From Epithemia pelagica (taxonomy: Eukaryota > Protista > Bacillariophyta), in assembly GCA_946965045.2 (NCBI GenBank), contig OX337232.1, positions 1,612,001-1,676,000 of the forward strand: a stretch of 64,000 nt of DNA, in the 5' to 3' direction. Under the pieces are notes generated by a model, which saw nothing but the letters and a program-made list of their open reading frames with translations, was not told the origin of the DNA and made no database searches. The position numbers were made by a program, and so were the translations under genes. Below, one piece after another: positions 1 through 64,000 of the stretch. Position 1 is the stretch's first letter, and the number at the start of each line of letters is the position of its first letter.

Positions 1-1
1 G

Positions 2-1078
2 GTAGGTGATGCAGCGCATGCATTTCCACCAGCAGGGGGCTTTGGGATGAACACTGGTGTACAGGATGCACACAACTTGGCCTGGAAGATATTCGCGCTC
101 TTGAAGGACCAAGGAGAGAACGACAATGAGTTTATGAGGCAACGAAATTATTGGCTGGACTCGTATGAACGAGAACGTCGTCCCGTAGCTGTTGAAAATG
201 CGGCTCTATCAGTACGGAACTATGACCGCGTGTTGGCAGTCATGAATGAGTGCTATCTTAATCACAAACATCCCCAGTTTGCAAAGGACTCTCTCGACAT
301 GATGAAAAGTTTTGTAGCCCTTGCCTCGCGACAAGAAATTTTTCGTTCGCTGTTGAAAACTGCCTTACAGCCCTTGGCATGGTTAGATTCATCATCATCT
401 CCGTCGCTATACAGAAAACATGTACAATCCAATTTGCGACGCTTGCTCAAACACGGAGGAGGGCTCCCTCTTCTTTTCCCCAAGTTCGAGGTTGGATTTT
501 GTTACCAAGACAAGGACCAAACAACAAACAGCCCAATAACCAGCTCCACAAAAGATCCACACATTTCGGACACATTTGCGGACACCATACTTCAAGAGAT
601 CCAAGTTGGATGCAGGTTACCTCATGCTGCAATAACGCCACATATATCAAAGTCTTGCGGGTCGAAGGTGCCAGATTGGAGCACCATCGATTTAACAACC
701 CGACTCACAGTTTCGCGTGAAACTTCGAATAACGTTGCTTCAGAGCTGTTTCAACCATCATGGGTGCTACTGGTTTTTGATTCTAACATGGCGGGAGAAC
801 AGATCGAATTCTGGGAGGGCATCCGGCAAAACCTGGAACACACCTCTCGACTGTCAACCCAAACCGTATACCTGAACAACCACTCGACCTATTCTGACGT
901 GGAAGACAATGAACAAACACAAAGGTATCCTAACCATCACGCTTTTGTATTTAATACACGAGAAAATGCACTTGTCGGTGTAAATGGGGTTGCGCTTGTC
1001 CGACCGGACGGCCACGTCGCGGCTTATTTCCAAGACATGGATGGTGTTCAAGAAAATCTGTTGGCTGCTCTTCGCTGA
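2..1078 (+). CDS. FAD-dependent monooxygenase (FAD_binding_3, phenol hydroxylase-like), 5'-truncated by the window edge
   Basis: Frame from position 2 reads VGDAAHAFPPAGGFGMNTGVQDAHNLAWK, the GDAAH/GxGxNxGxxDAxNLxWK signature; C-terminal VRPDGHVA thioredoxin-like cap motif. Confidence 0.9.
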   Translation, partial: VGDAAHAFPPAGGFGMNTGVQDAHNLAWKIFALLKDQGENDNEFMRQRNYWLDSYERERRPVAVENAALSVRNYDRVLAVMNECYLNHKHPQFAKDSLDMMKSFVALASRQEIFRSLLKTALQPLAWLDSSSSPSLYRKHVQSNLRRLLKHGGGLPLLFPKFEVGFCYQDKDQTTNSPITSSTKDPHISDTFADTILQEIQVGCRLPHAAITPHISKSCGSKVPDWSTIDLTTRLTVSRETSNNVASELFQPSWVLLVFDSNMAGEQIEFWEGIRQNLEHTSRLSTQTVYLNNHSTYSDVEDNEQTQRYPNHHAFVFNTRENALVGVNGVALVRPDGHVAAYFQDMDGVQENLLAALR

Positions 1079-1350
1079 AACTTCGGTTTTCTGCTTTACT
1101 TACGTCGACATGAAAGAGTACTACATGTCAGAACATCATGTTTCCATGGGGTAGGGAAAAACACAAGTTACACTTTAACACCTGCATTTCAGTGCTGAGT
1201 TCCCAATTCCAGTATGAATTCCTGAATTATATGAAGGTTCATTCGAACAATCATAAGATTTGCAACTGCCAAGACCCTGTAGTTTTTAATTCTTCCCAGG
1301 GACGACACACGTCACGATGAAACAGTGAACAATGACATTACGTGACTCTA

Positions 1351-3069
1351 TCAAATCCTCTCCATGACACAAGTCTGCAATGACATGATGTTGTAAGATG
1401 TCATCAACTGAGCCACAATGAGGACTGCCACAAGGAAGAAAATTATGCGATACGCCTGGTCCAGTTTCGTAACAAGTTGTGATACAACTGCTTCCAGCTT
1501 GCCAACGTCGGTGAAGTGAGCCGATTCGTGTGACTGACTGAGCTTCCCGCTTGTATCTTGACGAAGAGCCGCCTGAACCATATCCACATAGCCCGCAATC
1601 CATTCTTTCGTTTCCTTACGTACTGACTTCTGAATAATGTTACGAAAGATTGACCGCTTTTTGAATTTGACGTCATACCTGACAGACAGCTGTAATTGAC
1701 TTTCATTTGTAACCTCGAGCAACCATAAATCCTGAACGAAGAAACAATCGGCCGCGGGAATACCTTCGACAAACGTTCGGTTCTCGAGCGCCATACCAAT
1801 CCCCTCAAATTTCCGAAGACGCTGTTGGCGAGATGTGCGGGCCGAGGAAGGTCCAATACCAAGGGAGTTCTTTATGGGATGCGTAAAAGTGATTGTACGG
1901 CGAAAATCGCCATCAGACCCGATATCCCAACCAGTGATCTCCACTTCCTGGTCCTTCACATACTCCTTTTGATAATAGTCTAATGAAAACTGTGCATCTT
2001 CTACAAGGAAAGTTTTGTAGTAATCGTCCAATGAACACTTGAGAGTCAACGAATCTATGCCAACATCCGACAATTGTGACTTGCTTCCTTTGATGGTTTC
2101 CCAGGCCACAGAGGGGGACTCATCCCCCGCTTCTGGCGGAGACAGTCGGCCTTGTTCTGTGTGAACTGACAGTTCTTCGTTCGATTCGATTGGTTCAAGA
2201 CGCCACTGCACCAAAGACGACGGCCCAGTTAGAGCAGGAGATGTGGCGTTCTCTGTTAGAGGAAGTCTCACTAATGAATCCGAAGAAGCACGACGGCGGT
2301 TTGGTGATACAGGTGGGCTGGATGAAAGAACAGGGAGACCTGGTGCTCCAACTGTACTGATGAACGCCGAGCGACTAAGCCCAGATGACGAGTCCGCAAC
2401 GGAAGACGACTGTGTCAAGCAGAGGCCAGGTTCCACTCCATCGAGTTGAGTTGGTTGGAGGACATCCGAAGGTTTTCGTGCCGATGAAGCTCTTCTCCGA
2501 GAACCTTGCTGTTTGTCGGAGAGGATTTTCAGGCCATTCATCAAGTGCAAGACCTGTTCACGGTTGTTGAATGATTTGAAAATGTATGTTTCCAAGTCCA
2601 TCGTGTGAATCCGGATAGACGTTGTTCGAAAAAGTTCCGCATGGACGATATCGCGCAACAAAAGACATATTCTCCTTTCAAATCCCAACAAGTTTGTATG
2701 GAATAAGACTGCTTGACTGGTCAAGTACAGCCTTCCTCGAATCCGCAGATGCGAACACGAGAAATCACCCCAGCAGGGACCAACACCATCTCCAAACAGA
2801 GCGTGAACGGCCTCAGAGGACGCGGTCAGCGAAGCGGATAGCCTCCGTAGCGGGTTTCCATCGACAATCGTGTCAGGATCGCAATCTTCAGTTCCATCCA
2901 GCGACAGACGTGTAGGGGTTTCCACGCGAGGACTGAGCTGTGACGCAGAATGCATTCTGGCTATACTGATGTTGCTTGACAGGGGTGAAGAACTGTTATC
3001 GCTGGCTCCAAATAACATTGCGGATTGACGAAAGGCTGCGTCCAAACTGAGAAAGCGCTCTCTCGGCAT
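1351..3069 (-). CDS. GRAM + VASt domain protein (GRAMD1/Lam-like sterol transfer protein) with C-terminal TM anchor
   Basis: GRAM-like FSCSHLRIRGRLYLTSQAVLFHTNLLGFE; VASt-like region (W...RTITFTHP...IPAADCFFVQDLW); hydrophobic C-terminal segment. Confidence 0.85.
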   Translation of the reverse strand: MPRERFLSLDAAFRQSAMLFGASDNSSSPLSSNISIARMHSASQLSPRVETPTRLSLDGTEDCDPDTIVDGNPLRRLSASLTASSEAVHALFGDGVGPCWGDFSCSHLRIRGRLYLTSQAVLFHTNLLGFERRICLLLRDIVHAELFRTTSIRIHTMDLETYIFKSFNNREQVLHLMNGLKILSDKQQGSRRRASSARKPSDVLQPTQLDGVEPGLCLTQSSSVADSSSGLSRSAFISTVGAPGLPVLSSSPPVSPNRRRASSDSLVRLPLTENATSPALTGPSSLVQWRLEPIESNEELSVHTEQGRLSPPEAGDESPSVAWETIKGSKSQLSDVGIDSLTLKCSLDDYYKTFLVEDAQFSLDYYQKEYVKDQEVEITGWDIGSDGDFRRTITFTHPIKNSLGIGPSSARTSRQQRLRKFEGIGMALENRTFVEGIPAADCFFVQDLWLLEVTNESQLQLSVRYDVKFKKRSIFRNIIQKSVRKETKEWIAGYVDMVQAALRQDTSGKLSQSHESAHFTDVGKLEAVVSQLVTKLDQAYRIIFFLVAVLIVAQLMTSYNIMSLQTCVMERI

Positions 3070-3403
3070 GAGGAGAGAAGACGAACACAACTTTTTTGGG
3101 GGATGTCAACTGTTCTATTTTGACGGAACCCACAGTTGGATGAGAAAGGAATGGGGGGTTTTGTGGCACTTTGGTTCCGATAATGATGAAGAAACACACT
3201 CTACGAAGGAAAATGGAGCATGGAGAGGGAAGTCAGCATCTCTTTTGTGCATCCTCTCCATCTCCATCCGGTGCACATTCATTGCAGAAAAATGAATCGT
3301 GATAGTGCCGCCGGCCGCTCAACCATTTTGTCCCTTCGCGCTCGCATGTCTCCGAATGGTAAAGGCCCAGCGGTTTTCATACTAAATATTGTACACCTTT
3401 TTA

Positions 3404-3445
3404 CATCCGGGCTACGAGCTGGTTCACGTTGCGGAGTGCATGAGT
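3404..3445 (+). repeat. Left TIR of the ITm-like element
   Basis: GGCTACGAGCTGGTTCACGTTGCGGAGTGCATGAGT is the reverse complement of 10355-10390 with one mismatch. Confidence 0.85.
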
Positions 3446-3612
3446 ATATTAGTGTACAAGACTGTACCCGAAAAAAACCAGTACACAAAACTCCACAGTG
3501 GATAATCCGCAGCAACCATGACAATGGGATGGATCGATGTTTGGACAAATACGATGCCATTCCTGGCTACAAACACAACAAGTACTATTGCTAATCGACT
3601 AAGTAGGTTCTA

Positions 3613-4122
3613 TTACGCATCTGCTGTAAAGAACAGGCTCTGGGTAGGGTATTTTGTCGTCATGTAGGCAAGAGCAGTCTTGAGCTCTTCCATGTGGAAG
3701 AGGCTCATGTAGAGGGTGACGACCATTGGGTCCATGCTGCTCTTCGTATCGATCGTGCACCGTGTGTAGAATTGAATGCGGCCCTTCTTCTTGCTGGAGT
3801 CCGTGGGTGAGAGAACTTCCTTCATCACTGTCTTGACAATGAACCCAACTGGCAGCACAAGCAGCGGGTCGGCAAACTCGGACCGCGCTTCCCTCTTGTA
3901 AAATGCCAACCGAAGATAGTCTGTGCTTGTCTCCCGTTGGAGGAGAACATGCCCACGGTCGACAACATTCCGTCCATTTTGTTCTGCGCCGTTGTCGACA
4001 ATGTCTCCAACGAGAACATTGACCCTGTCCGCGTAAAAGCTCGTCCGAAAGTTACATCGACTTCGATCGTCTTCAGAGCCAAACTTGTCCTTGTTGAAAA
4101 AGAACTCGACCTCGTCCTCCAT
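3613..4122 (-). CDS. Uncharacterised cargo protein 'X1' (169 aa), homolog of 32346-32882
   Basis: Shares VNVxVxD...VVDRGxVLLQR, [LI]PVGxIxK and DTKxxMxPMV[VI]TxxMS blocks with X2. Confidence 0.75.
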   Translation of the reverse strand: MEDEVEFFFNKDKFGSEDDRSRCNFRTSFYADRVNVLVGDIVDNGAEQNGRNVVDRGHVLLQRETSTDYLRLAFYKREARSEFADPLLVLPVGFIVKTVMKEVLSPTDSSKKKGRIQFYTRCTIDTKSSMDPMVVTLYMSLFHMEELKTALAYMTTKYPTQSLFFTADA

Positions 4123-4431
4123 GCCGTTGTTGATTGTTGGTGTTGGTAGCATCGTACTCCGAACTCCGCACGTTAGGTTGATTGTTCGATCGATTCAAAG
4201 CAGTGGGTTGTTTCGTGTTTGCATGTTTCGTTTCCGGATGCATCCAAAATGTGGGAGCCACACGGGTTGGTCGGATCTTTACGCGCACCTCTTTCCGTTC
4301 AGCTATCCGTTGATCTAAGTAGGTTGTTTGAGTTTGGTCTTGAGATCGCGAGCAGGTACATTCCACATCCCATTACAAGACACAGCACGATGCTCTCAGT
4401 TGTGTGTTCGTCTCACAAAAAACAAAACAAG

Positions 4432-5357
4432 ATGAGCAACAACAGCCATCGTCGCTACCCAAGTCGCACCCGCACCAAAACACCAAGCTTCCTGGATGAC
4501 ATCCAGGAAGATACTGTTCCTCCACCAGGGAAGACGCCAGGGAAGACACCAGCGAAGACACCAGCGAAGACACCGGGCAAGAAGCTCCCTCCGAAGAAGA
4601 GCTCCACGAAGAAGAACGCAAACAAGAAGCGTCGAACAAAGAAGACGAGTCCGGAGCTCCCCCCACCCCAGTCTCCAGATTTCGTCATTTCCAAGGTGGT
4701 TGAAGGGGAGACTCCAAGAGGAGCAAACGAGGACATAGTGGTATTGATGCCGGTGGCCATCGACGACAAGGCGCAGAGGCTCAAGGATGCATTGAACAAA
4801 GCAACGCAGTGGCATCTCATCCTTGGTGATGAGAATGGAGCCACGACCCTGGTGCTTGGTCGAAACCACAAATATCATTCGGGCAAAGTCTCGATTGCCG
4901 AGATTGTGGAAACGCTTAAGCAGTCTGAGCGTAGCCACAAGCCCAGAAACAATGAAACAATCAACGAAAATGGTAAGTTGATTGTGCCTTTGTAATTGAT
5001 TGGAACGATCGTAGTACTCACCTCATTTTGTTTTCAGGACAAGTGGGTGGAATGCTGATGGAGACTCGCACTCCATTGAAGAAGGAGGAGTCCATTGGTG
5101 AGGCGGAGACTGTCATGAAATCCAATGTGGTGGATTGGCAGTACTTGACGCCTGGTGAGAAGCACGCCCAAAAGAGACGTGAGGCCGAGAGGGCTGTGCA
5201 TTTCATGGCTGACAGTTGTGCAAGCCCGAGTCTCTTTCGTGAGGCTGCTTCAACGACGTCGGATGATGACGCCACGTATGACTCTCACGTTGATGATGGA
5301 TTTGAAGATACGCAGGAGGAAAATATGTTTAGTCAGGAGGACTACTACAAGTATTAG
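4432..5357 (+). CDS. Uncharacterised cargo protein 'Y1': basic KTP-repeat N-terminus, acidic C-terminus; intron 4973-5037
   Basis: ATG 4432; GTAAGT...TTTCAG intron joins the 4219 and 5028 ORF frames in phase; repeated CDK-site-like TPGK/TPAK. Confidence 0.65.
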
Positions 5358-5421
5358 TTACGTAAAATAAACCATTCTAAATACTGAATAATTGTTGTCC
5401 TTTACTTTCATCATCGTGGCC

Positions 5422-6507
5422 TTAGTCGCTTTCTTCTTCTTCATCGTCATCTTCGTCTTCGTCGTGCGAATCCTGATCTTTCTCGTTGTTGTTGCCTTCG
5501 TCATCTTCCTCGTCATCCGAATCCGAATCTGAATCCTCATCTTCATCTCCTTCATCATCCGACTTCTCGGATTCCTCGTCGTCGTTGCCATCTGAAGATT
5601 CATCTTGCTCATCCTGGCTGCCAGTCCTCATGCCCGACGCCAGATTGTAGCACCAGAACAACTCTTGATTTTTTTTAATGTTGCGTTTGGCTGTAGCCTT
5701 GAGCTTTCCGTCGACCTGGACGTTGTAGCATTTGTCGTCCGGGTCAACAGGTTGGTTGTCGTGATACTTGGCATAGTTTGGATCGTTTGCAAAGTGCAAA
5801 CCCATCCAAAGGTCTGCCGCGGATGGATCAACGAAGACAGAAGGCCTTGTACGCAGTCGGACAGCGTAAGCAGAAGGCGGACGAGACTTGTCAAGGACCT
5901 TACCACCATAGAATCCCAGCATTTCGCCTTTTTTGTAGGGCTTTGCTGCAAAAAGCCCGAGACGAGCGTTGTCCAAGGTTGATCGCTTGATGACAAACAA
6001 GTCTTCGTCGACGTACCGAACAATGCACTCGTACTTTTGTGAATTGTCGTTTAGGTCCACCATCATTGTCCCTTCGACAAGTAGATTGTTCTTGTGTTTC
6101 TTGTTGATTCCCGACCCTTTCTTTTTGTTGTATTTACTTGGAGCATAGTGTTTGATTGCTGTGCCAACAGGTTTGCCCTTGGAGCCGTGGGCTTTCCGGA
6201 CCTGTGCACCTTCGATGCTCACGATGCCCTTGATGTGGGAGGAAATGAACCGATATAATTCGGTTCTTTCCTCCAAAGTACCTGATCCATACAGGCCTTC
6301 AAGCTTGGCCATGAGATTCTCCGCCTTCACTGCCCGTGGCGTTCTCGTTGTTGCAATCTTCTTCCTCGCTCGTTGTTTCTGATTGAGCTCATCCATTTTG
6401 TATTTTCGATTTTGCTGCATGCGACGAGGCGGCTTTGCTGCTCTTGTTCGTGTTCTTGCGGAACTCGCCTGTTGCTTTGTAGTGGAACGTGTCTGTCGCT
6501 TTCCCAT
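5422..6507 (-). CDS. SET-domain lysine methyltransferase-like protein with basic N-terminus and Asp/Glu-rich tail (transposon cargo, SET-1)
   Basis: SET motifs RLGLFAAKPYKKGE, HFANDP (RFINH-equivalent), AKRNIKKNQELFWCY (ELxxDY-equivalent); no Cys-rich pre/post-SET visible. Confidence 0.85.
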   Translation of the reverse strand: MGKRQTRSTTKQQASSARTRTRAAKPPRRMQQNRKYKMDELNQKQRARKKIATTRTPRAVKAENLMAKLEGLYGSGTLEERTELYRFISSHIKGIVSIEGAQVRKAHGSKGKPVGTAIKHYAPSKYNKKKGSGINKKHKNNLLVEGTMMVDLNDNSQKYECIVRYVDEDLFVIKRSTLDNARLGLFAAKPYKKGEMLGFYGGKVLDKSRPPSAYAVRLRTRPSVFVDPSAADLWMGLHFANDPNYAKYHDNQPVDPDDKCYNVQVDGKLKATAKRNIKKNQELFWCYNLASGMRTGSQDEQDESSDGNDDEESEKSDDEGDEDEDSDSDSDDEEDDEGNNNEKDQDSHDEDEDDDEEEESD

Positions 6508-6857
6508 GGCTGTTGCAGGCTGCTGCACTTTGTCGCTGTCGAAAAATTCTGACTGCTGCACTTTTATGAACTTGGGCTGCTGCACTTTTTGGAGAAGGCG
6601 CAGAAACGCCAACCCCTTTGAGCTTCCGAATGAGAGTGAAAACCGCATTGACAGTCATCAGACTGTCGTTTGTACACTGTGGACCAGTCTATTTTTGGTG
6701 TCACCAATGAACTTCGCAGCACTTGAGACGTACAAAAAAGATTCTCTCATAAAATTTGCTTCTGGAAAAAGTGAAACAGAGTCTCGTGCATGACAAGCCT
6801 ACAAGTATGAAGATGAAGAGGAGTTCTATGGTACGTAAATGTGTTACAATATGAATT

Positions 6858-9800
6858 TCAGCGTTCTGCTTCTTGTGCCTCCTTCCAGACTTGCTGGATG
6901 AACGAGTGCTCTTGATCGAGCGTGCACCGGTGAGTCTTCATACTCACATTCACATACTTCTCGATTTCGACAAACAGGATGTCATCTGTTGCACTTTGAT
7001 TCCTGCTGTCAAACAACAAATAGGTAAGCATGTACCGCCTTGCTTTCGCTGAGAACCTGCGAACGGTTCTCAGCGAAACTTTCCCCATACTGTCTCTCAC
7101 CACTTGCATGAACTTCGTCTTGTTGCCTTTCTTGTTTCTTGTCAAGCGTCGGAAGTATCGCTTCCCAAGACCCCATGCGTACTCGATCCCTTCACCCGCC
7201 AGTTCGCAGTGGTATTTTGGTGTGACGAGGATTTCAAGGTTGCGAGAATATCGCTGCGAGAGATCAGCCGCCAGTTGTTCGAGGGCTGATCTCTCATTCT
7301 TGAAGTCCTCGCACGATCCCATCAGGTAAGTCAAGGAATACTTCTTGTATTCCTCCATCTTGTCCTCACGGACCTGTCCTGAACCATCCAACCATGTCTT
7401 ACTCATGTCCTTGCGGTATTCCTGGAGCTTGGTGGTGTCAATGAAACCACGCTCGCCCAGAACTTGGAAGAGACCCTTTGGTTGCCCGAGCCAGCCCTGC
7501 TCCATGACAACTCGGTCTACCTCGGTTGGTAGCTGCCTTGCTGTCGAAATTGCCTGGAGCTGGTCAAGGGATTTGGAATGGTAGGCTTGAAGTGCCCTGT
7601 CGCCATGTTGAGCTCCTTGTTGAATGTCATGGCGAATGAGCTCACCAATCAATTCTTTCTTGGACAGCTTGTGTTTCTTTGTTTGATTGGTTGGGTGGTC
7701 GAACTTCATTCGTTGTCGTTGCTCCTCAGTGAGAGGAACACCCTTATAAGCAAATGGGCCAGGGTCCGCATCCGTGTATACCATGGATTGCTTCGACCCT
7801 GGCTGAAGACGATGAGGGTGTGGATATGGACCGATGCACTCAACAATTGTCTCATGCATTTTGGGTACCACTCCACCCCAATCCTTGTTCATGGTCTTCT
7901 CGTTGAGCCCATCCTTCTGTTTTCGTCCATGACCGCTACTGTTGTCAAAGAGAAAAGCGAAATCAAAGGATGGATAGAGGACCATCAAACAATCAACCAA
8001 GTCCTCAAATTGGAGGGCCATGTGATCGTAGTTCCACCAGCCATCATTGTTGGATCCATAGTCAAAATACGTGCAGAACGCACTGGCATCCGTGATCTGC
8101 CGGATCCGCTTGCTGCTGCCACCAAGTACTTGACTGGCAGAGTCCTCGGCCAAGTACGTCTGCGCTCGACGAGATTGATTGATTGCCTCTAGCTTCTCGG
8201 GGGTGAGCAGGACAACTTCGCCTGAGTTGTCTGAATAGAACCCCCATGCGCGACTCACGAATGCACTAAGCATTAAACCGTGCCCGTCGTCTTTGGGCAA
8301 AAGAACTCCACGCCCTTTGTGGTCCCCCCAACTCTTCTTCGAGAAGGACCATTGCTTGAAAATGGCTTCATCTTGGCCAACAAGCACAACAGGACGACGC
8401 TCAGAAGGGAAACGATGTGACAAATTTCCTCCCAGCAGCTTGTTTTCATCTCTAATGTATGATGAAAACACATCAGGAAAACAATCTACATGGTATTCTC
8501 GCATTGTTTGGTTCGTCGAAGGGTCTCGAAACTCGAAAGCCCAAACATCCTTCATGAGCTTTTCGGAGACACCCTCAATCTCCCCGTTTTCTAGTTTGAT
8601 TGCTTGGTCGGATGGAATCTGAATCCATCGATGCGCAAGCTTTTCCAACTCGAAGTATTTCGAGATGAACTGCTTCCGGGCTTGAACATTGTCGGCGTCC
8701 TCGTGACGGTCCGTGTAGTATGTCTTCTTTGTTTCAGAGAATCGAAACCCAGCATATGTGAGAATCTTCCATGCCGCACCGACTGAAACACTGGGGAGAT
8801 TCACTTTTTGACGGAACTCGTCCAACGTGAGCGGCTCTGTGGATGGCTCCCCATCTTCGGTGTCCGTCTGTTGCTCTTTTTTATATATCAATGGGATCAA
8901 ACTGTCTCGAATGTACATGGCTGCCATCTCGCAGGAGAGGGTCTCCAGATGTTGGCTCGCCCACTTCTGCAGCAATGGGAGTGCTTCTGGATATTGAGCC
9001 AGAAAGCATGGGCACGGCTTCTTCCCAATCTGGATGTACCAGTTTGGATGCGGGAACTTGCCGCTGACCCGGAATGCAACGTTGGCTCTTTGCACAGTCC
9101 GCCAATTCTGCAGACCGCTTTTTGAGATTCTACTCCGTTCGGTTGCATATTTGCAACACGAAGTCCACGTGGCACCATCCTCCATGGTGTGCAGGGCTCG
9201 CTCATACGCAAGCCTCAGCACCCGCATCCTCATAAGCATCTTTGGGACACAAGAGTTTGGCGGTGGCTCATCTTGGCCCTTGTTGACAAGAGTCAAAAAA
9301 CAATCAAACCGTTGTTCCGCCATTTCAAGTGACTCAATCCACCGTTCCAGCTTCTTTCTCGTTGTCTCCTCATTCACTCTCGGACCAAAGATTTTGCTCA
9401 CAACGGGCCGGTCGAAGAAATCTACGGCAGAAGAGTCACTGGAGGCATTGGAATGCTCGTTGTTGTTGTTGTTTCCATTGTCGTTTCCTGTGCCTGTGGT
9501 TGTTGTTGTTGTGGTGGTTTCCAGTGCCTCTTCCAAAATCTGCTCTGGGCTTGGTGGTGATGACGCTGCCGTTGTGGCAGTTTCATCATCCTTGATTGGT
9601 GTTGTGGGTTTCTTGCGTTTGTTCCTCCCTCCAATTCGAATCCGATTGTGGCTTTTGAATTTAAGCCACTCGTCAATAGTGTGGTTGAATTGAGGTGGTG
9701 GATCGGTCTGACGAGCCGAAACATAGTAGAATATTTGTTTCCCACCTCGACGTCGCACCTCGTGGCGGTAGATACCCTTGGGATTCCACTCTTGCGATAG

Positions 9801-10007
9801 GAAATGGAGTCGCCATTCACTACCTGAGCGCATTAAAGATCGATTCATCATTGTTGCGTCGGATAATTCCGGAATCCACTGCTTCAAGAAGACGGCAATC
9901 TCAGCGTCAATAATCCACCGGTTTGTCCAGAGGAAGCGTATTGGATGGCATCTGAAGCCAAATTCGTCGCATATGGTTGTGTATGGCCCTGTATATGATT
10001 GAACCAT
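6858..10007 (-). CDS. Large IS630/Tc1/mariner-like DDE transposase (~1049 aa, uninterrupted)
   Basis: Catalytic-like motifs VGQDEAIF, FLFDNSSGH, PKYHCELAGEGIEYAWG; long insert between second Asp and Glu; lies between TIRs. Confidence 0.8.
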   Translation of the reverse strand: MVQSYTGPYTTICDEFGFRCHPIRFLWTNRWIIDAEIAVFLKQWIPELSDATMMNRSLMRSGSEWRLHFLSQEWNPKGIYRHEVRRRGGKQIFYYVSARQTDPPPQFNHTIDEWLKFKSHNRIRIGGRNKRKKPTTPIKDDETATTAASSPPSPEQILEEALETTTTTTTTGTGNDNGNNNNNEHSNASSDSSAVDFFDRPVVSKIFGPRVNEETTRKKLERWIESLEMAEQRFDCFLTLVNKGQDEPPPNSCVPKMLMRMRVLRLAYERALHTMEDGATWTSCCKYATERSRISKSGLQNWRTVQRANVAFRVSGKFPHPNWYIQIGKKPCPCFLAQYPEALPLLQKWASQHLETLSCEMAAMYIRDSLIPLIYKKEQQTDTEDGEPSTEPLTLDEFRQKVNLPSVSVGAAWKILTYAGFRFSETKKTYYTDRHEDADNVQARKQFISKYFELEKLAHRWIQIPSDQAIKLENGEIEGVSEKLMKDVWAFEFRDPSTNQTMREYHVDCFPDVFSSYIRDENKLLGGNLSHRFPSERRPVVLVGQDEAIFKQWSFSKKSWGDHKGRGVLLPKDDGHGLMLSAFVSRAWGFYSDNSGEVVLLTPEKLEAINQSRRAQTYLAEDSASQVLGGSSKRIRQITDASAFCTYFDYGSNNDGWWNYDHMALQFEDLVDCLMVLYPSFDFAFLFDNSSGHGRKQKDGLNEKTMNKDWGGVVPKMHETIVECIGPYPHPHRLQPGSKQSMVYTDADPGPFAYKGVPLTEEQRQRMKFDHPTNQTKKHKLSKKELIGELIRHDIQQGAQHGDRALQAYHSKSLDQLQAISTARQLPTEVDRVVMEQGWLGQPKGLFQVLGERGFIDTTKLQEYRKDMSKTWLDGSGQVREDKMEEYKKYSLTYLMGSCEDFKNERSALEQLAADLSQRYSRNLEILVTPKYHCELAGEGIEYAWGLGKRYFRRLTRNKKGNKTKFMQVVRDSMGKVSLRTVRRFSAKARRYMLTYLLFDSRNQSATDDILFVEIEKYVNVSMKTHRCTLDQEHSFIQQVWKEAQEAER

Positions 10008-10105
10008 TTTGTCTGTTCGGGCACAGGCAGAGAGATGGAGGATGAGGGGACTGCCCACGATGTTCGACAGTAGCTACTTTCACTGCTCCTGGAGACTGAA
10101 CCACA

Positions 10106-10192
10106 GGTCGAAATGCGCGACACCCCTATGATTTTCTACTACTTTTATATCTATCCTATCGATTAGGTTGGGTGGTGTTTCGCATTTCGACC
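10106..10192. repeat. Hairpin with 19-bp arms (17/19 complementary) and AT-rich loop, upstream of the transposase
   Basis: GGTCGAAATGCGCGACACC (10106-10124) vs GGTGTTTCGCATTTCGACC (10174-10192). Confidence 0.7.
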
Positions 10193-10354
10193 GGCGAATG
10201 GCCATCGTCGCATGAAGCGGTCACTAGTCGTTATTGCATTTTGCATTTTTCAATATGTGCGTGACAAAATGTGAGGAACACGAAAACCGTAAGTGATCCG
10301 AAACGCTGGGGTACTGTGGGCTAAAGTGTAGTATACAATTTCCCACTATGAAAA

Positions 10355-10399
10355 ACTCATGCACTCCGCAACGTGAACCAGCTTGTAGCCTGCGACGTG
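10355..10399 (-). repeat. Right TIR of the ITm-like element
   Basis: Reverse complement of 3410-3445 (1 mismatch); ends ...CGTG followed by TA. Confidence 0.85.
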
Positions 10400-10952
10400 T
10401 AAACTCCGACTGAAACGACTAACTACGAACGTGTCTTATGACGTCAACATTACAACAGAAAGTACGGTATTGTAAACCCCAGGACCAAGAACGCATGCAG
10501 CACCACGCACGCGCAAGTAGACTCATGACTCAATGACCGGATTGCATATGGGATTGAGAGCGAATGAGTGACTAGACTCTCCAGCGGGGGACGCATGGAG
10601 GGTGAAATTGCTTCTAGAGGCAATAAAATTAAACCCTCAAAACTATTGGACGCTCGGGAGATATGGACTTCTTCATATACTACTCTCGTATAGGAGTACC
10701 TTAGAGTGTATGAGTTAGAAGTATGCTTCAGTATTGAAGACCGATAGGTATTGTACGTTTCATAGCCCCCGTTCTATATACCCCAGCGGGTCGTTTTCGA
10801 AGCGGTCGTAATTTTGGAACATAACACTCCTTCCTACTCCTACAAAAATAACACAAAAATGTACATCCTCCCACAGCCACCCTCGCTGGGGAACATACAT
10901 CCGACATGTTGTCTCGTGTTGGCCCTCGAGACTCGAGATTAGACATTAGACC

Positions 10953-11831
10953 ATGAGCGATCTCGAAGACTTTTTTGACGACGTTGACAAGGTCGCCGAA
11001 AAAGCGGCTGTGGATCGCGATGACGGTAAGATAGATGATGATCTACGCCCGACGAAGAAGCAAAAAACTGATGAACTGAATGACGGTGTGAGCACCAACT
11101 TGCAACCGGCCGTCCCAGTTCGACCCCTTGGTGTTGTTGTTGCTGCCGCGTCGTCCTACAAAGCTCCGCCCTCCCGGACGGATCAAGGTGAAACGTCGAA
11201 AGGTACCGCTACTAATTCACTTCAATTCTCCGCGTCTCCGCCTGCGGTCAGTGGAACGCAACAACAACACGGCAACTCCAGCGGCGACACGGCGAACAAT
11301 GGATGGCTACATCAACATAGCCATGGTGCGTCTCCCAACGAAGCCCCCTTTTCTCATGCAACAACCAACGGGTCTTCAGGTCCACAAGGAGTCACATCAT
11401 CGTCAGAGAATAACAATGGACAAGGCCAGAATAGCTCGAAACATGTAAGGACAGCCGGGGGCAAGACATGGGTGGACCACTCCTTGGACGATTGGCCGGA
11501 TAATGATTTCCGAATATTTGTTGGGAATCTGGCTGCCGAGGTGGGTGATGCACCGTTGTACGAGCATTTCACGAAATACGCGAGCTTACAGCGCGCCAAG
11601 ATTGTGCGAAATCATGGTGGGAAAAAGAGAGGTGAAAGCAAGGGATACGGGTTTGTTTCATTTGCCGACGCGTTGGACTGTGCGAAGGCCATTCGTGAAA
11701 TGGACCAAACTTGGCTTGGTGGTCGACCGATTCGCATCAAACGCTCAACATGGAAGGACCGCGAATTAAAAAATGTAAGAAAGTCCGAGCGGGAGAACAA
11801 GAGCCATCAAAAGAAAATGAAGCTTCTGTAG
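10953..11831 (+). CDS. RBM42: RNA-binding protein 42-like (C-terminal RRM)
   Basis: RTAGGKTWVDHSLDDWPDNDFRIFVGNL...SKGYGFVSF...LGGRPIRIKRSTWKDR matches the RBM42 C-terminal RRM. Confidence 0.85.
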   Translation: MSDLEDFFDDVDKVAEKAAVDRDDGKIDDDLRPTKKQKTDELNDGVSTNLQPAVPVRPLGVVVAAASSYKAPPSRTDQGETSKGTATNSLQFSASPPAVSGTQQQHGNSSGDTANNGWLHQHSHGASPNEAPFSHATTNGSSGPQGVTSSSENNNGQGQNSSKHVRTAGGKTWVDHSLDDWPDNDFRIFVGNLAAEVGDAPLYEHFTKYASLQRAKIVRNHGGKKRGESKGYGFVSFADALDCAKAIREMDQTWLGGRPIRIKRSTWKDRELKNVRKSERENKSHQKKMKLL

Positions 11832-12014
11832 GACGACTAGGTCGTTCATTCTTAGTCTTAGAGAAGTATGAGCAATACATATGTTTAGACATCTGAACAT
11901 GTACAACCGTTTGCCTATTAGAACATGAGAACCCTTTAGATGGAACCGAGAGCGGCCCCGAAGTGCACAATGTGAGGAAAATACCTCCAATGTTGAATCC
12001 ATCAGTTCCCCACG

Positions 12015-13277
12015 TTAAGCATCTAAACTTTGAACAAAGGATCTCAACCGCTGGATGTATTCAGCCAATTTACCCCTTCCCTCGGTTATATCATTGTGCC
12101 CTCTATCAGGAACCCACCACGGATCCCGTTGGAATTCACTGGGAACAGCGTCATGCATCTGTTTCCCGTGTGAAATATCAACTTCTTGATCCAGACAGCC
12201 ATGAATCACCATCACTGGACAATTCACGTGTTTGATCCGATCAATGTTGGGATAGATATCCAAGCATGCTAATGCCCTAACAAATGAATACGATGAGGAT
12301 TTCACAAGTCAGATTATTGTGACGAACAGACGAAGCCAAAAAACAATGAAAACATACCTGTTGGGGGTGAGCACTCGCATACCACTTGTGAAAGGGCTGT
12401 GTAAAATCATCCCTCCAATTTGGTCATTTTTGGCAGCCAGATAGCAACACGGACCACTTCCAACAGACTGCCCGTAGATAATAACGTTCTGCGGTTTCGA
12501 CTCGGCAAGATCCTCAAGTACAAATTTGTAGACGGATTCAATATCACGGTACGTGTTCCGCTCATCTGGTACTCCACCGCTCTCTCCATACCCAGAATAA
12601 TCATATACCACGACATGGCAACTGAGAGAATGTGCTATGATGACCTGTATGGGGAACATCGCACCGATATCCGTCGCATTGCCATGGCTGTAAATGATAG
12701 TTTTGGTGTCCTCCGTACACTGTTCCGCTGGAACTTGATAAATCAGTGTCGCAAGCAGAGCTCCATTTGGCCCCGGAACCTTGACTGCTCTGATACAGCT
12801 CTCTTCATATGGAGGCAGGATCAAACGCTGGTCCAGAGCCAGCCTATACGTGACACCGACTGCAACGTCTTTGTCATCTCTTATTTTGCGAACCTTTGCT
12901 CGTTTCCTCCTTTCCAGAGCTTGCTCCGATAACTCCTCCATTGGTGATTTCATTTGCTGCTGCGTTTGACCCCTGGTTTCTGCCTCCGCTAACATTACAG
13001 GTGACTCCTCGATCTCAATGGATCCCTCCCCTTCCGTCGGACGGTCACTGGATGCCTCTCCACCCTTTTGAAGCTTCCGGTATCCTTCTTCCTCTTGATG
13101 AGCATCTTCATCGTCCCCTAATAATCTGCCGTCCTTCGTGACCCTTTCGAATTTATAAAGCGCTGGTTCAGGTGGGAAAAATGTCAAAGTACTAGCAACA
13201 GTGCTTTTTCTGCATCCAGATCGAAACCACAGACAGAAAAGTGCGGATATAGCCGGAGGACAACAACAACAGCACAT
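12015..13277 (-). CDS. ABHD17: ABHD17-like alpha/beta hydrolase (depalmitoylase family); intron 12277-12357
   Basis: N-terminal Cys cluster MCCCCC; YSHGNATDIG, YDYSGYGES, YGQSVGSG nucleophile, HGCLDQEV, GHND. Confidence 0.9.
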
Positions 13278-13682
13278 ATTCTTCCGTTTCAACAACAAAT
13301 ATCCCACCCAGAGAGGATCGAGGAGACTGGTCACTCTATCGGCCTGCTGTGTTCTATACCTTCTTTGGACCTAATGAGGAAATGGTGGAGCAATTTCTGC
13401 CTCCATTTAAGCGCACCCCGACAGCAAATGGTGCTTGAGGCTGCTAAACCAACTGCGAAACCTCACACCTTGGAGAAAGAGTCCCGTAGAGAATGCGCAT
13501 GCCGTGCTTGAAAATTGCGCTATGGATGAAGATTATTTATTGGTCCACAAGCCAACAAAAATCCACTTCTATACGATGCTCAGTACACGCACGGCGCTCG
13601 CCCTCGGATGGCGATGCCAACGACAATCGCAGTACTTTCCAGCTCCGGGTAACTTCCGCTATGGTAGACTACCTCTAGCTCT

Positions 13683-15327
13683 GGTGATACGGCCAGACCC
13701 TGCATTTTAGCGGCCAAATGACCATGGTGGTCTTTAACGATTACTAGCTCAATATAGCACCTCCATAGAAATGGGATGATAGAAATCATCTTCATACAAT
13801 GCTTTAGGTCCCCACCGGGCACTTTTTCCATATCTGCCATCGTCATCGAGTTCTCTCTCATCATTGTAGGGTCATTTTTTTTGCGATTTGGCCGCTAGAT
13901 TGCCCGTTGGCCGGTACATTCACCATGCGATTTCTCCACCAATACTTGACCAATTGCCATGAAATTAAAATAAGTTATCGACCTTAGTGTAAATGAGAAC
14001 AGTATTGACCCATATAGGCTATCCCCAAGCATAGGATGCAAACGAGCTTCCACACCATTGCGTCGATTTTTCGACGTGGCACGGACCACATGAGATTAGC
14101 CTACTCATTCGTCGAAGTCAGCTCCATGAATACGGCCGCTCCAGACGTCCTACTTAGTAGTCTTTTATGTTAGGCTCTACTTTAGCAATCTGAGGTATCA
14201 GATTGATCATCGGTGATATGGCCATTGAGAAAAGGCCATCCATCGATGGACGCTTCTTTTCGACGCATCACACAGAACAGGAGTTTTTGACCAAAGGATG
14301 ACGAGACCCGGCTCCATGAATATGGCCGCTCCAGACGTCCTACTTAGTAGTCTTTTATCTTCGGCTCTACTTTAGCGATCTGAGGTATCAGATTGATCAT
14401 CGGTGATATGGCCATTGAGAAAAGGCCATCCATCGATGGACGCTTCTTTTCGACGCATCACACACAACAGGAGCTTTTGACCAAAGGATGACGAGACCCG
14501 GCTCCGTGGATATGGCCGCTCCAGACGTCCTACTTAGTAGTCTTTTATGTTCGGCTCTACTTTAGCGATCTGAGGTATCAGATTGATCATCGGTGATATG
14601 GCCATTGAGAAAAGGCCATCCATCGATGGACGCTTCTTTTCGACGCATCACACACAACAGGAGCTTTCCTCCATGGATATGGCCGCTCCAGACGTCCTAC
14701 TTAGTAGGCTTTTATGTTCGGCTCTACTTTAGCGATCTGAGGTATCAGATCGATCATCGGTGGTATGGCCATTGAGAAAAGGCCATCCATCGATGGACGC
14801 TTCTTTTCGAAGCATCACACACAACACGAGTTTTTGACCAAAGGATGACGAGACCCGGCTCCATGGATATGGCCGCTCCAGACGTCCTACTTCTTTGACC
14901 GTTACTATAGAGACTAAGTTAGGCTATACAAGTTTCAGATCCGGCGTAGGGGCCATGGTCCTCATGGTCGAGGCGATCATCCATGGACGATTATTCGTCG
15001 TGCCACGGAGCACAAGGATTTTGGACCAATGGACGATGCCATGCCAATATTCGACAATGGTCCCTCTGGACATCCTACTTTTTGCCCGTTACTATAGAGA
15101 CTATGTTAGGTTACACAAGTCTCAGATCCGGCTTAGGGGCCATGGTCCTCATGATCGAGGCGATCATCCATGGACAATCATTCGTCGTGCCACGGAGCAC
15201 AAGGATTTTGGACCAATGGACGATGCCATGCCAATATTCGACAATGGTCCCTCCGGACGTCCTACTTTTTTGCCCGTTAGTATTGAGACTACATTAGGTT
15301 ATACAAGTTTCAGAGCCGGCGTAGGGG
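13683..15327 (+). repeat. Left inverted arm: ~450-bp unique terminus, type-A tandem units (190,190,167,190 bp), then type-B units (~187 bp), interrupted by copia
   Basis: CCAGACGTCC recurs at 14141, 14331, 14521, 14688, 14878; type-B motif CCGTTACTATAGAGAC and variants recur near 14900, 15087, 15273. Confidence 0.9.
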
Positions 15328-16110
15328 TGTTAGAATTCTCACCGTCTATGGTGGTTAGATTCTACATCTCATCGATTCCCCATGTCACATAGCCTCGTGC
15401 TATCGCATCATGCCCTCTAGCTTCGAGCTATGTTTCCTAGCTTCGCGCTATATCAACCTATATTTCTTCGCAAATCATGAAAAGTGAGAATAGATTGACG
15501 AACTCACTCTCAAGACTAAACTGGGTCGTGCGGTATTACAACGGACATAAATTTGGCCGTTGCTCGGACATTATACTAACGCCCTAAGCGTACGCGCCCG
15601 AAATCATCGAGCGCGCCCAAGCGACATCCGAGCGCTATCGGCATCTATCCGATCCAACGGTCTAAGTATCCCAAGCACGACACACGATCACGCGAGACCA
15701 TATTTCCATTCCCACAATCTCCAAATTGTCAACAAGCTGCGCGCCATGAAAACAACTATGCCAACCCAAAGCAAGAGCTGTTGACCCTGTATATGTTATC
15801 CGCCCACATATACATGTCATATACATCACATGAATCAACTCCAACTATTCCAAACCTGTTGCCGCCAAGAACCTATGACACATGACCCTTGGCAGGACCG
15901 AACATTTCACGTAGACCTATCGTAGTAATCAACACACAATCTAACAATATCACCATTTATCACATCCTCTTTTGTGTCCCGACTATCCTTCTGATAGACT
16001 TCGACTTGCTTGCTTCTCTGACCCTGAGAAGCTTGTATCGGTTGGTGACCTACCTGATTGTCTGCTCTACCGAGCATCAATGTCCCTACGATTCAGAAAG
16101 AATTGTAACA
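15328..16110 (+). repeat. 5' LTR
   Basis: TGTTAGAATT...GAATTGTAACA, direct repeat of 22929-23711. Confidence 0.97.
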
Positions 16111-16124
16111 GATTAACAGTCTCA
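16111..16124 (+). promoter_or_regulatory. Putative primer-binding site complementary to the anticodon stem-loop of tRNA-Asn(GUU) (half-tRNA priming)
   Basis: GATTAACAGTCTCA directly after the LTR; reverse complement TGAGA-CTGTTAA-TC is a canonical anticodon arm. Confidence 0.65.
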
Positions 16125-16146
16125 AAGCTTATTTCCTTGTGGTTTC

Positions 16147-16926
16147 ATGGATACTAACGAGATTATCACTCCTGTACGACAGATCTATCGAGCCAACCTG
16201 CATCCCGGGCAGCCCGATACCCTGGTGCAGCAGGAACTGGTGCCGACGCCGAAGGCAGCCAACACATCGGTCAACATCTCCGTCGACAGTTCCAACAGCA
16301 ACCCATTCGAGACTCCAACCCAGCCTCACGCTCCAATCCCTGCGCCGTTGCTTCGGCCCCCGAGTCCGCCTCGTCGGCTCGTCCCTTCTCGATCCCGTCG
16401 TACCACCCGGTTGATTGCTGATCATATCAAGTACTTCCGCCAACCAACTTGTTCGACCTTCGATCCCGAGATCATCCGTGGGGAGACCCAGATCGAACGC
16501 CAGTTCCAATCGGTGACCCACATCGTCGACCAAGAAGACATTGACCGTCTGAACGACCAACTTCATCGTTCTCCGAGGCGTCGCCTCATCTTTGCCGCCC
16601 TCTCGGGCAACCCCATCCGTACTGTCCACCTTCGCTTCCTAACCTTCGAGCGCCCAACTGGATACTACAATACCATCCACGTCGTGAACGCGACGACTTG
16701 CCCTCTGCCTCCTAACGTTGTACGCCTAGATAACTACGTTGCCTACATCCACGAGGTCCATACCATCGAGGACCATCGTGCAACTATCTACCCTTTGCGT
16801 GCCGAGGTCGAGAACCACCTGGCTGAAGGTGATTCCCCTTCTTCTGTTGCATGTGCTGCCCCATCTGAGCCTGGAAGCGACTCTGATCATTCGGAAGAGG
16901 GTGAGGATTCGGAGACCGAAGCTTAA
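16147..16926 (+). CDS. Extra ORF (259 aa) of the copia element upstream of gag-pol; Pro/Arg-rich N-part, acidic tail
   Basis: ATG-initiated open frame between 5' LTR and gag-pol; no gag or pol motif recognised. Confidence 0.65.
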   Translation: MDTNEIITPVRQIYRANLHPGQPDTLVQQELVPTPKAANTSVNISVDSSNSNPFETPTQPHAPIPAPLLRPPSPPRRLVPSRSRRTTRLIADHIKYFRQPTCSTFDPEIIRGETQIERQFQSVTHIVDQEDIDRLNDQLHRSPRRRLIFAALSGNPIRTVHLRFLTFERPTGYYNTIHVVNATTCPLPPNVVRLDNYVAYIHEVHTIEDHRATIYPLRAEVENHLAEGDSPSSVACAAPSEPGSDSDHSEEGEDSETEA

Positions 16927-17246
16927 TTACTCATAGTTAACTCCCGTCCTCTCAAAACCTTTCCAAGACTTAAACTCAACGCACATCCGGGTACCCTTGG
17001 TCGCACAACACGCCACACATTCCCGTCAAATCGCGAAAATTCGGCGAAAATTTGTTGAAACTCGGCGAAAATTTGTCGAAATCAACGGAAATTTCCAGGA
17101 GTCGCACATCACAACACACATCCGGGTATCACATACGTGGTACATACGTGGCACACGTGGTACATCCGGGTTCACATCACATCACACATTAAATAAACCA
17201 CATCACACCGCACATTAAATAAACATCGAACCAACCAAATAACACC

Positions 17247-20200
17247 ATGGATCCTCAATCACCCAAGACACCTATGACTCCTAAGGGAGAAGATAACCAA
17301 GACAATGTCTCGGACACAGACCTATTCGACCACATCATATTTACTGTCTGCCAATTCTTCACCAAAGAAAGGGCCGACTACTTAATGAAGTGGATGAAAT
17401 ACCATGGTTTTGAGAACATTACCCATGTTATCTCGTATATGCAAACTAATACCGAGGAATCCATGAAGGAACTGACACAATACAAGGTCAACAAACAGAC
17501 ACATGATCTACAAGGCCCCACAAGACAGCAGATCAAGCTCTTGGCTTATTGGGCCACATACAAGACCAATGAAATTCAAGACGAGCTATCCAATAGCGAC
17601 TGGATGAACCTAACGAGGAAAGAGTTCAACACTTGGAGGATCAACACAGATTTCTCTAAGGGACCACCTAGTCAAGTCCCAGTCTCGCCAATGAAGTCAC
17701 CGTCATCTGTGAAATCTGTCAGCACAGTTACTGCCGCATCCCAATCTCAACAAGACCTTACAGCATTCAGAAAGGGAACTAAGCGCGACGCAACTGCATA
17801 CGAGGTATTCAAGGATGAACGATACTACGATTCATTCTGGCGTGTATTCAAGACTACAGCTAAGGCTCAAGGCCTATCCAACGTCCTGAATTTCAAATAC
17901 ACACCACCCCATGATGATGAGTATGCCGAAGAACTTTTTCAAGAGCAACAAGTATTTCTTTACTCCGTTCTTGTCCGTATCATTCAGACTGACCAAGGTC
18001 GAGCCTATGTACGTGAACATGAACATGATGAAGATGCGCGTGCCGTATTGCAGAAGTTACACTCTTTGCATACCGAATCCGACCTAGCAAAGCGAGAAGT
18101 CCTCCGCTTAACCAACTACATTTCCAATCTACGTCTTGACGACACATGGCGCGGAACAACACGTCAATTTCTTCTACACTTTCAAGAGCAGCTACGTTTG
18201 CTAGACAATTTAGTGACATTGTCTGATCGCATCCCTGATCATACCAGGATGACCTTCCTCATGCAAGCTGTAGAAAAGGTACCTGATCTCCGCCGAGTCA
18301 AGATCTTGGATAATGTGGTGAACACCAAATCCGGTGCAAAATCCCTTTGCTATCAATCATACTTCCGTCTCCTTCTAGACGCAGCTTATGACCATGATCA
18401 AGCAACCCAGTCATCTGTTCATAGTCGCCGTCGACATGTCAAACAACATGAATCACTATATGGCCAAGATACAGATGCTGACATAACCTCACAAGATGAT
18501 ATGGAGTATCATGTCCACAACACCAAAGCGACATCTGAATCTCCATCCTCTTCGTCCAAGGTTAGTCTACCGCGTGACCTATGGTTCAAACTTTCTGAAG
18601 AAGATCGCAAGTTGATCATTGAGTATAACAAGATGATTCAAGCACCTTCATCAACAACACCGAGGACAGTGCAAACACATGCCCTCGACATTGATCCGGA
18701 ACCTGATCCTGACCCCAACCAAGTTGCATCTGATGACGACTCACCTGGCGTAGTCCCTGAGCATTCAGATGATTCAGATCCGGTTACACAATTTATCAAC
18801 CAAGCCATGACGACTGATATCAATCACCCGGCAACTGACCTGACTAGTGTTCTTTCTAACGCCAAGTCCAAGACAAGCAAGAAGGTTACTTTCAAAGCCA
18901 ACATGCATAAACAAGCAGGACATGTCCCACGCTATCTGTTTTCCAGGAAATCTACTTTACCAGGGAATCAATTGATTGACCGTGGTGCTAATGGAGGACT
19001 TGCTGGTTCTGACATGCGCATCCTTTCTAAGACTGGCCGTCATATCACTATTGTGGGTATTGATAACCATGAACTTACTGGGCTCCCTGTCGTCACATGT
19101 GCCGCAAAGTTTGAGACCAATGATGGACCTATTGTCGGCATCTTCAATGAATATGCTTATTATGGGAAGGGCTTATCTATCCATGCTCCTGGTCAATTCG
19201 AGCATTTCGGACTTGCTGTTGATGAACGATCTGTTAAAGTTGATGGTAAACAACGCATCACTACACTTGATGGTCGTGCCATACCCCTTCACATCAAGGA
19301 TGGGTTAGCCTACATCCACTCCTTGGGTATCCCCAGCGACGATGACATGGATACCTTACCTCAGATCATCTTCACGTCACCCGACACATGGGATCCTGGT
19401 GTTCTGGACCATTCGTATTCTCCCACACCCTCTGACAATGATCCTGATTGGAAACACGTCAAGACTGATGGTAGTATGTCGAACCATCCATATGACAACT
19501 ATGGGGAGTACACTGATCGTGTTGTTTGTAACCTCAATCTCCTTTTGGATCTCCCATATGACCATGGACCTGACGACGCACCCTTCTTTTCTATCTATGC
19601 TGACGCAGAAGGTAATGATCCTACACTTCATGCCTCTGTCCACCGTCGTTACCAGGAAGCGTATGACTGGAAGAAGTTCCGTCCATTCTTTGGTTGGCAA
19701 TCTGAAGATGTTATTGCCGATACGTTCAAGCACACTACACGTAATGGTAGCATTCCTTTTGACCACGACACCCTCAAGAAACATTTCAAGGCTCGCAATC
19801 CGGTCCTTAATATACCTCGACGTCATGAACCCGTTGCTACTGACTCGGTTTTCTCCGACACCCCTGCTGTTGACCATGGCGGTAAAGTCGCACAAATCTT
19901 TGTTGGTCGAGATACTCTGGTTACTGATATCTATGGGATCAAGTCGACCAAACAGTTTGTCAATACTCTCCAGGATAACATCCGGTTTCGTGGTGCCATG
20001 GAGACCCTTATCAGTGATGGTGGTTCATCTCTCATCTCTCAAAAGGTCAAAGACATTCTTCGCACTTTGCTTATTGGGGAGTATCGATCTGAACCTTATC
20101 ATCAACACCAGAATAAGGCTGAAAACCGTTATCAGACCGTTAAACGTATGACCAACGCTCTCATGAATGCCACTGGTTGCCCTGCCAACACCTGGCTTCT

Positions 20201-22934
20201 TTGCCTTGAGTATGTCTGTGACTTATTGAACCATACGTCATCACCCACCCACTCCGGTCGCACTCCTCTTGAGGCTCTCTCCGGTCGCCCACCCGACATT
20301 ACTCATCTCTTGTTCTTTCCTTTCTGGGATGAGGTTTACTACCGTGTCGACCCCGCTGAACCCAATTCCGGTTCATATCCATCTTCTTCTGATGAGAAAC
20401 TTGGCCACTGGGTTGGTTTTGCTCACAACGTTGGTGATTCTTTTACTTGGAAAATTCTCACCCAGGATAACCAGATAATTTATCGTTCTGCCGTTCGCCG
20501 TGTTGAATCCACTACACCTAACCTACGTGTGGATCGACCTTCAGGGGAGGATTCGTCTGAGAAGGATGACAATGATAAGCAAGCTGACACTGTCTTCATT
20601 CGCAGTGATAGTGAAGATCCATCCAAACCAATGCCCACGATCGATTTTGACGACATGATAGGACGCACATTCCTATGCGACACAGAAGAAAATGGGGAGC
20701 GACACCGTGCACGTGTCATCAAACGAGTCATTGATCTTAATGAAGAAGCAACGAAACAGGAAGAACGTGTCAAGTACATTTACCGAAAGACAAATTCTGA
20801 TGTTGATGAGATGATATCCTATAATCAACTCATGGAGTATATCGAACGAGATAACCAAGCTCAAACCTCTGGAGATAATCTTTTCAGGTTCAGGGATGTC
20901 ATTGCCCATCAAGGCCCACTGAACACAACTGATCCAGATTACAAGGGGAGCAAATATAATTTGCTTGTTGATTGGGAAACTGGGGAGACTACCTATGAAC
21001 CTTTATCACTCATCGCCAATGATGATCCGATCACTGTAGCAATTTATGGAAAGAAACATGGTTTACTCAACGAACCTGGATGGAAGCATTTGAAACGTTA
21101 TGTCAAAACAAGCAAACGTCTCATTCGAGCAGCCAAACAGTCAAGGATTAAACAAGTTCACCATTCCGTCAAGTATAAGTTTGGATTTCAAGTACCACGC
21201 AATTATGAGGAAGCTGTTGCTCTTGATAAACAACATGGCAACACAAAGTGGCAGGATGCAACAGAATTAGAATTGTCACAGATCCAGTCCTACAAGACAT
21301 TCAAGGATTTTGGGAAAGCCATCTTCATTAAAGGGAAAGTATCCAATGCACCTGAAGGATATCATAAGATACGTGTGCATCTTGTCTTTGACGTAAAACA
21401 TGATGGACGACATAAAGCAAGACTTGTCGCAGATGGACATCTCACAAAAGAACCTGTTGAGACAATCTATTCAGGTGTTGTTTCCATTCGCAACCTCCGC
21501 ATTGCCTTATTCCTGGGTACTTTGAATGACTTGGAAATATGGGGAGCAGATATTGGAAATGCATATCTGGAAGCCTTGACAGGGGAGAAAATTTTCATTG
21601 TCGCAGGACCTGAATTCAAGGAATTAGAAGGTCACATCCTGATTATATACAAGGCACTTTATGGATTGAAGTCATCAGGCGCACGCTGGCATGATGTCTT
21701 ATTCGATGTTTTGACAGACATGGGATTTTCACCAAGCAAAGCAGATCCGGATATCTGGATGAGGAAAGCACCTGGAGAAGACTGTTACGAATACATTGCC
21801 GTATACGTTGATGACTTAGCCATTATTTCTACTGATCCTGGGAATATCTGCAAGATCCTGAAGGAGAAATACAACTTCAAACTCAAAGGAGATGGACCTA
21901 TTGATTTCCATTTGGGATGTTGTTACACCAAGGATTCTGATGGAACATTCGTAGCAGATCCAAGACGCTACATTGGTAAGATGATGGACACTTTCGAACG
22001 AATCTTCAAGGAGAAACCCAAGAAAGCCAAAACACCTCTTATTGGTGGAGACCATCCTGAATTGGATGATTCTGAGCTCCTTGATGAAGAAGGTACTAGC
22101 CATTTCCAAACTCTGATTGGACAACTCCAATGGGTGATCACTATTGGTCGTTTCGACGTCTTCACCGCTACAATGACGCTATCACGCTTTCGTGCTGCTC
22201 CGAGGAAAGGACATCTTGATAGAGCCAAGCGTATCTATGGATACCTTGCACATCTCCCAGAAGGCGCAATCAGATTTAGGATTGGAGAGCCTGATTATTC
22301 AAGTCTTCCTACCCAAGAATTTGATTGGACTCGCACTGTCTATTCGAATGCAAGTGAACGTATTCCTGAAGACTGCCCAACACCTCTTGGCCGCTATGTT
22401 ACCACAACTCATTATGTTGATGCCAATCTCATGCATGACATAGTCACTGGTAAATCCGTCACTGCTGTTCTACATTTGTTGAACGGAACACCTATTGACT
22501 GGTACAGCAAGAGACAGAGCACGGTGGAAACTGCTACCTATGGATCCGAGTTTGTGGCTGCAAGGACAGCAATAGATCAGATTACAGAATTACGACATTC
22601 TCTCCGCTACCTTGGAGTACCTATCCGAGAGCGAAGTTACTTGTACGGAGATAACAGATCTGTTGTGCTCAATGCAACCGTTCCTCACTCCATACTATCC
22701 AAGAGACACCATCTTCTGTCATACCACCGAGTTCGTGAAGCCATCGCAGCAAAGTATGTTGCATTCTACTGGAAAGATGGAAAGACCAACCCTGCCGATA
22801 TCCTTCGCAAACATTGGGATTTCGTATCTATTTGGCCCATGCTCAAGCCATTGTTGTTTTGGAAAGGGGAAGTTCAAGATCTCAACAAATCCAATGATGA
22901 CAAGGCTGAAACGACGAGTTGTGGGGAGTGTTAG
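17247..22934 (+). CDS. Copia gag-pol polyprotein (1895 aa)
   Basis: Protease LIDRGANGG; integrase VATDSVF / ISDGG / HQNKAENRY; RT KARLVADG, LYGLKSSG, YVDDL; RNase H YVDANL, YGDNRSV. Confidence 0.97.
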   Translation: MDPQSPKTPMTPKGEDNQDNVSDTDLFDHIIFTVCQFFTKERADYLMKWMKYHGFENITHVISYMQTNTEESMKELTQYKVNKQTHDLQGPTRQQIKLLAYWATYKTNEIQDELSNSDWMNLTRKEFNTWRINTDFSKGPPSQVPVSPMKSPSSVKSVSTVTAASQSQQDLTAFRKGTKRDATAYEVFKDERYYDSFWRVFKTTAKAQGLSNVLNFKYTPPHDDEYAEELFQEQQVFLYSVLVRIIQTDQGRAYVREHEHDEDARAVLQKLHSLHTESDLAKREVLRLTNYISNLRLDDTWRGTTRQFLLHFQEQLRLLDNLVTLSDRIPDHTRMTFLMQAVEKVPDLRRVKILDNVVNTKSGAKSLCYQSYFRLLLDAAYDHDQATQSSVHSRRRHVKQHESLYGQDTDADITSQDDMEYHVHNTKATSESPSSSSKVSLPRDLWFKLSEEDRKLIIEYNKMIQAPSSTTPRTVQTHALDIDPEPDPDPNQVASDDDSPGVVPEHSDDSDPVTQFINQAMTTDINHPATDLTSVLSNAKSKTSKKVTFKANMHKQAGHVPRYLFSRKSTLPGNQLIDRGANGGLAGSDMRILSKTGRHITIVGIDNHELTGLPVVTCAAKFETNDGPIVGIFNEYAYYGKGLSIHAPGQFEHFGLAVDERSVKVDGKQRITTLDGRAIPLHIKDGLAYIHSLGIPSDDDMDTLPQIIFTSPDTWDPGVLDHSYSPTPSDNDPDWKHVKTDGSMSNHPYDNYGEYTDRVVCNLNLLLDLPYDHGPDDAPFFSIYADAEGNDPTLHASVHRRYQEAYDWKKFRPFFGWQSEDVIADTFKHTTRNGSIPFDHDTLKKHFKARNPVLNIPRRHEPVATDSVFSDTPAVDHGGKVAQIFVGRDTLVTDIYGIKSTKQFVNTLQDNIRFRGAMETLISDGGSSLISQKVKDILRTLLIGEYRSEPYHQHQNKAENRYQTVKRMTNALMNATGCPANTWLLCLEYVCDLLNHTSSPTHSGRTPLEALSGRPPDITHLLFFPFWDEVYYRVDPAEPNSGSYPSSSDEKLGHWVGFAHNVGDSFTWKILTQDNQIIYRSAVRRVESTTPNLRVDRPSGEDSSEKDDNDKQADTVFIRSDSEDPSKPMPTIDFDDMIGRTFLCDTEENGERHRARVIKRVIDLNEEATKQEERVKYIYRKTNSDVDEMISYNQLMEYIERDNQAQTSGDNLFRFRDVIAHQGPLNTTDPDYKGSKYNLLVDWETGETTYEPLSLIANDDPITVAIYGKKHGLLNEPGWKHLKRYVKTSKRLIRAAKQSRIKQVHHSVKYKFGFQVPRNYEEAVALDKQHGNTKWQDATELELSQIQSYKTFKDFGKAIFIKGKVSNAPEGYHKIRVHLVFDVKHDGRHKARLVADGHLTKEPVETIYSGVVSIRNLRIALFLGTLNDLEIWGADIGNAYLEALTGEKIFIVAGPEFKELEGHILIIYKALYGLKSSGARWHDVLFDVLTDMGFSPSKADPDIWMRKAPGEDCYEYIAVYVDDLAIISTDPGNICKILKEKYNFKLKGDGPIDFHLGCCYTKDSDGTFVADPRRYIGKMMDTFERIFKEKPKKAKTPLIGGDHPELDDSELLDEEGTSHFQTLIGQLQWVITIGRFDVFTATMTLSRFRAAPRKGHLDRAKRIYGYLAHLPEGAIRFRIGEPDYSSLPTQEFDWTRTVYSNASERIPEDCPTPLGRYVTTTHYVDANLMHDIVTGKSVTAVLHLLNGTPIDWYSKRQSTVETATYGSEFVAARTAIDQITELRHSLRYLGVPIRERSYLYGDNRSVVLNATVPHSILSKRHHLLSYHRVREAIAAKYVAFYWKDGKTNPADILRKHWDFVSIWPMLKPLLFWKGEVQDLNKSNDDKAETTSCGEC
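22921..22928 (+). promoter_or_regulatory. Polypurine tract
   Basis: GTGGGGAG immediately 5' of the 3' LTR. Confidence 0.7.
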
Positions 22935-23711
22935 AATTCTCACCGTCTATGGTGGTTAGATTCTACATCTCATCGATTCCCCATGTCACATAGCCTCGTG
23001 CTATCGCATCATGCCCTCTAGCTTCGAGCTATGTTTCCTAGCTTCGCGCTATATCGACCTATATTTCTTCGCAAATCATGAAAAGTGAGAATAGATTGAC
23101 GAACTCACTCTCAAGACTAAACTGGGTCGTGCGGTATTACAACGGACATAAATTTGGCCGTTGCTCGGACATTATACTAACGCCCTAAGCGTACGCGCCC
23201 GAAATCATCGAGCGCGCCCAAGCGACATCCGAGCGCTATCGGCATCTATCCGATCCAACGGTCTAAGTATCCCAAGCACGACACACGATCACGCGAGACC
23301 ATATTTCCATTCCCACAATCTCCAAATTGTCAACAAGCTGCGCGCCATGAAAACAACTATGCCAACCCAAAGCAAGAGCTGTTGACCCTGTATATGTTAT
23401 CCGCCCACATATACATGTCATATACATCACATGAATCAACTCCAACTATTCCAAACCTGTTGCCGCCAAGAACCTATGACACATGACCCTTGGCAGGACC
23501 GAACATTTCACGTAGACCTATCGTAGTAATCAACACACAATCTAACAATATCACCATTTATCACATCCTCTTTTGTGTCCCGACTATCCTTCTGATAGAC
23601 TTCGACTTGCTTGCTTCTCTGACCCTGAGAAGCTTGTATCGGTTGGTGACCTACCTGATTGTCTGCTCTACCGAGCATCAATGTCCCTACGATTCAGAAA
23701 GAATTGTAACA
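22929..23711 (+). repeat. 3' LTR
   Basis: Direct repeat of 15328-16110. Confidence 0.97.
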
Positions 23712-24460
23712 AGGGGCCATGGTTGTCAAGCTCGATTTCTCGTCGTGCCACGCACCACAAGGTTTTTGAACCAAAAGACGACGCAACGCTGCTCGTTCAA
23801 AATGAGCTCTCGGCTCGTCGTACTTCATGGCCATTTAGTGTAGACACTAAAGTAGCTTACCGAAGTCTCAGATCTGGCGTAGGGGTCATGGTGGTCGAGC
23901 GCGATGCGATCGTTGTTGAACAATTTCTCGTCGTGGCACAGACCACATGAGATTTCGACCAAAAGACGACGCAACGCGGCTTGCTCAATATGAGCTCTCG
24001 GCTCATCCTACTTAGTGGACACTTGGTTAGCTCCTACAGTAGCTTACCGAAGTCTCAGATCTGGTGTAGGGGTCATGGTGGTCGAGCGCAATGCGATCGT
24101 TGTTGGACAATTTCCCATCGTGGCATAGACCACATGAGATTTTGACCAAAAGACGACGCAACGCGGCTCGTTCAATATAAGCTCTCTGCACGTCCTACCC
24201 AATGGACACTTAGTTTAGCTCCTACAGTAGCTTACCGAAGTTTTAGATCTGGCGTAGGTGCCATGGTTGTCGAGCGCGATGCGATCGTCGATGGGCAACT
24301 TCTCGTCGTGGCACAGACCACATGAGATTTTGACCAAACGACGACGCAACGCAGCTCATTCAATATATGCTCTCTGCACGTCCTACCCAATGGACACTTA
24401 GTTTAGCTCCTACAGTAGCTTACCCAAGCTTTAGATCTGGCGTAGGTGCCATGGTTGTTG
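23712..24460 (+). repeat. Continuation of the left-arm array: about four diverged type-C units (~187-188 bp), absent from the right arm
   Basis: AGTAGCTTAC recurs at 23851, 24038, 24226, 24414; shares CAGATC[CT]GG[CT]GTAGG-CCATGG and TCGTCGTG[GC]CAC with type-B units. Confidence 0.85.
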
Positions 24461-24553
24461 AGATTGAATCGATCTTAAAGCAGAAACGTTTTTAACTAAT
24501 GAAGCAAGTGTCTTGCCTTGTTTCTAACGTCAGCACTATATGTAGTTACTCAA

Positions 24554-25345
24554 CTATTCATCTTCAGAACTATCGCACAGGTCAACGAAGAACATAATCT
24601 TGGGCTTCTTGCGCTTGTGATGAGTCGGTGCCTTTTCCTTCGTGGTGGCTCGGTGTGGGATCGGCACAAACAAAGAAGAGGCACGACTGTAGCGAGGTTT
24701 CGGATCGACCTTGGTGATGGCACAGGGAGGATCTTGTTGGCGGCAGCGTTTGGTCACGAATGGTTGAAACGGACTCGTCGCATCGTTGTGATGCAATTCG
24801 TCGTGTGGCTTGGGGGAGGCCGCAATCAAGTGACGATGCGGTGCGGCAGGAGCTGGATCTTGGTGGGCTTCTTCTTCTTCTTCTTCTTCTTCTTCTTCTT
24901 CTTCTTCTTCTTCTTCTTCTTCTTCTTCTTCTTCTTCTTCTTCTTCTTCTTCTTCTTCTTCTTCTTCTTCTTCTTCTTCTTGTTCTTCTTGTTCTTCTTC
25001 TTCATAATCTTCTTCATAATCATCATCATCATCTTCTTCTTCTTCTTCTTCTTCATAATCATCATCTTCATCTTCTTCTTCTGCTTGGGCTTGTCGTTGT
25101 TCGTTGTGGTTGCTCCGCATGGCGTCCATTTCCAACAAGACTCGTCCTACGAGTTCGGCAATGATGGCCGCATCAGACGGCGATGGCGACGACATGCTTT
25201 TACTGCAAGTGATGGCAGGACTGAGGACCGACGAATCGAATCCCGCCCCGTACCAGTCAATGAAAGTGTTTGGAGGGAGAAGATCTTTTGTTTTGTGGCT
25301 GCTTGTTCGGAATTTTGTGGGAAGGCGATGCCACCAAGTAACCAA
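24554..25345 (-). CDS. Poly-Glu acidic cargo protein, basic C-terminal patch
   Basis: Open frame through a (GAA)n tract; ends HHKRKKPKIMFFVDLCDSSEDE; start codon uncertain. Confidence 0.55.
   Translation of the reverse strand: MVTWWHRLPTKFRTSSHKTKDLLPPNTFIDWYGAGFDSSVLSPAITCSKSMSSPSPSDAAIIAELVGRVLLEMDAMRSNHNEQRQAQAEEEDEDDDYEEEEEEEDDDDDYEEDYEEEEQEEQEEEEEEEEEEEEEEEEEEEEEEEEEEEEEEEEEEEEEAHQDPAPAAPHRHLIAASPKPHDELHHNDATSPFQPFVTKRCRQQDPPCAITKVDPKPRYSRASSLFVPIPHRATTKEKAPTHHKRKKPKIMFFVDLCDSSEDE
24868..25081. repeat. (CTT)n microsatellite, ~38 perfect units plus a degenerate extension
   Basis: Directly visible. Confidence 0.95.
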
Positions 25346-25700
25346 TGACTCCCAAGCGTCAACTCTTCAAACACTATTCTATATAGATCAATAGTGTATA
25401 ATTCACTCCTTCTCTCCATAAATTTTCGAGCGCTAGTGCTTACTTGAGGGCGTCGTATCTTTCGGTCGCTCATCAGCATGATAGCCAGGCATAGCATGGG
25501 TAGTCGGAGGAGAGTTGGAGGGAATATGTCACACGTTCCCCAAATTTCCCCCAATCCACAGATGAATTTTATTGCAAGTCAACTGATCGAGATCGCAGAC
25601 ACAAGTGACGAGAGACGAGAGAGACAAGAAACCATGTCCGAGAGCTCATTCAACACAACAATGAACTAAAGTATTACATGCAGCTATAAACTAATAAGTC

Positions 25701-26936
25701 TCAATTGTTCAAATCGAGTCCACCGAGCACTTTCGTTGGTGAGGAGTGAGGGATGTTGTGACCGTGCTTGTAGAATTTTGCGAGACGATCATTCATCTTA
25801 TATTCGGTCGGTAATTCATAGTTGTTTCTGGGTGGGTATGTATGGACAGTCTCATCGCGTCCTTGGTACACGTAGAAATGGGCACGTGGATCACCTTGGG
25901 TACCATTCACGAAGCCTCCAGCGTGAACGGTATCGCCTCGCATAAGCAGCATCGTTCCATAAAGGATCTCAACCACCTCACCCAGCTGATGGAGTTTGGC
26001 AGTGTGGTTGTTACGATGCTGCCATATTTCCACGGCCATGCCGGCTTCCGTCAGGGGCATGAAGACAACAAACGGGACACGTTCTTTGAACGGTGCCTTT
26101 TTCTTTCCCACTCCCCGAGTTGTCACTCCTTTCGATCTCGGGCTCTCACCGGGCAAAAGGTCATACGAACTCGGCGTGACAACTTCCCACATGAAGTCCA
26201 GGTGCGGCTCTTGGACTTTTGGCTCTTCGGTCTTGATATAGGACAGGTGAATCTGGATTCCGTCCGCAAACGAGACGTCTGCTGCGTAGCCCATCTCCAC
26301 AAGGGCTTGAGCGAGAACTGTCTTGAACTTCGTCGTCATTGCAGCTAGCTCGTCCTTAGAGTAGGCGCTAAAGTCATGGCTCATCACAAAAGCTTCATTT
26401 TCCTGCATGCGCATTTGAATTTGCTTCGAGAAGTTTTGAACCCCTCGCATCCTCTTCGTGATCTTGTCCTTTCCGTGCCTGTCCGTTCCGAGACACCACG
26501 GTAGACGCAACATATCAAGCAGCTCCTTCGCAACCACCACAAAACGTCCTCGGTGGTCACCCTTGAGATCGACCAACAAATGGGCATGCTTCCGGTGCAG
26601 TTCCTTCACTTGCTGCTCTGTAGTCGCTTGTTTGACGACGGAATCTTCAATGCGCTCGAGTGACGGAGCTGCCGATCCTCCCGGACTGGAGAGATGATGG
26701 AGTACCGGGTGATGGGAAGGATGAATGGGCTGTGGTGGTACCTGCCCATATTCTCCATAAGGTGGCTGCCCGTAGGCCGGCGAGTAATGAGGCTGACTTT
26801 GCCCTGGGAAGTGCACCGACGCAAATGCGGACTGCTGATAGTGGGGAGGAGATTGGTACAGAGGAGGTTGGCGTGGAGGATGATAGTACGGTGGAGGCTG
26901 CTGTGGATGTTGGTACGGAGGAGATTGGCCGTAGGT
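25701..26936 (-). CDS. 2OG-Fe(II) dioxygenase-like (double-stranded beta-helix) frame with Pro/Gln/Tyr-rich leader; in frame with the upstream SET ORF across one TAA
   Basis: QEPHLDF (HxD), FVVFMPLT strand, LLMRGDTVHAGG (distal His), GDPRAHFY (2OG-binding Arg); frame is open from 26936, just after the stop. Confidence 0.75.
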   Translation of the reverse strand, partial: TYGQSPPYQHPQQPPPYYHPPRQPPLYQSPPHYQQSAFASVHFPGQSQPHYSPAYGQPPYGEYGQVPPQPIHPSHHPVLHHLSSPGGSAAPSLERIEDSVVKQATTEQQVKELHRKHAHLLVDLKGDHRGRFVVVAKELLDMLRLPWCLGTDRHGKDKITKRMRGVQNFSKQIQMRMQENEAFVMSHDFSAYSKDELAAMTTKFKTVLAQALVEMGYAADVSFADGIQIHLSYIKTEEPKVQEPHLDFMWEVVTPSSYDLLPGESPRSKGVTTRGVGKKKAPFKERVPFVVFMPLTEAGMAVEIWQHRNNHTAKLHQLGEVVEILYGTMLLMRGDTVHAGGFVNGTQGDPRAHFYVYQGRDETVHTYPPRNNYELPTEYKMNDRLAKFYKHGHNIPHSSPTKVLGGLDLNN

Positions 26937-28235
26937 TTAATGGTCGTGAGCAGGGACAAGACCACGGGCTGGAGGAGGGGAACCAAGAGGAACAGGGGCA
27001 GTCGCAGTGGCAGCAATGGCAGGAGTAGTGACCTGAGGAATCGGAAAAACAACAGGAGCATCATCCACCGGACCATGTTCAGAGAGCTGCACTGGAGAAT
27101 CCGCCTCACCAGAACAACGTGTATTTGGCTTCTTCTTGTTCTTCTTCTTTCCGGGCAAATCTTCGCTCTCTTCCCCACCAGTGGATCTACCACGCTTCTT
27201 TCCTGCGCCCTCGCAAGGGATGTAGGATGAAGCTTGCATTGCATTCTCCTGGGTGATGTTGTAGAACAAGAAACACTCTTTGCCCTCGTCGATGTCCCTG
27301 ATTGCGCGGACGAGAAGATTTTTTTCTACTTTAATGTTGTACATTTCATCTGCTTCGTTGGGGACTTCACCCTTGTCGTAGAGGTCGTAGTAGGGATCGT
27401 TGCTCAGGTGGAATCCCATGAAAAAATAGTTCTTGTTGTCAGGTTGAACGGTGCGTGGTTCATCGTCGGCTCCAAATTGAAGCGAGTACTCGCTCCGCGG
27501 GACAAGTTTTGTTGTTACATCCTGTCCTGCATAGACACCTATCACCTCTCCTTCTTTGTATTCCTGCGCTGCAAAAATACCAAATCCACCGTCTTTTCCG
27601 TCTTTGACTTTGACCTTCGACTTCTTCACAACAAAGAGAGGTGTTTTTCCCAGCATAATGTTGAACTCCGGGTCATGGTCGAGCGTGAAACTGACATTCG
27701 GGAAAACGTTCATTTTTTTCCCTCGGTGTTGCTTCAACGGAATCCCAATTCCCACAGATCTCGATGCATTTGTTCCGAGTTCGACACCGTACTCATCGAC
27801 CTCCTTCTTGATACCTGTCCCTGATTTCCGAATGGGAGCAGCTTTCACCAAAAATGTTACGCTAATCTTCTGCGAGACGAACTCTCCGTATGCGTTGAGA
27901 AGCACATCACTTTCGTGGATTGTAGAGGCCAGATGTGTGAGACCTTGGATGAAAGTGGTACGCGGATCTCGCGTAGAGCTCTTAATGCGCTTCACTGCTG
28001 CGACGGCGGTCCTGTAGGCCTCTTTACGTCGGGCAACGAGGCGCTGACTCACCGCCCGGTGCGTGACGCTGTAGGCTTTGTCACTATCATCCTTCAGATT
28101 GCCTCGACGACTCTCCGCAATCCTATTTTCGGTCACCATAGCAAGATCTGCGTCCGAAAGAAACCGATGATGACCCGCTGTTGGTGTCGCTTCCTTCGTT
28201 GTTGTCATCTCCTCTTCGGGCGCTTCGTCTGCTGT

Positions 28236-28316
<81 letters not shown>

Positions 28317-28382
28317 TGGCGGTGCGGCTGCCTGTGAGACAGTGTCTACAGCATCCAAAAGAGTATCAAACCTCTTTGGCAT
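26937..28382 (-). CDS. SET-domain lysine methyltransferase-like protein (transposon cargo, SET-2) with Ala/Thr triplet tract near the N-terminus
   Basis: GGFGIFAAQEYKEGEVIGVYAG, FMGFHLSNDPYY, YNIKV, AIRDIDEGKECFLFY; same subfamily blocks as SET-1. Confidence 0.85.
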
Positions 28383-28780
28383 CGTTTATCGTTTTATTCT
28401 CGTGTTCAACAAAAGGTTTCCTTCGTCGGTCGAACACTTGAAACGCGACAAAACACCACGATCCACAGTTGACTTGAACTAAAATTGAGTAACGCTTTTG
28501 AGAATCCAAACTTACTTATGCCCTGTGCGCATGGCAAAGCCACATTTTTGGTGCGTTGACTGCTGCGACTGCATTAGGCACATTTTTCGGTATGTTGACT
28601 GATGCGACTGCGTCACAAACTGAGAGGTTTTCCCTCCAACATCGATCCACAGTTCATTCAACAACCACGTTTCCAAATCGGAAATTTGCTTTCGACCCAC
28701 GATGGAAATTGTCTTCCTTTACCTTTTACATTGCTCAGAATAAAGACGCGAGACAAAGCGGTAGAGAAAGATAATCAAAG

Positions 28781-29375
28781 ATGCCCACGACGCAGAAGGC
28801 GAAAGATCAGAAAGCACCTTTAGGAGTTGGAACGAAATGCTACATACGACAAGGAGACAGGGCATGTATTATTATTGAGGCCCTTGATTTGCAAAAGTGG
28901 CGTGTTGCTGTAGTAGACAGGCAAGGCAATCCTACTGACCAGATAGAAGAAGCCACGTCCAAGAGACTACGGAAAATAAAGAAAGATGAGCGCTTTCCTG
29001 GGGAACCCGTACCGGACCCAGATGAAACAGCCGTAAGCACAACCGCAACCGAGACCGTGGCCGTAACCGCAACCGCAACCGTAACCGCAGCCGCAGCCGC
29101 AACAACGACCACAACCACAACCACAACCGCAGCCGCAGCCGCAACCGAGACCGCAACCGCAGCCGCAGCCGCAGCCGCAGCCGCAGCCGCAACAACAACC
29201 ACAACCACAACCGCAGCCGCAGCCGCAGCCGCAACCGAGACCGCAACTTCAACCGCAGCCGCAACAACAACAACAACAACAACAACCACAACCGCAACTG
29301 CAGCTGCAACCGAGACCGTGGCCGCAACTGCAACGGAGACCGTGGCCGTAACCGCAACCGCAACCGAGGCCGCGG

Positions 29376-29433
<58 letters not shown>

Positions 29434-32283
29434 AACAACGACAACGACAACGACAGGAGCTGAGCCACCCGTCACGGAAGCGAGTACAATTCACCCACCG
29501 ATTTTGACAGATGTGGACCAAGACAAAGACGATCCGAACATCATAGCGCAAGCTGCGGAAGCGGAGAATGTAGACCACGGGCCCCCAACCAATGAAGGCA
29601 ATGCAAATGATGAAGAGGAAGGTGGTGCTGCTGTTATTGCCGAGGCAGCGGCCGCTGCCGCCGCCGATGAGGATGACTCGTCGGTTGCAGCAGCGGATAA
29701 TGAAGCCGCTGAAGATCCAACGGAGCTTGATGCAGATCTTGAGAATGAGGGGGCTGAGCAAGCCAATGCAATGGCTCTCGGGGCCCTTGTTGAACAAGAC
29801 GACGACATTCACCGTCAGAGATTTGCGGCCTATAGGGCTCGAAAACAGCATCTCATTACGTCCAACTGGAAAGTGACCATGAAACCTCCAAAGAAGAAAG
29901 GGATTGAGGTCGGGGATAGAGTTTCCGAGAGGGGTGCGAATCCTCGATACGGGATAGTCATCAGCAGAAGAAAGGATCCAAATGCTACTCAAGGAAACCT
30001 GTGGACGGTGCATTTTGATGGAGATGAGGAAGCGACCATAGATATCAAGCATACCCAACTCCGAAAGCCCGACGACAACCGAACTTTCGTATGGAAGATT
30101 GTACGGGATTCGTCTCCCGATGAGTCAGTCACCGAATACCAAGAGGCTGTTGGAATTGTAGGCTTCGACTTTTTGGGGAAAATGGCTCCGTACGAAATTA
30201 GCGCAGATAATATTGAGTACAAGTACCCCTTTCTTGACTTGTTGATTCATTTCTGGCCTGGTAAGTCAGCACTCTTTTTCTTGAATGCTCTTTAGTCCAT
30301 GTCTCATTTTTCTATCGATTTGTTCATCCATTACAGGAAATTGGCGTGATCAGCTAAAAAACCTTAATTTATTCTTAGAGCGAACAAACCCTTCTCGCCA
30401 TAAAAAGAAGAAGATTCGACCCGTGACAGAGAAAGAATGGTGGGTTGTATGGGGAGTGATCCTCTCTGCCAATCCCCTCAAAAAGGGAGGAAAGGCTCTT
30501 TTCCAGAAGCCTGAACAACGACGGCTGTCGTCCACAGTGAATCTCGGTACAAAAGGCGAAAACTTTATTGCTGAGAGTCGGTTCATGGATATCAAAGAGC
30601 ATCTCAGGCATGCCTTTGCGGGACGGGACTCCACTGACCCCTGGAATGAAATCCGTCCATTGATTGACGGCTTTAATCAGAATCGCCGAGGCGTAGTCGC
30701 AGCATCCGCGACACAAGTGCTTGATGAATGCATGAGTGCATTTCAACCACGGACAACCAAGTCATCATTGTTGCCACATCTGTCTTACGTGGCACGGAAG
30801 CCCAAACCTCTTGGAACTGAATTCAAGGTGAGTAAATGGAGAAGAGGATATTTCCAGAAGCTTTGTTACTCACTGTGTGATATTCCCTTGACAGGTGACT
30901 GCAGACACTGCGACTGGGTGTCTGACCTTTCTTGAAATCCAAGAAGGCAGACTCCCAATGCGTGCGAAGAAGTATGTTGATGGTTTGGGAGTAACTGGAG
31001 CGACAACTCTGCGACTGATTGAGAGCTCGCAATACTCAGGGCAGCAATTAAATGGTCGCTATGAATCCCAACTCGATTCCAAGCGATGCCTCTATATCGG
31101 AGACTCTTGGTTTGGAAGTGTCAAGATGGCCGAGAACCTCAAGTGTACGTGGCACGAGCAGAGGGAGGACGACGATGATGATGGTCTCGTGTATTACGTG
31201 GATAAGGAGAAAGGGGTCAACCCAGACGCCCACGAAGTGATTGGTGCCGTCAAGACCGCCCACTCTTGGTTCCCCAAGGACGAACTTGAGAAGGAGATGA
31301 AGGACTTCCCATCCGGCGCCTATCTCGTCATGGAGTGCACGGCACCTGAGACGGGAGTAAAGCTTGTTGGAATCGGATACAAGTACAACTCACGGAAGGT
31401 CCTCCTCTTTGTTATGACTAAAAATGCGGGGAAAACGATCCCGGGATCTCCGTACATTGCTCGATTTACCGATGAGTTCGGCAATGTCAAAAGCCGGAGA
31501 GTCGAACGGCCTGACTGTATTTCCCAGTACTTCAAGTGTGCGAATAAAATTGACCGTCACAATCATCTGCGTCAGGGCATCCTCCGTCTCGAGCAGTACT
31601 GGAGAACAGTTGATCCATGGTTTCGCATTGCGACAACGGTGTTCGGAATGACAGTGTCTGATTGTTACCTTGGCATGCGTTTTCATCTGCAAGCGGAACC
31701 ATTCTCGAGCTTTACGATCGAAGACTTCGCGGATATGCTCGCAAACGACCTTTTGAGAAACAACTTTTCCGATGATCGCAGCAATCGAAAGGCGGGCATG
31801 TTACCAAACATCCCAGTGACACGTCGTCCGCCGCTTTCGGTACACACTGTTGGGCCCTCAGCTTCTGTGCCATCGAGCGTGCACAATGTGGGGGGGAATG
31901 CATCTCCTAACTCCATGGTGTCTGATCTGACCAATGATTCACTGGTTTGTCATGAGGTTGTGGAACAGGCAGAAAAGTCTTTATCTGACCAGCGGCCCGT
32001 GAAGCGCAAATGTGTTATTTGTAAAAATGACACGAGATCAATGTGCGGGCATCCAACATGCTGCAATATGATCAAGATGTTTTGTGGGGAAGCCAAAGTT
32101 GGAGTTCCTTTGTGTAAGCCCTCCATGGGTATTCGTCGCGGGGAAGTGCGGACTTGCCTTGAAGAGCACATGTGCCGTGTTATTGCGGCAAGCCAAAAGG
32201 AAAACCACAACTCATTTGTCCCGAACATGAGAACCGGGTCGACTCTACATTGTTTCATGTCTTTGCATATTAATAAATTATGA
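28781..32283 (+). CDS. piggyBac-like (PGBD) DDD transposase, join(28781-30260,30337-30827,30895-32283), ~1119 aa, with two Tudor/SH3-barrel-like N-terminal modules and a Cys-rich C-terminus
   Basis: VLDECMSAF...RKPKPLGTEFK, YIGDSWFGSV, NKIDRHNHLRQ; C-terminal CxxC...CxxxxC...LC...CxxxH; GTAAGT..ACAG and GTGAGT..GACAG introns keep the frame. Confidence 0.88.
29037..29456. repeat. Compound triplet/hexamer microsatellite encoding a Thr/Ala linker in the transposase
   Basis: (GCAGCC)n, (ACAACC)n and (ACAACG)n runs, all in frame. Confidence 0.9.
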
Positions 32284-32345
32284 TTAGGAGCTTAGTAACA
32301 TCGAAATCTTAGTACTCAAGTGTAATATGCTATGGGATCCTACGA

Positions 32346-32882
32346 CTAATAGGTTCGAACGCTCTCCTGATGGGGCCACGTCTCTGTCGCTTTATCAAAA
32401 AGTGACATGAACGTAGCCATCCCAACAACACTCATCGGCACAGTAATGACCATGGGCCCCATGGCCATCTTGGTATCCAAAGAATGAGCCGTTTCAATCG
32501 TGAGCTCTCCTTTGACAAGGGAACCGCTCTTGGAACGGAACTTCTTGGAGCGTATTTTCTTGTAGATCGATCCGACTGGGATGACGACATCAGGCATCGA
32601 ATCATCCATCTTCTCCCGACCAAATGCGCTAATTGATAGCATCCCACCGTTGCTCCCGTACTTGGAACGCTGTAAAAGAACGACGCCTCGATCCACCACA
32701 AGCGTCCCCTTTCCACCTTTCCCATCACGAGCGACGTCTTGGACGTACACATTCACGCCCGCTTCGCCATAGATCGTTGCTCGGCTACCATGGAGCTGAA
32801 TCTCGCTCCCGTCATCTTGCATCACGTTGAACCCATTTGCAAGGAGAAGTCTATTGCGCGATTTGTGCTCGTATTCCGACAT
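32346..32882 (-). CDS. Uncharacterised cargo protein 'X2' (178 aa), homolog of 3613-4122
   Basis: VNVYVQD...VVDRGVVLLQR, IPVGSIYK, DTKMAMGPMVITVPMS align to X1. Confidence 0.75.
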   Translation of the reverse strand: MSEYEHKSRNRLLLANGFNVMQDDGSEIQLHGSRATIYGEAGVNVYVQDVARDGKGGKGTLVVDRGVVLLQRSKYGSNGGMLSISAFGREKMDDSMPDVVIPVGSIYKKIRSKKFRSKSGSLVKGELTIETAHSLDTKMAMGPMVITVPMSVVGMATFMSLFDKATETWPHQESVRTY

Positions 32883-33371
32883 CGTCCTTCGTCCATCGTA
32901 AATGTAGAAAATATGAAGGGTGAGACGCGATGAGTCGCACAGTGCAAAACAAGTTTGAGATAGGCACTTACCTCTTTTCCTACTCCTTATTGGATTGTCA
33001 AATGAAAAGTCTTTAGTTAGAGGAGCTTGCCACTCAGATGGCCGATCAATTCTCTCCTCTCTGCACGAAAGGACGAACACGTCCGTGGTATCCAGTCGGC
33101 ATGCATAAAAATGCAGTTGTGGTTTGGGGGAAACGGTGGGGACTTTCTACAATTGCCACTCGGGATTAATTAAAACAACGTGACGATATGCTTAAGAAAA
33201 GTTCCATCCGTTGAAGCGCGTGCCCTCCACAATTTACAGCGCGACAAGATTTTTATGTGAGACGACTGGTCGATCATCAATCAAATAACAAGAGCAACCT
33301 TCCCATAAAGGCATAAAGGACAGCAAGGAAAAGAAAACAGACGACAAAAGCAAGGACAAAGAAAGAAAGAC

Positions 33372-33884
33372 ATGTCGCTCTACATCGACAAGCGCCGTGT
33401 TAGTGCGAGGCTCCAAGGCCGTACGACCAAAAGTGTTGTCACAACTGGTGCATCCAAACCCACTATGCGCCCAACCCAAAAAGGTGCCCACAAGAACAAC
33501 AAGAACAACAACAACGACGACAATGCGAAAGCCGTAGATACGGAGAAGAAGAAGGAGATCTTGCTCGGGTGTGATGCAATTGGTGTGGAAATGAGTCGAT
33601 CATCAATCCTCAAGATGAGAGACGATTTCCTGGAACATGGATCGAACGGAGGGAGCAACACTCCAGTGCGCCATTCCAAGATCAAGTTTGCTGATGAGAT
33701 CAGCCCCATCCCTGAAGACAATCAGAAGCCTTCGTCCCGTTTATCCACCCTAAGCACCGCCTCCATACGTAGCCTCAAGAGTGCATCTTCCGGTGGAACT
33801 GCTGTAGACAGCGATCTTTCGTTCGACTTTGCCGAGACTCAACAAGATAACGGTGACTTCCTCTTCAAAACCTATGGAAAATAA
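33372..33884 (+). CDS. Uncharacterised low-complexity cargo ORF 'Y2' (170 aa), divergent from X2
   Basis: ATG-initiated; basic N-terminus, Ser-rich/acidic C-terminus; head-to-head with X2 as Y1 is with X1. Confidence 0.5.
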   Translation: MSLYIDKRRVSARLQGRTTKSVVTTGASKPTMRPTQKGAHKNNKNNNNDDNAKAVDTEKKKEILLGCDAIGVEMSRSSILKMRDDFLEHGSNGGSNTPVRHSKIKFADEISPIPEDNQKPSSRLSTLSTASIRSLKSASSGGTAVDSDLSFDFAETQQDNGDFLFKTYGK

Positions 33885-33963
33885 ATGATAGTTAAGCCTG
33901 TCAAGTATAGCAATGACGATAAATATGGAAACATAAGCTTTAGAGTTGGATCATAGCGCGGCT

Positions 33964-35714
33964 TCGTCCATTGGTCCAAAATCCTTGTGCTCCGTGGCAC
34001 GACGAATGATTGTCCATGGATGATCGCCTCGATCATGAGGACCATGGCCCCTAAGCCGGATCTGAGACTTGTGTAACCTAACTTAGTCTCTATAGTAACG
34101 GGCAAAAAAGTAGGACGTCCAGAGGGACCATTGTCGAATATTGGCATGGCATCGTCCATTGGTCCAAAATCCTTGTGCTCGGTGGCACGACGAATGATTG
34201 TCCATGGATGATTGCCTCGATCATGAGGACCATGGCCCCTACGCCGGATCTGAGACTTGTATGACCTAACTTAGTCTCTATAGTAACGGGCAAAAAGTAG
34301 GACGTCCGGAGGGACCATTGTCGAATGTTGGCATGGCATCGTCCATTGGTCCAAAATCCTTGTGCTTGGTGGCACAACGAATGATTGTCCATGGATGATC
34401 GCCTCGATCATGGGGACCATGGCCCCTACGCCGGATCTGAGACTTGTATAACCTAACTTAGTCTCTATAGTAACGGGCAAAAAAGTAGGACGTCTGGAGC
34501 GGCCATATCCATGGAGCCGGGTCTCGTCATCCTTTGGTCGAAAACTCGTGTTGTGTGTGATGCGTCGATAAGAAGCGTCCATCGATGGATGGCCTTTTCT
34601 CAATGGCCATATCACCGATGATCGATCTGATACCTCAGATCGCTAAAGTAGAGCCGAACATAAAAGCCTACTAAGTAGGACGTCTGGAGCGGCCATATCC
34701 ATGGAGCCGGGTCTCGTCATCCTTTGGTCGAAAGCTCCTGTTGTGTGTGATGCGTCGAAAAGAAGCGTCCATCGATGGATGGCTTTTTCTCAATGGCCAT
34801 ATCACCGATGATTGATCTGATACCTCAGATCGCTAAAGTAGAGCCTAACATAAAAGACTACCAAGTAGGACGTCTGGAGCGGCCATATCCATGGAGCCGG
34901 GTCTCGTCATCCTTTGGTCGAAAGCTCCTGTTGTGTGTGATGCGTCGAAAAGAAGCGTCCATCGATGGATGGCCTTTTCTCAATGGCCATATCACCGATG
35001 ATTGATCTGATACCTCAGATTGCTAAAGTAGAGCCTAACATAAAAGACTACTAAGTAGGACGTCTGGAGCGGCCATATCCATGGAGCCGGGTCTCGTCAT
35101 CCTTTGGTCGAAAACTCGTGTTCTGTGTGATGCGTCGAAAAGAAGCGTCCATTGATGGATGGCCTTTTCTCAATGGCCATATCACCGATGATCGATCTGA
35201 TACCTCAGATCGCTAAAGTAGAGCCTAACATAAAGGACTACTAAGTAGGACGTCTGGAGCGGCCGTATTCATGGAGCTGACTTCGACGAATGAGTAGGCT
35301 AATCTCATGTGGTCCGTGCCACGTCGAAAAATCGACGCAATGGTGTGGAAGCTCGTTTGCATCCTATGCTTGGGGATAGCCTATATGGGTCAATACTGTT
35401 CTCATTTACACTAAGGTCGATAACTTATTTTAATTTCATGGCAATTGGTCAAGTATTGGTGGAGAAATTGCATGGTGAATGTACCGGCCAACGGGCAATC
35501 TAGCGGCCAAATCGCAAAAAAAATGACCCTACAATGATGAGAGAGAACTCGATGACGATGGCAGATATGGAAAAAGTGCCCGGTGGGGACCTAAAGTATT
35601 GTATGAAGATGATTTCTATCATCCCATTTCTATGGAGGTGTATATTGAGCTAGTAATCGTTAAAGACCACCATGGTCATTTGGCCGCTAAAATGCAGGGT
35701 CTGGCCGTATCACC
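33964..35714 (-). repeat. Right inverted arm: type-B units, four 190-bp type-A units, unique terminus
   Basis: Reverse complement of the left arm; AGTAGGACGTCTGGAGCGG recurs with a 190-bp period from ~34485 to ~35245. Confidence 0.9.
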
Positions 35715-35739
35715 CGTGAAGGCACTAGTGCGGCGCCGC

Positions 35740-36379
35740 GTGATGCGGCCAGAACCCGGATTCTAGCGGCCAAATGACCATGATGGTCGGATAGCATAAC
35801 TCACTCAATATAGGACGCCCATACCCAATATTGAACGTGGTCTTCCTCTACAAGCATGGAGTTCTGACACATTGTTTCATGAAAGTAGAGCCTAAAGTAA
35901 AAGCCAAGCAAGTATGACGTGCGGAGCGGCCATATTGGACCTGCTGGATGACTTCGACCTACAGATGAAAGTCTCGTTCCGATCTGCGACCAGCGAAAAC
36001 GTGCCAAAGCAAGCAGAGGTTTGTTTGCGCTATCATGCCCATATGACATGAAAGTGCTCTTCCCTACACTAGGATAGACAAATGGTACGCACCATGTGAT
36101 TGCAGGGCACGTAGTGGTTGACTCATAGGACCATGGAGGTACTGGCCAAAGGGCAATCTAGCGGCCATTTCGTTGACAAAAAAATGACCCGACAATGGTG
36201 AGTTTGAACTTGATAACCATGGCCACTATAGCAAAAGTGCCCCGCAGGGCCGCAGGGGCCGAGAGTATTGTTTGAAGAAGACGACGCTCGATATTGGGGT
36301 ATGATGGGCGTCCTATATTGAGTGAGTTATGCTATCCGACCATCATGGTCGTATGGTCGCTAGAATCCAGGTTCTGGCC
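35740..36379. mobile_element. MITE-like non-autonomous relative of the long-TIR element (~640 bp)
   Basis: ~110-bp inverted repeats (35747-35855 vs ~36270-36379); 35870-36379 is a diverged copy of the terminal ~500 bp of the large arm. Confidence 0.75.
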
Positions 36380-37213
36380 CTGTCCCTCCACTATAGAGTA
36401 TACCACGTAAGTAGGTGGTGGTTTATGGTGGTCGAAGTCGATACCAGCTAGCTAGGTAGTTTATCGCGTTCTCCTCTAGTTATTGGGTCTTGTTTCTTGT
36501 TTGTGGTGTTTGATGATGACCATGATGATGATGATGACGTGATGTGAGGCCGATTGATGATTGAGCTGCTGATCATTAGAATATGATTGCGATATGATGA
36601 ATCTCGTACATCTCTAGTCTACGAGAACGAGTAGGAGTATAGGTCATATAGTACTAACGAAGTCGGTTCTTTGAGATATACGCTTCTTCAGTTTCGGACA
36701 AAAATGAAGACGACATGATGTGGTAGGTCCCGACTCTACTTATTGTTGCATTGGAAGGAGGACGCAGGGGAAAATCAAGAACCATGGCCCCCAGAGACAG
36801 TCTCAAGCTGTCGCACAGCGGACCAGTCAGACCCGATTTGTAAGTTTGGTTGGTATTCTCGACAAGAGAATAGCCCTTCCTTCTAACCCTGTTCCCTAAC
36901 ACTAACTGCGGAAAGATTTACAACTGCCGGAAGCCCGAAAGCTAGTAGAACCTTAATGGTCCTAATCCCGAAGAGGGAGTGCTATGGGACCAATCTGTAG
37001 TACTTATATGTAGTAGTAGTATAGGGCTTTTATGACTCCCTTAAGCCCAAGACCATGTCAAATCATAGAGGGCCGGAATTATTGGCCGGACCAACTCTAC
37101 GCCCAACATGTATTCGTTATTCGTAGTTACAGTAACTACGGAGAAGCGGTGGGGAATGAGTGGTTTGGATTTGTTGCTGGGACAACAAAGCGCTTCAACA
37201 CAACCAAACCACG

Positions 37214-39253
37214 ATGGGATTCTTCATTGGAAGGAAACGACAGCGACCCGGGGATTCTGTCAATGATGGTGAAGAGGATGATAGCTCTTGTGGGAGTAGC
37301 GATGAATCCACGTTATCGGCGGGTCCCTCTAGTGCTGACCCAGCAGCGGAAGGTCTCGAAGAAATGATGAAGGACAACCTCGAAGTGATGTTGGAGATTA
37401 TTCTTAGAATACGAGAAGACCCCCATTTTGCGAAGTCAATATACGCCGACTGTCCTAGATTGCAGCATATGCTTGATCAGAGACCTGATCTTCGACCAAT
37501 CTTTGAGGATCCAAGACTTGTGCGAATCTCATTCGAGAAAGCCTATAAGGAAGCCGGTGGTGTACTGCCAGAGGAAAAGAACAATAAGTCGATTGCAGCG
37601 ATGATTGTAAATCATCCAGCGTTCAAATTTCTCAGATTTCTGATATTTCTGAAGAAGTTTATGAACTGTGTTCAAGGAGGCGGTGTAGAGATGATCCATG
37701 CCTGGTTGAAGGAGCTTTTTACCTCCCAATCTGCAAATCATATTGACCAGGGAATTCAACAAGCCGGAGAAGGCGCAGGTGATGGACATGATGGTGGCCA
37801 TGACCATGGAATGGATGAAGATGGTGGTCATGAGCACAGGGAATCAAAAGATGCGATGAATCACGCTGCAGACAAACTTGAAGAACCTGAAATGAAAGAG
37901 AAAGTGGAGCGCTTAAAATCAATTGGGGATCCAGAACAACTCGCTGAAGAGGTCGACAACGATCCCGAACTGAGGGCTCTCCGTGACAGTAATGAGCTCT
38001 GTGCTGAACTTATGAGCGATCCTGACACTTGCAAAATTGTCCTGGAGCCTGACAATCTCCGGGCGTTGAGTGAGTGTCCTGATCTGATGGAGGCAGACAT
38101 GAATGCCCCCGAGTTGAGCGCAGATATCGAGCCCGGTGAAGGCATGGACACAATCATTGATTCAAGCGTTGAAAATGACCAATCTGGTGTCGATCAGAGT
38201 GAAGTCGAAGGTGGTACGAACGATCCTCTCGGAGAAGGAGAAGAGATGATGGTTGCAGACGAAGGGGGAGACTTGATGGAAGAAGACAATCATGAGCAGG
38301 AAGAGGACGATGAAGAACAGGTAGAAGAGGATCAGGATGAAAACGACGAAGAAATGGGAGAAGAGGATGAGGAAGAAGGCCTAGAGTATGAAATGGGCGA
38401 GGAAGAGCTGGATGATAGGAATGGTGGCACCTCAGCAACCAAAGGGAACAATAGTGCAAAGAAGGCATCAACCGCCAAAAACAGAGCACAGCAGCGCAAA
38501 GATCAGCGAGGTAACTTTTTCAGCAACGTCGCAATCGGTTTCTCCGATATGGTTGCTGGAGAACTTGTTGGTATGAGCACTGGTGATTTGATGGGTGGTG
38601 GAGACGACCTTGATGCCTTTGATGATGTTGAAGAATATGATGGTTTCATGGAAGACGACATGGACGAGTTCGTGGAAAAGGCTGAAGACGCTGCGGATCA
38701 TGCTGATACAGCTACAATGTTGGATAATGCAGCCGATGCAGCGGAGATGCTGACCGAAGACGATATTGCGGACAACCTTGATAACATGGAGGACGGGCTC
38801 GATCACGTAGAAGACACCCATGATGACCACCAAGACAAGAAAGCTGCGGAGGCAGCCGCCGCGGGTGGAGCCGCAGCACCTGGAGGGAATTCTAAAAGCC
38901 GTGAGGTGGAACAAGGTTCGGTCCCACAAGAACAAGAGAAACCCAAGAAAATGGGCAGATTTCAGATGTTGTCTACTTTTGTGGCTTCTGTAGCCACGGC
39001 TGCCAAAGAAACTGTTGCTTCAAATTTCTTAGGCGATGACTTCGGAGAAATGCTTGTTGAGAAAATGGAAGAAGAGGAGGAGGAGGAAGAAGATGATGAA
39101 GATGAAGAGGGAGATTCTGACACTGATTCAGAAGAGAAGCGCTCTGATCGTGATGTAGAGAGGGGCGACGAAAACGAAAACAAGACAAAGAAAATACCCG
39201 AAGAGCAAAACAAGAGCCAGGATCATGACGAAGAATCAGCGAATGTAAGCTGA
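37214..39253 (+). CDS. Acidic protein with STI1/DP-like repeats, paralog of 53867-55900
   Basis: CPRLQHMLDQRPDLRPIFEDPRLV and DPELRALRDSNELCAELMSDP resemble STI1/ubiquilin helical repeats; long D/E-rich regions. Confidence 0.7.
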   Translation: MGFFIGRKRQRPGDSVNDGEEDDSSCGSSDESTLSAGPSSADPAAEGLEEMMKDNLEVMLEIILRIREDPHFAKSIYADCPRLQHMLDQRPDLRPIFEDPRLVRISFEKAYKEAGGVLPEEKNNKSIAAMIVNHPAFKFLRFLIFLKKFMNCVQGGGVEMIHAWLKELFTSQSANHIDQGIQQAGEGAGDGHDGGHDHGMDEDGGHEHRESKDAMNHAADKLEEPEMKEKVERLKSIGDPEQLAEEVDNDPELRALRDSNELCAELMSDPDTCKIVLEPDNLRALSECPDLMEADMNAPELSADIEPGEGMDTIIDSSVENDQSGVDQSEVEGGTNDPLGEGEEMMVADEGGDLMEEDNHEQEEDDEEQVEEDQDENDEEMGEEDEEEGLEYEMGEEELDDRNGGTSATKGNNSAKKASTAKNRAQQRKDQRGNFFSNVAIGFSDMVAGELVGMSTGDLMGGGDDLDAFDDVEEYDGFMEDDMDEFVEKAEDAADHADTATMLDNAADAAEMLTEDDIADNLDNMEDGLDHVEDTHDDHQDKKAAEAAAAGGAAAPGGNSKSREVEQGSVPQEQEKPKKMGRFQMLSTFVASVATAAKETVASNFLGDDFGEMLVEKMEEEEEEEEDDEDEEGDSDTDSEEKRSDRDVERGDENENKTKKIPEEQNKSQDHDEESANVS

Positions 39254-39612
39254 TGCATTCTTCATTTTATCTTCATTGGTATAGAATACAACCAACTCCT
39301 TTTTCAACTTCTGTTACGAGTGGTACTCCTAGGAGAGATAAACACGCCTACTGGGACACCCGTGATTTTGGTTCCCACTAGAGAATTTTACCTATTCCGG
39401 CAACTGGGTAGCTAGGGCTGAGCGCTGTTTTAGCTAGCTAGCTTTATTTTCTGTACTCTTATTATAGTAATGTAACGACACGTGCTTAAATCAAATAATT
39501 AAGCTAACAATTTCTTTTTCGATGTCGCAACTGAGTCGTGGATTGGGATAATCGCTAAATGTTTCGAGTTTGTGTCATGTCTTGTTTTGGGTTGGTCCCG
39601 TATTTAACGGCT

Positions 39613-39729
39613 GGTTTCGACTTTGTTTCGACTTTGTTTCGACTTTGTTTCGACCTGGTGTCGACTTTGTTTCGGCTTGTTTCGGTTGGTATCGCCTTTG
39701 TTTCGACTTTGTTTCGGTTTGTTTCGACC
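39613..39729 (+). repeat. Array of ~10 degenerate 11-bp GTTTCGACTTT units
   Basis: Directly visible. Confidence 0.9.
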
Positions 39730-39868
39730 CATGATGGCGAACACAATAATCAACCATGGTCGCTCAATGTCGCTAATGGTGGCACGATGAGCGACTCGAG
39801 CGAGTGAGAGGGGAGATTCTTGTTCACTGCAGGGACAGTCATAAAACAAAGCAACAGACAAGACAAAT

Positions 39869-40327
39869 ATGGTGGAGAAGAAATCGTCAAATCTTCCACC
39901 CATCAATGAAAGAAAGGGGGCAAGGATCAAGATTGTGCTGGGAGACTACAAGGGATTGCGAGCATGGGTGGACACGGCGAAGGAATGCACTCGCTTCTAC
40001 ACGTATGTGATCATCCAAGTGAAAACAAGTCCTACGGTTCTGAAGGCAACAAGGATTCTACACACAAGTTTTGTGATGGAGGCTGATGTCCAGCTCCCAT
40101 CAAACAAGGAGGAGGCAATGCTTTTTGAGAATGCAGACATTATGGAGATGTTTGTGGTGCTCACAAGGAAAATGGCTGAGTTCGAGGAGATCTCAGGATC
40201 AGGAGAAGGAGGAAAACGAATTGCAACTCTGTTCTTGTCATACCTCAATAGAGCCACTGCTGCACAGAATGCCTTATCCAATGAAAAGGCCCGCTGGCGT
40301 CGCATCAAGTTCAAGGGACAGCATTAG
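39869..40327 (+). CDS. Small protein with KOW-like motif (cargo of the Harbinger-like unit)
   Basis: KGARIKIVLGDYKGLRAWV resembles the KOW consensus. Confidence 0.55.
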   Translation: MVEKKSSNLPPINERKGARIKIVLGDYKGLRAWVDTAKECTRFYTYVIIQVKTSPTVLKATRILHTSFVMEADVQLPSNKEEAMLFENADIMEMFVVLTRKMAEFEEISGSGEGGKRIATLFLSYLNRATAAQNALSNEKARWRRIKFKGQH

Positions 40328-40411
40328 CATACATGAATAACTAATAAGAGTAGTGCATTTCAAACAAAGAATTCGCTTTTACTATGAAGTCAATTACTAG
40401 GGGCGTACTGG

Positions 40412-41854
40412 TTAGTCTTCAAACATGCTCTTGGCCTCGGCCTCCTTCTTCTTCTCAGATTGCTTACCACCAATCTTTTTGCCTCCCTTGAGAGCAATGC
40501 GCCAAAACAGGGTCATGGCCAGGATTTCTTTGTTGAAGAGGTTTTCTGGGTGGTCCTTCTTTAGCTTGAGAGGGTTCTTGGTGACTGGCACGATGTTATC
40601 GTCCAACGAGAAAATCTTGTTCTCAAGCTGAACGCCGGGCGGGAAAACCATGATCCAGTAGGCACTAGCACGCCAGTGTTCTTTGGACTCTTCAATCGCA
40701 ACCTCAGTCGCACTGTGTGCGTTGAAAGTTGCGTCACACTTGATCTTCGACTCCCTGCCAATCCCCGTATGGTAGCGCTCCGTATCACGAATCCAAAAAT
40801 CTTGAGCGGGGCCCCTGAAACGGATGAGTCGTCCTCTCCACATCTCGTCGTAGTCGTCCGTTGGGATGTCCGCTTCCCAGTCGTTCATATCCGGGCAGGC
40901 AACGGGCCGGCGGATGTGAAAACCGCTGCGAGTGAAAAATCCGTCTTGGTTGATATTTTCGACGAACTGGACATCGAACTCGCGGTGTCGCTCGGCCATC
41001 TTGTCTAGACGGATCCGAATCACCCATGGATTCTTGACTGTACCATTCTGGTTCACAAACCAGGCAGTGGGTACAAAGGCATGTGCCACGTTGGTACGGG
41101 CGGCCTGGGCAACAAGAGGAGAAAGGCGTCCGAAGCGATGCTGTTGTTGGCCAGGGTTAAAGCCACCAGCATGCGCAACAGGACGGGGTGGAGTGTGAAA
41201 CATCCTCACAGCTTCTTGGTTTTGGGCCGCCGGGAGAGATGGGACGCTGGCCCTTGCAGCAGGCTTCCTGTCGTCGGCAAGAGAAACCTGGCCAAAGTCT
41301 GCTTCAAGCTGGTCCACGTTGTCATTTGCAAAGGGATTTCCAATCCCAACCATCGCATATGGGTCTTCTTCTTCTTCGTCGGGAACGATGATCTCTTCAT
41401 CAGAGGTGGACGGTGCGGTCGTCGCGTTGTCGGAGAAGGCTGGTTTGTCGGGGTAGGCTGGTTTCTTGTTCATCTCTTCGAGGCTTTTGGGACCGGGTGT
41501 CACACCAATCTTTTTCAAGTATGCAATGTAGGCCCTGATTGAGCGGCCCTTGCACTTTGCCCAACGTTGCTGCACTTGCCTGCGAAGCACGGTTCCTTCG
41601 GCTCCAAATGTGGTCGGGTTGGCTGAACACAGTGCCCAGAGGTCGAATGATTCCCTTGTCTCGCCGGACAGTTCAAAGGCTTCAAGGAGGGTCTTGGTTT
41701 TCTCAGCACTCAATCCACCTGGCGCCGGCTTCTTTCGTTGCAAGGTTCCAATCGACGGTTGTTCTTGCTGATCTTGGGCCTCACTGTTGACAGAGTCAAC
41801 AACCCAATCTTCCTCTTCGTTGATTTGCGAAAGTTCGTCTTGTGAGATCTCCAT
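40412..41854 (-). CDS. Putative Myb/SANT-like DNA-binding partner protein of the Harbinger-like transposase
   Basis: N-terminal helical block LLEAFE...LWALC...FG...RRQVQQRWAKCK; divergent from the transposase; PIF/Harbinger elements typically encode such a partner. Confidence 0.5.
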   Translation of the reverse strand: MEISQDELSQINEEEDWVVDSVNSEAQDQQEQPSIGTLQRKKPAPGGLSAEKTKTLLEAFELSGETRESFDLWALCSANPTTFGAEGTVLRRQVQQRWAKCKGRSIRAYIAYLKKIGVTPGPKSLEEMNKKPAYPDKPAFSDNATTAPSTSDEEIIVPDEEEEDPYAMVGIGNPFANDNVDQLEADFGQVSLADDRKPAARASVPSLPAAQNQEAVRMFHTPPRPVAHAGGFNPGQQQHRFGRLSPLVAQAARTNVAHAFVPTAWFVNQNGTVKNPWVIRIRLDKMAERHREFDVQFVENINQDGFFTRSGFHIRRPVACPDMNDWEADIPTDDYDEMWRGRLIRFRGPAQDFWIRDTERYHTGIGRESKIKCDATFNAHSATEVAIEESKEHWRASAYWIMVFPPGVQLENKIFSLDDNIVPVTKNPLKLKKDHPENLFNKEILAMTLFWRIALKGGKKIGGKQSEKKKEAEAKSMFED

Positions 41855-42275
41855 GTTTGTTTGTCGAATGGGCAAACGGAGAGAAAACAATCTCCAGGGA
41901 TCGAGCGAGTGAGTCGTCTACCTACCGAGATTGCCAATCCTGGTTTGGCATCTACATCAATGGATAACAAATAAACATTGTTTGATTGTCATGTGCGTAT
42001 GCAATAGGATGTCTATTTAGGCGCAGCCTTCTATGCTTGTGCTCACGAGTTGAGAACTCGTGAATCTGCAGGCGCATCATGTGTCTCTCCTACTACCCAC
42101 GGGTCCTAACCATGGGGGTCCCCCGCCGTGTGAGACAGGCGTGGAGTTATTGAACACTTTTGTGACAGAAGACAGAAACCTACCTACTAGTGAGTGACCT
42201 TCCCGAGTGCCAATAGAGTTCTTGTCCCCAAGAATCCATCATTGCATTCGTCACCACATTTTCAACAATCAAAGA

Positions 42276-43199
42276 ATGTCTCTTCAACCGTCAGAAGTCC
42301 TCGAAAGGGGCCTACGGCTTCTTCATGTGGATGATGCGGGCAAATTGACATTGGAACGACGACGACTCAAGTTTACGAAGCACTACGGGTTTCACCCGTT
42401 GGTGATTGCTGTGCAATGGTTCGACCTATGCCACGCAACAGACGACAATGGCGAGGAACTACTTTCTACGAATGAAATCAAAAGAGGAGGATTCAAGATG
42501 TTCATGGTTGCTCACTATTTCCTCTACAACTACACGAGAAATAGTGAGCAGCTCAGTGATCGCTTTGACATGTGTGAGTGCTATGCGAGAGGAGAGCATT
42601 TGTGGGGGTGGATTCGGAAAATTGCGTTTCTCCAGAAGAAGGTAATTTTCTGGCCGAGAATTCTTGACAGTCCCGAGTCTGAGGTTAATGTGTTGTCCGT
42701 GGATGGTGTCGACAAAAAAGTTTTCGAGCGCAAGCACAAGACTCAAATGCTTCCGTTCGATCGTGGGAACTGCTCTCACAAGCATGCGCACGGTGCTCTG
42801 AAATACCAAATTGTTTTGGCGGCACATCGACCGAGGTGTGTTCACATATATGGCCCCGTGCGTGGGGGAATGGGGGACTTGGAGATGCTCGAACGGTCCG
42901 GCGTGTTGGAACGACTCAAGCCAGGCAAATTGATTGTGGCTGATCGTGGGTACATTAAGAAGGAGTACAGTGGAAAAATATCCTGGCCCAATCCCCATGA
43001 AGATTCCAAACAAGCCAATAACCTCAAGAGCCGGATCCGTCTTCGGCATGAAAGTTTCAATGGAAAAATGGCTACTTTTGGATGCCTCAACCAGACATGG
43101 AGGCATTCGGACGAGAAACACGGCATAGCATTTCGTGCAGTCGCTGTGACAGTTCAGTATGCACTTGACAATGGCACAAGTCTCCTATTTGAGCCGTAG
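42276..43199 (+). CDS. PIF/Harbinger/ISL2EU-type DDE transposase (DDE_Tnp_4-like)
   Basis: LSVDGVD, ALKYQI, IVADRGY, RLRHESFNGKMATFGCL. Confidence 0.85.
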   Translation: MSLQPSEVLERGLRLLHVDDAGKLTLERRRLKFTKHYGFHPLVIAVQWFDLCHATDDNGEELLSTNEIKRGGFKMFMVAHYFLYNYTRNSEQLSDRFDMCECYARGEHLWGWIRKIAFLQKKVIFWPRILDSPESEVNVLSVDGVDKKVFERKHKTQMLPFDRGNCSHKHAHGALKYQIVLAAHRPRCVHIYGPVRGGMGDLEMLERSGVLERLKPGKLIVADRGYIKKEYSGKISWPNPHEDSKQANNLKSRIRLRHESFNGKMATFGCLNQTWRHSDEKHGIAFRAVAVTVQYALDNGTSLLFEP

Positions 43200-43247
43200 A
43201 TTCATCCATAAATTCAATGTAGTTGAGATTTGGTTTTCTACTATGTT

Positions 43248-43844
43248 TTACTTGTAGGCTAGGATGTGGTTTGCAAGTTCTCGGCGTCGCATCAATTCGT
43301 CCATTGGAGAGACAGCAGGTAGATTGAGCTTCTGTTTGGCTTCCTCTTCCTTGAGCCGCAAGTAGTTGAAGTAGCGCACTCGTCTCACTTCTTGGTAGAT
43401 TCGAAACTTGAAGATTTCTAGCTTGAATGCCATATAGGCGGGACGCATCTTCCTCAGTGCCATGGGCGTCAATTTCAAGTGAACGCCATTGGCCACGTCC
43501 ATCCGGAGAAGCTTCTTTGCTGGATGGACGTGGAAGACCAGCTCTCCACGGCAGTTCCGGTCCTTTCTTGGATGGACGTGACGGTCAACATGGTGCGCCT
43601 TGTGGTCACGGTCCACCAATTCCTGCGCGTTGTTTGATTGTTTGCGGTGGTCCTTCAGTCGTTCCTTGAATTGATCGAAAGGAACATTCGCAAACTCGGG
43701 AAGCTTCTTGTAGAACACAAACAAGTGGTCAGCCGGAACTGCATCCATGCTGTGAAGGAGACCGCCTGGCTCAAGATCTTGAATAAGGATGGCTCGTGCT
43801 GCACTGCGACGCCAGTCAATCCACTCAGACCTTCGTGGCGGCAT
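43248..43844 (-). CDS. Small basic protein with two tandem helical repeats (cargo)
   Basis: AARAILIQDLEPG...PEFANVPFDQFKERL and PAKKLLRMDVANG...PAYMAFKLEIFKFRI. Confidence 0.6.
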   Translation of the reverse strand: MPPRRSEWIDWRRSAARAILIQDLEPGGLLHSMDAVPADHLFVFYKKLPEFANVPFDQFKERLKDHRKQSNNAQELVDRDHKAHHVDRHVHPRKDRNCRGELVFHVHPAKKLLRMDVANGVHLKLTPMALRKMRPAYMAFKLEIFKFRIYQEVRRVRYFNYLRLKEEEAKQKLNLPAVSPMDELMRRRELANHILAYK

Positions 43845-43849
43845 GGCTT

Positions 43850-44016
43850 GGTTTCGACTTTGTTTCGAGTTGGTTTTGGTTTGTTTCGGCTTTGTTTCGA
43901 CTTTGTTTCGGTTGGTTTCGGGTTGTTTCGACTTTGTTGCGACCTTGTTTCGACTTTGTTTTGACTTTGTTTCGACGTTGTTTCGACGTTGTGTCGTGGT
44001 TTCGACATTGTTTCGA
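43850..44016 (+). repeat. Array of ~14 degenerate 11-bp GTTTCGACTTT units, same strand orientation as the left array
   Basis: Directly visible. Confidence 0.9.
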
Positions 44017-44421
44017 GCCAGCAGGTCAAGGCTTTTTTTGGCGAAACCCTATATTAACGGTCATAATAAATGTTGGTCTTGATGCAAGATCAAGTCTCAT
44101 AAATACTTGTAATCAACGGAAATCGAATTTTTAAGTACAATTCTCATTGTATTGTAGGTAGTCGCTGAAATCACACTGTACTGAATAGGAAGGAAAGCGG
44201 AAAAGTCCATAACGCTACCAAAGTAGCGGGTGTCCCTGGACGGCATTTCGAAAGGACGACATACTCCTAGTTTTCTTCGGATGTATCTACTCCTATTCGT
44301 AGCTACACTGCGCGGGACCTACGCTCGAGCTCAAGATCATCAAGTCACGAATTCACACCGATCCAGCATTCAACGCAAATCTGAGGAAGTGGTGTTTGCA
44401 TGAATTGCATGAAAAGAGGAA

Positions 44422-46287
44422 ATGCAAATGTCAGGCAATCACGACAAGCAATACTACTCCATCTCAGAGTGTCCGTTTGAGCTTGGATACGTAGAGAACG
44501 AGGAAGCTGCAGACCGTCAAGAAGTTTCGTCATTGACGCAGAAAAATGACTTGAGGGTTGAATGTGTGCGCTCTGCGTCAAACGCCGTTGTTCGGTTGCA
44601 ACCAATGAAGGTGCTGAAAAGAGACAGAGATTCCCCTCGATGGGAAGGACAAAGCCATTTCAATGCGGAATTGAAGATACCAACTTCGAGCACCAATGGA
44701 AGTTTTTGTTTCCAGGTTCACGCGAGGGCAAGGGAAGGTCTTGCTTTTGCTTTGTCACCAAAACAAGGATTCGTTGTCGGTGATACATATGAAATCATTA
44801 TTGGCGACAATGGGAACACGACCGTGACTTTGCAGAGAAAGTCTTCGTCAAAGGAAAATGGGACTCTTCTTGTGCGACGCCCTGCCCGTGTCTGTCAAGA
44901 AACGGCTTGGACTCACTATTGGGTTTGTTTGTGTGAAGGCAAACTATTTGTTGGTATCGGAGACACACCTGGAGATAAATGTTTAGTTCTCCTGGATGAT
45001 ATTGCTCGACAGGATCAGCCTCCACCCGATGAACGAGCAGTTCGATACATTGGTGTGGGAAATGCTGGTAAAGGTGATAGACATCCACCCGTGGCGTTGA
45101 AAGTAAGGAATCTTAGAGTGTTCTCATTGACCGAAACAATCGCAGTGAAGCTTCGACGTATCGAAGAAAAAGATTTGGAGTTCATTGCTTTGGACGAAGA
45201 CGAAATGGATGATGAAACTAGAGGGCTTCTTCATGATTATGAGAAAGAATGCAGCAGAGCGCGTGCTCGTGCCGAAAAGTTCGGATTGCCCTACAAAGAT
45301 CCCGTGTCGTTCATCCCTTGGAGCCAAGCGAGGAAGCTAAAAGCCAACCCGCAACATGGATTTGTGACAGGTTTTGACTTAACTGATCCAAAAGAAGTAG
45401 CAAAGCAAGATGCGAGGAGGAAGCGTTTTGGCCTCGTGGGCGCGATTGAAGGATCTAAACTTGATGTAGAGCCAACGGATCCGTCTCCCAGGATCGTGGA
45501 AAATGAGGACAAGAGCGAGCTTCCTATTGAACAAGCCTGGGACAATGAAGAATTGGTTAAAACCCAGAGGAAAGACCCTCCTGCTCATCTGTGGAAAATT
45601 CAACCAGAAAATTCGGAAGCCCCACCAAATGGTCAGGGGACCGTGCTGACACCAGAAAAGATTCATTTGTTCAGTATTGATTGGGCAGCTTTCAAACAAA
45701 TACGGACAAACGATGTCATGAAGTACTTCTCCAGTTATGGTCCAACCTATGTAGAGTGGCTGGGTGACTTGTCATGTAACATTTGTTTCCAGGACATGCA
45801 CTCCGCAGCTCGAGCATTGAACAATCTTTCAGCTGAAATACCCTCACCACCACCTGCTGGGGATGAAGAAACCCGTGATGAAAGTTCAATTAGAATCCAT
45901 GCTGATCTTGGGCGGATGGGGTGGAGATTTGGTAAGACACTTCTCAGGAAAATAGCAAATGATCGCTATGGACGTCGTGGCACAAAAGCTCGAATTCTGT
46001 TGCGAGTGGCATCATCGCTAGATATTCTTCATGAACGGCCATCATCTTGGCCAAAACCACCTGAAGGATTCAGCACTAAAGCTGTTCTTGGCCCAAACAT
46101 CGTCTCAAAGGAGCATGGCGGTATCGGGAGGACGAAGAAAAGACAACGTGAAAATGGGGAAACACAGCTTCAACCCGACCTTAACAAGAATGGCGAGCCC
46201 TCCCTACTTGACCGCGGTTTGGCATCGACGAGAAAAGGATTTTCAGTGGAAGATTTAGAGGAGGAGCGCGCTAGGAAGAGACGTTAG
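44422..46287 (+). CDS. NCBP3: NCBP3-like protein with an N-terminal farnesoic-acid-O-methyltransferase-like beta domain
   Basis: PEKIHLFSIDW...IRTNDVMKYFSSYGPTYVEWLGDLSCNICF resembles the NCBP3 RRM; N-terminal FQVHA...YEIIIGDNGNT...YWV. Confidence 0.65.
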   Translation: MQMSGNHDKQYYSISECPFELGYVENEEAADRQEVSSLTQKNDLRVECVRSASNAVVRLQPMKVLKRDRDSPRWEGQSHFNAELKIPTSSTNGSFCFQVHARAREGLAFALSPKQGFVVGDTYEIIIGDNGNTTVTLQRKSSSKENGTLLVRRPARVCQETAWTHYWVCLCEGKLFVGIGDTPGDKCLVLLDDIARQDQPPPDERAVRYIGVGNAGKGDRHPPVALKVRNLRVFSLTETIAVKLRRIEEKDLEFIALDEDEMDDETRGLLHDYEKECSRARARAEKFGLPYKDPVSFIPWSQARKLKANPQHGFVTGFDLTDPKEVAKQDARRKRFGLVGAIEGSKLDVEPTDPSPRIVENEDKSELPIEQAWDNEELVKTQRKDPPAHLWKIQPENSEAPPNGQGTVLTPEKIHLFSIDWAAFKQIRTNDVMKYFSSYGPTYVEWLGDLSCNICFQDMHSAARALNNLSAEIPSPPPAGDEETRDESSIRIHADLGRMGWRFGKTLLRKIANDRYGRRGTKARILLRVASSLDILHERPSSWPKPPEGFSTKAVLGPNIVSKEHGGIGRTKKRQRENGETQLQPDLNKNGEPSLLDRGLASTRKGFSVEDLEEERARKRR

Positions 46288-46940
46288 CGTACTCGAGTCG
46301 TCTTTGGGAGGAACTGAATGGATGTGTTGCGTTAAATAGTTCATCCTTCCAGCCAGAATTTGAAGACCCTGAACCGTTTAAGGGCTCCAGGACGGAAGCG
46401 GCCTCCAAACATCGTCAAGCACCTGTTTCCTTCTCGAATTCTATATTCAATTAAAGATGATCAAAGCCATTTCTACCCTGTCCTTGCCTATGGCTTCCCA
46501 AAGAATCTATCCTATGATTCGGTTGCATGTCAATAATGCTAGAGCCCAGGCTTCTTTAGAGGAAGGCGAACTTAGCATTGGTGCATGATCGACAATGCAC
46601 GTGTGGTTTGTTCGTTGGCGACTACTTTTTTAAAGAGCCTGCGCCTTGGGTAATTAACTGCCAAACGACGAGTATCTGCTGCTGCAGCATATGGACTTCA
46701 GGGCGTCTTCTCATTAGCGGGACACAGGTCATGTGGAAGGTTTTCAGTCGGATATGTACGGATATTCTCCTTGGACTTTGTCTTGTGAACACGTCGGCAT
46801 TCACAGCACAAGAGCTTCTTCGAGTGTTTGCACGCTCACTCTTGGTTGTTAGCAAGATGCGCTAAGTTTGAAACTTGGCATTTTCGCTCTTCAAGACCTC
46901 CGTTGTTGTTCTCAGTAATGATCGGTCAAAATTGACCGCA

Positions 46941-47987
46941 TCATGTATTCTTGGCATTGTCGCGGTTGGGTGATGGCGGCGGCGGTTCTTCCTTGTTTTT
47001 GGGAAACACGGGTACTAGAATGATTATTAGGATTCCCTTGATGTTCGTCTTGCTGTAGCTTCTTTCCTGGAGTCTGTGTGTGAATGCTGGATTAAAAAAT
47101 GTCGCCACCACGACTTCTACCTCGCGGAAATCGGAAAAGCTGATACAGATGGCGATGGAATGTACCTCTCCATATGGATACGAGGGAACTGCCTTATGCT
47201 TGACAGAAGGGCCATAAAGCATATCGGGGCTCGATTGAATGGCATGTTCAGGTCCACTGGTATACATGGCCGTTGAAAGCTGCACTTGAAAGGCTTGATG
47301 AGTAAACATTGATACATTGGAGCGGGCCAAGTCTTCACACAAAATTCATATCTATCAGGAATCGCGACAACGGGGTGGTTCTTGTCCAGGGGGGTTATGA
47401 AATGGAACCTGGACACCATTCTGGAAAGAAATAGGGCAGTGAGAGCTACCACCGTCGAAACACATCTTGCTGAAAAGCATGTCCCTTCGTCTTGCTTCGG
47501 CGTCATTCGGATCCGTCAGGGGGGAAAAGGGAACCACTCTACTGCTTGGGGTATCTAAGAACAGAACATTCATTTGCATTGATGATTCCTAGTGCAAACC
47601 GATCCATGACAACGAGGACGCAAAATTACCTCAGCTTGACTGGACACTGTGTCACATCGACCCATCCAGAAGGGGTGAAAGGAAGCAGCGTTTCTGGGGA
47701 GGGGGATCCTCGGCTTTCTTCTCTGTTGTGTGGTAGTTTTCCTCCTCGTGTACGTGATTGATTCGGACGTTCTGTTCAATTCTGTGTACACAAGGCTTGC
47801 GACTGGTTCGTTTGGTTGTTACTTCGTTTACCCCAAAGGAGTCCCACGGAAGCAATCTCGACGACCCCTTTTTCAACACCCGACAAAAGGTGATGACAAC
47901 AACCCGCGGAACGGTGAATGTGTCTCGAACAAAGTATTTTTTGAAATGAAACAGACCTCGTAGACGCAGGCGAAGATTAAAACTCAT
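46941..47987 (-). pseudogene. Possible decayed coding relic of unknown family
   Basis: Three ORF fragments (47652-47987, 47355-47579, 46941-47342) share one minus-strand frame separated by several stops; no motif recognised. Confidence 0.25.
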
Positions 47988-48002
47988 CTATCATACAAGC
48001 CT

Positions 48003-48118
48003 CAAGACTGAGGAGACCAAGATACGAATCAACTCAACCAAACTTGTTGTGAGAGCTGTGCAAGACTGAGGAGACCAAGATACGAGTCAACTCAACCAAA
48101 CTTGTTGTGAGAGCTTTG
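48003..48118 (+). repeat. Tandem duplication, 2 x 58 bp
   Basis: CAAGACTGAGGAGACCAAGATACG... starts at 48003 and 48061, near-identical. Confidence 0.9.
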
Positions 48119-49298
48119 ATGGTCATTCCTTCCCCAAAGACGTGATATTCCACAACCTGGACAACATGTTGCTGTCCTTTCTGATCCCGTAACCAAGTCC
48201 ACGCGATGTTGGTTGATACCACCATCCAAAAAGACACTGTCATCTGTCCTCACTCTCTTTTTCTCGAGAAACTGGCCGATCATGGTCTTTCTCGATGTCA
48301 AGGAGGAAGAAGAAGATTCCAACATCGACTGATTCCAGAGATCAACAACTGCTGCTGTGCGATAGATCGCGAGTGTGAAGAGCACGACATGGAGGGTAGT
48401 CTATTGGGGACACAATCGCCAAGCTTTATGATGGGGATTGGGACAAGAGGTTGCTCATACATGGAACATGGAATGCAAGGCTCATAGTTCAAGGGTTGGT
48501 GTTCGTGGGACACAGCTTGGCTTTCCGTATTATTGGGAGGCCGTCTTCCATGCTTCTGCAGGACAATAAGTACCCACGTGGTTGGTTGATTGTCAGTATT
48601 CTTGTCTGAATGCTGGATGTTGGACGACGTCGACTGAACGGACTCCGCTGATAGTTCTGTTGAATTTAACCTTGTTTCAGGCAACAATTACGAAAAGCAG
48701 GAGGCTGTCGTGCAATTTTGCAATCACAATGTCAAACGTGCGTTGTACCCCGACCATTACTGGCACTTGCATGCTACTGTTGTCAAATGGTTAAGTGACT
48801 CCGCAAGATTGATTCTCAGGGATTGGCTTGCAAGTATGAAAAGTTGTGACAAGGGACCGGCGGGAAACGGTTGGTGATAGCAGCGCCATGTCGTCCTTGG
48901 TAGTTTTCGTGGTGGGAATATCGTTCAACAGTTGTTCATTTCATTGTCTATGATACCATAACTTAGATCCATGGCCCATGACATTTTCGTTGATTGGACT
49001 TGCCTCGTTCAAGTTGGAAGGAAAAAAAAGAGAAGACCGTTTTGAGAAACATCTTCTTGGCCCTGTCTTGTGACTATTGGTCGTGGAAGTTCTCCAACTC
49101 CAACAACGGCATCGGGCGCCGGGGCAGCTCCATCCCTCCACAACTTTTTGCGAAAATGAGAACCATCCTTTGCCGAATGCGAAGGTCATCCACGAGAGAG
49201 AGGAGGAACCTGCAACCATTCTGTTTGTAGAACCACAGCTCTCCAACATCCTCCTCTCACAAAAAATGCAATCTAGGTGTCAAGGCAAAGTACGGACA

Positions 49299-50694
49299 AT
49301 GATGACACCAATTCTCTTTGCTGTACTTCTTTCTGGCGTTTCAATGTGCACAGCACAGCGAGACAAGTCTGGAGTTGTGGTTGCCGACTATGGAGTTGAT
49401 TGCACGTTTCCAATTCATAGCAAGGACTTAAAATGTGGCGATCGATTTGGTGATCGACAAAAAGTATACGATGATTTTATGCAAGGATGTAGAGACCACT
49501 ACAGAGGGAGAAAGGCCATTCGATGCGACAACACGGAGGACGACCGCATTGAAATGAGTGTCCGCCAGCCGCAATCCATGGTTAACTATACTGCCACAGG
49601 TTTTAAAAAGATCCGTGCACCGAAAGAAGTGATGGATATGCTTCTTGGTCACTGGGAAAGAAACAGGAAAGATATGAAGGAGGAAGAATGGCCAGCAGGA
49701 AACATATACGTGTACGGAAGAAACTTTCACATATTATGGTTGTATGGATTTATTTATGTCCATCTTATACCCTGCTCTTAACTTGTTGAAATTTTACAGG
49801 AACCATTGGGAGGCCCCAACCTATATGGTATCAATCGAGGATTCAGAACTTGAAGGGGGAGGATTCGAGCTCAAAAACAAGGTATGGGATGCAGTAAAAC
49901 CCACTATTGAGGAATGGACCAACATGGAGCTGAAACCATCATCTCAATACGGTATACACGTGTACACCAGAGGTGCCATCCTCAGCCCTCATGTTGACCG
50001 ATTGCCTCTTGTAAGTTCTTGCATCATCAACGTTGCACAAGAAGTCGAAGAGCCCTGGGTACTCGAGGTTATCGATCGCCAAGGTAGGGCTGTGAATGTG
50101 ACCATGGATCCCGGTGACATGGTCCTCTACGAGTCTGGTTCCCTTATTCATGCAAGGCCCTTCGCGTTGAAGGGAGACTTCTTTGCCAATGTGTTTATTC
50201 ATTTTGAGCCGACTGGACGTCCCCTGGGAGACACAACGGAGAGGTATTTGGACCTCCTTGATGACTTTTATCCCCCGTATATTTTGAAAGACAGCCCTGA
50301 AGCCGCCAATTGGGCTGCGAACAACCCTCACGGATGGAGGCGGCCATCACCCTCTGCACCAATTCAAGACGCCGACTCACCTGCTGCACATTATGCGGCC
50401 GCCACTGGTGATCTTGACCAGATCAAAAAAATTGGCGAAAGCAACAAGAAGTTGCTTCGAGCCCGTGACCATAATGGCTGGGAACCCCTCCATGAAGCCG
50501 TCCGTGGTGGGCGCTTCGATGTTGTAAGGTTCCTCGTTGAGGAGGGTGGAGTTGATATCAACAGTAGAACGGGCACAACTCGAAACGGACTAACACCGTT
50601 GAGTCTTGCTCTAGACCACTTGAAAGCCGGTGATCCTGTGACCGTCTTCCTGATGGGAAAAGGAGCGGTCAGTCATAACTTCGATGAGCTCTAA
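49299..50694 (+). CDS. Secreted 2OG-Fe(II) dioxygenase-like protein with C-terminal ankyrin repeats; intron 49712-49799
   Basis: Signal-peptide-like MMTPILFAVLLSGVSMCTA; LSPHVDR (HxD), LIHARP; ankyrin GWEPLHEAVRGG and GLTPLSLAL. Confidence 0.75.
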
Positions 50695-50867
50695 ATTTTT
50701 CGCCGAAAACCAGGATGCTTGTGTTTTATTTTACTTCCGCTGTCGGGCTGTGTTCAGTGCTCGTTAACGCTCTACAATACATACATATGACATAAACTAC
50801 CTAGAGACCATCATTTGATTTGATTGATTGAATGTAATCGTACGTACTTAATAATGCCTTTGGCAAG

Positions 50868-52345
50868 CTAGTTATATACCATGTACTTGGGAGTAGAACT
50901 GAACTTCTTGTATCCCTTCACAACCTTGTTGACAGAATCCAAGAAATCCTTCTCACTCACAGACTTGCGCCGTGCTCGAATTGCGAACATGCCTGCTTCA
51001 GTACATACTGAATGCAATTCTGCACCCGTTGTATTTGGACAGAGGCGTGCAATCAACTCAAAACGAATGTCTCGATCACAGTTCATACGTTTGGAATGAA
51101 TTTTCAGAATATGACCACGCCCCTCCAGATCAGGCAAACCAAACTCAACCTTCCGATCCAAACGACCTGGGCGCAAAAGAGCCGGATCTAATGTGTCAGG
51201 ACGATTTGTTGCCATGAGAACTTTGATGTTTCCACGAGCATCAAATCCATCCAACTCCGTGACAATCTGCAACATTGTGCGCTGAACTTCATTGTCACTT
51301 CCATTGTCATCTGAGGAGGAACGAGCTCCTCCGATTGCATCAATTTCGTCAAAGAAAACAATGCAAGCTCGTTTCGAACGTGCCATGGTGAACAACTCGC
51401 GAACCATCCGGGCTCCTTCACCGACATATTTTTGCACCAGCTCAGAACCAATCACACGAATGAAGCAAGCGTCTGTTCGGTTGGCAACAGCACGAGCGCT
51501 CAAGGTTTTGCCAGTCCCCGGAGGACCATACAGCAAAATACCCTTCGGCGGATCGATTCCCAACGTAACAAAGCGCTCTGGATGAAGCAAAGGCAGTTCC
51601 AGTACTTCACGTAGCTTCTCCATAGCCTCTTTCGCTCCCCCTACATCATCATACGTCACATCTGGCTTGTCTTCCACCGTCATGAGACTTACTGTGGGAT
51701 CGATCTTCGGTGGCAAAGGAATTTGAATCGAATACCTAGTTCTATCGACTCCCACACGCATTCCTTCTTCGATATCAGTAGGGGAAACTTTCTCACCGAG
51801 CCCGACAACAAACTTGGCGATTTGTTTGACATTGATAACGTATTTGTTTCCAGCCGTGTTCGAAGAGTTCAGGGCCGACGAAAGCCCTCCTCCGCCACCG
51901 GTTCCTGAACTATCTCCTTCATTGTTGTTTTCTGAATCTCCCTGGATAATTTTGGTGCATCTTGCAACTTGTAACGGTGCCTCCTCCGACATCATTTGCT
52001 TGTCTCCCACCAAATCCCACATACTAGGAGGCGACAACCCGGTATCACTCTCCTTGATTCCGATGAGATCTTTCACAGTTTGCTGATGCTTCTTGATTTC
52101 CTCTTCAAGAGTCTTAATCTGCGTACTGTAAGGGCCCAGTCCATAGGATTTCAATAAGGCAATATCTCCTTCGTCCAACGGAGGCGGGGCGTCATCTTTC
52201 TCCTCCTATTAGTATCAAGGACATGGGAACCTGATGTGAGAATTGTATTCCAGAAATTTTTCATCGAGCGTCAACACAGATACTTCATGAAACTTACATC
52301 ATCGTAGTCCCCGCGATTAGACGTTTGGCATTCACCGGCGCTCAT
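50868..52345 (-). CDS. PSMC2: 26S proteasome AAA-ATPase subunit RPT1 (subunit 7); intron 52206-52297
   Basis: [23 protein letters not shown] Walker [11 protein letters not shown] Walker [33 protein letters not shown] end. Confidence 0.97.
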
Positions 52346-52603
52346 ATTGGCGTTTTATGTTCTCTCTTGCTCTTGTTCGAAAGAGCCGGACGATTTCTTC
52401 AGCGTCCCCTATCTGCTCGGCTCTGAAATGTTGAGCATGAGAATTTGGTCCATTGCTAAGGAGATCAAAGTCGACCATAAAAGAAGAAGTACACATTATG
52501 CTATACTGCACACTTTTCGGGGAGACCTGGGGCGAGAGGGGGCGACACGAATGAACCCCTCTAAAGGGTACCAAAATCCAGTCTCACAAAAAAACGTTCC
52601 ACG

Positions 52604-53483
52604 ATGTCATCGTCAGGATTTGGACAATGGTATGATGATAGTAAGAAATCTCCAGGGAGCAGCGATGCTGGGACGTCAGGTGAAACCTCAAACTCTTGGT
52701 TTGGTGGTCTTGACAGCGAAAGCGTTTTGCCACTTTTCAACAATGAGACCATGCAGAATTTATCGTGGACCAACATGAAGTCCTCGATGGAAGCCCAGAT
52801 GCCCAAGCAGATCTTAGGCATGGGATACCAGCAACGATTTCAAGTTTTTTGTGGTCTTTTATTTCTATCAACGCTTTTCTTCGCACTTGCTTTCTTCGTT
52901 GGAATGCCGGCACTTGTCGGTCGCCCTCAAAAGTTCGCCATCAGCTTTGTAAGTTTGCCACTTGTTCGTGCCAAATGATTGTTGCCTTGAAACTTGAAAC
53001 CCGCTAAACTCGCAAATAAACAGACAATGGGATCATTGACGTTCATGGCTAGTTTTGGAATTCTGAAAGGTTCGTCCGTGTTGATCAATCAGATGCTCAT
53101 CATTCTGTTTTTTGCTCTGACCCAGCCCATTTGTTTCCCTCTTTTTACCATCGTCAGGCCCGATGGAGCACATGAAGAGTATGCTCTCTGCCGATCGAAT
53201 TTACTTCACTTTTATCTATGTTGGCTCTATGACTATGACATTATATTTTACGTTCACATCCAGTGGTGCATCAGGTTACTTGCTGGTGCTTTCATCCAGT
53301 GCTGCACAACTATTGGCTCTCCTATACTATTTGATAAGTTTTTTGCCGGGAGGAGCATCAAGTCTGAAATACGTGTTGGGTGCGATGATGCATATGCTGA
53401 AACCAGTTATCCGTGCGTGTGCTCGTTGCCAAGCAATGTGTTTGAAGCGGTGGGTTCTATGGTTTGCGCGTGGGAACTCATGA
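52604..53483 (+). CDS. SFT2: SFT2/Got1-family vesicle transport protein; introns 52949-53023 and 53070-53157
   Basis: MGYQQRFQVF...RPQKFAISFTMGSL...R(IY)FTFIYVGSM...YYLISFLPGG four-TM pattern after splicing. Confidence 0.85.
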
Positions 53484-53866
53484 ACCCATTCATTTCTTTG
53501 TCCTCGTATCACGGAATAGCTGATCTGCTCAATCATCATATTATAATGCACATGGTACGAGGAAGGAAGGCATCTCCTGTATCCGTTGTATTGCCGATAT
53601 CAATTACTGAGCTTGTACATGGATTCCGCCTCTATCTTTCTGTTAAGCCGAGAACAGGCACAAGCACAAATTCGTTGTTTTCCGAAATCATCAAGTTAAT
53701 AGTAATTACTCTTGGTTGCTTCTCATGTGACACCCCCTTGTAATGCTGTTAAGGCGCGATGACAACATTTATCAAACGTGCTGTGTACGGATATGTGTTC
53801 TTTTCACGTTCAGTCCTTTCGTCGTGATGGTGCTGTCTTGGTGGCATCTTTTTTCTCAACTTCCTT

Positions 53867-55900
53867 CTATTTACCTTTCTCCACATCCTCCTGGCCATCT
53901 TTACTTCCGTCACTATCCTCATCCTCTTCATCCGAAAAATCCTCGTCAGACGACTCCTCGTCTTCTTCCTCCACCTTTTCCACCAACAGCTCACCCATGT
54001 CATCTCCAAGAAAGCTGGACGCAACATGCTCCTTTGCCGCCGTTGAGATGGATGCCGCCATGTTTTTGAAAAACCCAAAGCGCCCGGCCGGTTTTTCATC
54101 ATCTTCTTCAAATTCTCCTTCTTCCACGTCGCCTCGTTTCTTGCGACGAGAGACGACCGTTCCTGCCCCAGCTGCGGCCGCGCCACCAGCCGCTGCGACT
54201 CCTGCCATTTTGGCCTTCCTTGCTCTGTCATCCTGGGCTTCATCGTGAGCATCTTCAGCTCCGTCCATGCCATCTTCCAAGCCATCAAATGCATCACCGT
54301 GATTATCAATGATCTCAGCTGCGCTATCCAAGGCCATGGCTGCATCTTCCATATCTTCCGCAGTATCTCCAGCCTCATCAGCAGCTTCTTCCATAGCTTC
54401 TAAATCTTCCATCTCACTTGATGTCATCTCTGAAACGGATACTCCCACCAATTCCGCAGCAACCATATCAGTGATGCCAGCACGAATGTTTCCGAGGAAA
54501 CCCCCTGCCCCACCACCCTGTGCATTCTTGGCTTTCTGCTTTGGTGGGGGCTTTTTACTTGCGCCTTTGCTTGCGGATTGACTATTTCCTTTTGTGTCGG
54601 CCTCTCCATGTTCATATTCCATTCCTTCTTCTTCTTCTTCCTCTCCTCCTTCTTCTTCTCCTCCTTCCCCGTCTTCATCACCAGCTTCGTCACCTAATTC
54701 TGTTTCCTCTTCTACCATATGTTCTTGTTGGGCATCAGTTCCTTCAGTATTCACCGCATTATCAGTATCTAGTTCTGGGGTTCCGAGGCTGTCATCAACA
54801 TATGGTTGTTCCGGCGCCATGGAATCATCAGGTACCATAGACGAGCTTGTCTCGCCATGTACAGGATGATCACCTTCCAACTCAGGCATGTCGAATTCAG
54901 CTTGTATATCAGGTGGTGACCAACTCGAATCTGCGAAGTCTTGTTCAATCATTTCTGCAGCGTCACCTAAAGAACGCAAATTATCCGGGTCAACCAGTAT
55001 CTTCATGGTTTCTGGATCACTCATGAGTTCAGCACATAGTGGATTGGAATCACGGAGAGCCTTCAAGTCGGGATTATCCTCAATCTCTTCGAGCAACTTT
55101 TGTGGATCGTGCTCTTCACAAATATGATGCATTCTCTCTTGAGTCTCTTTGTCCTCCATCCGATCAGCCGCGCGGTCCAAGGCTTCCCTGTTCTCCCGGT
55201 TATTACTGTCCATGTCGGCATCAGGGTCGTTGGCATCATGGTCACCAGCCCCATCCTCTGGGGCAAAAAATCCGGAGAAAATGGCACCTGTGAGGGCCAG
55301 CCCACCACCCATAACACAAGTCATGATTTTCTTGCAAAACAGAAGGACTTTAAGCACTTTGAAAAAAGGAGACTGTACAATCCTCTGTAGCATTGTTTTA
55401 GGCTTTTTGTCTTCGGGTAACACACCGCCTGCTTTTTTGTAAACTTCCTCGAAATTTATCCTTACAAGTTTTGGGTCTTCAAAAAGAGGGCGAAGGTTTG
55501 GATGTTGGTCTAACATATGTTGTAATCTTGGACATTCTTTGTAAATACCACTTGCAAATTCAGGGTCTTCACGTATTCTCATAACAATATCCAACATAAG
55601 ATCTAAGTTGTCTTGCATTACATCTTGCATCGGGGACAGCGTTGATTTCGAGCTGCTTTGGCCCGCCTCTTTCGTGCTTGTACGAGGAGCATCAAAATCA
55701 GACGCATTCGAAACCGAAATATCTGTGATATCCGTGGCAACAGTTGCAATATCAGCAGCACTCTCAGATCGTGTTATAGCAGGGCTTGGGATTCCATGGT
55801 GATACGGCCGTGGCTGTGATTGAGATTCAAGTGGATGCGATGAGGAGACGATGTTCACTGGTGGTCTTGGCCTCTTCCGCGAAGGCGAACTGTCAGTCAT
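53867..55900 (-). CDS. Acidic STI1/DP-like repeat protein, paralog of 37214-39253
   Basis: CPRLQHMLDQHPNLRPLFEDPKLV; DSNPLCAELMSDP; shared C-terminal FLGDDxGExLVEK. Confidence 0.7.
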   Translation of the reverse strand: MTDSSPSRKRPRPPVNIVSSSHPLESQSQPRPYHHGIPSPAITRSESAADIATVATDITDISVSNASDFDAPRTSTKEAGQSSSKSTLSPMQDVMQDNLDLMLDIVMRIREDPEFASGIYKECPRLQHMLDQHPNLRPLFEDPKLVRINFEEVYKKAGGVLPEDKKPKTMLQRIVQSPFFKVLKVLLFCKKIMTCVMGGGLALTGAIFSGFFAPEDGAGDHDANDPDADMDSNNRENREALDRAADRMEDKETQERMHHICEEHDPQKLLEEIEDNPDLKALRDSNPLCAELMSDPETMKILVDPDNLRSLGDAAEMIEQDFADSSWSPPDIQAEFDMPELEGDHPVHGETSSSMVPDDSMAPEQPYVDDSLGTPELDTDNAVNTEGTDAQQEHMVEEETELGDEAGDEDGEGGEEEGGEEEEEEGMEYEHGEADTKGNSQSASKGASKKPPPKQKAKNAQGGGAGGFLGNIRAGITDMVAAELVGVSVSEMTSSEMEDLEAMEEAADEAGDTAEDMEDAAMALDSAAEIIDNHGDAFDGLEDGMDGAEDAHDEAQDDRARKAKMAGVAAAGGAAAAGAGTVVSRRKKRGDVEEGEFEEDDEKPAGRFGFFKNMAASISTAAKEHVASSFLGDDMGELLVEKVEEEDEESSDEDFSDEEDEDSDGSKDGQEDVEKGK

Positions 55901-56983
55901 GGTCTCTCCCTTAGAGAAGTAAGGACACTTTGGATGAAACCAAGCACAAAGCAAACTCTTTCATTGATTTGTTGAAGTGCTCGATGTTGTGTGATCCCTC
56001 CGTTTTGACAGTGAGCTTAGAGAAATGCACCCAAGCGGTACTGATCATAGAGGTGGCCGCAGTTCTAGCGACGGATGGCGTCGGAACTCGCTCACTGCTC
56101 CCTCATTCGTCTGGCGAACTCCGCTCCCAACGCATATCCCCCAAACGTAGTCGCGGTCAGATGAGACAACGCGGGATAAACATCCAAGCCACGTCCAAGG
56201 CAATAATCCTTAAAGTTTAAACCTAAATTCAGACTTGGATATTGAAAGAAGAGGCTGAAAGAATATTTCTTATTAAACGGAAAATGCTAAAATTACATAG
56301 ACAATGCTTTCCACGACTGACAAGTCCTGGCGAGCGTAGAAATGCCGATTTGTTAATAGTATGGCCGTCGCTCGTCGATTCAGTACTAGACCAAACGACC
56401 AAAATTTCAAAAGTGTATTAAGTAAAAGTAATTGCCTTGAAAAAAAAGTCGACTATCGGAATTTAAGTTGGATTTTCTGCGCGCCTGACGCGCCAGCATT
56501 CGATACAATAGTCCACTTTCTTGTTTGTACCAATGTACGGATATGGTCAGAGTACCTGTACGAGTACTGACTGTGGAGACTTGACAGACAGCTGCTGTTC
56601 AACCTGTACGAGTATAAGTAGCATAGTATGAGTACGAGCACTGAGACTGAGACTGAGCACTGCAGTGCGGGTTCGTACTCAATCACGTATGAAGAGATCC
56701 ATGGTGAGGGGCAATTAAAATCAACTAAATATTTCTTCATCGAGAAATGGCAATGGGCAATAACAAATAATTTAAGCTGTTGGCACAAAAAGAGAAGGCA
56801 ATATTATGATATTCGGTTTTATGTTTTATGCCCTGCACCCATTTGATGATATGATAGTCGAGTACTCGTAAGACTCATATTGTACAATACAGGAGCGACG
56901 GTATGAGCACGAGCGATGGTCAGACGAAGTTGGACGATGTCCACCAAAATCCTTTTGTCCCCATCAAGAAAAACCTTTGCACG

Positions 56984-57532
56984 ATGAGACCACTCACGGA
57001 GGACGAGACAAAGACTCTTTTTCTTAAGCTCTCCGAGTACATTGGAAAAAACATCGAAAAGCTGATAAACAGAAGCGATGACCAACGACACTGCTTTCGA
57101 CTTCTGAAAGATCGATGTTACTACGTGAGCGAATCAATCATGAAAGCTGCCACTTCGATCACACGAGACGAGCTTCTTCACGTGGGCGTTTGCCTGGGGA
57201 AATTCACAAAATCGGGAAAGTTTCGTCTTCACGTAACAGCCTTGGAATATTTATCTCAGTATTCACAACACAAAGTATGGGTTAAACCATCGGCTGAAAT
57301 GAGCTTTCTTTATGGAAACCACGTCACGAAACAAGGATTGGCACGCATGACGGAAGGCACTCCTCAATATGCAGGAGTGATCGTCTACAGTATGTCTGAA
57401 ATTCCTCTGGGATTTGGTGTCGCGGCGCAAAGCACAGAAAACTGTCAAACTTTGGATCCGACTGGGAATGTTGTCCTTCATCAGGCAGACATTGGGGAAT
57501 ATTTGCGCGGATTGGAGGAAGAAATATTCTAG
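56984..57532 (+). CDS. NIP7: 60S ribosome subunit biogenesis protein NIP7 (PUA domain)
   Basis: [10 protein letters not shown]...[16 protein letters not shown]...[18 protein letters not shown]...[10 protein letters not shown]. Confidence 0.95.
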
Positions 57533-58257
57533 CATGGTGATGCAACTGGATCCTTTTGCAGATGGTCTTGAAAGAGCAATCAGTGTAATCTACGACCACT
57601 CTTTGTTGTAGAGTTGCGTCTGAATAATCGTCCTTTGATAACAGGAGGCTTCTCCTAGTTAGAAGCCGGCACACGATCGCTGTCTCGTTGTACGTCGTTG
57701 GTCAAGGTCAAGCATATCAAAAGCACCAGCTTCTGTCCAGGACAGAGGCTCCTGCTAAATGCTGGCCCAGCACGAAAAGACATGGTATTGCTTCGGACTT
57801 CGGATGCCTGTATAATGGTAACGAACTCAACTTGGGCGCGAGTGAAGAATGATGAGTGTTGATATTGGAACCTAAATTATCTTCCAGTTGAATCAATTGC
57901 TGTCTGTTGTCCTATTCATTCAACGCGGATAAAAGTAAGGTACGAGCGACATGCGAACAAGGGGTCTGGCGTTTTGGGTTTTGGGTCTTGGGTCTTGTTG
58001 TGTTCGGGTTTGGGCTTCTCTCACTGCATGGACTACTCACTCCTCAGAGGCAAATCTTTCTTTCCAGCATATTTGATTGGTCTCTCTGATATCACGGATC
58101 ACGGCCACTTTTTAGGTAGTGCGAGAATGGATCCATTCGTGACTGAATCTTGCGCGGGCAAGCGTATCCGAAGGATCATAGTGGAACAAGTCGAGAGAAA
58201 GATCTGCCATTCGCCACTCTCTCTCTCGAATCAACACAAGAATCTTTCATCGGTACC

Positions 58258-59271
58258 ATGACATCCCAATTGGAACAACTGAAGAAATACACAATCGTCG
58301 TCTCCGACACTGGGGATGTGGATGCTGTGAAGCGCTTGAAGCCTCAAGATGCCACCACGAATCCTTCTCTCATATACAAGGCCGCGCAACTTCCGCAATA
58401 TGCCCACCTAATTGATGATGCCGTTAAGTATGGGAAAGGAGATCTTAGTCTTATCATGGTAAGTGTGCAGTAAGCGAGTTGCGTTGGAATGTTAGGGCGA
58501 TTCTTTTCCCCTGATGACTTCATCTATTGCCAGGATAAGCTTGCTGTCAATTTTGGTACCGAAATTACGAAGATTGTACCTGGATATGTGTCGACCGAAG
58601 TGGATGCCCGCCTTTCCTTCGATACCGAGGCGACTATTACCAAAGCACGCAAACTAATTGAATTGTACAAAGAAGTTGGTGTGGACAAATCTCGCATCTT
58701 AATCAAGATTGCGGCGACCTGGGAGGGTATTAAGGCTGCAGAGGTGTTGGAAAAAGAAGGCATTACTTGCAATCTTACATTAATCTTCAGTCTGGCTCAG
58801 GCTATTGCTTGTGGAGACGCTGGTTGCACTTTGATCAGTCCTTTCGTCGGCCGCATTTTTGATTACTACAAGAAAGTCGACGGTGTTGACGGATATGAAC
58901 CTGAACAGGATCCTGGTGTGCTCAGTGTTACGAAAATCTACAACTACTACAAAAAGTGCGGATACAACACGATCGTAATGGGTGCATCTTTCCGTACGAA
59001 AGATCAAATTACTGAATTGTGCGGATGCGACCGGTTGACTATATCACCGGGTTTGCTTGACGATCTTTCCGCTTCTACTGATCCGGTTGAGAAGAAGTTG
59101 GAAGCGATCAAAGCTGCTACTGTTGATATTGCGAAAGTAGACATGGACGAGAAAACTTTTCGCTGGATGATGAATGACGATCCAATGGCAACGGAGAAGC
59201 TTGCGGCTGGAATCCGAGGTTTCGCTAAAGACATCGTCAGTTTGGAAGAGATTATCAAAGGCAAGATGTAA
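58258..59271 (+). CDS. TAL1: Transaldolase; intron 58459-58533
   Basis: [53 protein letters not shown]. Confidence 0.97.
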
Positions 59272-59769
59272 ATCTTGACGAGATGCTGAAATGTTGAGGT
59301 CAGGCCCAGCGACGTGCTTTCGAAGGAATTTCATGATGAGAAAAAACTACTGTTTGTGTGTGGGGTCCACTTATGATAGTAGTTTGTTTAAATTTAAGTA
59401 GATGAAAAGTGGACTGACAACTTCATTCGGTTGCGTAGAAAGGCGCGCTGATGATTGCTTCCTTCTGAAGACCAGCCCATCAATTCCTGCTGGTTCTATT
59501 GTGCACAGGTTTGGTAAATCTAATGTTATGAAGTGATCTAGGTTGTATGGTCATGTGTGTTGGAAATTCGTTGTTCTGACAAGTGCTTGTGAAACGAAAG
59601 CACAATTTTGCACAGTCAACTCCTAACTGAATAAGAGCCCTCATTTCAATCCAGGTTACATGCCGTGGAATGACAAAAGCGTAGAGAAATTCATTTATTT
59701 CTAGTAAGGCATAGTTAAGACAACAACATAGCTCCCCTTTCACGTGCAAGCGACAAGATTAACTTGATT

Positions 59770-60765
59770 TCATAACACGGCGGTGAATGGGGATGATCCA
59801 GTTCTTTCCTCCAATTTTGATCTTTTGCAGTCACGAGAGTCGTCCATGCGACTCATCAGGTTGTTCTTTCGTCGCTTTTCTCCAGAACTAGCTGTTTCAT
59901 TACCACTCTCATCTCCCGAGTTTGGTCCGATCGAACCTTCTTCGGAGGAATCAATGGAAACAGAAGTTTTTTCGTCTACTTCCTCCACGTCCTTGGTCAA
60001 GTCTCCGTCGTGCAACCTCTGCCAAACACGTTGAAAGAATATCTTTCTCGATCCGTATCGTGGTCGTCCCGTGGGTAAGCCTTCGCGGGCCGCCTGAAGT
60101 TGTTGGAGTTCCAAAATGGTGTTGCGGACTTCTGGGGGACAAAACCGGCATTTGCTGGTGATGTGTTTCAGAATAGTTTGACTAGTGGTCGTTTGTGCCA
60201 GGCTTCGTACAGAGTTGGGGTAGTAGCGACCGAAACCAGGTTGTCCTCCACACCACTTGCAACTCATACCAATGAAACCAAGCTCACGGTTCTTATAGCA
60301 ACCAACGCGATCTGCGTGCTGCAGACGACATCGCTTCATTTGTGCCATTGCTGCAAAAAGGGGGTCGGGGACAAGATCTCGGTCTTCAATACAAACAAGT
60401 TTGGAGTCCGCAATGAGAGCATCGAAATCCATCAACCGGTCTTGTAAGTCGGGTTTACGACCGTCCATAAGCTGTGAGGCAACGTGTGGAGGACTCGGAT
60501 TAGGAGAGCATGTATCTTCGTCAGAGGTCTCATATTGAAAGGGTGAACTGTTCCGGAAATCCGAGGACTGCGTAATTTGATGGGACGACAGCGAAGAAAA
60601 AGAGGAGTCATTCAAAGTCGGTTCCGGAGTGACGCTCCTGTGCTTTAGAGCCAGCAAGAACTCTGCAAGCGCTTCTGTGTCCTCATCTTTGGGCGAACGG
60701 AAGCACTTTTCTTTATTTCTCATGGCGTCACGTTGATCTCTGTTTCCCAAAGTAATGCAGCTCAT
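59770..60765 (-). CDS. Uncharacterised protein with Cys/His putative metal-binding domain (possible transcription factor)
   Basis: IGMSCKWCGG...RYYP...ILKHITSKCRFCP; basic/Ser-rich flanks. Confidence 0.55.
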   Translation of the reverse strand: MSCITLGNRDQRDAMRNKEKCFRSPKDEDTEALAEFLLALKHRSVTPEPTLNDSSFSSLSSHQITQSSDFRNSSPFQYETSDEDTCSPNPSPPHVASQLMDGRKPDLQDRLMDFDALIADSKLVCIEDRDLVPDPLFAAMAQMKRCRLQHADRVGCYKNRELGFIGMSCKWCGGQPGFGRYYPNSVRSLAQTTTSQTILKHITSKCRFCPPEVRNTILELQQLQAAREGLPTGRPRYGSRKIFFQRVWQRLHDGDLTKDVEEVDEKTSVSIDSSEEGSIGPNSGDESGNETASSGEKRRKNNLMSRMDDSRDCKRSKLEERTGSSPFTAVL

Positions 60766-62240
60766 CGTCGTTTCGTTTCGTTTCGTTTCGAGAGTTTTTC
60801 AGATGAATGTCTGTCTGAATGAGCAAAGGGAGTGATTTGTGTTGTGAGAAATCGTGTTCAAAAACATGAATGAGGGCACACCCAACGGAAGGGCGGTGGC
60901 GGATGTGCTCGCTCACTCCCTCCAATACAACCTCGCTGGAAGTATCAGAAATCGCAGACAAAATTCTACACTCGTTCAGCCACTACTAACATTTCCATGC
61001 ACTACGACTGACCATGCCTCGCTTCCCATTCGCTGCAAGGGAAAGTTGTGGGATCGCCAAAAGAGGGGTAGTTGGTCCTCACCGGTCAGAAGCCAACAAT
61101 GACCATAATTGCCCTTCTAAATACGAGTGCCGAATTAACGGTCATTGAAAGCGGTTTAATTTTTCCGATTTGAAAAAGCGCTGTTTGTCGCGGTCGCCGC
61201 ATCTGCAATCAATTTTGATCTGCAGTCGCATGCTTGCGAGCGCCGGCCGCACAAGGACTGATCGTGATTTCACAACTCCCCACTCCCCCTCCATTCCCTT
61301 TATGGATATCCAATATCACAAATCACAACTCCTGGTGCTTGTGTCTCATCCATGGTATGTATTGCTGCAAGCAAGTTCGAAAGAAGCAATGATGATGATG
61401 CGAGGGTAGAAGATAGACTGCACTCCAACCACTCAATCTTGAAAGAAAGGCATAACGTGAAAGATCTTAAGCGAAAGATACCCGTTTGATGTTTGATCTC
61501 TGCTCATTCGTCTTGTGTCTGTCCCAAAACTCCCCAAAAATTCATATGCTCGCAAGACCCCCAAAACCGAGACAAAATGCAACTCACGAGTTAACGTTGA
61601 CCTTGACCGCGCTTTTACGCATGCCATCATCAACTCGATCCTCGACTGCCTGCGGCACAGTTCCTTCATTGTTCTGTGATTTTTAGTCCTGGACTACGCC
61701 TCTTCGTCGCTAGCTACTAGAGTAGCTACGTACGAAGACCGATTGAGAGAATCGCCACATCACTATAATAGATCCATATACATCCAATGGTCACACTGAT
61801 CGCCCGGACGGTGTCAGATATTCAAAAGGCGTCCTCGTAGTGCTCTTAACACCGCATTCTTCTCATGGTTCAATCACGGCCACCATCACCATGGCTCTGT
61901 GTTGTGGCTCGTTGTTGGAGTGGCATTTGGCAATTCTAAACTCAAGAGGAATTCCGCGAGGATGCACAAACCACAAGGATCTTTTGTACTTTTCGTTTCA
62001 CAGTAAATTGTACGGTCGGCAGTCTTCTCTGGTAGAATCCTTTCTAAGATATACCAACAAAATCAACTGTACCATCCCATCGTGTCAATGGCTCTTCTTC
62101 TCAAGGGAGTCTGTGTTCATATATAAACAAGCTATAGGCCTCTCTATCCATCCCTAATTGTGGAAAAGTGATCTGTTCTTCTGCCAACATTTTCACCCTC
62201 GGTCTTCAAACTTGTTATACGTCAAGACTCAACTATCATC

Positions 62241-64000
62241 ATGGCGTCTTTTCGATGTCCGCGGATTGCCCGCATCTTTCATAGCCACAAAAGCTCAGGG
62301 GTCATCTTGCGTTCGACAAGACCGTTGCACTCGATGAGTGGCCTTTTTGCGGAGAGATTCGACACATATGAGCGAAATAAAATCGCGCTGAATCCTTTCC
62401 TGTGGCCATGGTCGACGACCACTCCATCAAGAGGCGTCGATGAAAACCGCTCCCGAATTCAATGTCGGTACTTTGCGAGAAAAATCGGCCTCAATGATGA
62501 ATATGATGATGATTCCTTCGATGTGGGTAGAAATAGAAAAGACGGCCAGAGACCCAACTTGATGAGCTTTGATTCTGGTGACGACTATTATGGTAACGAC
62601 TTCTTTGACAGTTCTGACGACGACGAAGATGATGAAGAAGATGATGATGATGACTACCTTAGTCCAGAAATGGATGCTGTTCGAGCAAGAGAGGAAGCCG
62701 TATTAGAGCGCAAAAAAGTGTTTGAGAACAAGAAAGGACGAGGATGGAGTGATGATTTGGAGGAACTAGAAGAAGCATTGATGGCGAATCAAAAAATTGA
62801 GGATTTGCCCCAGTGGACCCCCGAGTGTGTCAGTAGGACAAGTCGTGAACGTGTGAATGTTTATCCGGAAAAAATTCCAACCTTGACCGCATTGGCACGT
62901 TTGCCGTTGCCAATGCGGACTCATCCAAACCCAGGAGAAGGATTCACAAAAGAATACACTTTGTACCGTCGTGACGCAATCTTTAAACATGTCAAGAAAT
63001 GTGTCCGTGCCAAAGCTGAAGCGAGAGTGATGAGTATTCAGTCTCTGAGGACATGGGATGAAAAGCAAGAAGCGGTTGACAAACTTTTTGAAGAAGTGGA
63101 ATTTGAGCTAAAAAAAGACGAGGTGATTCTGGGACGCCAACCACAGTTTGGAGAGTGGGTCGAGAAGGCACTGGAAGAATATTTGATAGAAGTCGACGAA
63201 AGCAACAAGGAACAGCTATACAGAGAAGTCGCCGAAACGGTGAAGACGACCGCCGACCAACAGTTCAAGCTCATTGAGACTCGTCCAAAACTGGAGGACA
63301 AGGAAGCAGCATTCCGTGCACTAATAGCATCAATCGATGACATCAGGTCCACAGTGTCCAACTCACAACTAGAGCAACATCCGCTTTTCTCTCAATGGGT
63401 TGCCAAGGGTTTCGAAGAATACCTATCGAACCACAAGAAAGAGGCTGAAGATGCTCTTTTCGATCAGGTTTCCTCCTCAGTGCGTGCAAAGATTCCTTCT
63501 ACTGAATTGGATGACATACGGAGGATAAATAGTTCAGCTGGCCGGAGTGTCGCAATCAATGAGTTGTCCGAGTCGATCAGAGACCAAATGGCGAAGGAGA
63601 CTTTTGAGGGTGGAAAATACAACCTAATGAAATGGGTGAAAAAACTACACGAAGACAGTCTATATCAACAGGTTGCTGCCGCAGTACAGACTGAAGCTTC
63701 TTCTCTGCCTCTAGATGCAGTCAAAGACCAGGATGCACGGGATCGGTTGATTCATTTACGCGCGAAACTTCTTCGTCACAAGTTTGAACAGGAAGATTTT
63801 CCGCTATGTAAACACGAGAACTTTCTGAGCTGGTTGAAAAGAGCTCTGGAAGAGCACATAGACGGTTCCGACAGCGACCTGTTTCAACAAGTTGCTGTGG
63901 CTGTTGTCCCAAAAGTCGATGGTCCTCGGCGTGAAAGTATCCATGGTTTGCTATCGGTTGCTGACAAATGGGTGGCTTTTGATGAACTCTGTTGTTCAGT
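62241..64000 (+). CDS. Uncharacterised protein, possible mitochondrial presequence, internal helical repeats; 3'-truncated by the window edge
   Basis: Frame from ATG 62241 read by eye (not in the ORF track, apparently because it runs off the end); Arg/Ser-rich N-terminus; repeated F..WV.K..EEYL-type motifs. Confidence 0.7.
   Translation, partial: MASFRCPRIARIFHSHKSSGVILRSTRPLHSMSGLFAERFDTYERNKIALNPFLWPWSTTTPSRGVDENRSRIQCRYFARKIGLNDEYDDDSFDVGRNRKDGQRPNLMSFDSGDDYYGNDFFDSSDDDEDDEEDDDDDYLSPEMDAVRAREEAVLERKKVFENKKGRGWSDDLEELEEALMANQKIEDLPQWTPECVSRTSRERVNVYPEKIPTLTALARLPLPMRTHPNPGEGFTKEYTLYRRDAIFKHVKKCVRAKAEARVMSIQSLRTWDEKQEAVDKLFEEVEFELKKDEVILGRQPQFGEWVEKALEEYLIEVDESNKEQLYREVAETVKTTADQQFKLIETRPKLEDKEAAFRALIASIDDIRSTVSNSQLEQHPLFSQWVAKGFEEYLSNHKKEAEDALFDQVSSSVRAKIPSTELDDIRRINSSAGRSVAINELSESIRDQMAKETFEGGKYNLMKWVKKLHEDSLYQQVAAAVQTEASSLPLDAVKDQDARDRLIHLRAKLLRHKFEQEDFPLCKHENFLSWLKRALEEHIDGSDSDLFQQVAVAVVPKVDGPRRESIHGLLSVADKWVAFDELCCS

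Follow-up and report, generated by a model that had tools for sequence, protein, structure and literature searches.

The window analysed here, a 64,000-nucleotide stretch of the Epithemia pelagica genome (contig OX337232.1, positions 1,612,001 to 1,676,000), contains two DNA transposons of unrelated superfamilies, the Tc1/mariner-like element A and the piggyBac-like element B, both of the autonomous type (Table 1). The accessory genes common to the two elements belong to two families, one encoding a minimal, divergent SET-domain protein and the other a protein termed X. A first-pass annotation of the window had described both elements and both gene pairs, and all are present where it placed them, with the bounds shifting from 3404-10399 to 3415-10385 for element A and from 13683-35714 to about 13675-35728 for element B. 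Its view that the two transposases are unrelated also holds, as one matches the piggyBac family of Pfam (PF13843) and the other is a TA-flanked DDE enzyme with Tc1/mariner-like motifs.

Table 1. Features of the two transposons in the window (window coordinates)
Feature	Position	Strand	Description
Element A	3413..10387	-	Tc1/mariner-like DNA transposon, four genes
X1	3613..4152	-	179 aa; PH-like (Ran-binding-domain/EVH1-type) predicted fold
LC1	4432..4995	+	187 aa, basic low-complexity; KTPxK repeats, conserved C-terminal QWxLxLGDxNG domain; head-to-head with X1
SET1	5422..6648	-	408-aa SET-domain protein, acidic tail; Pfam SET 1.6e-5
TPase1	6858..10058	-	1066-aa DDE transposase; putative triad D563 (GQDE), D705 (FDNSSGH), E959 (HCELAGEGIEY)
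Element B	13675..35728	+	piggyBac-like transposon, ~2-kb inverted ends, nested Copia
Nested Copia LTR retrotransposon	15324..23224	+	LTRs 15324-15623 and 22925-23224; not cargo
DIOX	25701..26816	-	Probable 2OG-Fe(II) oxygenase domain; motifs PHxDF (residue 204), VHAGG (297), PRAHF (310)
SET2	26937..28382	-	481-aa SET-domain ORF; Pfam SET 1.2e-5; stops at TAA 26937-39
piggyBac-like transposase	28781..32283	+	Three overlapping ORFs: 28781-30295, 30285-30935, 30895-32283
X2	32346..32882	-	178 aa; convergent with transposase; ORF extends 32346-33080
LC2	33372..33884	+	170 aa, low-complexity; head-to-head with X2

By its end sequences, element A spans 3415 to 10385 between a TA at 3413-14 and another at 10386-87, and further genomic copies part from the window sequence exactly at 3413. 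Its inverted ends (57 nt / ~30-36 nt) start with C[G/A]AGCTGGTTCACG. A sister element in another assembly (L018) is 85% identical, contains all four genes and likewise has ends flanked by TA. TA precedes all 15 ends examined (two in the window, two in L018, one in L003 and ten in a 9.7-kb family) and is the candidate target-site duplication. The transposase TPase1 has more than 68 homologues, and its putative triad residues are invariant across 25 sequences. When judged by inspection against the published ITm pattern (xDExxF ... DNxxxH ... PxLNPIExxW), the motif context is of ITm type, with GQDEAIF, FDxSSGH and HCELAGEGIEYxW invariant in 25 homologues. In ITm transposases the second D lies 34 to about 82 residues before the E/D. 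This short spacing is not found in TPase1, where 253 residues separate D705 from E959. Furthermore, none of 25 family members has a Pfam match, TPase1 has no match among solved structures, and a likeness to DDE_3 clusters appears only through language-model features. Element A is a very divergent Tc1/mariner-like element.

Element B probably terminates in CTAG at 13675-78 and 35725-28. Its long inverted ends, reported in the first-pass annotation, are real, with inverted repeats of 916 nt at 97% and 659 nt at 95%, and are composed of 187- and 190-bp tandem arrays. Pfam PF13843 is recognized on the middle transposase ORF (33.1 bits against a cut-off of 22.4; 5e-8), and the three transposase ORFs line up in order along the transposase genes of the piggyBac elements L014-L016; the piggyBac relatives in L006 and L007 score up to 1.7e-49. 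The right end of element B, CTAGTGCCT, matches the ends of L014 and L015. A TTAA target-site duplication is a criterion of the piggyBac superfamily. TTAA is absent from the L014 and L015 ends and from the right end in the window, which read CTAG followed directly by TGCC, and this suggests CTAG as the target. The copy in the window looks like a decaying one, being damaged by a stop codon in the fusion of SET2 with DIOX, by an altered left tip and by the nested Copia element, whose LTRs are 99% identical and whose 1895-aa ORF (17247-22934) contains RVT_2 and rve domains.

The SET protein that the annotation had placed beside each transposase passes the Pfam SET (PF00856) gathering threshold of 22.4 bits in both elements (SET1 25.7 bits, SET2 26.1 bits), as do the related fusion proteins of L008 and L011 (29.7 and 26.7 bits). 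SET1 and SET2 align with a BLASTP E of 2e-16 and 34% identity over 110 aa. These SET proteins are minimal and lack both the pre-SET and the post-SET cysteine module. Their best solved relative is found at E 4e-6, and by language-model features they resemble small viral or bacterial-effector-type SET proteins. Recognizable motifs are LGLFA/GFGIFA, YGG/YAG and ELFWCYN/ECFLFYN, so that GxG-like, YxG and ELFxxY motifs with the catalytic-position Tyr are kept in both SET clades. In nine of nine sequences the cofactor motif has ND in place of the canonical NH and, because the domain is also divergent, the transposon SET might be only weakly active or a pseudoenzyme.

Intact fusion genes of 967/986 aa (L008-L013) have a SET half with which SET2 shares 41% identity. 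Downstream of SET2 and in the same frame lies DIOX, split from it by a single TAA (26937-39); DIOX shares 39-42% identity with the C-terminal halves of these fusions. The SET::oxygenase ORF is uninterrupted in five loci (967-986 aa), and the SET2 lineage is normally fused to a probable 2OG-Fe(II) oxygenase. A putative HxD...H iron triad and a basic residue, within PH[IL]DF, VHAGG and PRAHF, are kept between the window and L008/L011, and language-model features place DIOX at 0.93 to 2OG-Fe(II)/PhyH/HalD clusters. The oxygenase assignment, which draws on these motifs and features, is a probable one: matches to FtmOx1 are weak (E ~0.7), the AF2 model has a pLDDT of 32, and no Pfam family, Tet_JBP included, matches DIOX.

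X1 and X2 are homologous, in line with the annotation, and their alignment is significant (BLASTP E 1e-19, 33% identity over 152 aa, with X2 taken as the ORF 32346-33080; its start is most likely the conserved Met at 32882). With the SET pair, they bear out the description of the cargo as homologous yet diverged. X is predicted to be a PH-like domain of about 170 aa with a fold nearest to Ran-binding and EVH1 domains. The AF2 model of X1 (pLDDT 73.5) superposes on Ran-binding domains with Z 13.7 and an rmsd of 2.6-3.0 A over ~118 residues, the top matches being those of RanBP1, RanBP2 and NUP50, and Foldseek agrees (E down to 4e-6). With a Z of 12.9, EVH1 and further PH-like domains come close to this, and the fold therefore does not name Ran as the ligand. 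Over Ran-binding and EVH1 domains together, nearly the whole domain superposes (Z 12-14), whereas sequence identity is 5-9% with no profile match, and a ligand cannot be inferred for this reason. Among nine X proteins no Pfam match was found, Ran-binding PF00638 included, and an X profile search of solved structures retrieved no Ran-binding domain. An MMETSP transcriptome record contains one X homologue. The public sequencing runs retrieved were DNA-like assemblies rather than RNA.

X is always head-to-head with a lysine-rich low-complexity (LC) partner. The annotation had noted this arrangement in both elements, and LC1 and LC2 do occupy equivalent positions, but homology between them is not detectable (hhalign probability 3%). 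LC1, which most likely starts at 4432, is homologous to the LC protein of the 9.7-kb family (hhalign 91.5%). LC2 homologues adjoin X in L014 and L016 and have the N-terminal MSxxIxxRRxSxR and C-terminal VDSNLSFDF in common.

The wider distribution of the cargo was assessed in 18 loci from other diatom assemblies, retrieved through X or SET homologues. An identifiable transposase ORF lies beside X or SET in 15 of the 18, as the annotation had led one to expect, with remnants in two (a fragmented piggyBac in L005, a piggyBac remnant in L002) and no transposase in one (L003); the cargo is multi-copy and transposase-linked rather than made up mostly of single-copy host genes. Ten loci are linked to the TPase1 family (listed as L001, L004, L008-L013, L018; two truncated), four to piggyBac (listed as L006, L007, L014-L016) and one, an Epithemia locus with a SET1-like gene (L017), to Harbinger. 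With the mariner-like, piggyBac and Harbinger types, the carriers span three superfamilies. Some cargo-bearing families have recently been mobile. Five copies of a 9.73-kb family (L008, L009, L011-L013) lie in unrelated flanks, all with ends reading TA followed by CAAGCTG, and three of the five are 99.9% identical; likewise, L014 and L015 are 6.4-kb piggyBac elements with 99.2% identity. Five families share the gene order and the head-to-head X-LC pair, and the cargo ORFs remain intact even where protein sequences differ between families by 40-60%.

Selection was estimated between element A and its sister L018. The dN/dS values are 0.12 for X1, 0.23 for SET1, 0.14 for the transposase and 0.53 for LC1; for X1 the range across comparisons is 0.12-0.15 (0.14 against L003). 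SET and X are thus under purifying selection (0.12-0.23), and not near the neutral value of 1, at which the annotation's reading would have failed. The SET and X genes sit between the inverted ends and travel with the element when it is copied elsewhere. Together with the purifying selection, this makes them components of the transposons and not neighbouring host genes.

The phylogenies of the cargo depart from those of its carriers. In the X tree, strongly supported branches force at least two changes of transposase label: the X genes of the 9.7-kb family, which accompany TPase1, form the sister group of X genes linked to piggyBac (100/98). The X2 clade also includes X of the piggyBac elements L014 and L016. 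The SET tree splits into two clades, both supported at 100/100 and both linked to at least two superfamilies, and needs at least two transposase-type switches; the SET1 clade includes one piggyBac-linked and one Harbinger-linked member. Since both trees require such switches, the genes have moved between superfamilies, and on these phylogenies the cargo has been exchanged at least two times. The exchange proposed in the annotation is thereby borne out, but its single module is not a fixed kit, as the SET and X clades are reassorted relative to each other and the piggyBac elements L014-L016 have X without SET, which is dispensable for them.

Transposon-borne, shuffled epigenetic-type genes are not new in kind, because cases in oomycetes, fungi and red algae precede this one. 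The annotation knew of no description in diatoms, and the diatom Tc1/mariner-like and piggyBac carriers with X and LC differ from those precedents. SET genes occur in Phytophthora Harbinger (HarbingerS) and MuDR elements (PMC12730594), which are also stramenopile DNA transposons of more than one superfamily with a SET accessory gene. The arrangement that marks the HarbingerS type, a SET gene within a DNA transposon and adjoining the transposase, is found in the diatom loci, with L017 as the Harbinger-linked case. The diatom system, likened to these by description and not by sequence, differs in its hosts, in its carriers (a giant Tc1/mariner-like transposase and piggyBac), and in a SET that travels with X and LC and in one lineage is fused to a 2OG oxygenase. 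Fungal TET/JBP dioxygenase genes are carried by, and transferred between, 11 DNA-transposon lineages (PMC12730594). As in the diatoms, a plausibly epigenetic enzyme gene is there spread across unrelated superfamilies with a phylogeny decoupled from the transposases, while the diatom enzymes are SET and a non-TET 2OG oxygenase, with two extra conserved partners (X and LC) and other hosts. In the red alga Bostrychia, Plavaka (CACTA-type) elements encode a DNA methylase plus SET (PAG2), a 2OG oxygenase (PAG3) and an unknown protein (PAG1) (bioRxiv 10.1101/2025.02.11.637652). These too are algal DNA transposons with a SET, a 2OG oxygenase and an unknown protein beside tandem repeat arrays, but their transposase superfamily is another, and SET is fused to the DNA methylase instead of the oxygenase. 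The VANC accessory proteins of Arabidopsis VANDAL (MuDR) elements have been shown experimentally to counter epigenetic silencing of their own element (PMC5735166, PMC10398659). VANC serves as a conceptual model only, having no sequence or fold relationship to the diatom cargo.

Taken as a whole, the best explanation, that of a transposon-owned and exchanged SET/X cargo with a proposed chromatin role, is reasonably probable. The roles that the annotation suggested for the cargo, in chromatin modification, anti-silencing or the steering of insertion, are hypothetical ones. The more specific mechanism, in which it acts on chromatin or a chromatin-associated substrate to the benefit of the element, is proposed tentatively. 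SET would methylate lysine, the oxygenase, where present, would carry out oxidative modification, X would act as an adaptor between proteins, and the basic LC protein would provide the DNA or chromatin tether. The net outcome would be that host silencing is countered, or that the transposition machinery is better expressed or more readily reaches the nucleus.

A different and somewhat doubtful reading is that the accessory proteins serve the mechanics of transposition, X-LC helping the transposase into or out of the nucleus or aiding transpososome assembly on the subterminal repeats, much like the Myb-like second protein of PIF/Harbinger elements, with SET optional. The constancy of the X-LC pair in every family, against a SET that is missing from L014-L016, fits this, as do the Ran-binding domains among the best fold matches of X and the subterminal arrays of element B, which could bind protein. 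However, X has no sequence match to Ran_BP1, the near-equal EVH1/PH-like scores do not single out Ran as ligand, and typical Tc1/mariner and piggyBac elements are not known to need a second protein. Transposons often capture host DNA, and the cargo might accordingly consist of host gene fragments that are carried passively and do nothing for the element, as in Pack-type transduplication. The premature stop in SET2::DIOX and the dN/dS of 0.5-0.9 among young 9.7-kb copies, which differ by few substitutions, would agree with this, but such near-neutral values are expected from post-insertion decay of single copies; the constraint between diverged sister elements, the intact ORFs and the conserved gene order already disfavour passive capture, which is very improbable. 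Finally, SET and the oxygenase could act on a non-histone target (the transposase, LC or a host silencing factor), or SET could be a dead binding module or decoy. The NH-to-ND change, the minimal domain with its viral/bacterial-effector-type likeness and the lysine-rich LC proteins are compatible with this, whereas the retained motifs and catalytic-position Tyr fit an active enzyme, and the reading is regarded as improbable.

The proposed action on chromatin can be extended to a transposon-encoded self-targeting complex of X, LC and SET, in which the fused 2OG oxygenase may or may not be present. LC would bind the DNA or chromatin of the element, X, as a Ran-binding/EVH1-like adaptor, would recruit the enzyme via the acidic or proline-rich tail of the latter, and the enzyme would locally rewrite lysine methylation and so block heterochromatin formation. 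Such a portable anti-silencing system, traded among diatom transposons of at least three superfamilies, is an unlikely extension.

Both transposons in the window, the Tc1/mariner-like (ITm-like) element A and the piggyBac-like element B, carry accessory genes that lie inside the element, are copied along with it and are conserved, and these genes have been swapped among transposon superfamilies. The genes encode a small PH-like protein (X), a SET-domain protein (SET), a low-complexity protein (LC) and, in element B, a probable 2OG-Fe(II) oxygenase domain (DIOX). In element A, 57-nt inverted ends enclose four ORFs, while element B is bordered by ~2 kb of inverted sequence on each side, with arms (916 nt at 97%, 659 nt at 95%) that consist of 187- and 190-bp tandem arrays.

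Coordinates of the genes and the nested retrotransposon of elements A and B
Feature	Position	Strand	Description
X1	3613-4152	-	element A ORF
LC1	4219-4995, start probably 4432	+	element A low-complexity ORF
SET1	5422-6648	-	element A ORF
TPase1	6858-10058	-	element A ORF, DDE transposase, 1066 aa
Nested Copia	15324-23224		in element B; LTRs 15324-15623 and 22925-23224, 99% identical; RVT_2 and rve in 1895-aa ORF
DIOX	25701-26816	-	element B ORF, 371 aa
SET2	26937-28382	-	element B ORF
piggyBac-type transposase	28781-32283	+	three overlapping ORFs; middle one PF13843, 5e-8
X2	32346-33080, start probably 32882	-	element B ORF
LC2	33372-33884	+	element B ORF

The first-pass annotation had proposed that two unrelated transposon superfamilies share homologous SET and X cargo, and this observation is confirmed, while its interpretation as a chromatin or anti-silencing system is partly supported. 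X1 and X2 are significantly similar (BLASTP E 1e-19), as are SET1 and SET2 (BLASTP E 2e-16), which both pass the Pfam SET threshold, and no cross-match was found between the TPase1-type and piggyBac transposases. No additional X or SET copies are present elsewhere in the window. Among 18 loci obtained through X or SET homologues from two ENA diatom assemblies and Epithemia clementina, a transposase ORF is identifiable beside the cargo gene in 15: nine to ten belong to the TPase1 family (two truncated), one is a Harbinger (L017) and the others are piggyBac of two lineages. The piggyBac of L005 is fragmented, that of L002 is reduced to a remnant, and the end-truncated copy L003 is the sole locus of the 18 with no transposase. 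Furthermore, a profile search of 1.84 billion representatives returned just 41 X clusters (including 1 false positive), with members in Epithemia and an MMETSP transcriptome; these clusters are multi-copy per assembly, and one comprises 12 near-identical members across many contigs. The cargo is thus tied to transposases, as had been claimed, rather than consisting of single-copy host genes. The putative X homologue P0108 (5168 aa) was discarded as a low-complexity match to a fly serine-rich protein, and two metagenome scans for the genomic context of distant X homologues found nothing.

Accessory gene content of the element families
Family	Transposase	SET	Oxygenase	LC	X
A type (window, L018, L004, L001)	ITm-like	SET1 clade	none	LC-A	X1 clade
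9.7-kb type (L008-L013)	ITm-like	SET2 clade	fused, 967-986 aa	homologous to LC-A	sister to piggyBac-linked group
Element B (window)	piggyBac	SET2 clade	fused, interrupted by one TAA	LC-B	X2 clade
L014-L016	piggyBac	none	none	LC-B	X2 clade
L005-L007	second piggyBac lineage	SET1 clade (L006, L007; none detected in L005)	none	domain as 9.7-kb type (L006, L007)	X1-related
L017 (Epithemia)	Harbinger	SET1 clade	none	not found	not found

Shuffling between superfamilies, another part of the original proposal, is borne out by the phylogenies. The X tree requires at least two changes between ITm and piggyBac labels, because they are forced by strongly supported branches: an X1-related clade (99/99) and the X of the 9.7-kb family with a piggyBac-linked group (100/98). 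The piggyBac X2 clade stands apart from these, at 98/92. The SET tree has two clades (100/100), one mixing ITm, piggyBac and Harbinger elements and the other ITm and piggyBac elements. The pairing of X clade and SET clade varies among families, and therefore X and SET have also been reassorted relative to each other. The notion of one shared cargo kit holds for the homologous SET and X proteins and for the head-to-head X-LC layout, which is kept in every family despite different LC families; it fails for a fixed set, since L014-L016 carry no SET and LC-A and LC-B are separate families. Rather than a fixed cassette, the kit is more aptly seen as a pool of accessory genes. In L017 of Epithemia clementina (9608-11882), ~130 bp separate the SET1-clade gene from the Harbinger (DDE_Tnp_4) transposase gene, to which it is convergent. 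An ORF similar to this transposase is present in the window at 42198-43196 on the + strand (phmmer 2e-57), with no SET or X detected near it there.

Similarity among the five copies of the 9.73-kb family (L008, L009, L011-L013) begins and ends at TA followed by CAAGCTGAGTTCAG, with unrelated flanks, and TA followed by C[A/G]AGCTGG forms the termini of element A and of L018, its sister. Other copies, seen in public DNA runs, diverge exactly at position 3413; three such runs were DNA-like sets of contigs and contained no informative joints. TPase1 has more than 68 homologues, one of them from Fragilaria crotonensis, and D563 (GQDEAIF), D705 (FDxSSGH) and E959 (HCELAGEGIEYxW) are invariant in 25 sequences, in contexts that resemble the Tc1/mariner pattern. 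Because the D-to-E spacing is 253 residues, TPase1 and 24 homologues have no Pfam match that would place them in a superfamily, comparison of TPase1 with solved structures found no relative, and DDE_3 families are indicated by language-model features only, the enzyme is classed as no more than ITm-like. KDZ/Zisupton was considered as an alternative and dropped, since TA flanks the ends and the motif context favours ITm. A SAP DNA-binding domain (Pfam PF02037) occurs in 7 of the 25 TPase1 homologues (P0030, P0038, P0076 and others) and is absent from the window copy.

The piggyBac-like elements L014 (8542-14967) and L015 (8543-14957) are 6.4 kb long, 99.2% identical and have 240-bp inverted ends. 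CTAG directly followed by TGCC forms both of their termini as well as the right terminus of element B (35725-35728), and TTAA is found at none of these; this suggests CTAG as the target site of the lineage, with no empty site seen. The reading frame of the transposase shifts at an identical protein position in the window (30285-30935 / 30895-32283), L014 and L016. As these three elements are only 43-52% identical, the shared change is better explained by a programmed frameshift or a short intron than by decay. The nested Copia lies within the 187-bp array, on the inner margin of element B's left arm; its gag-pol ORF is uninterrupted, and it appears to have inserted recently. An ORF related to one at 16147-16926 is found next to another Copia in L013. 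Between the Copia and the DIOX ORF (24518-25348), a (CTT)73 microsatellite reads as a long ORF on each strand, poly-Glu on one and poly-Phe on the other, and is probably non-coding. Directly beyond the right end of element B (35737-36379), further fragments resembling its terminal repeat (inverted repeats I19-I25) may be the leftover of a second related element.

X has no profile match and is predicted to fold as a PH-like sandwich of seven strands with a C-terminal helix (pLDDT 73.5). Ran-binding domains of RanBP1/RanBP2 ranked top in three structure searches and remained best in a second-look alignment (Z 13.7, rmsd 2.6-3.0 A over ~118 residues), followed by EVH1 domains (Z 12.9), at 5-9% sequence identity to the fold matches. 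From the modelled fold, X would be a protein-protein adaptor, and the fold supports no firmer statement. In the SET domain, which is divergent and minimal, the GxG-like, YxG and ELFxxY motifs are retained and NH is replaced by ND. Its closest solved relatives are EZH2, PRDM proteins, LegAS4 and MLL (E 4e-6 or weaker), and its feature neighbours are small SET proteins from protists, bacteria and giant viruses. Both SET clades also have in common a stretch of ~100 residues upstream of it. DIOX retains the motifs PH[IL]DF, VHAGG and PRAHF and has 2OG-Fe(II)/PhyH-like features, with no Pfam match, a structure model of pLDDT 32 and only E ~0.7 matches of its profile to solved structures. A host 2OG gene adjoining L018 is unrelated to it (E 1.2). 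LC-A shares a small QWxLxxGDxxG domain with its counterpart in the 9.7-kb family (hhalign 91.5%), and homology between LC1 and LC2 was rejected (hhalign probability 3%). Short basic motifs such as SRTRTKT and MSxxIxxRRxSxR are found at LC N-termini (window 4432-4500 and 33372-33420; L014, L016, L018) and loosely recall the histone H3 tail; this may be due to chance in K/R-rich sequence, or may hint at LC as a substrate or mimic.

The element families are young, intact and multi-copy, with up to three conserved accessory genes each. At the DNA level, identity between element A and L018 is 85%, with all four genes intact in both, and dN/dS (NG86) between them is 0.14 for the transposase, 0.23 for SET1, 0.12 for X1 and 0.53 for LC1; for X1 against L003 it is 0.14-0.15. 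The values for X1, SET1 and the transposase are not near 1. Young copies of one family give 0.5-0.9 on few changes, as expected from post-insertion decay, and deep pairs are unusable because synonymous sites are saturated. In view of the dN/dS values passive capture of the cargo is unlikely, and we infer that the cargo genes act for the element. We tentatively prefer a possible chromatin-directed function, in which the enzyme acting on chromatin would be SET, joined in some families by the oxygenase, with X as an adaptor and LC as a tether. The main rival, which is somewhat less likely, would place X and LC in nuclear transport or in the assembly of the transpososome and make SET an optional addition.

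Comparable cargo is known elsewhere. PMC12730594 describes or cites SET genes in Phytophthora HarbingerS and MuDR elements as well as TET/JBP genes transferred among 11 lineages of fungal DNA transposons. L017 is a likely diatom counterpart of the Phytophthora HarbingerS elements. In the Plavaka elements of red algae, the cargo comprises SET plus DNA methylase, a 2OG oxygenase and a protein of unknown kind (10.1101/2025.02.11.637652), and a Sola1 element of Ectocarpus has a gene for a ParB-DNA methyltransferase (PMC12477816). A P2X7-ballast-like partner is known for some piggyBac families (PMC9587614); no support was found for X as such a partner, given its PH-like fold and that no X or LC matches any Pfam family. 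A literature search found no paper on diatom elements with such cargo.

Diatom transposons are silenced through DNA methylation and repressive histone marks, and to our knowledge little is known about how the transposons respond. The elements described here either have or lack SET, either have or lack the oxygenase and come with one of two different X/LC pairs, which makes them a ready natural experiment. As active vectors of piggyBac-like and mariner-like type that are native to diatoms, they also have practical interest, and the piggyBac-like ones apparently have a non-TTAA (CTAG) target. If the genes act on chromatin, the new family of PH-like proteins would gain its first function, and histone-type enzymes from a major group of phytoplankton would join VANC of plants and TET/JBP of fungi among the known means by which transposons counter silencing.

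Follow-up and report, generated by a model that had tools for sequence, protein, structure and literature searches.

Anatomy of the locus and copies of the element

The window, a 64,000-nucleotide stretch of the Epithemia pelagica genome, contains two long inverted arms that enclose a three-exon transposase gene, further genes and a nested retrotransposon, and that are flanked by the same 4-mer on both sides:

13675-13678, no strand: left target-site duplication CTAG, identical to the 4-mer at the right end and at other copies
13679-13682, + strand: scarred left tip 'ctct', where all other copies have TGCCTTCACG
13683-15327, + strand: outer part of the left arm; ~440 bp unique, then 190-bp units (14121-14667) and 187-bp units (14869-15327)
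15328-23711, + strand: nested Ty1/copia retrotransposon, 8,384 bp, LTRs at 15328-16110 and 22929-23711
23717-24462, + strand: inner part of the left arm, 188-bp units x3.9 at 23735-24462; continuous with 15327 in uninterrupted copies
25701-28382, - strand: SET-fusion gene of 894 codons in a single frame; N-terminal half with a SET domain, C-terminal half with an HxD..H motif
28781-30260, + strand: transposase exon 1; N-terminal extension containing low-complexity stretches rich in Thr/Ala
30261-30336, + strand: intron 1, 76 nt, GTAAGT..TTACAG
30337-30827, + strand: transposase exon 2; beginning of DDE_Tnp_1_7, 'VLDEC' holding the first catalytic Asp
30828-30894, + strand: intron 2, 67 nt, GTGAGT..TGACAG
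30895-32283, + strand: transposase exon 3; second Asp in GDSWFGS, third Asp in KIDRHNH, Cys-rich C-terminal tail
32346-33080, - strand: O244, a conserved partner ORF common to families X and Y (see below)
33372-33884, + strand: O170, a conserved ORF
33945-35724, - strand: right arm; 187-bp units (33960-34506), 190-bp units (34483-35277), unique terminal part, intact tip
35725-35728, no strand: right target-site duplication CTAG, common to the element and the abutting MITE
35729-36390, + strand: non-autonomous relative (MITE) of the same clade, 662 bp; left tip TGCGGCGCCGCGTGATGCGGCC, right tip degenerate, flanks CTAG (left) and CTAT (right)

We conclude that positions 13679-35724 are very probably a single copy of a cut-and-paste DNA transposon with TGCC...GGCA tips, whose transposase falls in the piggyBac superfamily and whose lineage duplicates CTAG. 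An earlier note, made from the sequence of the window, had described near-exact inverted arms around a piggyBac-like transposase and a nested copia, and all three are confirmed here. The arms (13683-15327 against 34048-35714) are 95-100% complementary, and each combines ~440 bp of unique sequence at its terminus with tandem units of 190 and 187 bp; in the canonical element, the units of the arrays measure 187-193 bp. The note counted six enclosed ORFs, which resolve into one transposase gene in three exons, one SET-fusion gene that a stop codon cuts into two, and another two ORFs that are conserved. It was right that similarity of the arms begins at GGTGATACGGCC and that neither TTAA nor CCC..GGG tips are present. 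Alignment of the genomic copies, which it had proposed, nevertheless places the true tip, TGCCTTCACG, 10 bp further out, and reveals the target-site duplication that it had not seen. The right tip of the window copy is intact (..CGTGAAGGCA, last base 35724).

The nested element is identified as Ty1/copia by RVT_2 with the integrase upstream, TG..CA LTRs and a 5-bp duplication. Its 783-bp LTRs are identical at 782/783 positions, and its 1,895-aa ORF (17247-22934) contains RVT_2 at residues 1365-1584 (E = 7.4e-25), preceded by a weak rve match at residues 899-952. The duplication, AGGGG, lies at 15323-15327 and 23712-23716, and the empty site is seen in the sister copies C2b and C18.

In the E. 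pelagica genome, the family to which the window copy belongs comprises four collinear full copies and one copy with an internal deletion, besides two subfamilies that have diverged and MITEs. Searching with the first 200 bp of the arm, we found 10 near-identical ends, forming 5 pairs on contigs C5, C2 (two pairs), C18 and C3, and further paired arm ends at 84% and 75% identity. Full copies measure 13.7-14.0 kb without the nested copia and are ~96% identical; once oriented, the window copy, C2b, C2a and C18 are collinear at 95-97%, and the copy on C3 is an internal-deletion derivative that has kept both arms. In the canonical 14-kb element, arms of 1.2-3.3 kb enclose a transposase gene (three exons, 1,119 aa), a SET-fusion gene and two small conserved ORFs, O244 and O170. 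The window copy lacks TGCCTTCACG at its left tip, carries a very young copia in its left arm and has a stop in its SET-fusion gene, and we infer that it is immobile in cis; its transposase exons are all open.

Tips, repeat units and target site

The other genomic copies have tips that read TGCCTTCACG+GGTGATACGG, with CTAG on either side, and all other ends read CTAG followed by TGCCTTCACGGGTGA. The flanking 4-mers of 13 insertions from three families are CTAG/CTAG (10 cases), CTAG/CTAA (copy C1a), ATAG/ATAG (C8) and CTAT/CTAT (C11), the central TA being invariant in 13/13. A 4-bp target-site duplication, as in piggyBac-like elements, is therefore seen in genomic insertions, including the ATAG/ATAG and CTAT/CTAT pairs. 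TTAA was found at none of these 13 insertions and at none of five metagenomic elements described below, and CTAG flanks 10-11/13 and 5/5, respectively. Short TIRs of 12-19 bp starting with CCYT are likewise absent from the 14-kb family, which has TGCC tips and kilobase arms. An empty site was sought with the flanks of copy C2a; these are unique in the genome and no empty site was found.

At CTAG sites, however, a 4-bp duplication is indistinguishable from one in which only the central TA is duplicated, the outer C and G being fixed end bases of the element (G-TGCC...GGCA-C) combined with a flank preference. The two readings give identical sequence in 10-11 of the 13 cases, the TA is the sole fully invariant part, and the CTAG/CTAA pair of C1a fits duplication of TA more simply, as it then needs no mutation. 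Only two insertions favour 4 bp, C8 and C11, each of which would otherwise need a mutation of the outermost base that matches the opposite flank by chance. Piggybac-type enzymes also cut with a 4-nt stagger, at TTAA in piggyBac itself (PMC5381638) and as 4-base overhangs centred on TA in PiggyMac (PMC3077386), and we regard a duplication of TA alone as quite unlikely.

For a duplication of the whole CTAG, we infer the cleavage chemistry and the binding sites, as we do the roles of the passenger genes. By analogy with the complexes whose structures are solved for piggyBac and piggyBat, the DDD transposase would bind the tips, cut at the TGCC/CTAG boundary and insert the element at CTAG through cuts staggered by 4 nt, leaving CTAG duplicated. 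It might also bind a tip-like 12-mer within the arms: the tip 12-mer GGTGATAYGGCC occurs once in each 190-bp unit of the left arm and 5 times in each arm, in tip-like orientation, where 0.33 occurrences are expected by chance. In the two diverged subfamilies, the 14-mers at the tips do not recur in this way in the repeat units, which makes a role of the units as binding sites doubtful. Long arms are present in all subfamilies, with repeat units that are homologous between them.

Transposase, partner genes and relatives

The exon-2 ORF scores 33.1 bits (E = 5e-8) with the Pfam family DDE_Tnp_1_7 (PF13843), for which the cut-off is 22.4. By itself, exon 3 matches no Pfam family; PF13843 is matched by its relatives P0056 (E = 5.5e-28), P0059 (1.8e-37) and P0061 (3e-16), which cover profile positions 3-349. 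P0059 aligns with T. ni piggyBac (6x67) across D268 and D346, and it is collinear with the window exons on both sides of the splice site. Via P0059 and 6x67, the aspartate of 'VLDEC' corresponds to D268 and that of 'GDSWF' to D346, and the exon-3 residues D70 and D220 do not vary among 33 relatives. The three aspartates of the catalytic DDD triad (T. ni D268, D346, D447) are present, the third being assigned by its motif and by structural coverage of chain residues 297-536 rather than by direct residue alignment.

The predicted model of exon 3 (pLDDT 80) has only two significant Foldseek matches, piggyBat 9c0f (5.7e-7) and piggyBac 6x67 (1.9e-6), all others having E > 0.04. VIA-align gives Z 13.7 for 6x67_C (227 residues, rmsd 5.5) and 12.3 for 9c0f, followed by Tn5 at 10-11 and the next match at 4. 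A profile built from exon 3 and its relatives found no piggyBac in the PDB by sequence, and the membership of exon 3 rests on transitive alignment and fold because it has no direct sequence match in PDB or Pfam. At the C-terminus, the Cys/His pattern C373, C376, C384, C389, C407, C421, H425 is invariant in 12 relatives and lies in a confidently modelled region; the Cys-rich region has no match to Pfam zf-Tnp_2. Together, the Pfam match, the catalytic residues and the predicted fold support a piggyBac-type transposase.

The SET-fusion gene is a single ORF in the subfamily copies L036:7465-9798 and L037:3440-5716; in the window copy it is broken by an in-frame TAA at 26937-26939. The C-terminal half is a candidate 2OG/Fe(II) dioxygenase, an enzyme type with an HxD...H iron-binding triad in a double-stranded beta-helix fold; its motifs EPHLDF ... 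GDTVHAGG ... RAHFY are kept between subfamilies. This half has no Pfam match and no relatives by word search, its AF2 model has a pLDDT of 31, and in the Atlas it neighbours '2OG-Fe(II) oxygenase' and PhyH (0.93), with few shared features. Between subfamilies, dN/dS is 0.19-0.32 at dS 1-1.5 for the transposase, both SET-fusion halves, O244 and O170, and it is ~1 among young copies. The values of ~0.2-0.3 in all four genes indicate that the extra genes are old genes of the element and not recent captures. One could further imagine the 14-kb element as a 'chromatin-programming' branch of a clade, in diatoms and other marine protists, that was retargeted from TTAA to CTAG. Arm units of nucleosome-repeat length (187-193 bp), a SET-plus-dioxygenase protein encoded by the element and Tudor-like N-terminal modules of the transposase would then write or read histone marks on the element or its targets, controlling silencing or integration; this picture is speculative and rather unlikely.

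Two further families in the E. pelagica genome, X (8.4 kb) and Y (6.5 kb), encode transposases 55-57% identical to that of the 14-kb family. They have TGCC tips, CTAG on both sides, unrelated flanks and degenerate TIRs of ~215-240 bp. Furthermore, an unbiased screen for inverted repeats on either side of the transposase recovered five complete elements of 3-3.6 kb on unrelated metagenomic contigs, all of the form CTAG-TG(C/G)C...G(C/G)CA-CTAG. Since the short-TIR families and the metagenomic elements share it, the CTAG/TG(C/G)C signature follows the transposase clade and not the long arms.

These relatives bear on the two alternatives of the earlier note: either the element stands for a giant, divergent lineage of piggyBac in which end and target specificity have changed, or a foldback element from a different family took up a piggyBac together with cargo. 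The second, like the related idea that two arm-like repeats inserted separately in opposite orientation around a piggyBac gene and host genes, draws on the resemblance of the kilobase inverted arms of tandem units to those of Drosophila Foldback and on the missing direct Pfam match of exon 3. Against it, the near-identical ends are all paired around the same gene set, arms never being found independently, and even the deletion derivative keeps both. The short-TIR and metagenomic relatives share tips and CTAG flanks, and no other transposase is encoded. In addition, the four genes are under purifying selection across the three subfamilies, in which arms, transposase and passenger genes have diverged in step. 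The paired ends, the tips of the sister families and this joint divergence refute an origin by capture or by two insertions, to which we assign a very low probability. Pfam, catalytic residues, fold, the 4-bp CTAG duplication and the TGCC tips instead support the first alternative. An assembly artefact, i.e. a collapsed or chimeric palindrome, is a general risk of long inverted repeats with nothing else to recommend it, and is of negligible probability given five paired copies on four contigs with different unique flanks, the same architecture in diverged subfamilies and a clean copia insertion with its own duplication inside one arm.

Comparison with known systems

TTAA specificity is regarded as the hallmark of the whole piggyBac superfamily, and it is the basis of the use of piggyBac in scarless genome engineering. 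A natural clade that uses CTAG and different tips offers a comparative handle on how these enzymes read a 4-bp target, and a CTAG transposase could supply a second, orthogonal target site. The 14-kb family also indicates that piggyBac elements can keep conserved partner genes in the long term (O244 in three families, the SET fusion) and kilobase repeat arms of conserved period; to our knowledge, neither trait belongs to the superfamily as it is understood at present. On a practical matter, the ORFs of the 14-kb family should be masked as transposon genes, and not annotated as host genes.

In the literature that we searched, we found no description of a CTAG-targeting, 14-kb, piggyBac-type family. 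With T. ni piggyBac and bat piggyBat it has in common the DDE_Tnp_1_7 domain, the three catalytic aspartates, the best structural match (6x67 and 9c0f), a 4-bp palindromic duplication with central TA and MITE relatives, and its Cys-rich C-terminus may correspond to theirs. It differs from piggyBac in its target (CTAG, not TTAA, which has been called a general feature of the superfamily; PMC5381638), in its tips (TGCC, not CCYT) and in its arms, 1.2-3.3 kb of tandem repeats as compared with 12-19-bp TIRs (PMC5381638, PMC5601938). It is also larger (14 kb versus 2-3 kb), with three exons, an N-terminal extension of ~490 aa and three conserved extra genes. Diatom transposase-bearing elements 'weakly related to piggyBac' were reported by Maumus et al. 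2009 (PMC2806351), where no ends, target site or accessory genes were given; these probably belong to the same broad clade. In the Atlas, exon 3 neighbours clusters of DDE_Tnp_1_7 in which Bacillariophyta is the commonest phylum.

Long inverted arms of tandem units and short repeated motifs near the ends are also features of Drosophila Foldback (FB) elements and of the subterminal repeats of CACTA/En-Spm. Here, the long tandem-repeat inverted arms typical of FB are present, but both groups have other transposases and other duplication lengths (9 bp for FB, 3 bp for CACTA), whereas the only transposase of the 14-kb family is piggyBac-type and its duplication is 4 bp. Teratorn, a 180-kb piggyBac-herpesvirus fusion of medaka, is likewise a giant member of the piggyBac superfamily with many non-transposase genes. 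Teratorn, however, has 18-bp TIRs, follows the CCYT rule, has kept TTAA and carries a herpesvirus genome as cargo (PMC5601938), whereas in the 14-kb family ends and target are altered and the extra genes are three element-specific ORFs. A parallel in target choice is PiggyMac of Paramecium, a piggyBac-family enzyme that does not need TTAA and leaves 4-base 5' overhangs on a conserved TA, matching the NTAN pattern seen here (PMC3077386). PiggyMac, however, is the product of a domesticated host gene; it acts in the excision of IESs, with variable outer bases, and depends on NHEJ for repair (PMC3077386), whereas the 14-kb family consists of transposable elements with a strong C..G preference.

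Copies, ends and target site of the giant element

The window spans 1612001-1676000 of contig C5 in a eukaryotic genome, G000, of 60.5 Mb (23 contigs). The first 200 bp of the arm, searched against this genome, identified ten near-identical ends, which form five pairs genome-wide. More distant pairs showed 84% identity (contig C1) or 75% identity (C9, C8, C1 and C11), and MITE-sized pairs were also present.

Near-identical end pairs of the giant element
Window copy, contig C5: 22.0 kb
Copy C2a, C2:1487882-1501887: 14.0 kb
Copy C18, C18:1260997-1275003: 14.0 kb
Copy C2b, C2:3833514-3847235: 13.7 kb
Copy C3, C3:2414194-2420453: 6.3 kb

When all are brought into one orientation, the four full copies align collinearly at 95-97% identity. 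Gene order is also kept in two diverged subfamilies, whose nucleotide identity is about 78% and 67%; copy C3 has no equivalent of window 14891-31329. The earlier note had reported near-identical inverted arms of about 1.7 kb, and these are real: 13683-15327 pairs with 34048-35714 at 95-100% complementarity. It had also considered that the arms might occur independently of the internal genes or result from misassembly. Both doubts are removed, since all near-identical ends are paired, the full copies are collinear and the gene order persists in the diverged subfamilies. We rejected the idea that C2a and C18 represent a second internal type sharing the arms alone, as their ORF layout identifies the same element, inverted with respect to the window copy.

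The excess of 8,384 bp in the window copy is a Ty1/copia element at 15328-23711, without which the copy measures 13,657 bp. Its 783-bp LTRs carry a single difference (782/783 identical), it has TG..CA ends and a 5-bp duplication, AGGGG, and Pfam detects a copia-type RVT_2/rve polyprotein at 17247-22934, encoded by a single open ORF of 1,895 aa. Together with the uninterrupted target, GGCGTAGGGGCCATGG, found in C2b and C18, these features confirm the nested copia seen earlier in the sequence. This copia copy is very young. As it sits inside the repeat array of the left arm, that arm resumes at 23717-24462. Fragments of the same copia family lie beside the C18 copy and in a further locus, L051, so that the family is multi-copy and was probably active recently.

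Arm similarity starts where the earlier note had placed it, while the true tip lies 10 bp further out: all other copies read TGCCTTCACG and then GGTGATACGG, with CTAG before both ends. In the window copy the right tip is intact (...CGTGAAGGCA, ending at 35724, then CTAG at 35725-35728), and on the left CTAG (13675-13678) is followed by 'ctct' replacing the 10-bp tip and then by GGTGATACGG. Thus a target site duplication, said earlier not to be visible, is in fact present as CTAG at both window ends and in the other copies, and it was overlooked because the left tip of the window copy is scarred. The window copy probably cannot move in cis; its transposase gene is still open. An extra match to GGTGATACGGCC at window 55798 was discarded, having no element context and lying within chance expectation, and an unbiased scan of the sequence read for further short elements with TG[CG]C tips matched solely at positions inside the arms.

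Across 13 insertions from three families, the flanking 4-mers were CTAG/CTAG (10), CTAG/CTAA (1), ATAG/ATAG (1) and CTAT/CTAT (1), with an invariant central TA; position -1 mildly favours C, and +4 mildly favours G. A genuine 4-bp duplication is favoured by the ATAG and CTAT pairs, each matched on both sides. If TA alone were duplicated and the outer bases fixed, CTAG sites would yield exactly the same sequence; this reading is improbable. An empty site that could display the 4-bp duplication directly was sought for copy C2a from its flank coordinates; both flanks are unique in the genome and no empty site was recovered.

Next to the giant element, tip to tip, lies a 662-bp MITE (35729-36390) that belongs to the same clade, with one CTAG common to both. 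On its right side the MITE has a degenerate tip and then CTAT. Such a single shared CTAG is what would be expected if a flanking target copy had been used again. The element and the MITE together (window 13675 to 36394) occupy the intergenic space of two genes; as these diverge, the insertion is in their shared upstream region.

Genes flanking the element and the MITE
12309-13334, - strand: alpha/beta-hydrolase ORF
37160-39253, + strand: ORF with weak ubiquilin/STI1-like matches

A three-exon piggyBac transposase

The transposase gene is split over three ORFs, each in a different frame, and two short introns with consensus ends connect them. The predicted exons of 1480, 491 and 1389 nt amount to 1,119 codons, and the same three-piece layout is found in the C9 subfamily.

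Transposase ORFs and introns
28781-30295: first ORF
30285-30935: second ORF
30895-32283: third ORF
30261-30336: intron 1, GTAAGT..TTACAG
30828-30894: intron 2, GTGAGT..TGACAG

Exons were queried one by one. Pfam places DDE_Tnp_1_7, the piggyBac domain, in ORF 30285-30935, with exon 2 above the Pfam threshold. Searched alone, exon 3 matched nothing in Pfam and no PDB sequence; a profile that combined it with its relatives had no match among PDB sequences, and phmmer with one relative, P0056, was equally without a match. Exon 3 does have 63 relatives in a large protein collection, among them proteins that span nearly the whole Pfam profile (P0056, 5.5e-28; P0059, 1.8e-37; P0061, 3e-16). P0059 aligns to Trichoplusia ni piggyBac (6x67) across D268 and D346 as well as to piggyBat (9c0f), and is the sole bridge by sequence to these two structures. 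P0059 also runs collinear with exon 2 ('VLDEC...RKPKPLGTEFK') and with exon 3 ('TADTATG...GDSWFGS...KIDRHNH'), right across the splice junction. Within exon 3, 33 relatives all keep D70 and D220, and 12 all keep the C-terminal Cys/His pattern.

The fold agrees with this assignment. With the AlphaFold model of exon 3 (pLDDT 80.4), Foldseek returned significant matches to piggyBat and piggyBac only. In VIA-align the best match was 6x67 (Z 13.7, chain residues 297-536), ahead of 9c0f (Z 12.3); the related Tn5/IS4 transposases came next at Z 10-11, and all others reached Z 4 or less. The Atlas neighbours of exon 3 are DDE_Tnp_1_7 clusters, with Bacillariophyta as the commonest phylum. Sequence, catalytic residues and fold all place the transposase in the piggyBac superfamily, bearing out its first description as piggyBac-like.

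Exon 1 (28781-30260) forms an N-terminal extension of roughly 490 aa that contains long runs of Thr/Ala as well as two barrel-like segments. Of these, the second (residues about 320-493) is conserved in X and Y, two smaller sister families in the same genome, and on metagenomic contigs L057-L059. Two long microsatellite-like runs lie inside the element: CAACCG/CAACGA at 29040-29455, encoding the Thr/Ala-rich part of exon 1, and CTT at 24868-25086, giving rise to spurious ORFs on both strands. The ORFs over this CTT repeat (24518-25348, +; 24554-25345, -) were rejected as genes, being unconserved in the C9 subfamily and having dN/dS of at least 1.

Arm units and passenger genes

Tandem units are present in both arms, which for this reason pair in several registers. 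Across the three subfamilies arm length ranges over 1.2-3.3 kb, and an arm holds 3 to 14 units. The 187- and 190-bp units found in the window subfamily are homologous to the 193-bp units found in the C9 subfamily; both the period and several short blocks have been conserved.

Arm units detected by Tandem Repeats Finder
14121-14667 and 34483-35277: 190-bp units
14869-15327, 23735-24462 and 33960-34506: 187/188-bp units

The 12-mer GGTGATAYGGCC, at 11-22 nt from the tip, is repeated in the window subfamily, with one occurrence in every 190-bp unit; each arm has five in the orientation of the tip, where 0.33 would be expected by chance. Neither C9 nor C1a, the subfamilies examined in the same way, repeats its tip 14-mer within its own arms; for this reason we infer, rather than conclude, that the units may act as repeated transposase-binding sites.

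Between transposase and arms the element carries passenger genes, which we compared, together with the transposase, across the window and C9-type subfamilies.

dN/dS of element genes, window subfamily vs C9-type subfamily (dS 1-1.5)
Transposase exons: 0.19-0.29
SET fusion (25701-28382, - strand), SET half: 0.29
SET fusion, C-terminal half: 0.32
O244 (32346-33080, - strand): 0.25
O170 (33372-33884, + strand): 0.30

The young copies among themselves have a dN/dS of about 1, as expected of decaying insertions. Judged by codon substitutions, the passenger genes are old element genes. Pfam recognises a SET domain at 26937-28382 (-). The fusion is a single ORF in the diverged copies C11 and C1a, and is broken in the window by a TAA at 26937-26939 and in C2b by a later stop. 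Its C-terminal half, at most a candidate dioxygenase, shows a conserved HxD...H pattern and, as a weak lead, Atlas neighbours named 2OG-Fe(II) oxygenase or PhyH; it has no Pfam match, a word search found no relatives and the AF2 model was unusable. O244, also without a Pfam match, has counterparts in families X and Y at the corresponding position and on the corresponding strand (38-41% amino-acid identity); aligning it to the diverged subfamilies shows 1-2 stops, possibly introns. The SET fusion is absent from X and Y, and the short metagenomic contigs showed no passenger gene.

The CTAG clade and known piggyBac elements

About 20 further loci in the genome encode transposases that are 52-57% identical. 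Two copies each of families X and Y were read: X measures 8.4 kb (copies 99.1% identical) and Y 6.5 kb (99.7%), both with TGCC...GGCA tips, CTAG on both sides, unrelated flanks and degenerate TIRs of about 215-240 bp. About 45 tip hits were obtained for each of the two families, MITEs included. C1a-type ends enclose a 40-kb stretch (G000:C1:643461-684343) that holds two transposase copies of the C1a-type subfamily together with a tip and a transposase of type X; CTAG-piggyBac insertions have probably nested here.

Among public metagenome contigs, 53 loci encoding transposase relatives were detected. Inverted repeats bracketed the transposase in nine candidates, five of them complete elements of 3-3.6 kb (L064, L069, L071, L076 and L077), all five reading CTAG|TG[CG]C...G[CG]CA|CTAG. 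On L071 the exon-2 and exon-3 matches lie on opposite strands, and this contig may be rearranged. The other four candidates were dismissed as adapter or low-complexity artefacts. Terminal inverted repeats of the metagenomic contigs L083 (4-22 and 3447-3465) and L081 (1-47 and 4206-4252) resemble sequencing-adapter or assembly artefacts, not transposon ends; AGATGTGTATAAGAGACAG is present in L083.

The same tips and flanks in X, Y and the five metagenomic elements make CTAG targeting and TG-tips a property of the clade. On the ends compared here, this signature follows the transposase clade and not the long arms, and the 14-kb long-armed form is a derived giant.

A survey of 157 piggyBac-like elements, diatoms not among them, describes TTAA targets and precise excision as general features of the superfamily, gives TIRs of 12-19 bp and takes rare non-TTAA flanks as mutations (PMC5381638). 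The paper on Teratorn, a known giant, gene-carrying piggyBac, likewise states a rule of 12-19-bp TIRs beginning CCYT and a TTAA target (PMC5601938). Here, the giant element has neither a TTAA target nor short CCYT TIRs, which sets it apart from canonical piggyBac-like elements. In diatoms, a 2009 study noted transposases 'weakly related to piggyBac', their ends and targets undescribed (PMC2806351), and our literature search for piggyBac with CTAG, non-TTAA targets or diatoms (Repbase outside its scope) found no account of this lineage. The nearest known departure from TTAA in the family is Paramecium PiggyMac, whose cuts leave 5' overhangs of 4 bases with a conserved TA at their centre and which, unlike the giant element, is a domesticated gene (PMC3077386).

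Follow-up and report, generated by a model that had tools for sequence, protein, structure and literature searches.

Positions 25701-28382 (minus strand) of the window, the whole 64,000-nucleotide stretch of Epithemia pelagica DNA analysed here, very probably (at roughly 85%) hold a pseudogenised cargo gene with a single exon, carried by a piggyBac-like DNA transposon and broken by one C-to-T change at 26939. Translation of the minus strand reproduced the single frame that an earlier sequence-only reading had described, with 894 codons, a terminal stop at 25701-25703 and one internal stop, TAA at 26937-26939 (codon 482). The gene and its carrier comprise the following features.

25701-28382, minus strand: whole fusion frame, 894 codons, broken once (by translation)
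26940-28382, minus strand: N-terminal 481 codons, with an Ala/Thr-rich start, a conserved helical region from the HHRFLSD motif onwards, then the SET domain and the first part of the linker
27258-27587, minus strand: putative SET core, residues 266-375, with motifs GFG, FHLSNDP and FLFYN
26661-27257, minus strand: linker of ~200 codons, low complexity, Pro/Gln/Tyr/His-rich, with the TAA inside it
26937-26939, minus strand: TAA nonsense codon, CAA in the sister copy of runs X1-X3
25704-26660, minus strand: predicted Fe(II)/2OG oxygenase (double-stranded beta-helix, DSBH), 319 aa (AlphaFold model, Foldseek and VIA matches, 30-sequence alignment)
26202-26204 (His), 26196-26198 (Asp), 25923-25925 (His) and 25884-25886 (Arg), minus strand: oxygenase residues, from the alignment
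13681-35724: piggyBac-like DNA transposon, ~22 kb (terminal inverted repeats, flank, transposase)
~13684-15327 and 34048-35724: long terminal inverted repeats composed of subrepeats of 187-190 nt
28781-32283, plus strand: transposase gene, divergent from the fusion gene, in ORFs 28781-30295, 30285-30935 and 30895-32283
15324-23224, plus strand: nested Copia-type LTR retrotransposon (LTR pair D12 at 99%; RVT_2 and rve matches)

Relatives of the fusion gene

Comparison of copies showed the SET domain and the oxygenase to be two halves of a single predicted gene, which sister and cousin copies carry as one ORF. The protein P0154 (967 aa) contains the two halves, with 43% identity to the window's in each case, and is encoded by a single uninterrupted ORF with no intron (L007, 8001-10904); its 90% cluster has at least nine members of 948-970 aa. 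The 698-aa ORF of L004 and the protein P0078 continue from the SET domain via the linker into the oxygenase domain, and L004, P0078, P0154 and P0175 all have an equivalent linker without a break in frame. The linker of the window gene carries the basic patches KKRGR and KKKNKKK. Between the window and L001, Ka/Ks was 0.29 for the SET domain and 0.30 for the oxygenase; both domains have been under purifying selection while carried in transposons (omega ~0.3).

Gene callers divide the SET domain and the oxygenase at several loci, as would be expected of separate neighbouring genes sharing a frame by accident, but such an arrangement is extremely improbable. Many copies have one ORF of 921-970 aa, L004 and P0078 show a coding linker without interruption, and where L001, L002 and L004 are split, the cause is a nonsense or frameshift lesion peculiar to the copy. 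In the window, the TAA is followed by 142 codons without an ATG; the first in-frame one, at 26513, already lies within the conserved C-terminal domain, much as the sequence-only reading had noted in finding none until well inside the downstream ORF. Its treatment of SET and oxygenase as one gene is likewise supported by a relative in which fusions of 921 and 967 aa are intact single ORFs.

Domain identification

Profile matches identify the N-terminal half as a divergent SET domain, putatively of the lysine methyltransferase type. The upstream 481 codons matched Pfam SET (PF00856) at 26.1 bits against a cut-off of 22.4 (E 1.2e-5), and the L004 homologue reached 27.9 bits with the same model. 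SET homologues were gathered using the region-limited L004 ORF as query, a first SET query having been swamped by low-complexity words and having returned one match. The N-terminal half of the window gene aligned with SET ORFs of L001, L002, L004 and L006, and a profile of that alignment matched the SET domain of EZH2 in the PDB at 4e-5. In these alignments, which are weak, GFG is kept, FHLSNDP stands at the expected place of NHSCxPN with its His retained, and FLFYN, compared with the ELxF/YDY motif, has a Tyr. Structure prediction for the SET domain from six sequences gave a pLDDT of 47, too poor for a fold search.

The C-terminal half is confidently predicted to be a double-stranded beta-helix Fe(II)/2OG oxygenase with an HxD...H triad. 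Its AlphaFold model had a pLDDT of 86 and a pTM of 0.86, and Foldseek gave a probability of 1.00 to many 2OG oxygenases. VIA scored Z 11-12 against AsqJ, OkaE, FtmOx1, KanJ and prolyl 4-hydroxylase (P4H), with a maximum of 12.0, and of 11.8 in a search made independently of Foldseek. H153, D155 and H246 are invariant in an alignment of 30 oxygenase homologues, at least 90% of which also conserve R259, 13 residues past the distal His; from this position R259 would bind the C5 carboxylate of 2OG. The DSBH core, the triad and the Arg after the distal His are thus shared with AsqJ, OkaE, FtmOx1, KanJ and the prolyl 4-hydroxylases, but identity to these enzymes is 10-16% and TM 0.35-0.45. Pfam returned no family at E<=1, JmjC included, for the 411-aa C-terminal piece, yet the 2OG-Fe(II) dioxygenase label given earlier is backed by the structure prediction, the fold searches and the invariant HxD...H.

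The oxygenase family has 179 representatives at E<=1e-3, and no Pfam oxygenase model matched any of 20 members searched. The sole Pfam match among these 20 was a Med26/TFIIS-N domain in P0018. By its modelled fold, the oxygenase represents an undescribed family about equally far from PhyH-like, prolyl-hydroxylase and AlkB-like enzymes, and no subfamily is assignable.

A demethylase (eraser) role had been proposed for this half, and the fold searches do not support it. The nearest folds, at Z 11-12, are natural-product, PhyH-like and prolyl hydroxylases; JmjC chains were found neither in the two VIA searches of the PDB (50 matches listed for each) nor among the listed Foldseek matches, and TET/JBP chains were missing from both VIA lists. 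Placing the DSBH by Foldseek, as had been suggested, and by VIA weakened the chromatin-eraser idea but did not settle it; AlkB-like enzymes score only slightly lower, at about Z 9-10 (OsALKBH1 10.1, AlkB 9.4, FTO 9.1).

Origin of the internal stop

The data favour an ordinary nonsense change specific to the window copy, CAA to TAA by one C-to-T, as the probable origin of the stop. A sister copy 99% identical to the window gene is present in three public runs (X1-X3) of one organism, the records of which are assembled contigs that are DNA-like in behaviour. This copy covers 25350-28225, and the first 52 codons of the fusion gene fall outside the comparison. At position 26939 the window has A and all three runs have G at full depth, giving CAA (Gln) on the coding strand. 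Once the listed differences were applied and the result translated, the sister frame had no internal stop and no indel over 25651-28225. A sense codon, which the sequence-only reading had proposed to look for in other copies, was thus found at exactly the place of the TAA, and among the three explanations that it had offered for the stop, the CAA-to-TAA change is the one favoured by this codon and by the intact 921- and 967-aa ORFs of relatives.

Over 25868-28225 the sister copy and the window differ by 23 substitutions and zero gaps. Among the 14 transitions, eight are CpG in the sister and TpG or CpA in the window, with none in the reverse direction, which fits deamination decay of the window copy. 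The differences comprise 17 non-synonymous and 6 synonymous changes, a near-neutral ratio, so that the sister copy may be drifting too. Further signs of decay in the window element are the nested Copia and a loss of 12 nt at its left tip.

L001 has an in-frame stop of its own, TGA in the context GGT TGA TCC, at a site where its sister proteins P0175 (921 aa) and P0173 have Arg. A conserved recoding site comprising the two linker stops was considered and rejected, since their positions differ and sister copies have Gln at the one and Arg at the other. At the level of copy comparison this is a clean demonstration that the in-frame stops in fusion gene copies represent C-to-T nonsense lesions and not recoding signals.

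Two other accounts of the stop would leave the gene working. In one, the TAA is bypassed in the window copy, by an in-phase intron or by ribosomal read-through, and the full fusion is still made. The sequence-only reading had proposed a cryptic fusion of this kind through a GT..AG intron from 27032 to 26901, and the pair does exist, with a length of 132 nt and in phase 0. The transposase of the same element, moreover, lies in three ORF pieces both in the window and in L001, which indicates that introns probably occur in the element's genes. However, the TAA lies within 104 different GT..AG pairs (40-400 nt) that would keep the frame, so that the candidate is no better than chance and carries no weight; its donor, GTCACT, is weak. 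The intact relatives are continuous ORFs with coding linkers and lack an intron, and the run contigs show no joint across the region, though these contigs are DNA-like. With a sense codon at the very position of the TAA in the sister copy, the intron is not needed, and a bypass is highly improbable. It is also very unlikely that base calling or assembly put the TAA in place of a true CAA in an intact 893-codon gene. G stands at 26939 in all three runs that hold the region, and the exact version of the window is in none of the runs (word share ~0.7), but the same contigs differ at 23 other places, all of them substitutions with a CpG-to-TpG bias, so that they represent another copy or strain and are uninformative on errors in the window. 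Nor is the stop the only damage to the window copy, given the Copia insertion and the shortened tip. A genuine nonsense mutation in a decaying copy remains the preferred reading.

The carrier element

The sequence-only reading had taken the gene to be transposon-encoded, and it indeed lies inside a piggyBac-like element with inverted repeats (97% complementarity) and a transposase matching Pfam DDE_Tnp_1_7 at 5e-8. The right end of the element is flanked by CTAG (35725-35728); the 4-bp flanks are CTAG at both ends of L005 and CTAT at both ends of L001. A TTAA target-site duplication was not found at the ends of the window element, L001 or L005; the 4-bp length fits, but the sequence differs. 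L001 has the same architecture as the window element at an unrelated locus, and the three transposase pieces are found there too, 46-74% identical. Judged by gene spacing, the nested Copia is missing from the orthologous locus L005. There is evidence from these sequences that the element and its neighbours are polymorphic between close relatives. The fusion gene was shown to occur in two unrelated transposon types, the piggyBac-like one and another whose transposase is giant.

Discussion

When intact, the gene would encode a protein of ~893 aa with an N-terminal helical region and a divergent SET domain, followed by a linker, predicted to be disordered, Pro/Gln/Tyr/His-rich and with basic patches, and then by the oxygenase. 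Such a protein would presumably work in the nucleus and carry out methylation and, as a separate reaction, oxidation or hydroxylation, on chromatin, on proteins bound to it or on nucleic acid. The element might benefit, for example if silencing were countered. The window copy could give only a SET-only product of 481 aa.

Transposons carrying related activities have been reported. According to the account in PMC12730594, Kojima and Jurka (2014) described SET-domain cargo genes in HarbingerS and MuDR families of Phytophthora. As far as that account describes them, these resemble the present case in that a stramenopile cut-and-paste transposon holds a SET-type methyltransferase gene beside its transposase, but the carriers here are piggyBac-like and giant-transposase elements and the SET is fused to an Fe(II)/2OG oxygenase, which by description sets them apart from the Repbase elements. 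Fungal DNA transposons carry TET/JBP dioxygenase genes (PMC12730594), again Fe(II)/2OG dioxygenases on a transposon with a proposed action on epigenetic marks. The window oxygenase, however, is not recognisably TET/JBP and stands in its own family.

The primate protein SETMAR combines a SET domain with a mariner transposase, and its gene belongs to the host, having captured the transposase. SETMAR similarly links SET physically to transposon biology, whereas the SET-oxygenase described here is cargo with a gene of its own, carried by elements that are, or until recently were, active. VANC of VANDAL, a DNA-binding, transposon-encoded protein, is thought to counter host epigenetic silencing (PMC10398659). 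It may serve as an analogy for the suggested anti-silencing role only, being without similarity to the SET-oxygenase protein. In a literature search, no description was found of a SET domain joined to an oxygenase of an undescribed family in a single polypeptide.

A bolder proposal is that the intact fusion is a two-headed chromatin enzyme: one head would deposit methyl-lysine, and a different mark, carried by histone, DNA or a silencing protein, would be removed or oxidised by the other, allowing the element to escape or redirect silencing, with the window copy as a dead relic. We consider this rather unlikely; if true, it would be a new kind of anti-silencing weapon, and the oxygenase a new non-JmjC, non-TET family.

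What the window itself contributes is a dated, decaying copy of the fusion gene and not an intact one. SET and TET/JBP genes are known as separate transposon cargo (PMC12730594); here SET and an oxygenase are fused, under purifying selection and common to two transposon types in diatom-like genomes. It would be natural to consider such a fusion as a candidate counter-silencing enzyme of transposons.

Reading frame and related copies

Translation of window 25701-28382 (minus strand) gave 894 codons, with a terminal stop and a single stop inside the frame, the TAA of codon 482 (26939-26937). Frame and stop are both real, as the sequence-only reading had it: a SET domain and a dioxygenase in one frame, split by a single TAA. 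The 481 codons upstream of the TAA matched Pfam SET (E 1.2e-5, over the curated cut-off), and no family was matched by the 411 codons downstream in the Pfam search. After the TAA, the earliest in-frame ATG is at 26513, 142 codons on and within the conserved C-terminal domain, which rules out a separate gene of the ordinary kind for the downstream stretch.

Searching proteins with the C-terminal piece turned up four relatives, every one of them in a single ENA assembly. At L001, one of the related loci, a SET ORF is followed by one TGA (context GGT TGA TCC) and then by the oxygenase ORF in the same frame. The protein P0175 (921 aa), in the cluster of the L001 product, runs through SET, linker and oxygenase without interruption and has Arg at the place of the TGA, as does P0173; the TGA is therefore a nonsense change particular to this copy, and one that fits CGA to TGA. 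L004 holds a single 698-aa ORF from start codon through SET and linker to the first oxygenase residues, with a frameshift thereafter. In P0078 (locus L006) the frame passes from the SET end across the linker and enters the oxygenase domain, with an internal deletion, and L002 has several frameshifts, located in the repetitive linker. A search with the L004 ORF found P0154 (967 aa), in which both halves are present, each 43% identical to its window counterpart (359 aa aligned for SET, 311 aa for the oxygenase). Its coding sequence is one uninterrupted ORF (L007, 8001-10904), and at least nine proteins of 948-970 aa, encoded on different contigs, belong to its 90% cluster. Since relatives carry uninterrupted ORFs and the lesions are copy-specific, the SET-oxygenase fusion is, judged from these sequences, a real single-exon gene, the breaks being ordinary lesions of individual copies.

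Origin of the internal stop

Three explanations had been offered for the TAA: removal by an intron, a CAA-to-TAA change, or a base error. The proposed intron has its GT at 27032 and its AG at 26901, enclosing 132 nt in phase 0. An exhaustive count found 104 GT..AG pairs (40-400 nt) that span the TAA with the frame kept open, so the candidate carries no statistical weight; its donor (GTCACT) is weak, and the linker is coded straight through in intact relatives. An intron in the window copy is thus unsupported by the sequence comparison. A recoding signal at the linker stops (window TAA, L001 TGA) was also considered and rejected, as the sites differ and sister copies have a sense codon at each.

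The nonsense change was evaluated in three public runs of one organism (X1-X3), in which about 70% of sampled 31-mers of the window region were present, as expected for about 1% divergence. The records are assembled contigs (longest 0.5 Mb) with DNA-like behaviour and are not informative on splicing. Contigs were compared with the window over 25350-28225, where a single 2388-nt contig in X1 and in X2 spans 25868-28225 with 23 and 25 substitutions, respectively, and no gaps. At 26939 the window has A and the runs have G at all depth (three of three), which on the coding strand is TAA in the window versus CAA (Gln) in the sister copy; these contigs represent another version than the window's own, and the G does not bear on the accuracy of the window's base call. 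With all listed differences applied to the window, the sister-copy frame had no internal stop over the compared part. The suggested search of other copies for a sense codon thus returned Gln at the stop site and favours the CAA-to-TAA change, and the window TAA is best read as a plain nonsense mutation in a decaying copy.

The two copies differ by 17 non-synonymous and 6 synonymous changes, which is roughly neutral. At eight of 14 transitions (window 25748-28033) the window has TpG or CpA where the sister copy has CpG, with none in the reverse direction; this bias is in keeping with a window copy that decays through methyl-CpG deamination, with methylation presumed. The stop-creating change is itself a C-to-T transition, not at a CpG.

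Oxygenase half

HMMER, run in full over 1.84 billion representatives, recovered 179 proteins at E<=1e-3, of which 56 reached E<=1e-10. In a 30-sequence alignment (residues numbered on window:25704-26660:-), Q150, H153, D155, D243, H246, A247, G248 and H261 were invariant and R259 nearly so. The AlphaFold model from this alignment had pLDDT 86 and pTM 0.86. Foldseek against the PDB matched FtmOx1, TraH, SnoN, AsqJ, OkaE, KanJ, WelO5 and bacterial P4H (probability 1.00, E ~1e-6, TM 0.35-0.45), and VIA-align on these matches gave Z up to 12.0. A wide VIA search, independent of Foldseek, gave a shallow Z gradient, and substrate class is not readable from fold or sequence.

Matches of the oxygenase domain in the Foldseek-independent wide VIA search (Z)
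AsqJ, 11.8
Vaccinia C16 N-domain, 11.3
KanJ, 11.2
P4H, 11.0
PHD2, 10.6
OGFOD1, 10.3
ALKBH1, 10.1
AlkB, 9.4
FTO, 9.1

The best AlphaFold-DB clusters were named automatically as 'Fe2OG dioxygenase domain-containing protein', reviewed UniProt matches were fungal natural-product dioxygenases, a profile search of PDB sequences reached FtmOx1 alone (E 0.0075), and a language-model feature search returned 2OG and PhyH-like clusters. The fold matches and the invariant iron triad together identify the domain, as modelled, as a true member of the Fe(II)/2OG oxygenases, its triad intact, from a family without a curated model, and the dioxygenase label was upheld. Among the 50 matches listed in the PDB fold search there were no JmjC or TET/JBP chains, and the hypothesised 'writer plus eraser' role is not favoured by the fold data.

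P0018, a host-type family member, has a Med26/TFIIS N-terminal domain ahead of the oxygenase, which may faintly hint at a nuclear setting. Several AlphaFold-DB structural neighbours are named C2H2-type domain-containing proteins.

SET half

Three ORFs matched Pfam SET: the focal window ORF, that of L004 and the window's other SET ORF. A six-member family profile against PDB sequences reached the EZH2 SET domain (4e-5) and, more weakly, PR/SET domains; the single sequence aligned weakly with the MLL1 SET domain. GFG, the His of FHLSNDP and the Tyr of FLFYN are conserved, and the Cys-rich post-SET region is absent from this half. The structure predicted from six sequences could not be used (pLDDT 47).

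The other SET ORF (window 5425-6648, minus strand; 408 aa; Pfam SET 1.6e-5) lies in a 7-kb element, shares 33% identity with the core of the focal SET domain, and has an acidic tail and no oxygenase. The fusion gene is flanked by long trinucleotide runs: a GCA/ACA run (28232-28316) gives the SET protein its Ala/Thr-rich start, and a GAA/TTC-type run (24805-25132) gives poly-Glu or poly-Lys ORFs.

Carrier elements

Features of the piggyBac-like element carrying the fusion gene
~13684-15327 and 34048-35724: inverted repeats, 95-100% complementary, with 187-190-nt subrepeats
28781-32283, plus strand: transposase gene (Pfam DDE_Tnp_1_7), divergent from the fusion gene and 400 bp away

A 12-kb element at L001, an unrelated locus, shares this layout, with long inverted repeats of subrepeats. 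Its transposase (5029-7740, minus strand) is in the same three ORF pieces as the window's (46-74% identity), a shared split that speaks for two conserved introns rather than frameshift damage. Element tips are 5'-TGCC...GGCA-3', with inverted repeats of 1.6-2 kb and tandem subrepeats of 187-193 nt. CTAG flanks the window's right end (35725-35728) and both ends at L005 (2871-2874, 15675-15678), and CTAT flanks L001 (~751-754 and 12902-12905), indicating a 4-bp duplication and not TTAA, despite the piggyBac-family transposase. Directly against the first element's right end lies the terminus of another, related element (35729-36400; direct repeat D13, 79%; inverted pair I17), suggestive of an insertion, tandem or nested, at this same CTAG.

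L005, from the ENA assembly, is the orthologous locus, with abhydrolase, RRM and VASt neighbours as in the window (98.3-98.8% identity). The left tip is intact there (15660-15690); the window (13676-13690) lacks 12 nt including the terminal TGCC, and its element can probably no longer be excised. A nested Copia (window 15324-23224) and the 7-kb element with a 1066-aa transposase-like ORF (3404-10399) are not present in L005, so both insertions are recent and polymorphic. L005 has a 1.7-kb deletion (equivalent to window 25543-27261) that takes out the SET end, linker and oxygenase. Given the shared locus and separate lesions, the piggyBac-like insertion is old enough for two genomes to share it, and its decay in one was independent of that in the other.

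The fusion genes of L002, L004 and L007 lie downstream of a ~1000-1100-aa ORF, 37% identical to window 6858-10058, and the fusion is thus carried by two different transposon types. In L004 and L007, relatives of the 7-kb element's transposase are followed by the full fusion.

Transposon-borne fusion and selection

The literature records SET genes among the cargo of Phytophthora HarbingerS and MuDR transposons and, in fungi, DNA transposons that carry TET/JBP dioxygenase genes (PMC12730594); full-text literature searches found no SET-oxygenase fusion within a transposon. The proposal of a transposon-carried fusion is supported by the intact single ORFs in relatives and the transposon context, and on this sequence evidence the fusion does exist and is carried by transposons. 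For the window against L001 (~55% amino-acid identity), Ka/Ks (Nei-Gojobori) was 0.29 for the N-terminal region and SET and 0.30 for the oxygenase domain, at a dS of about 1.0-1.2, close to saturation; pairs with visibly decayed copies gave higher values (0.4-0.7). These two ratios indicate that purifying selection kept both halves while the element lineages diverged.
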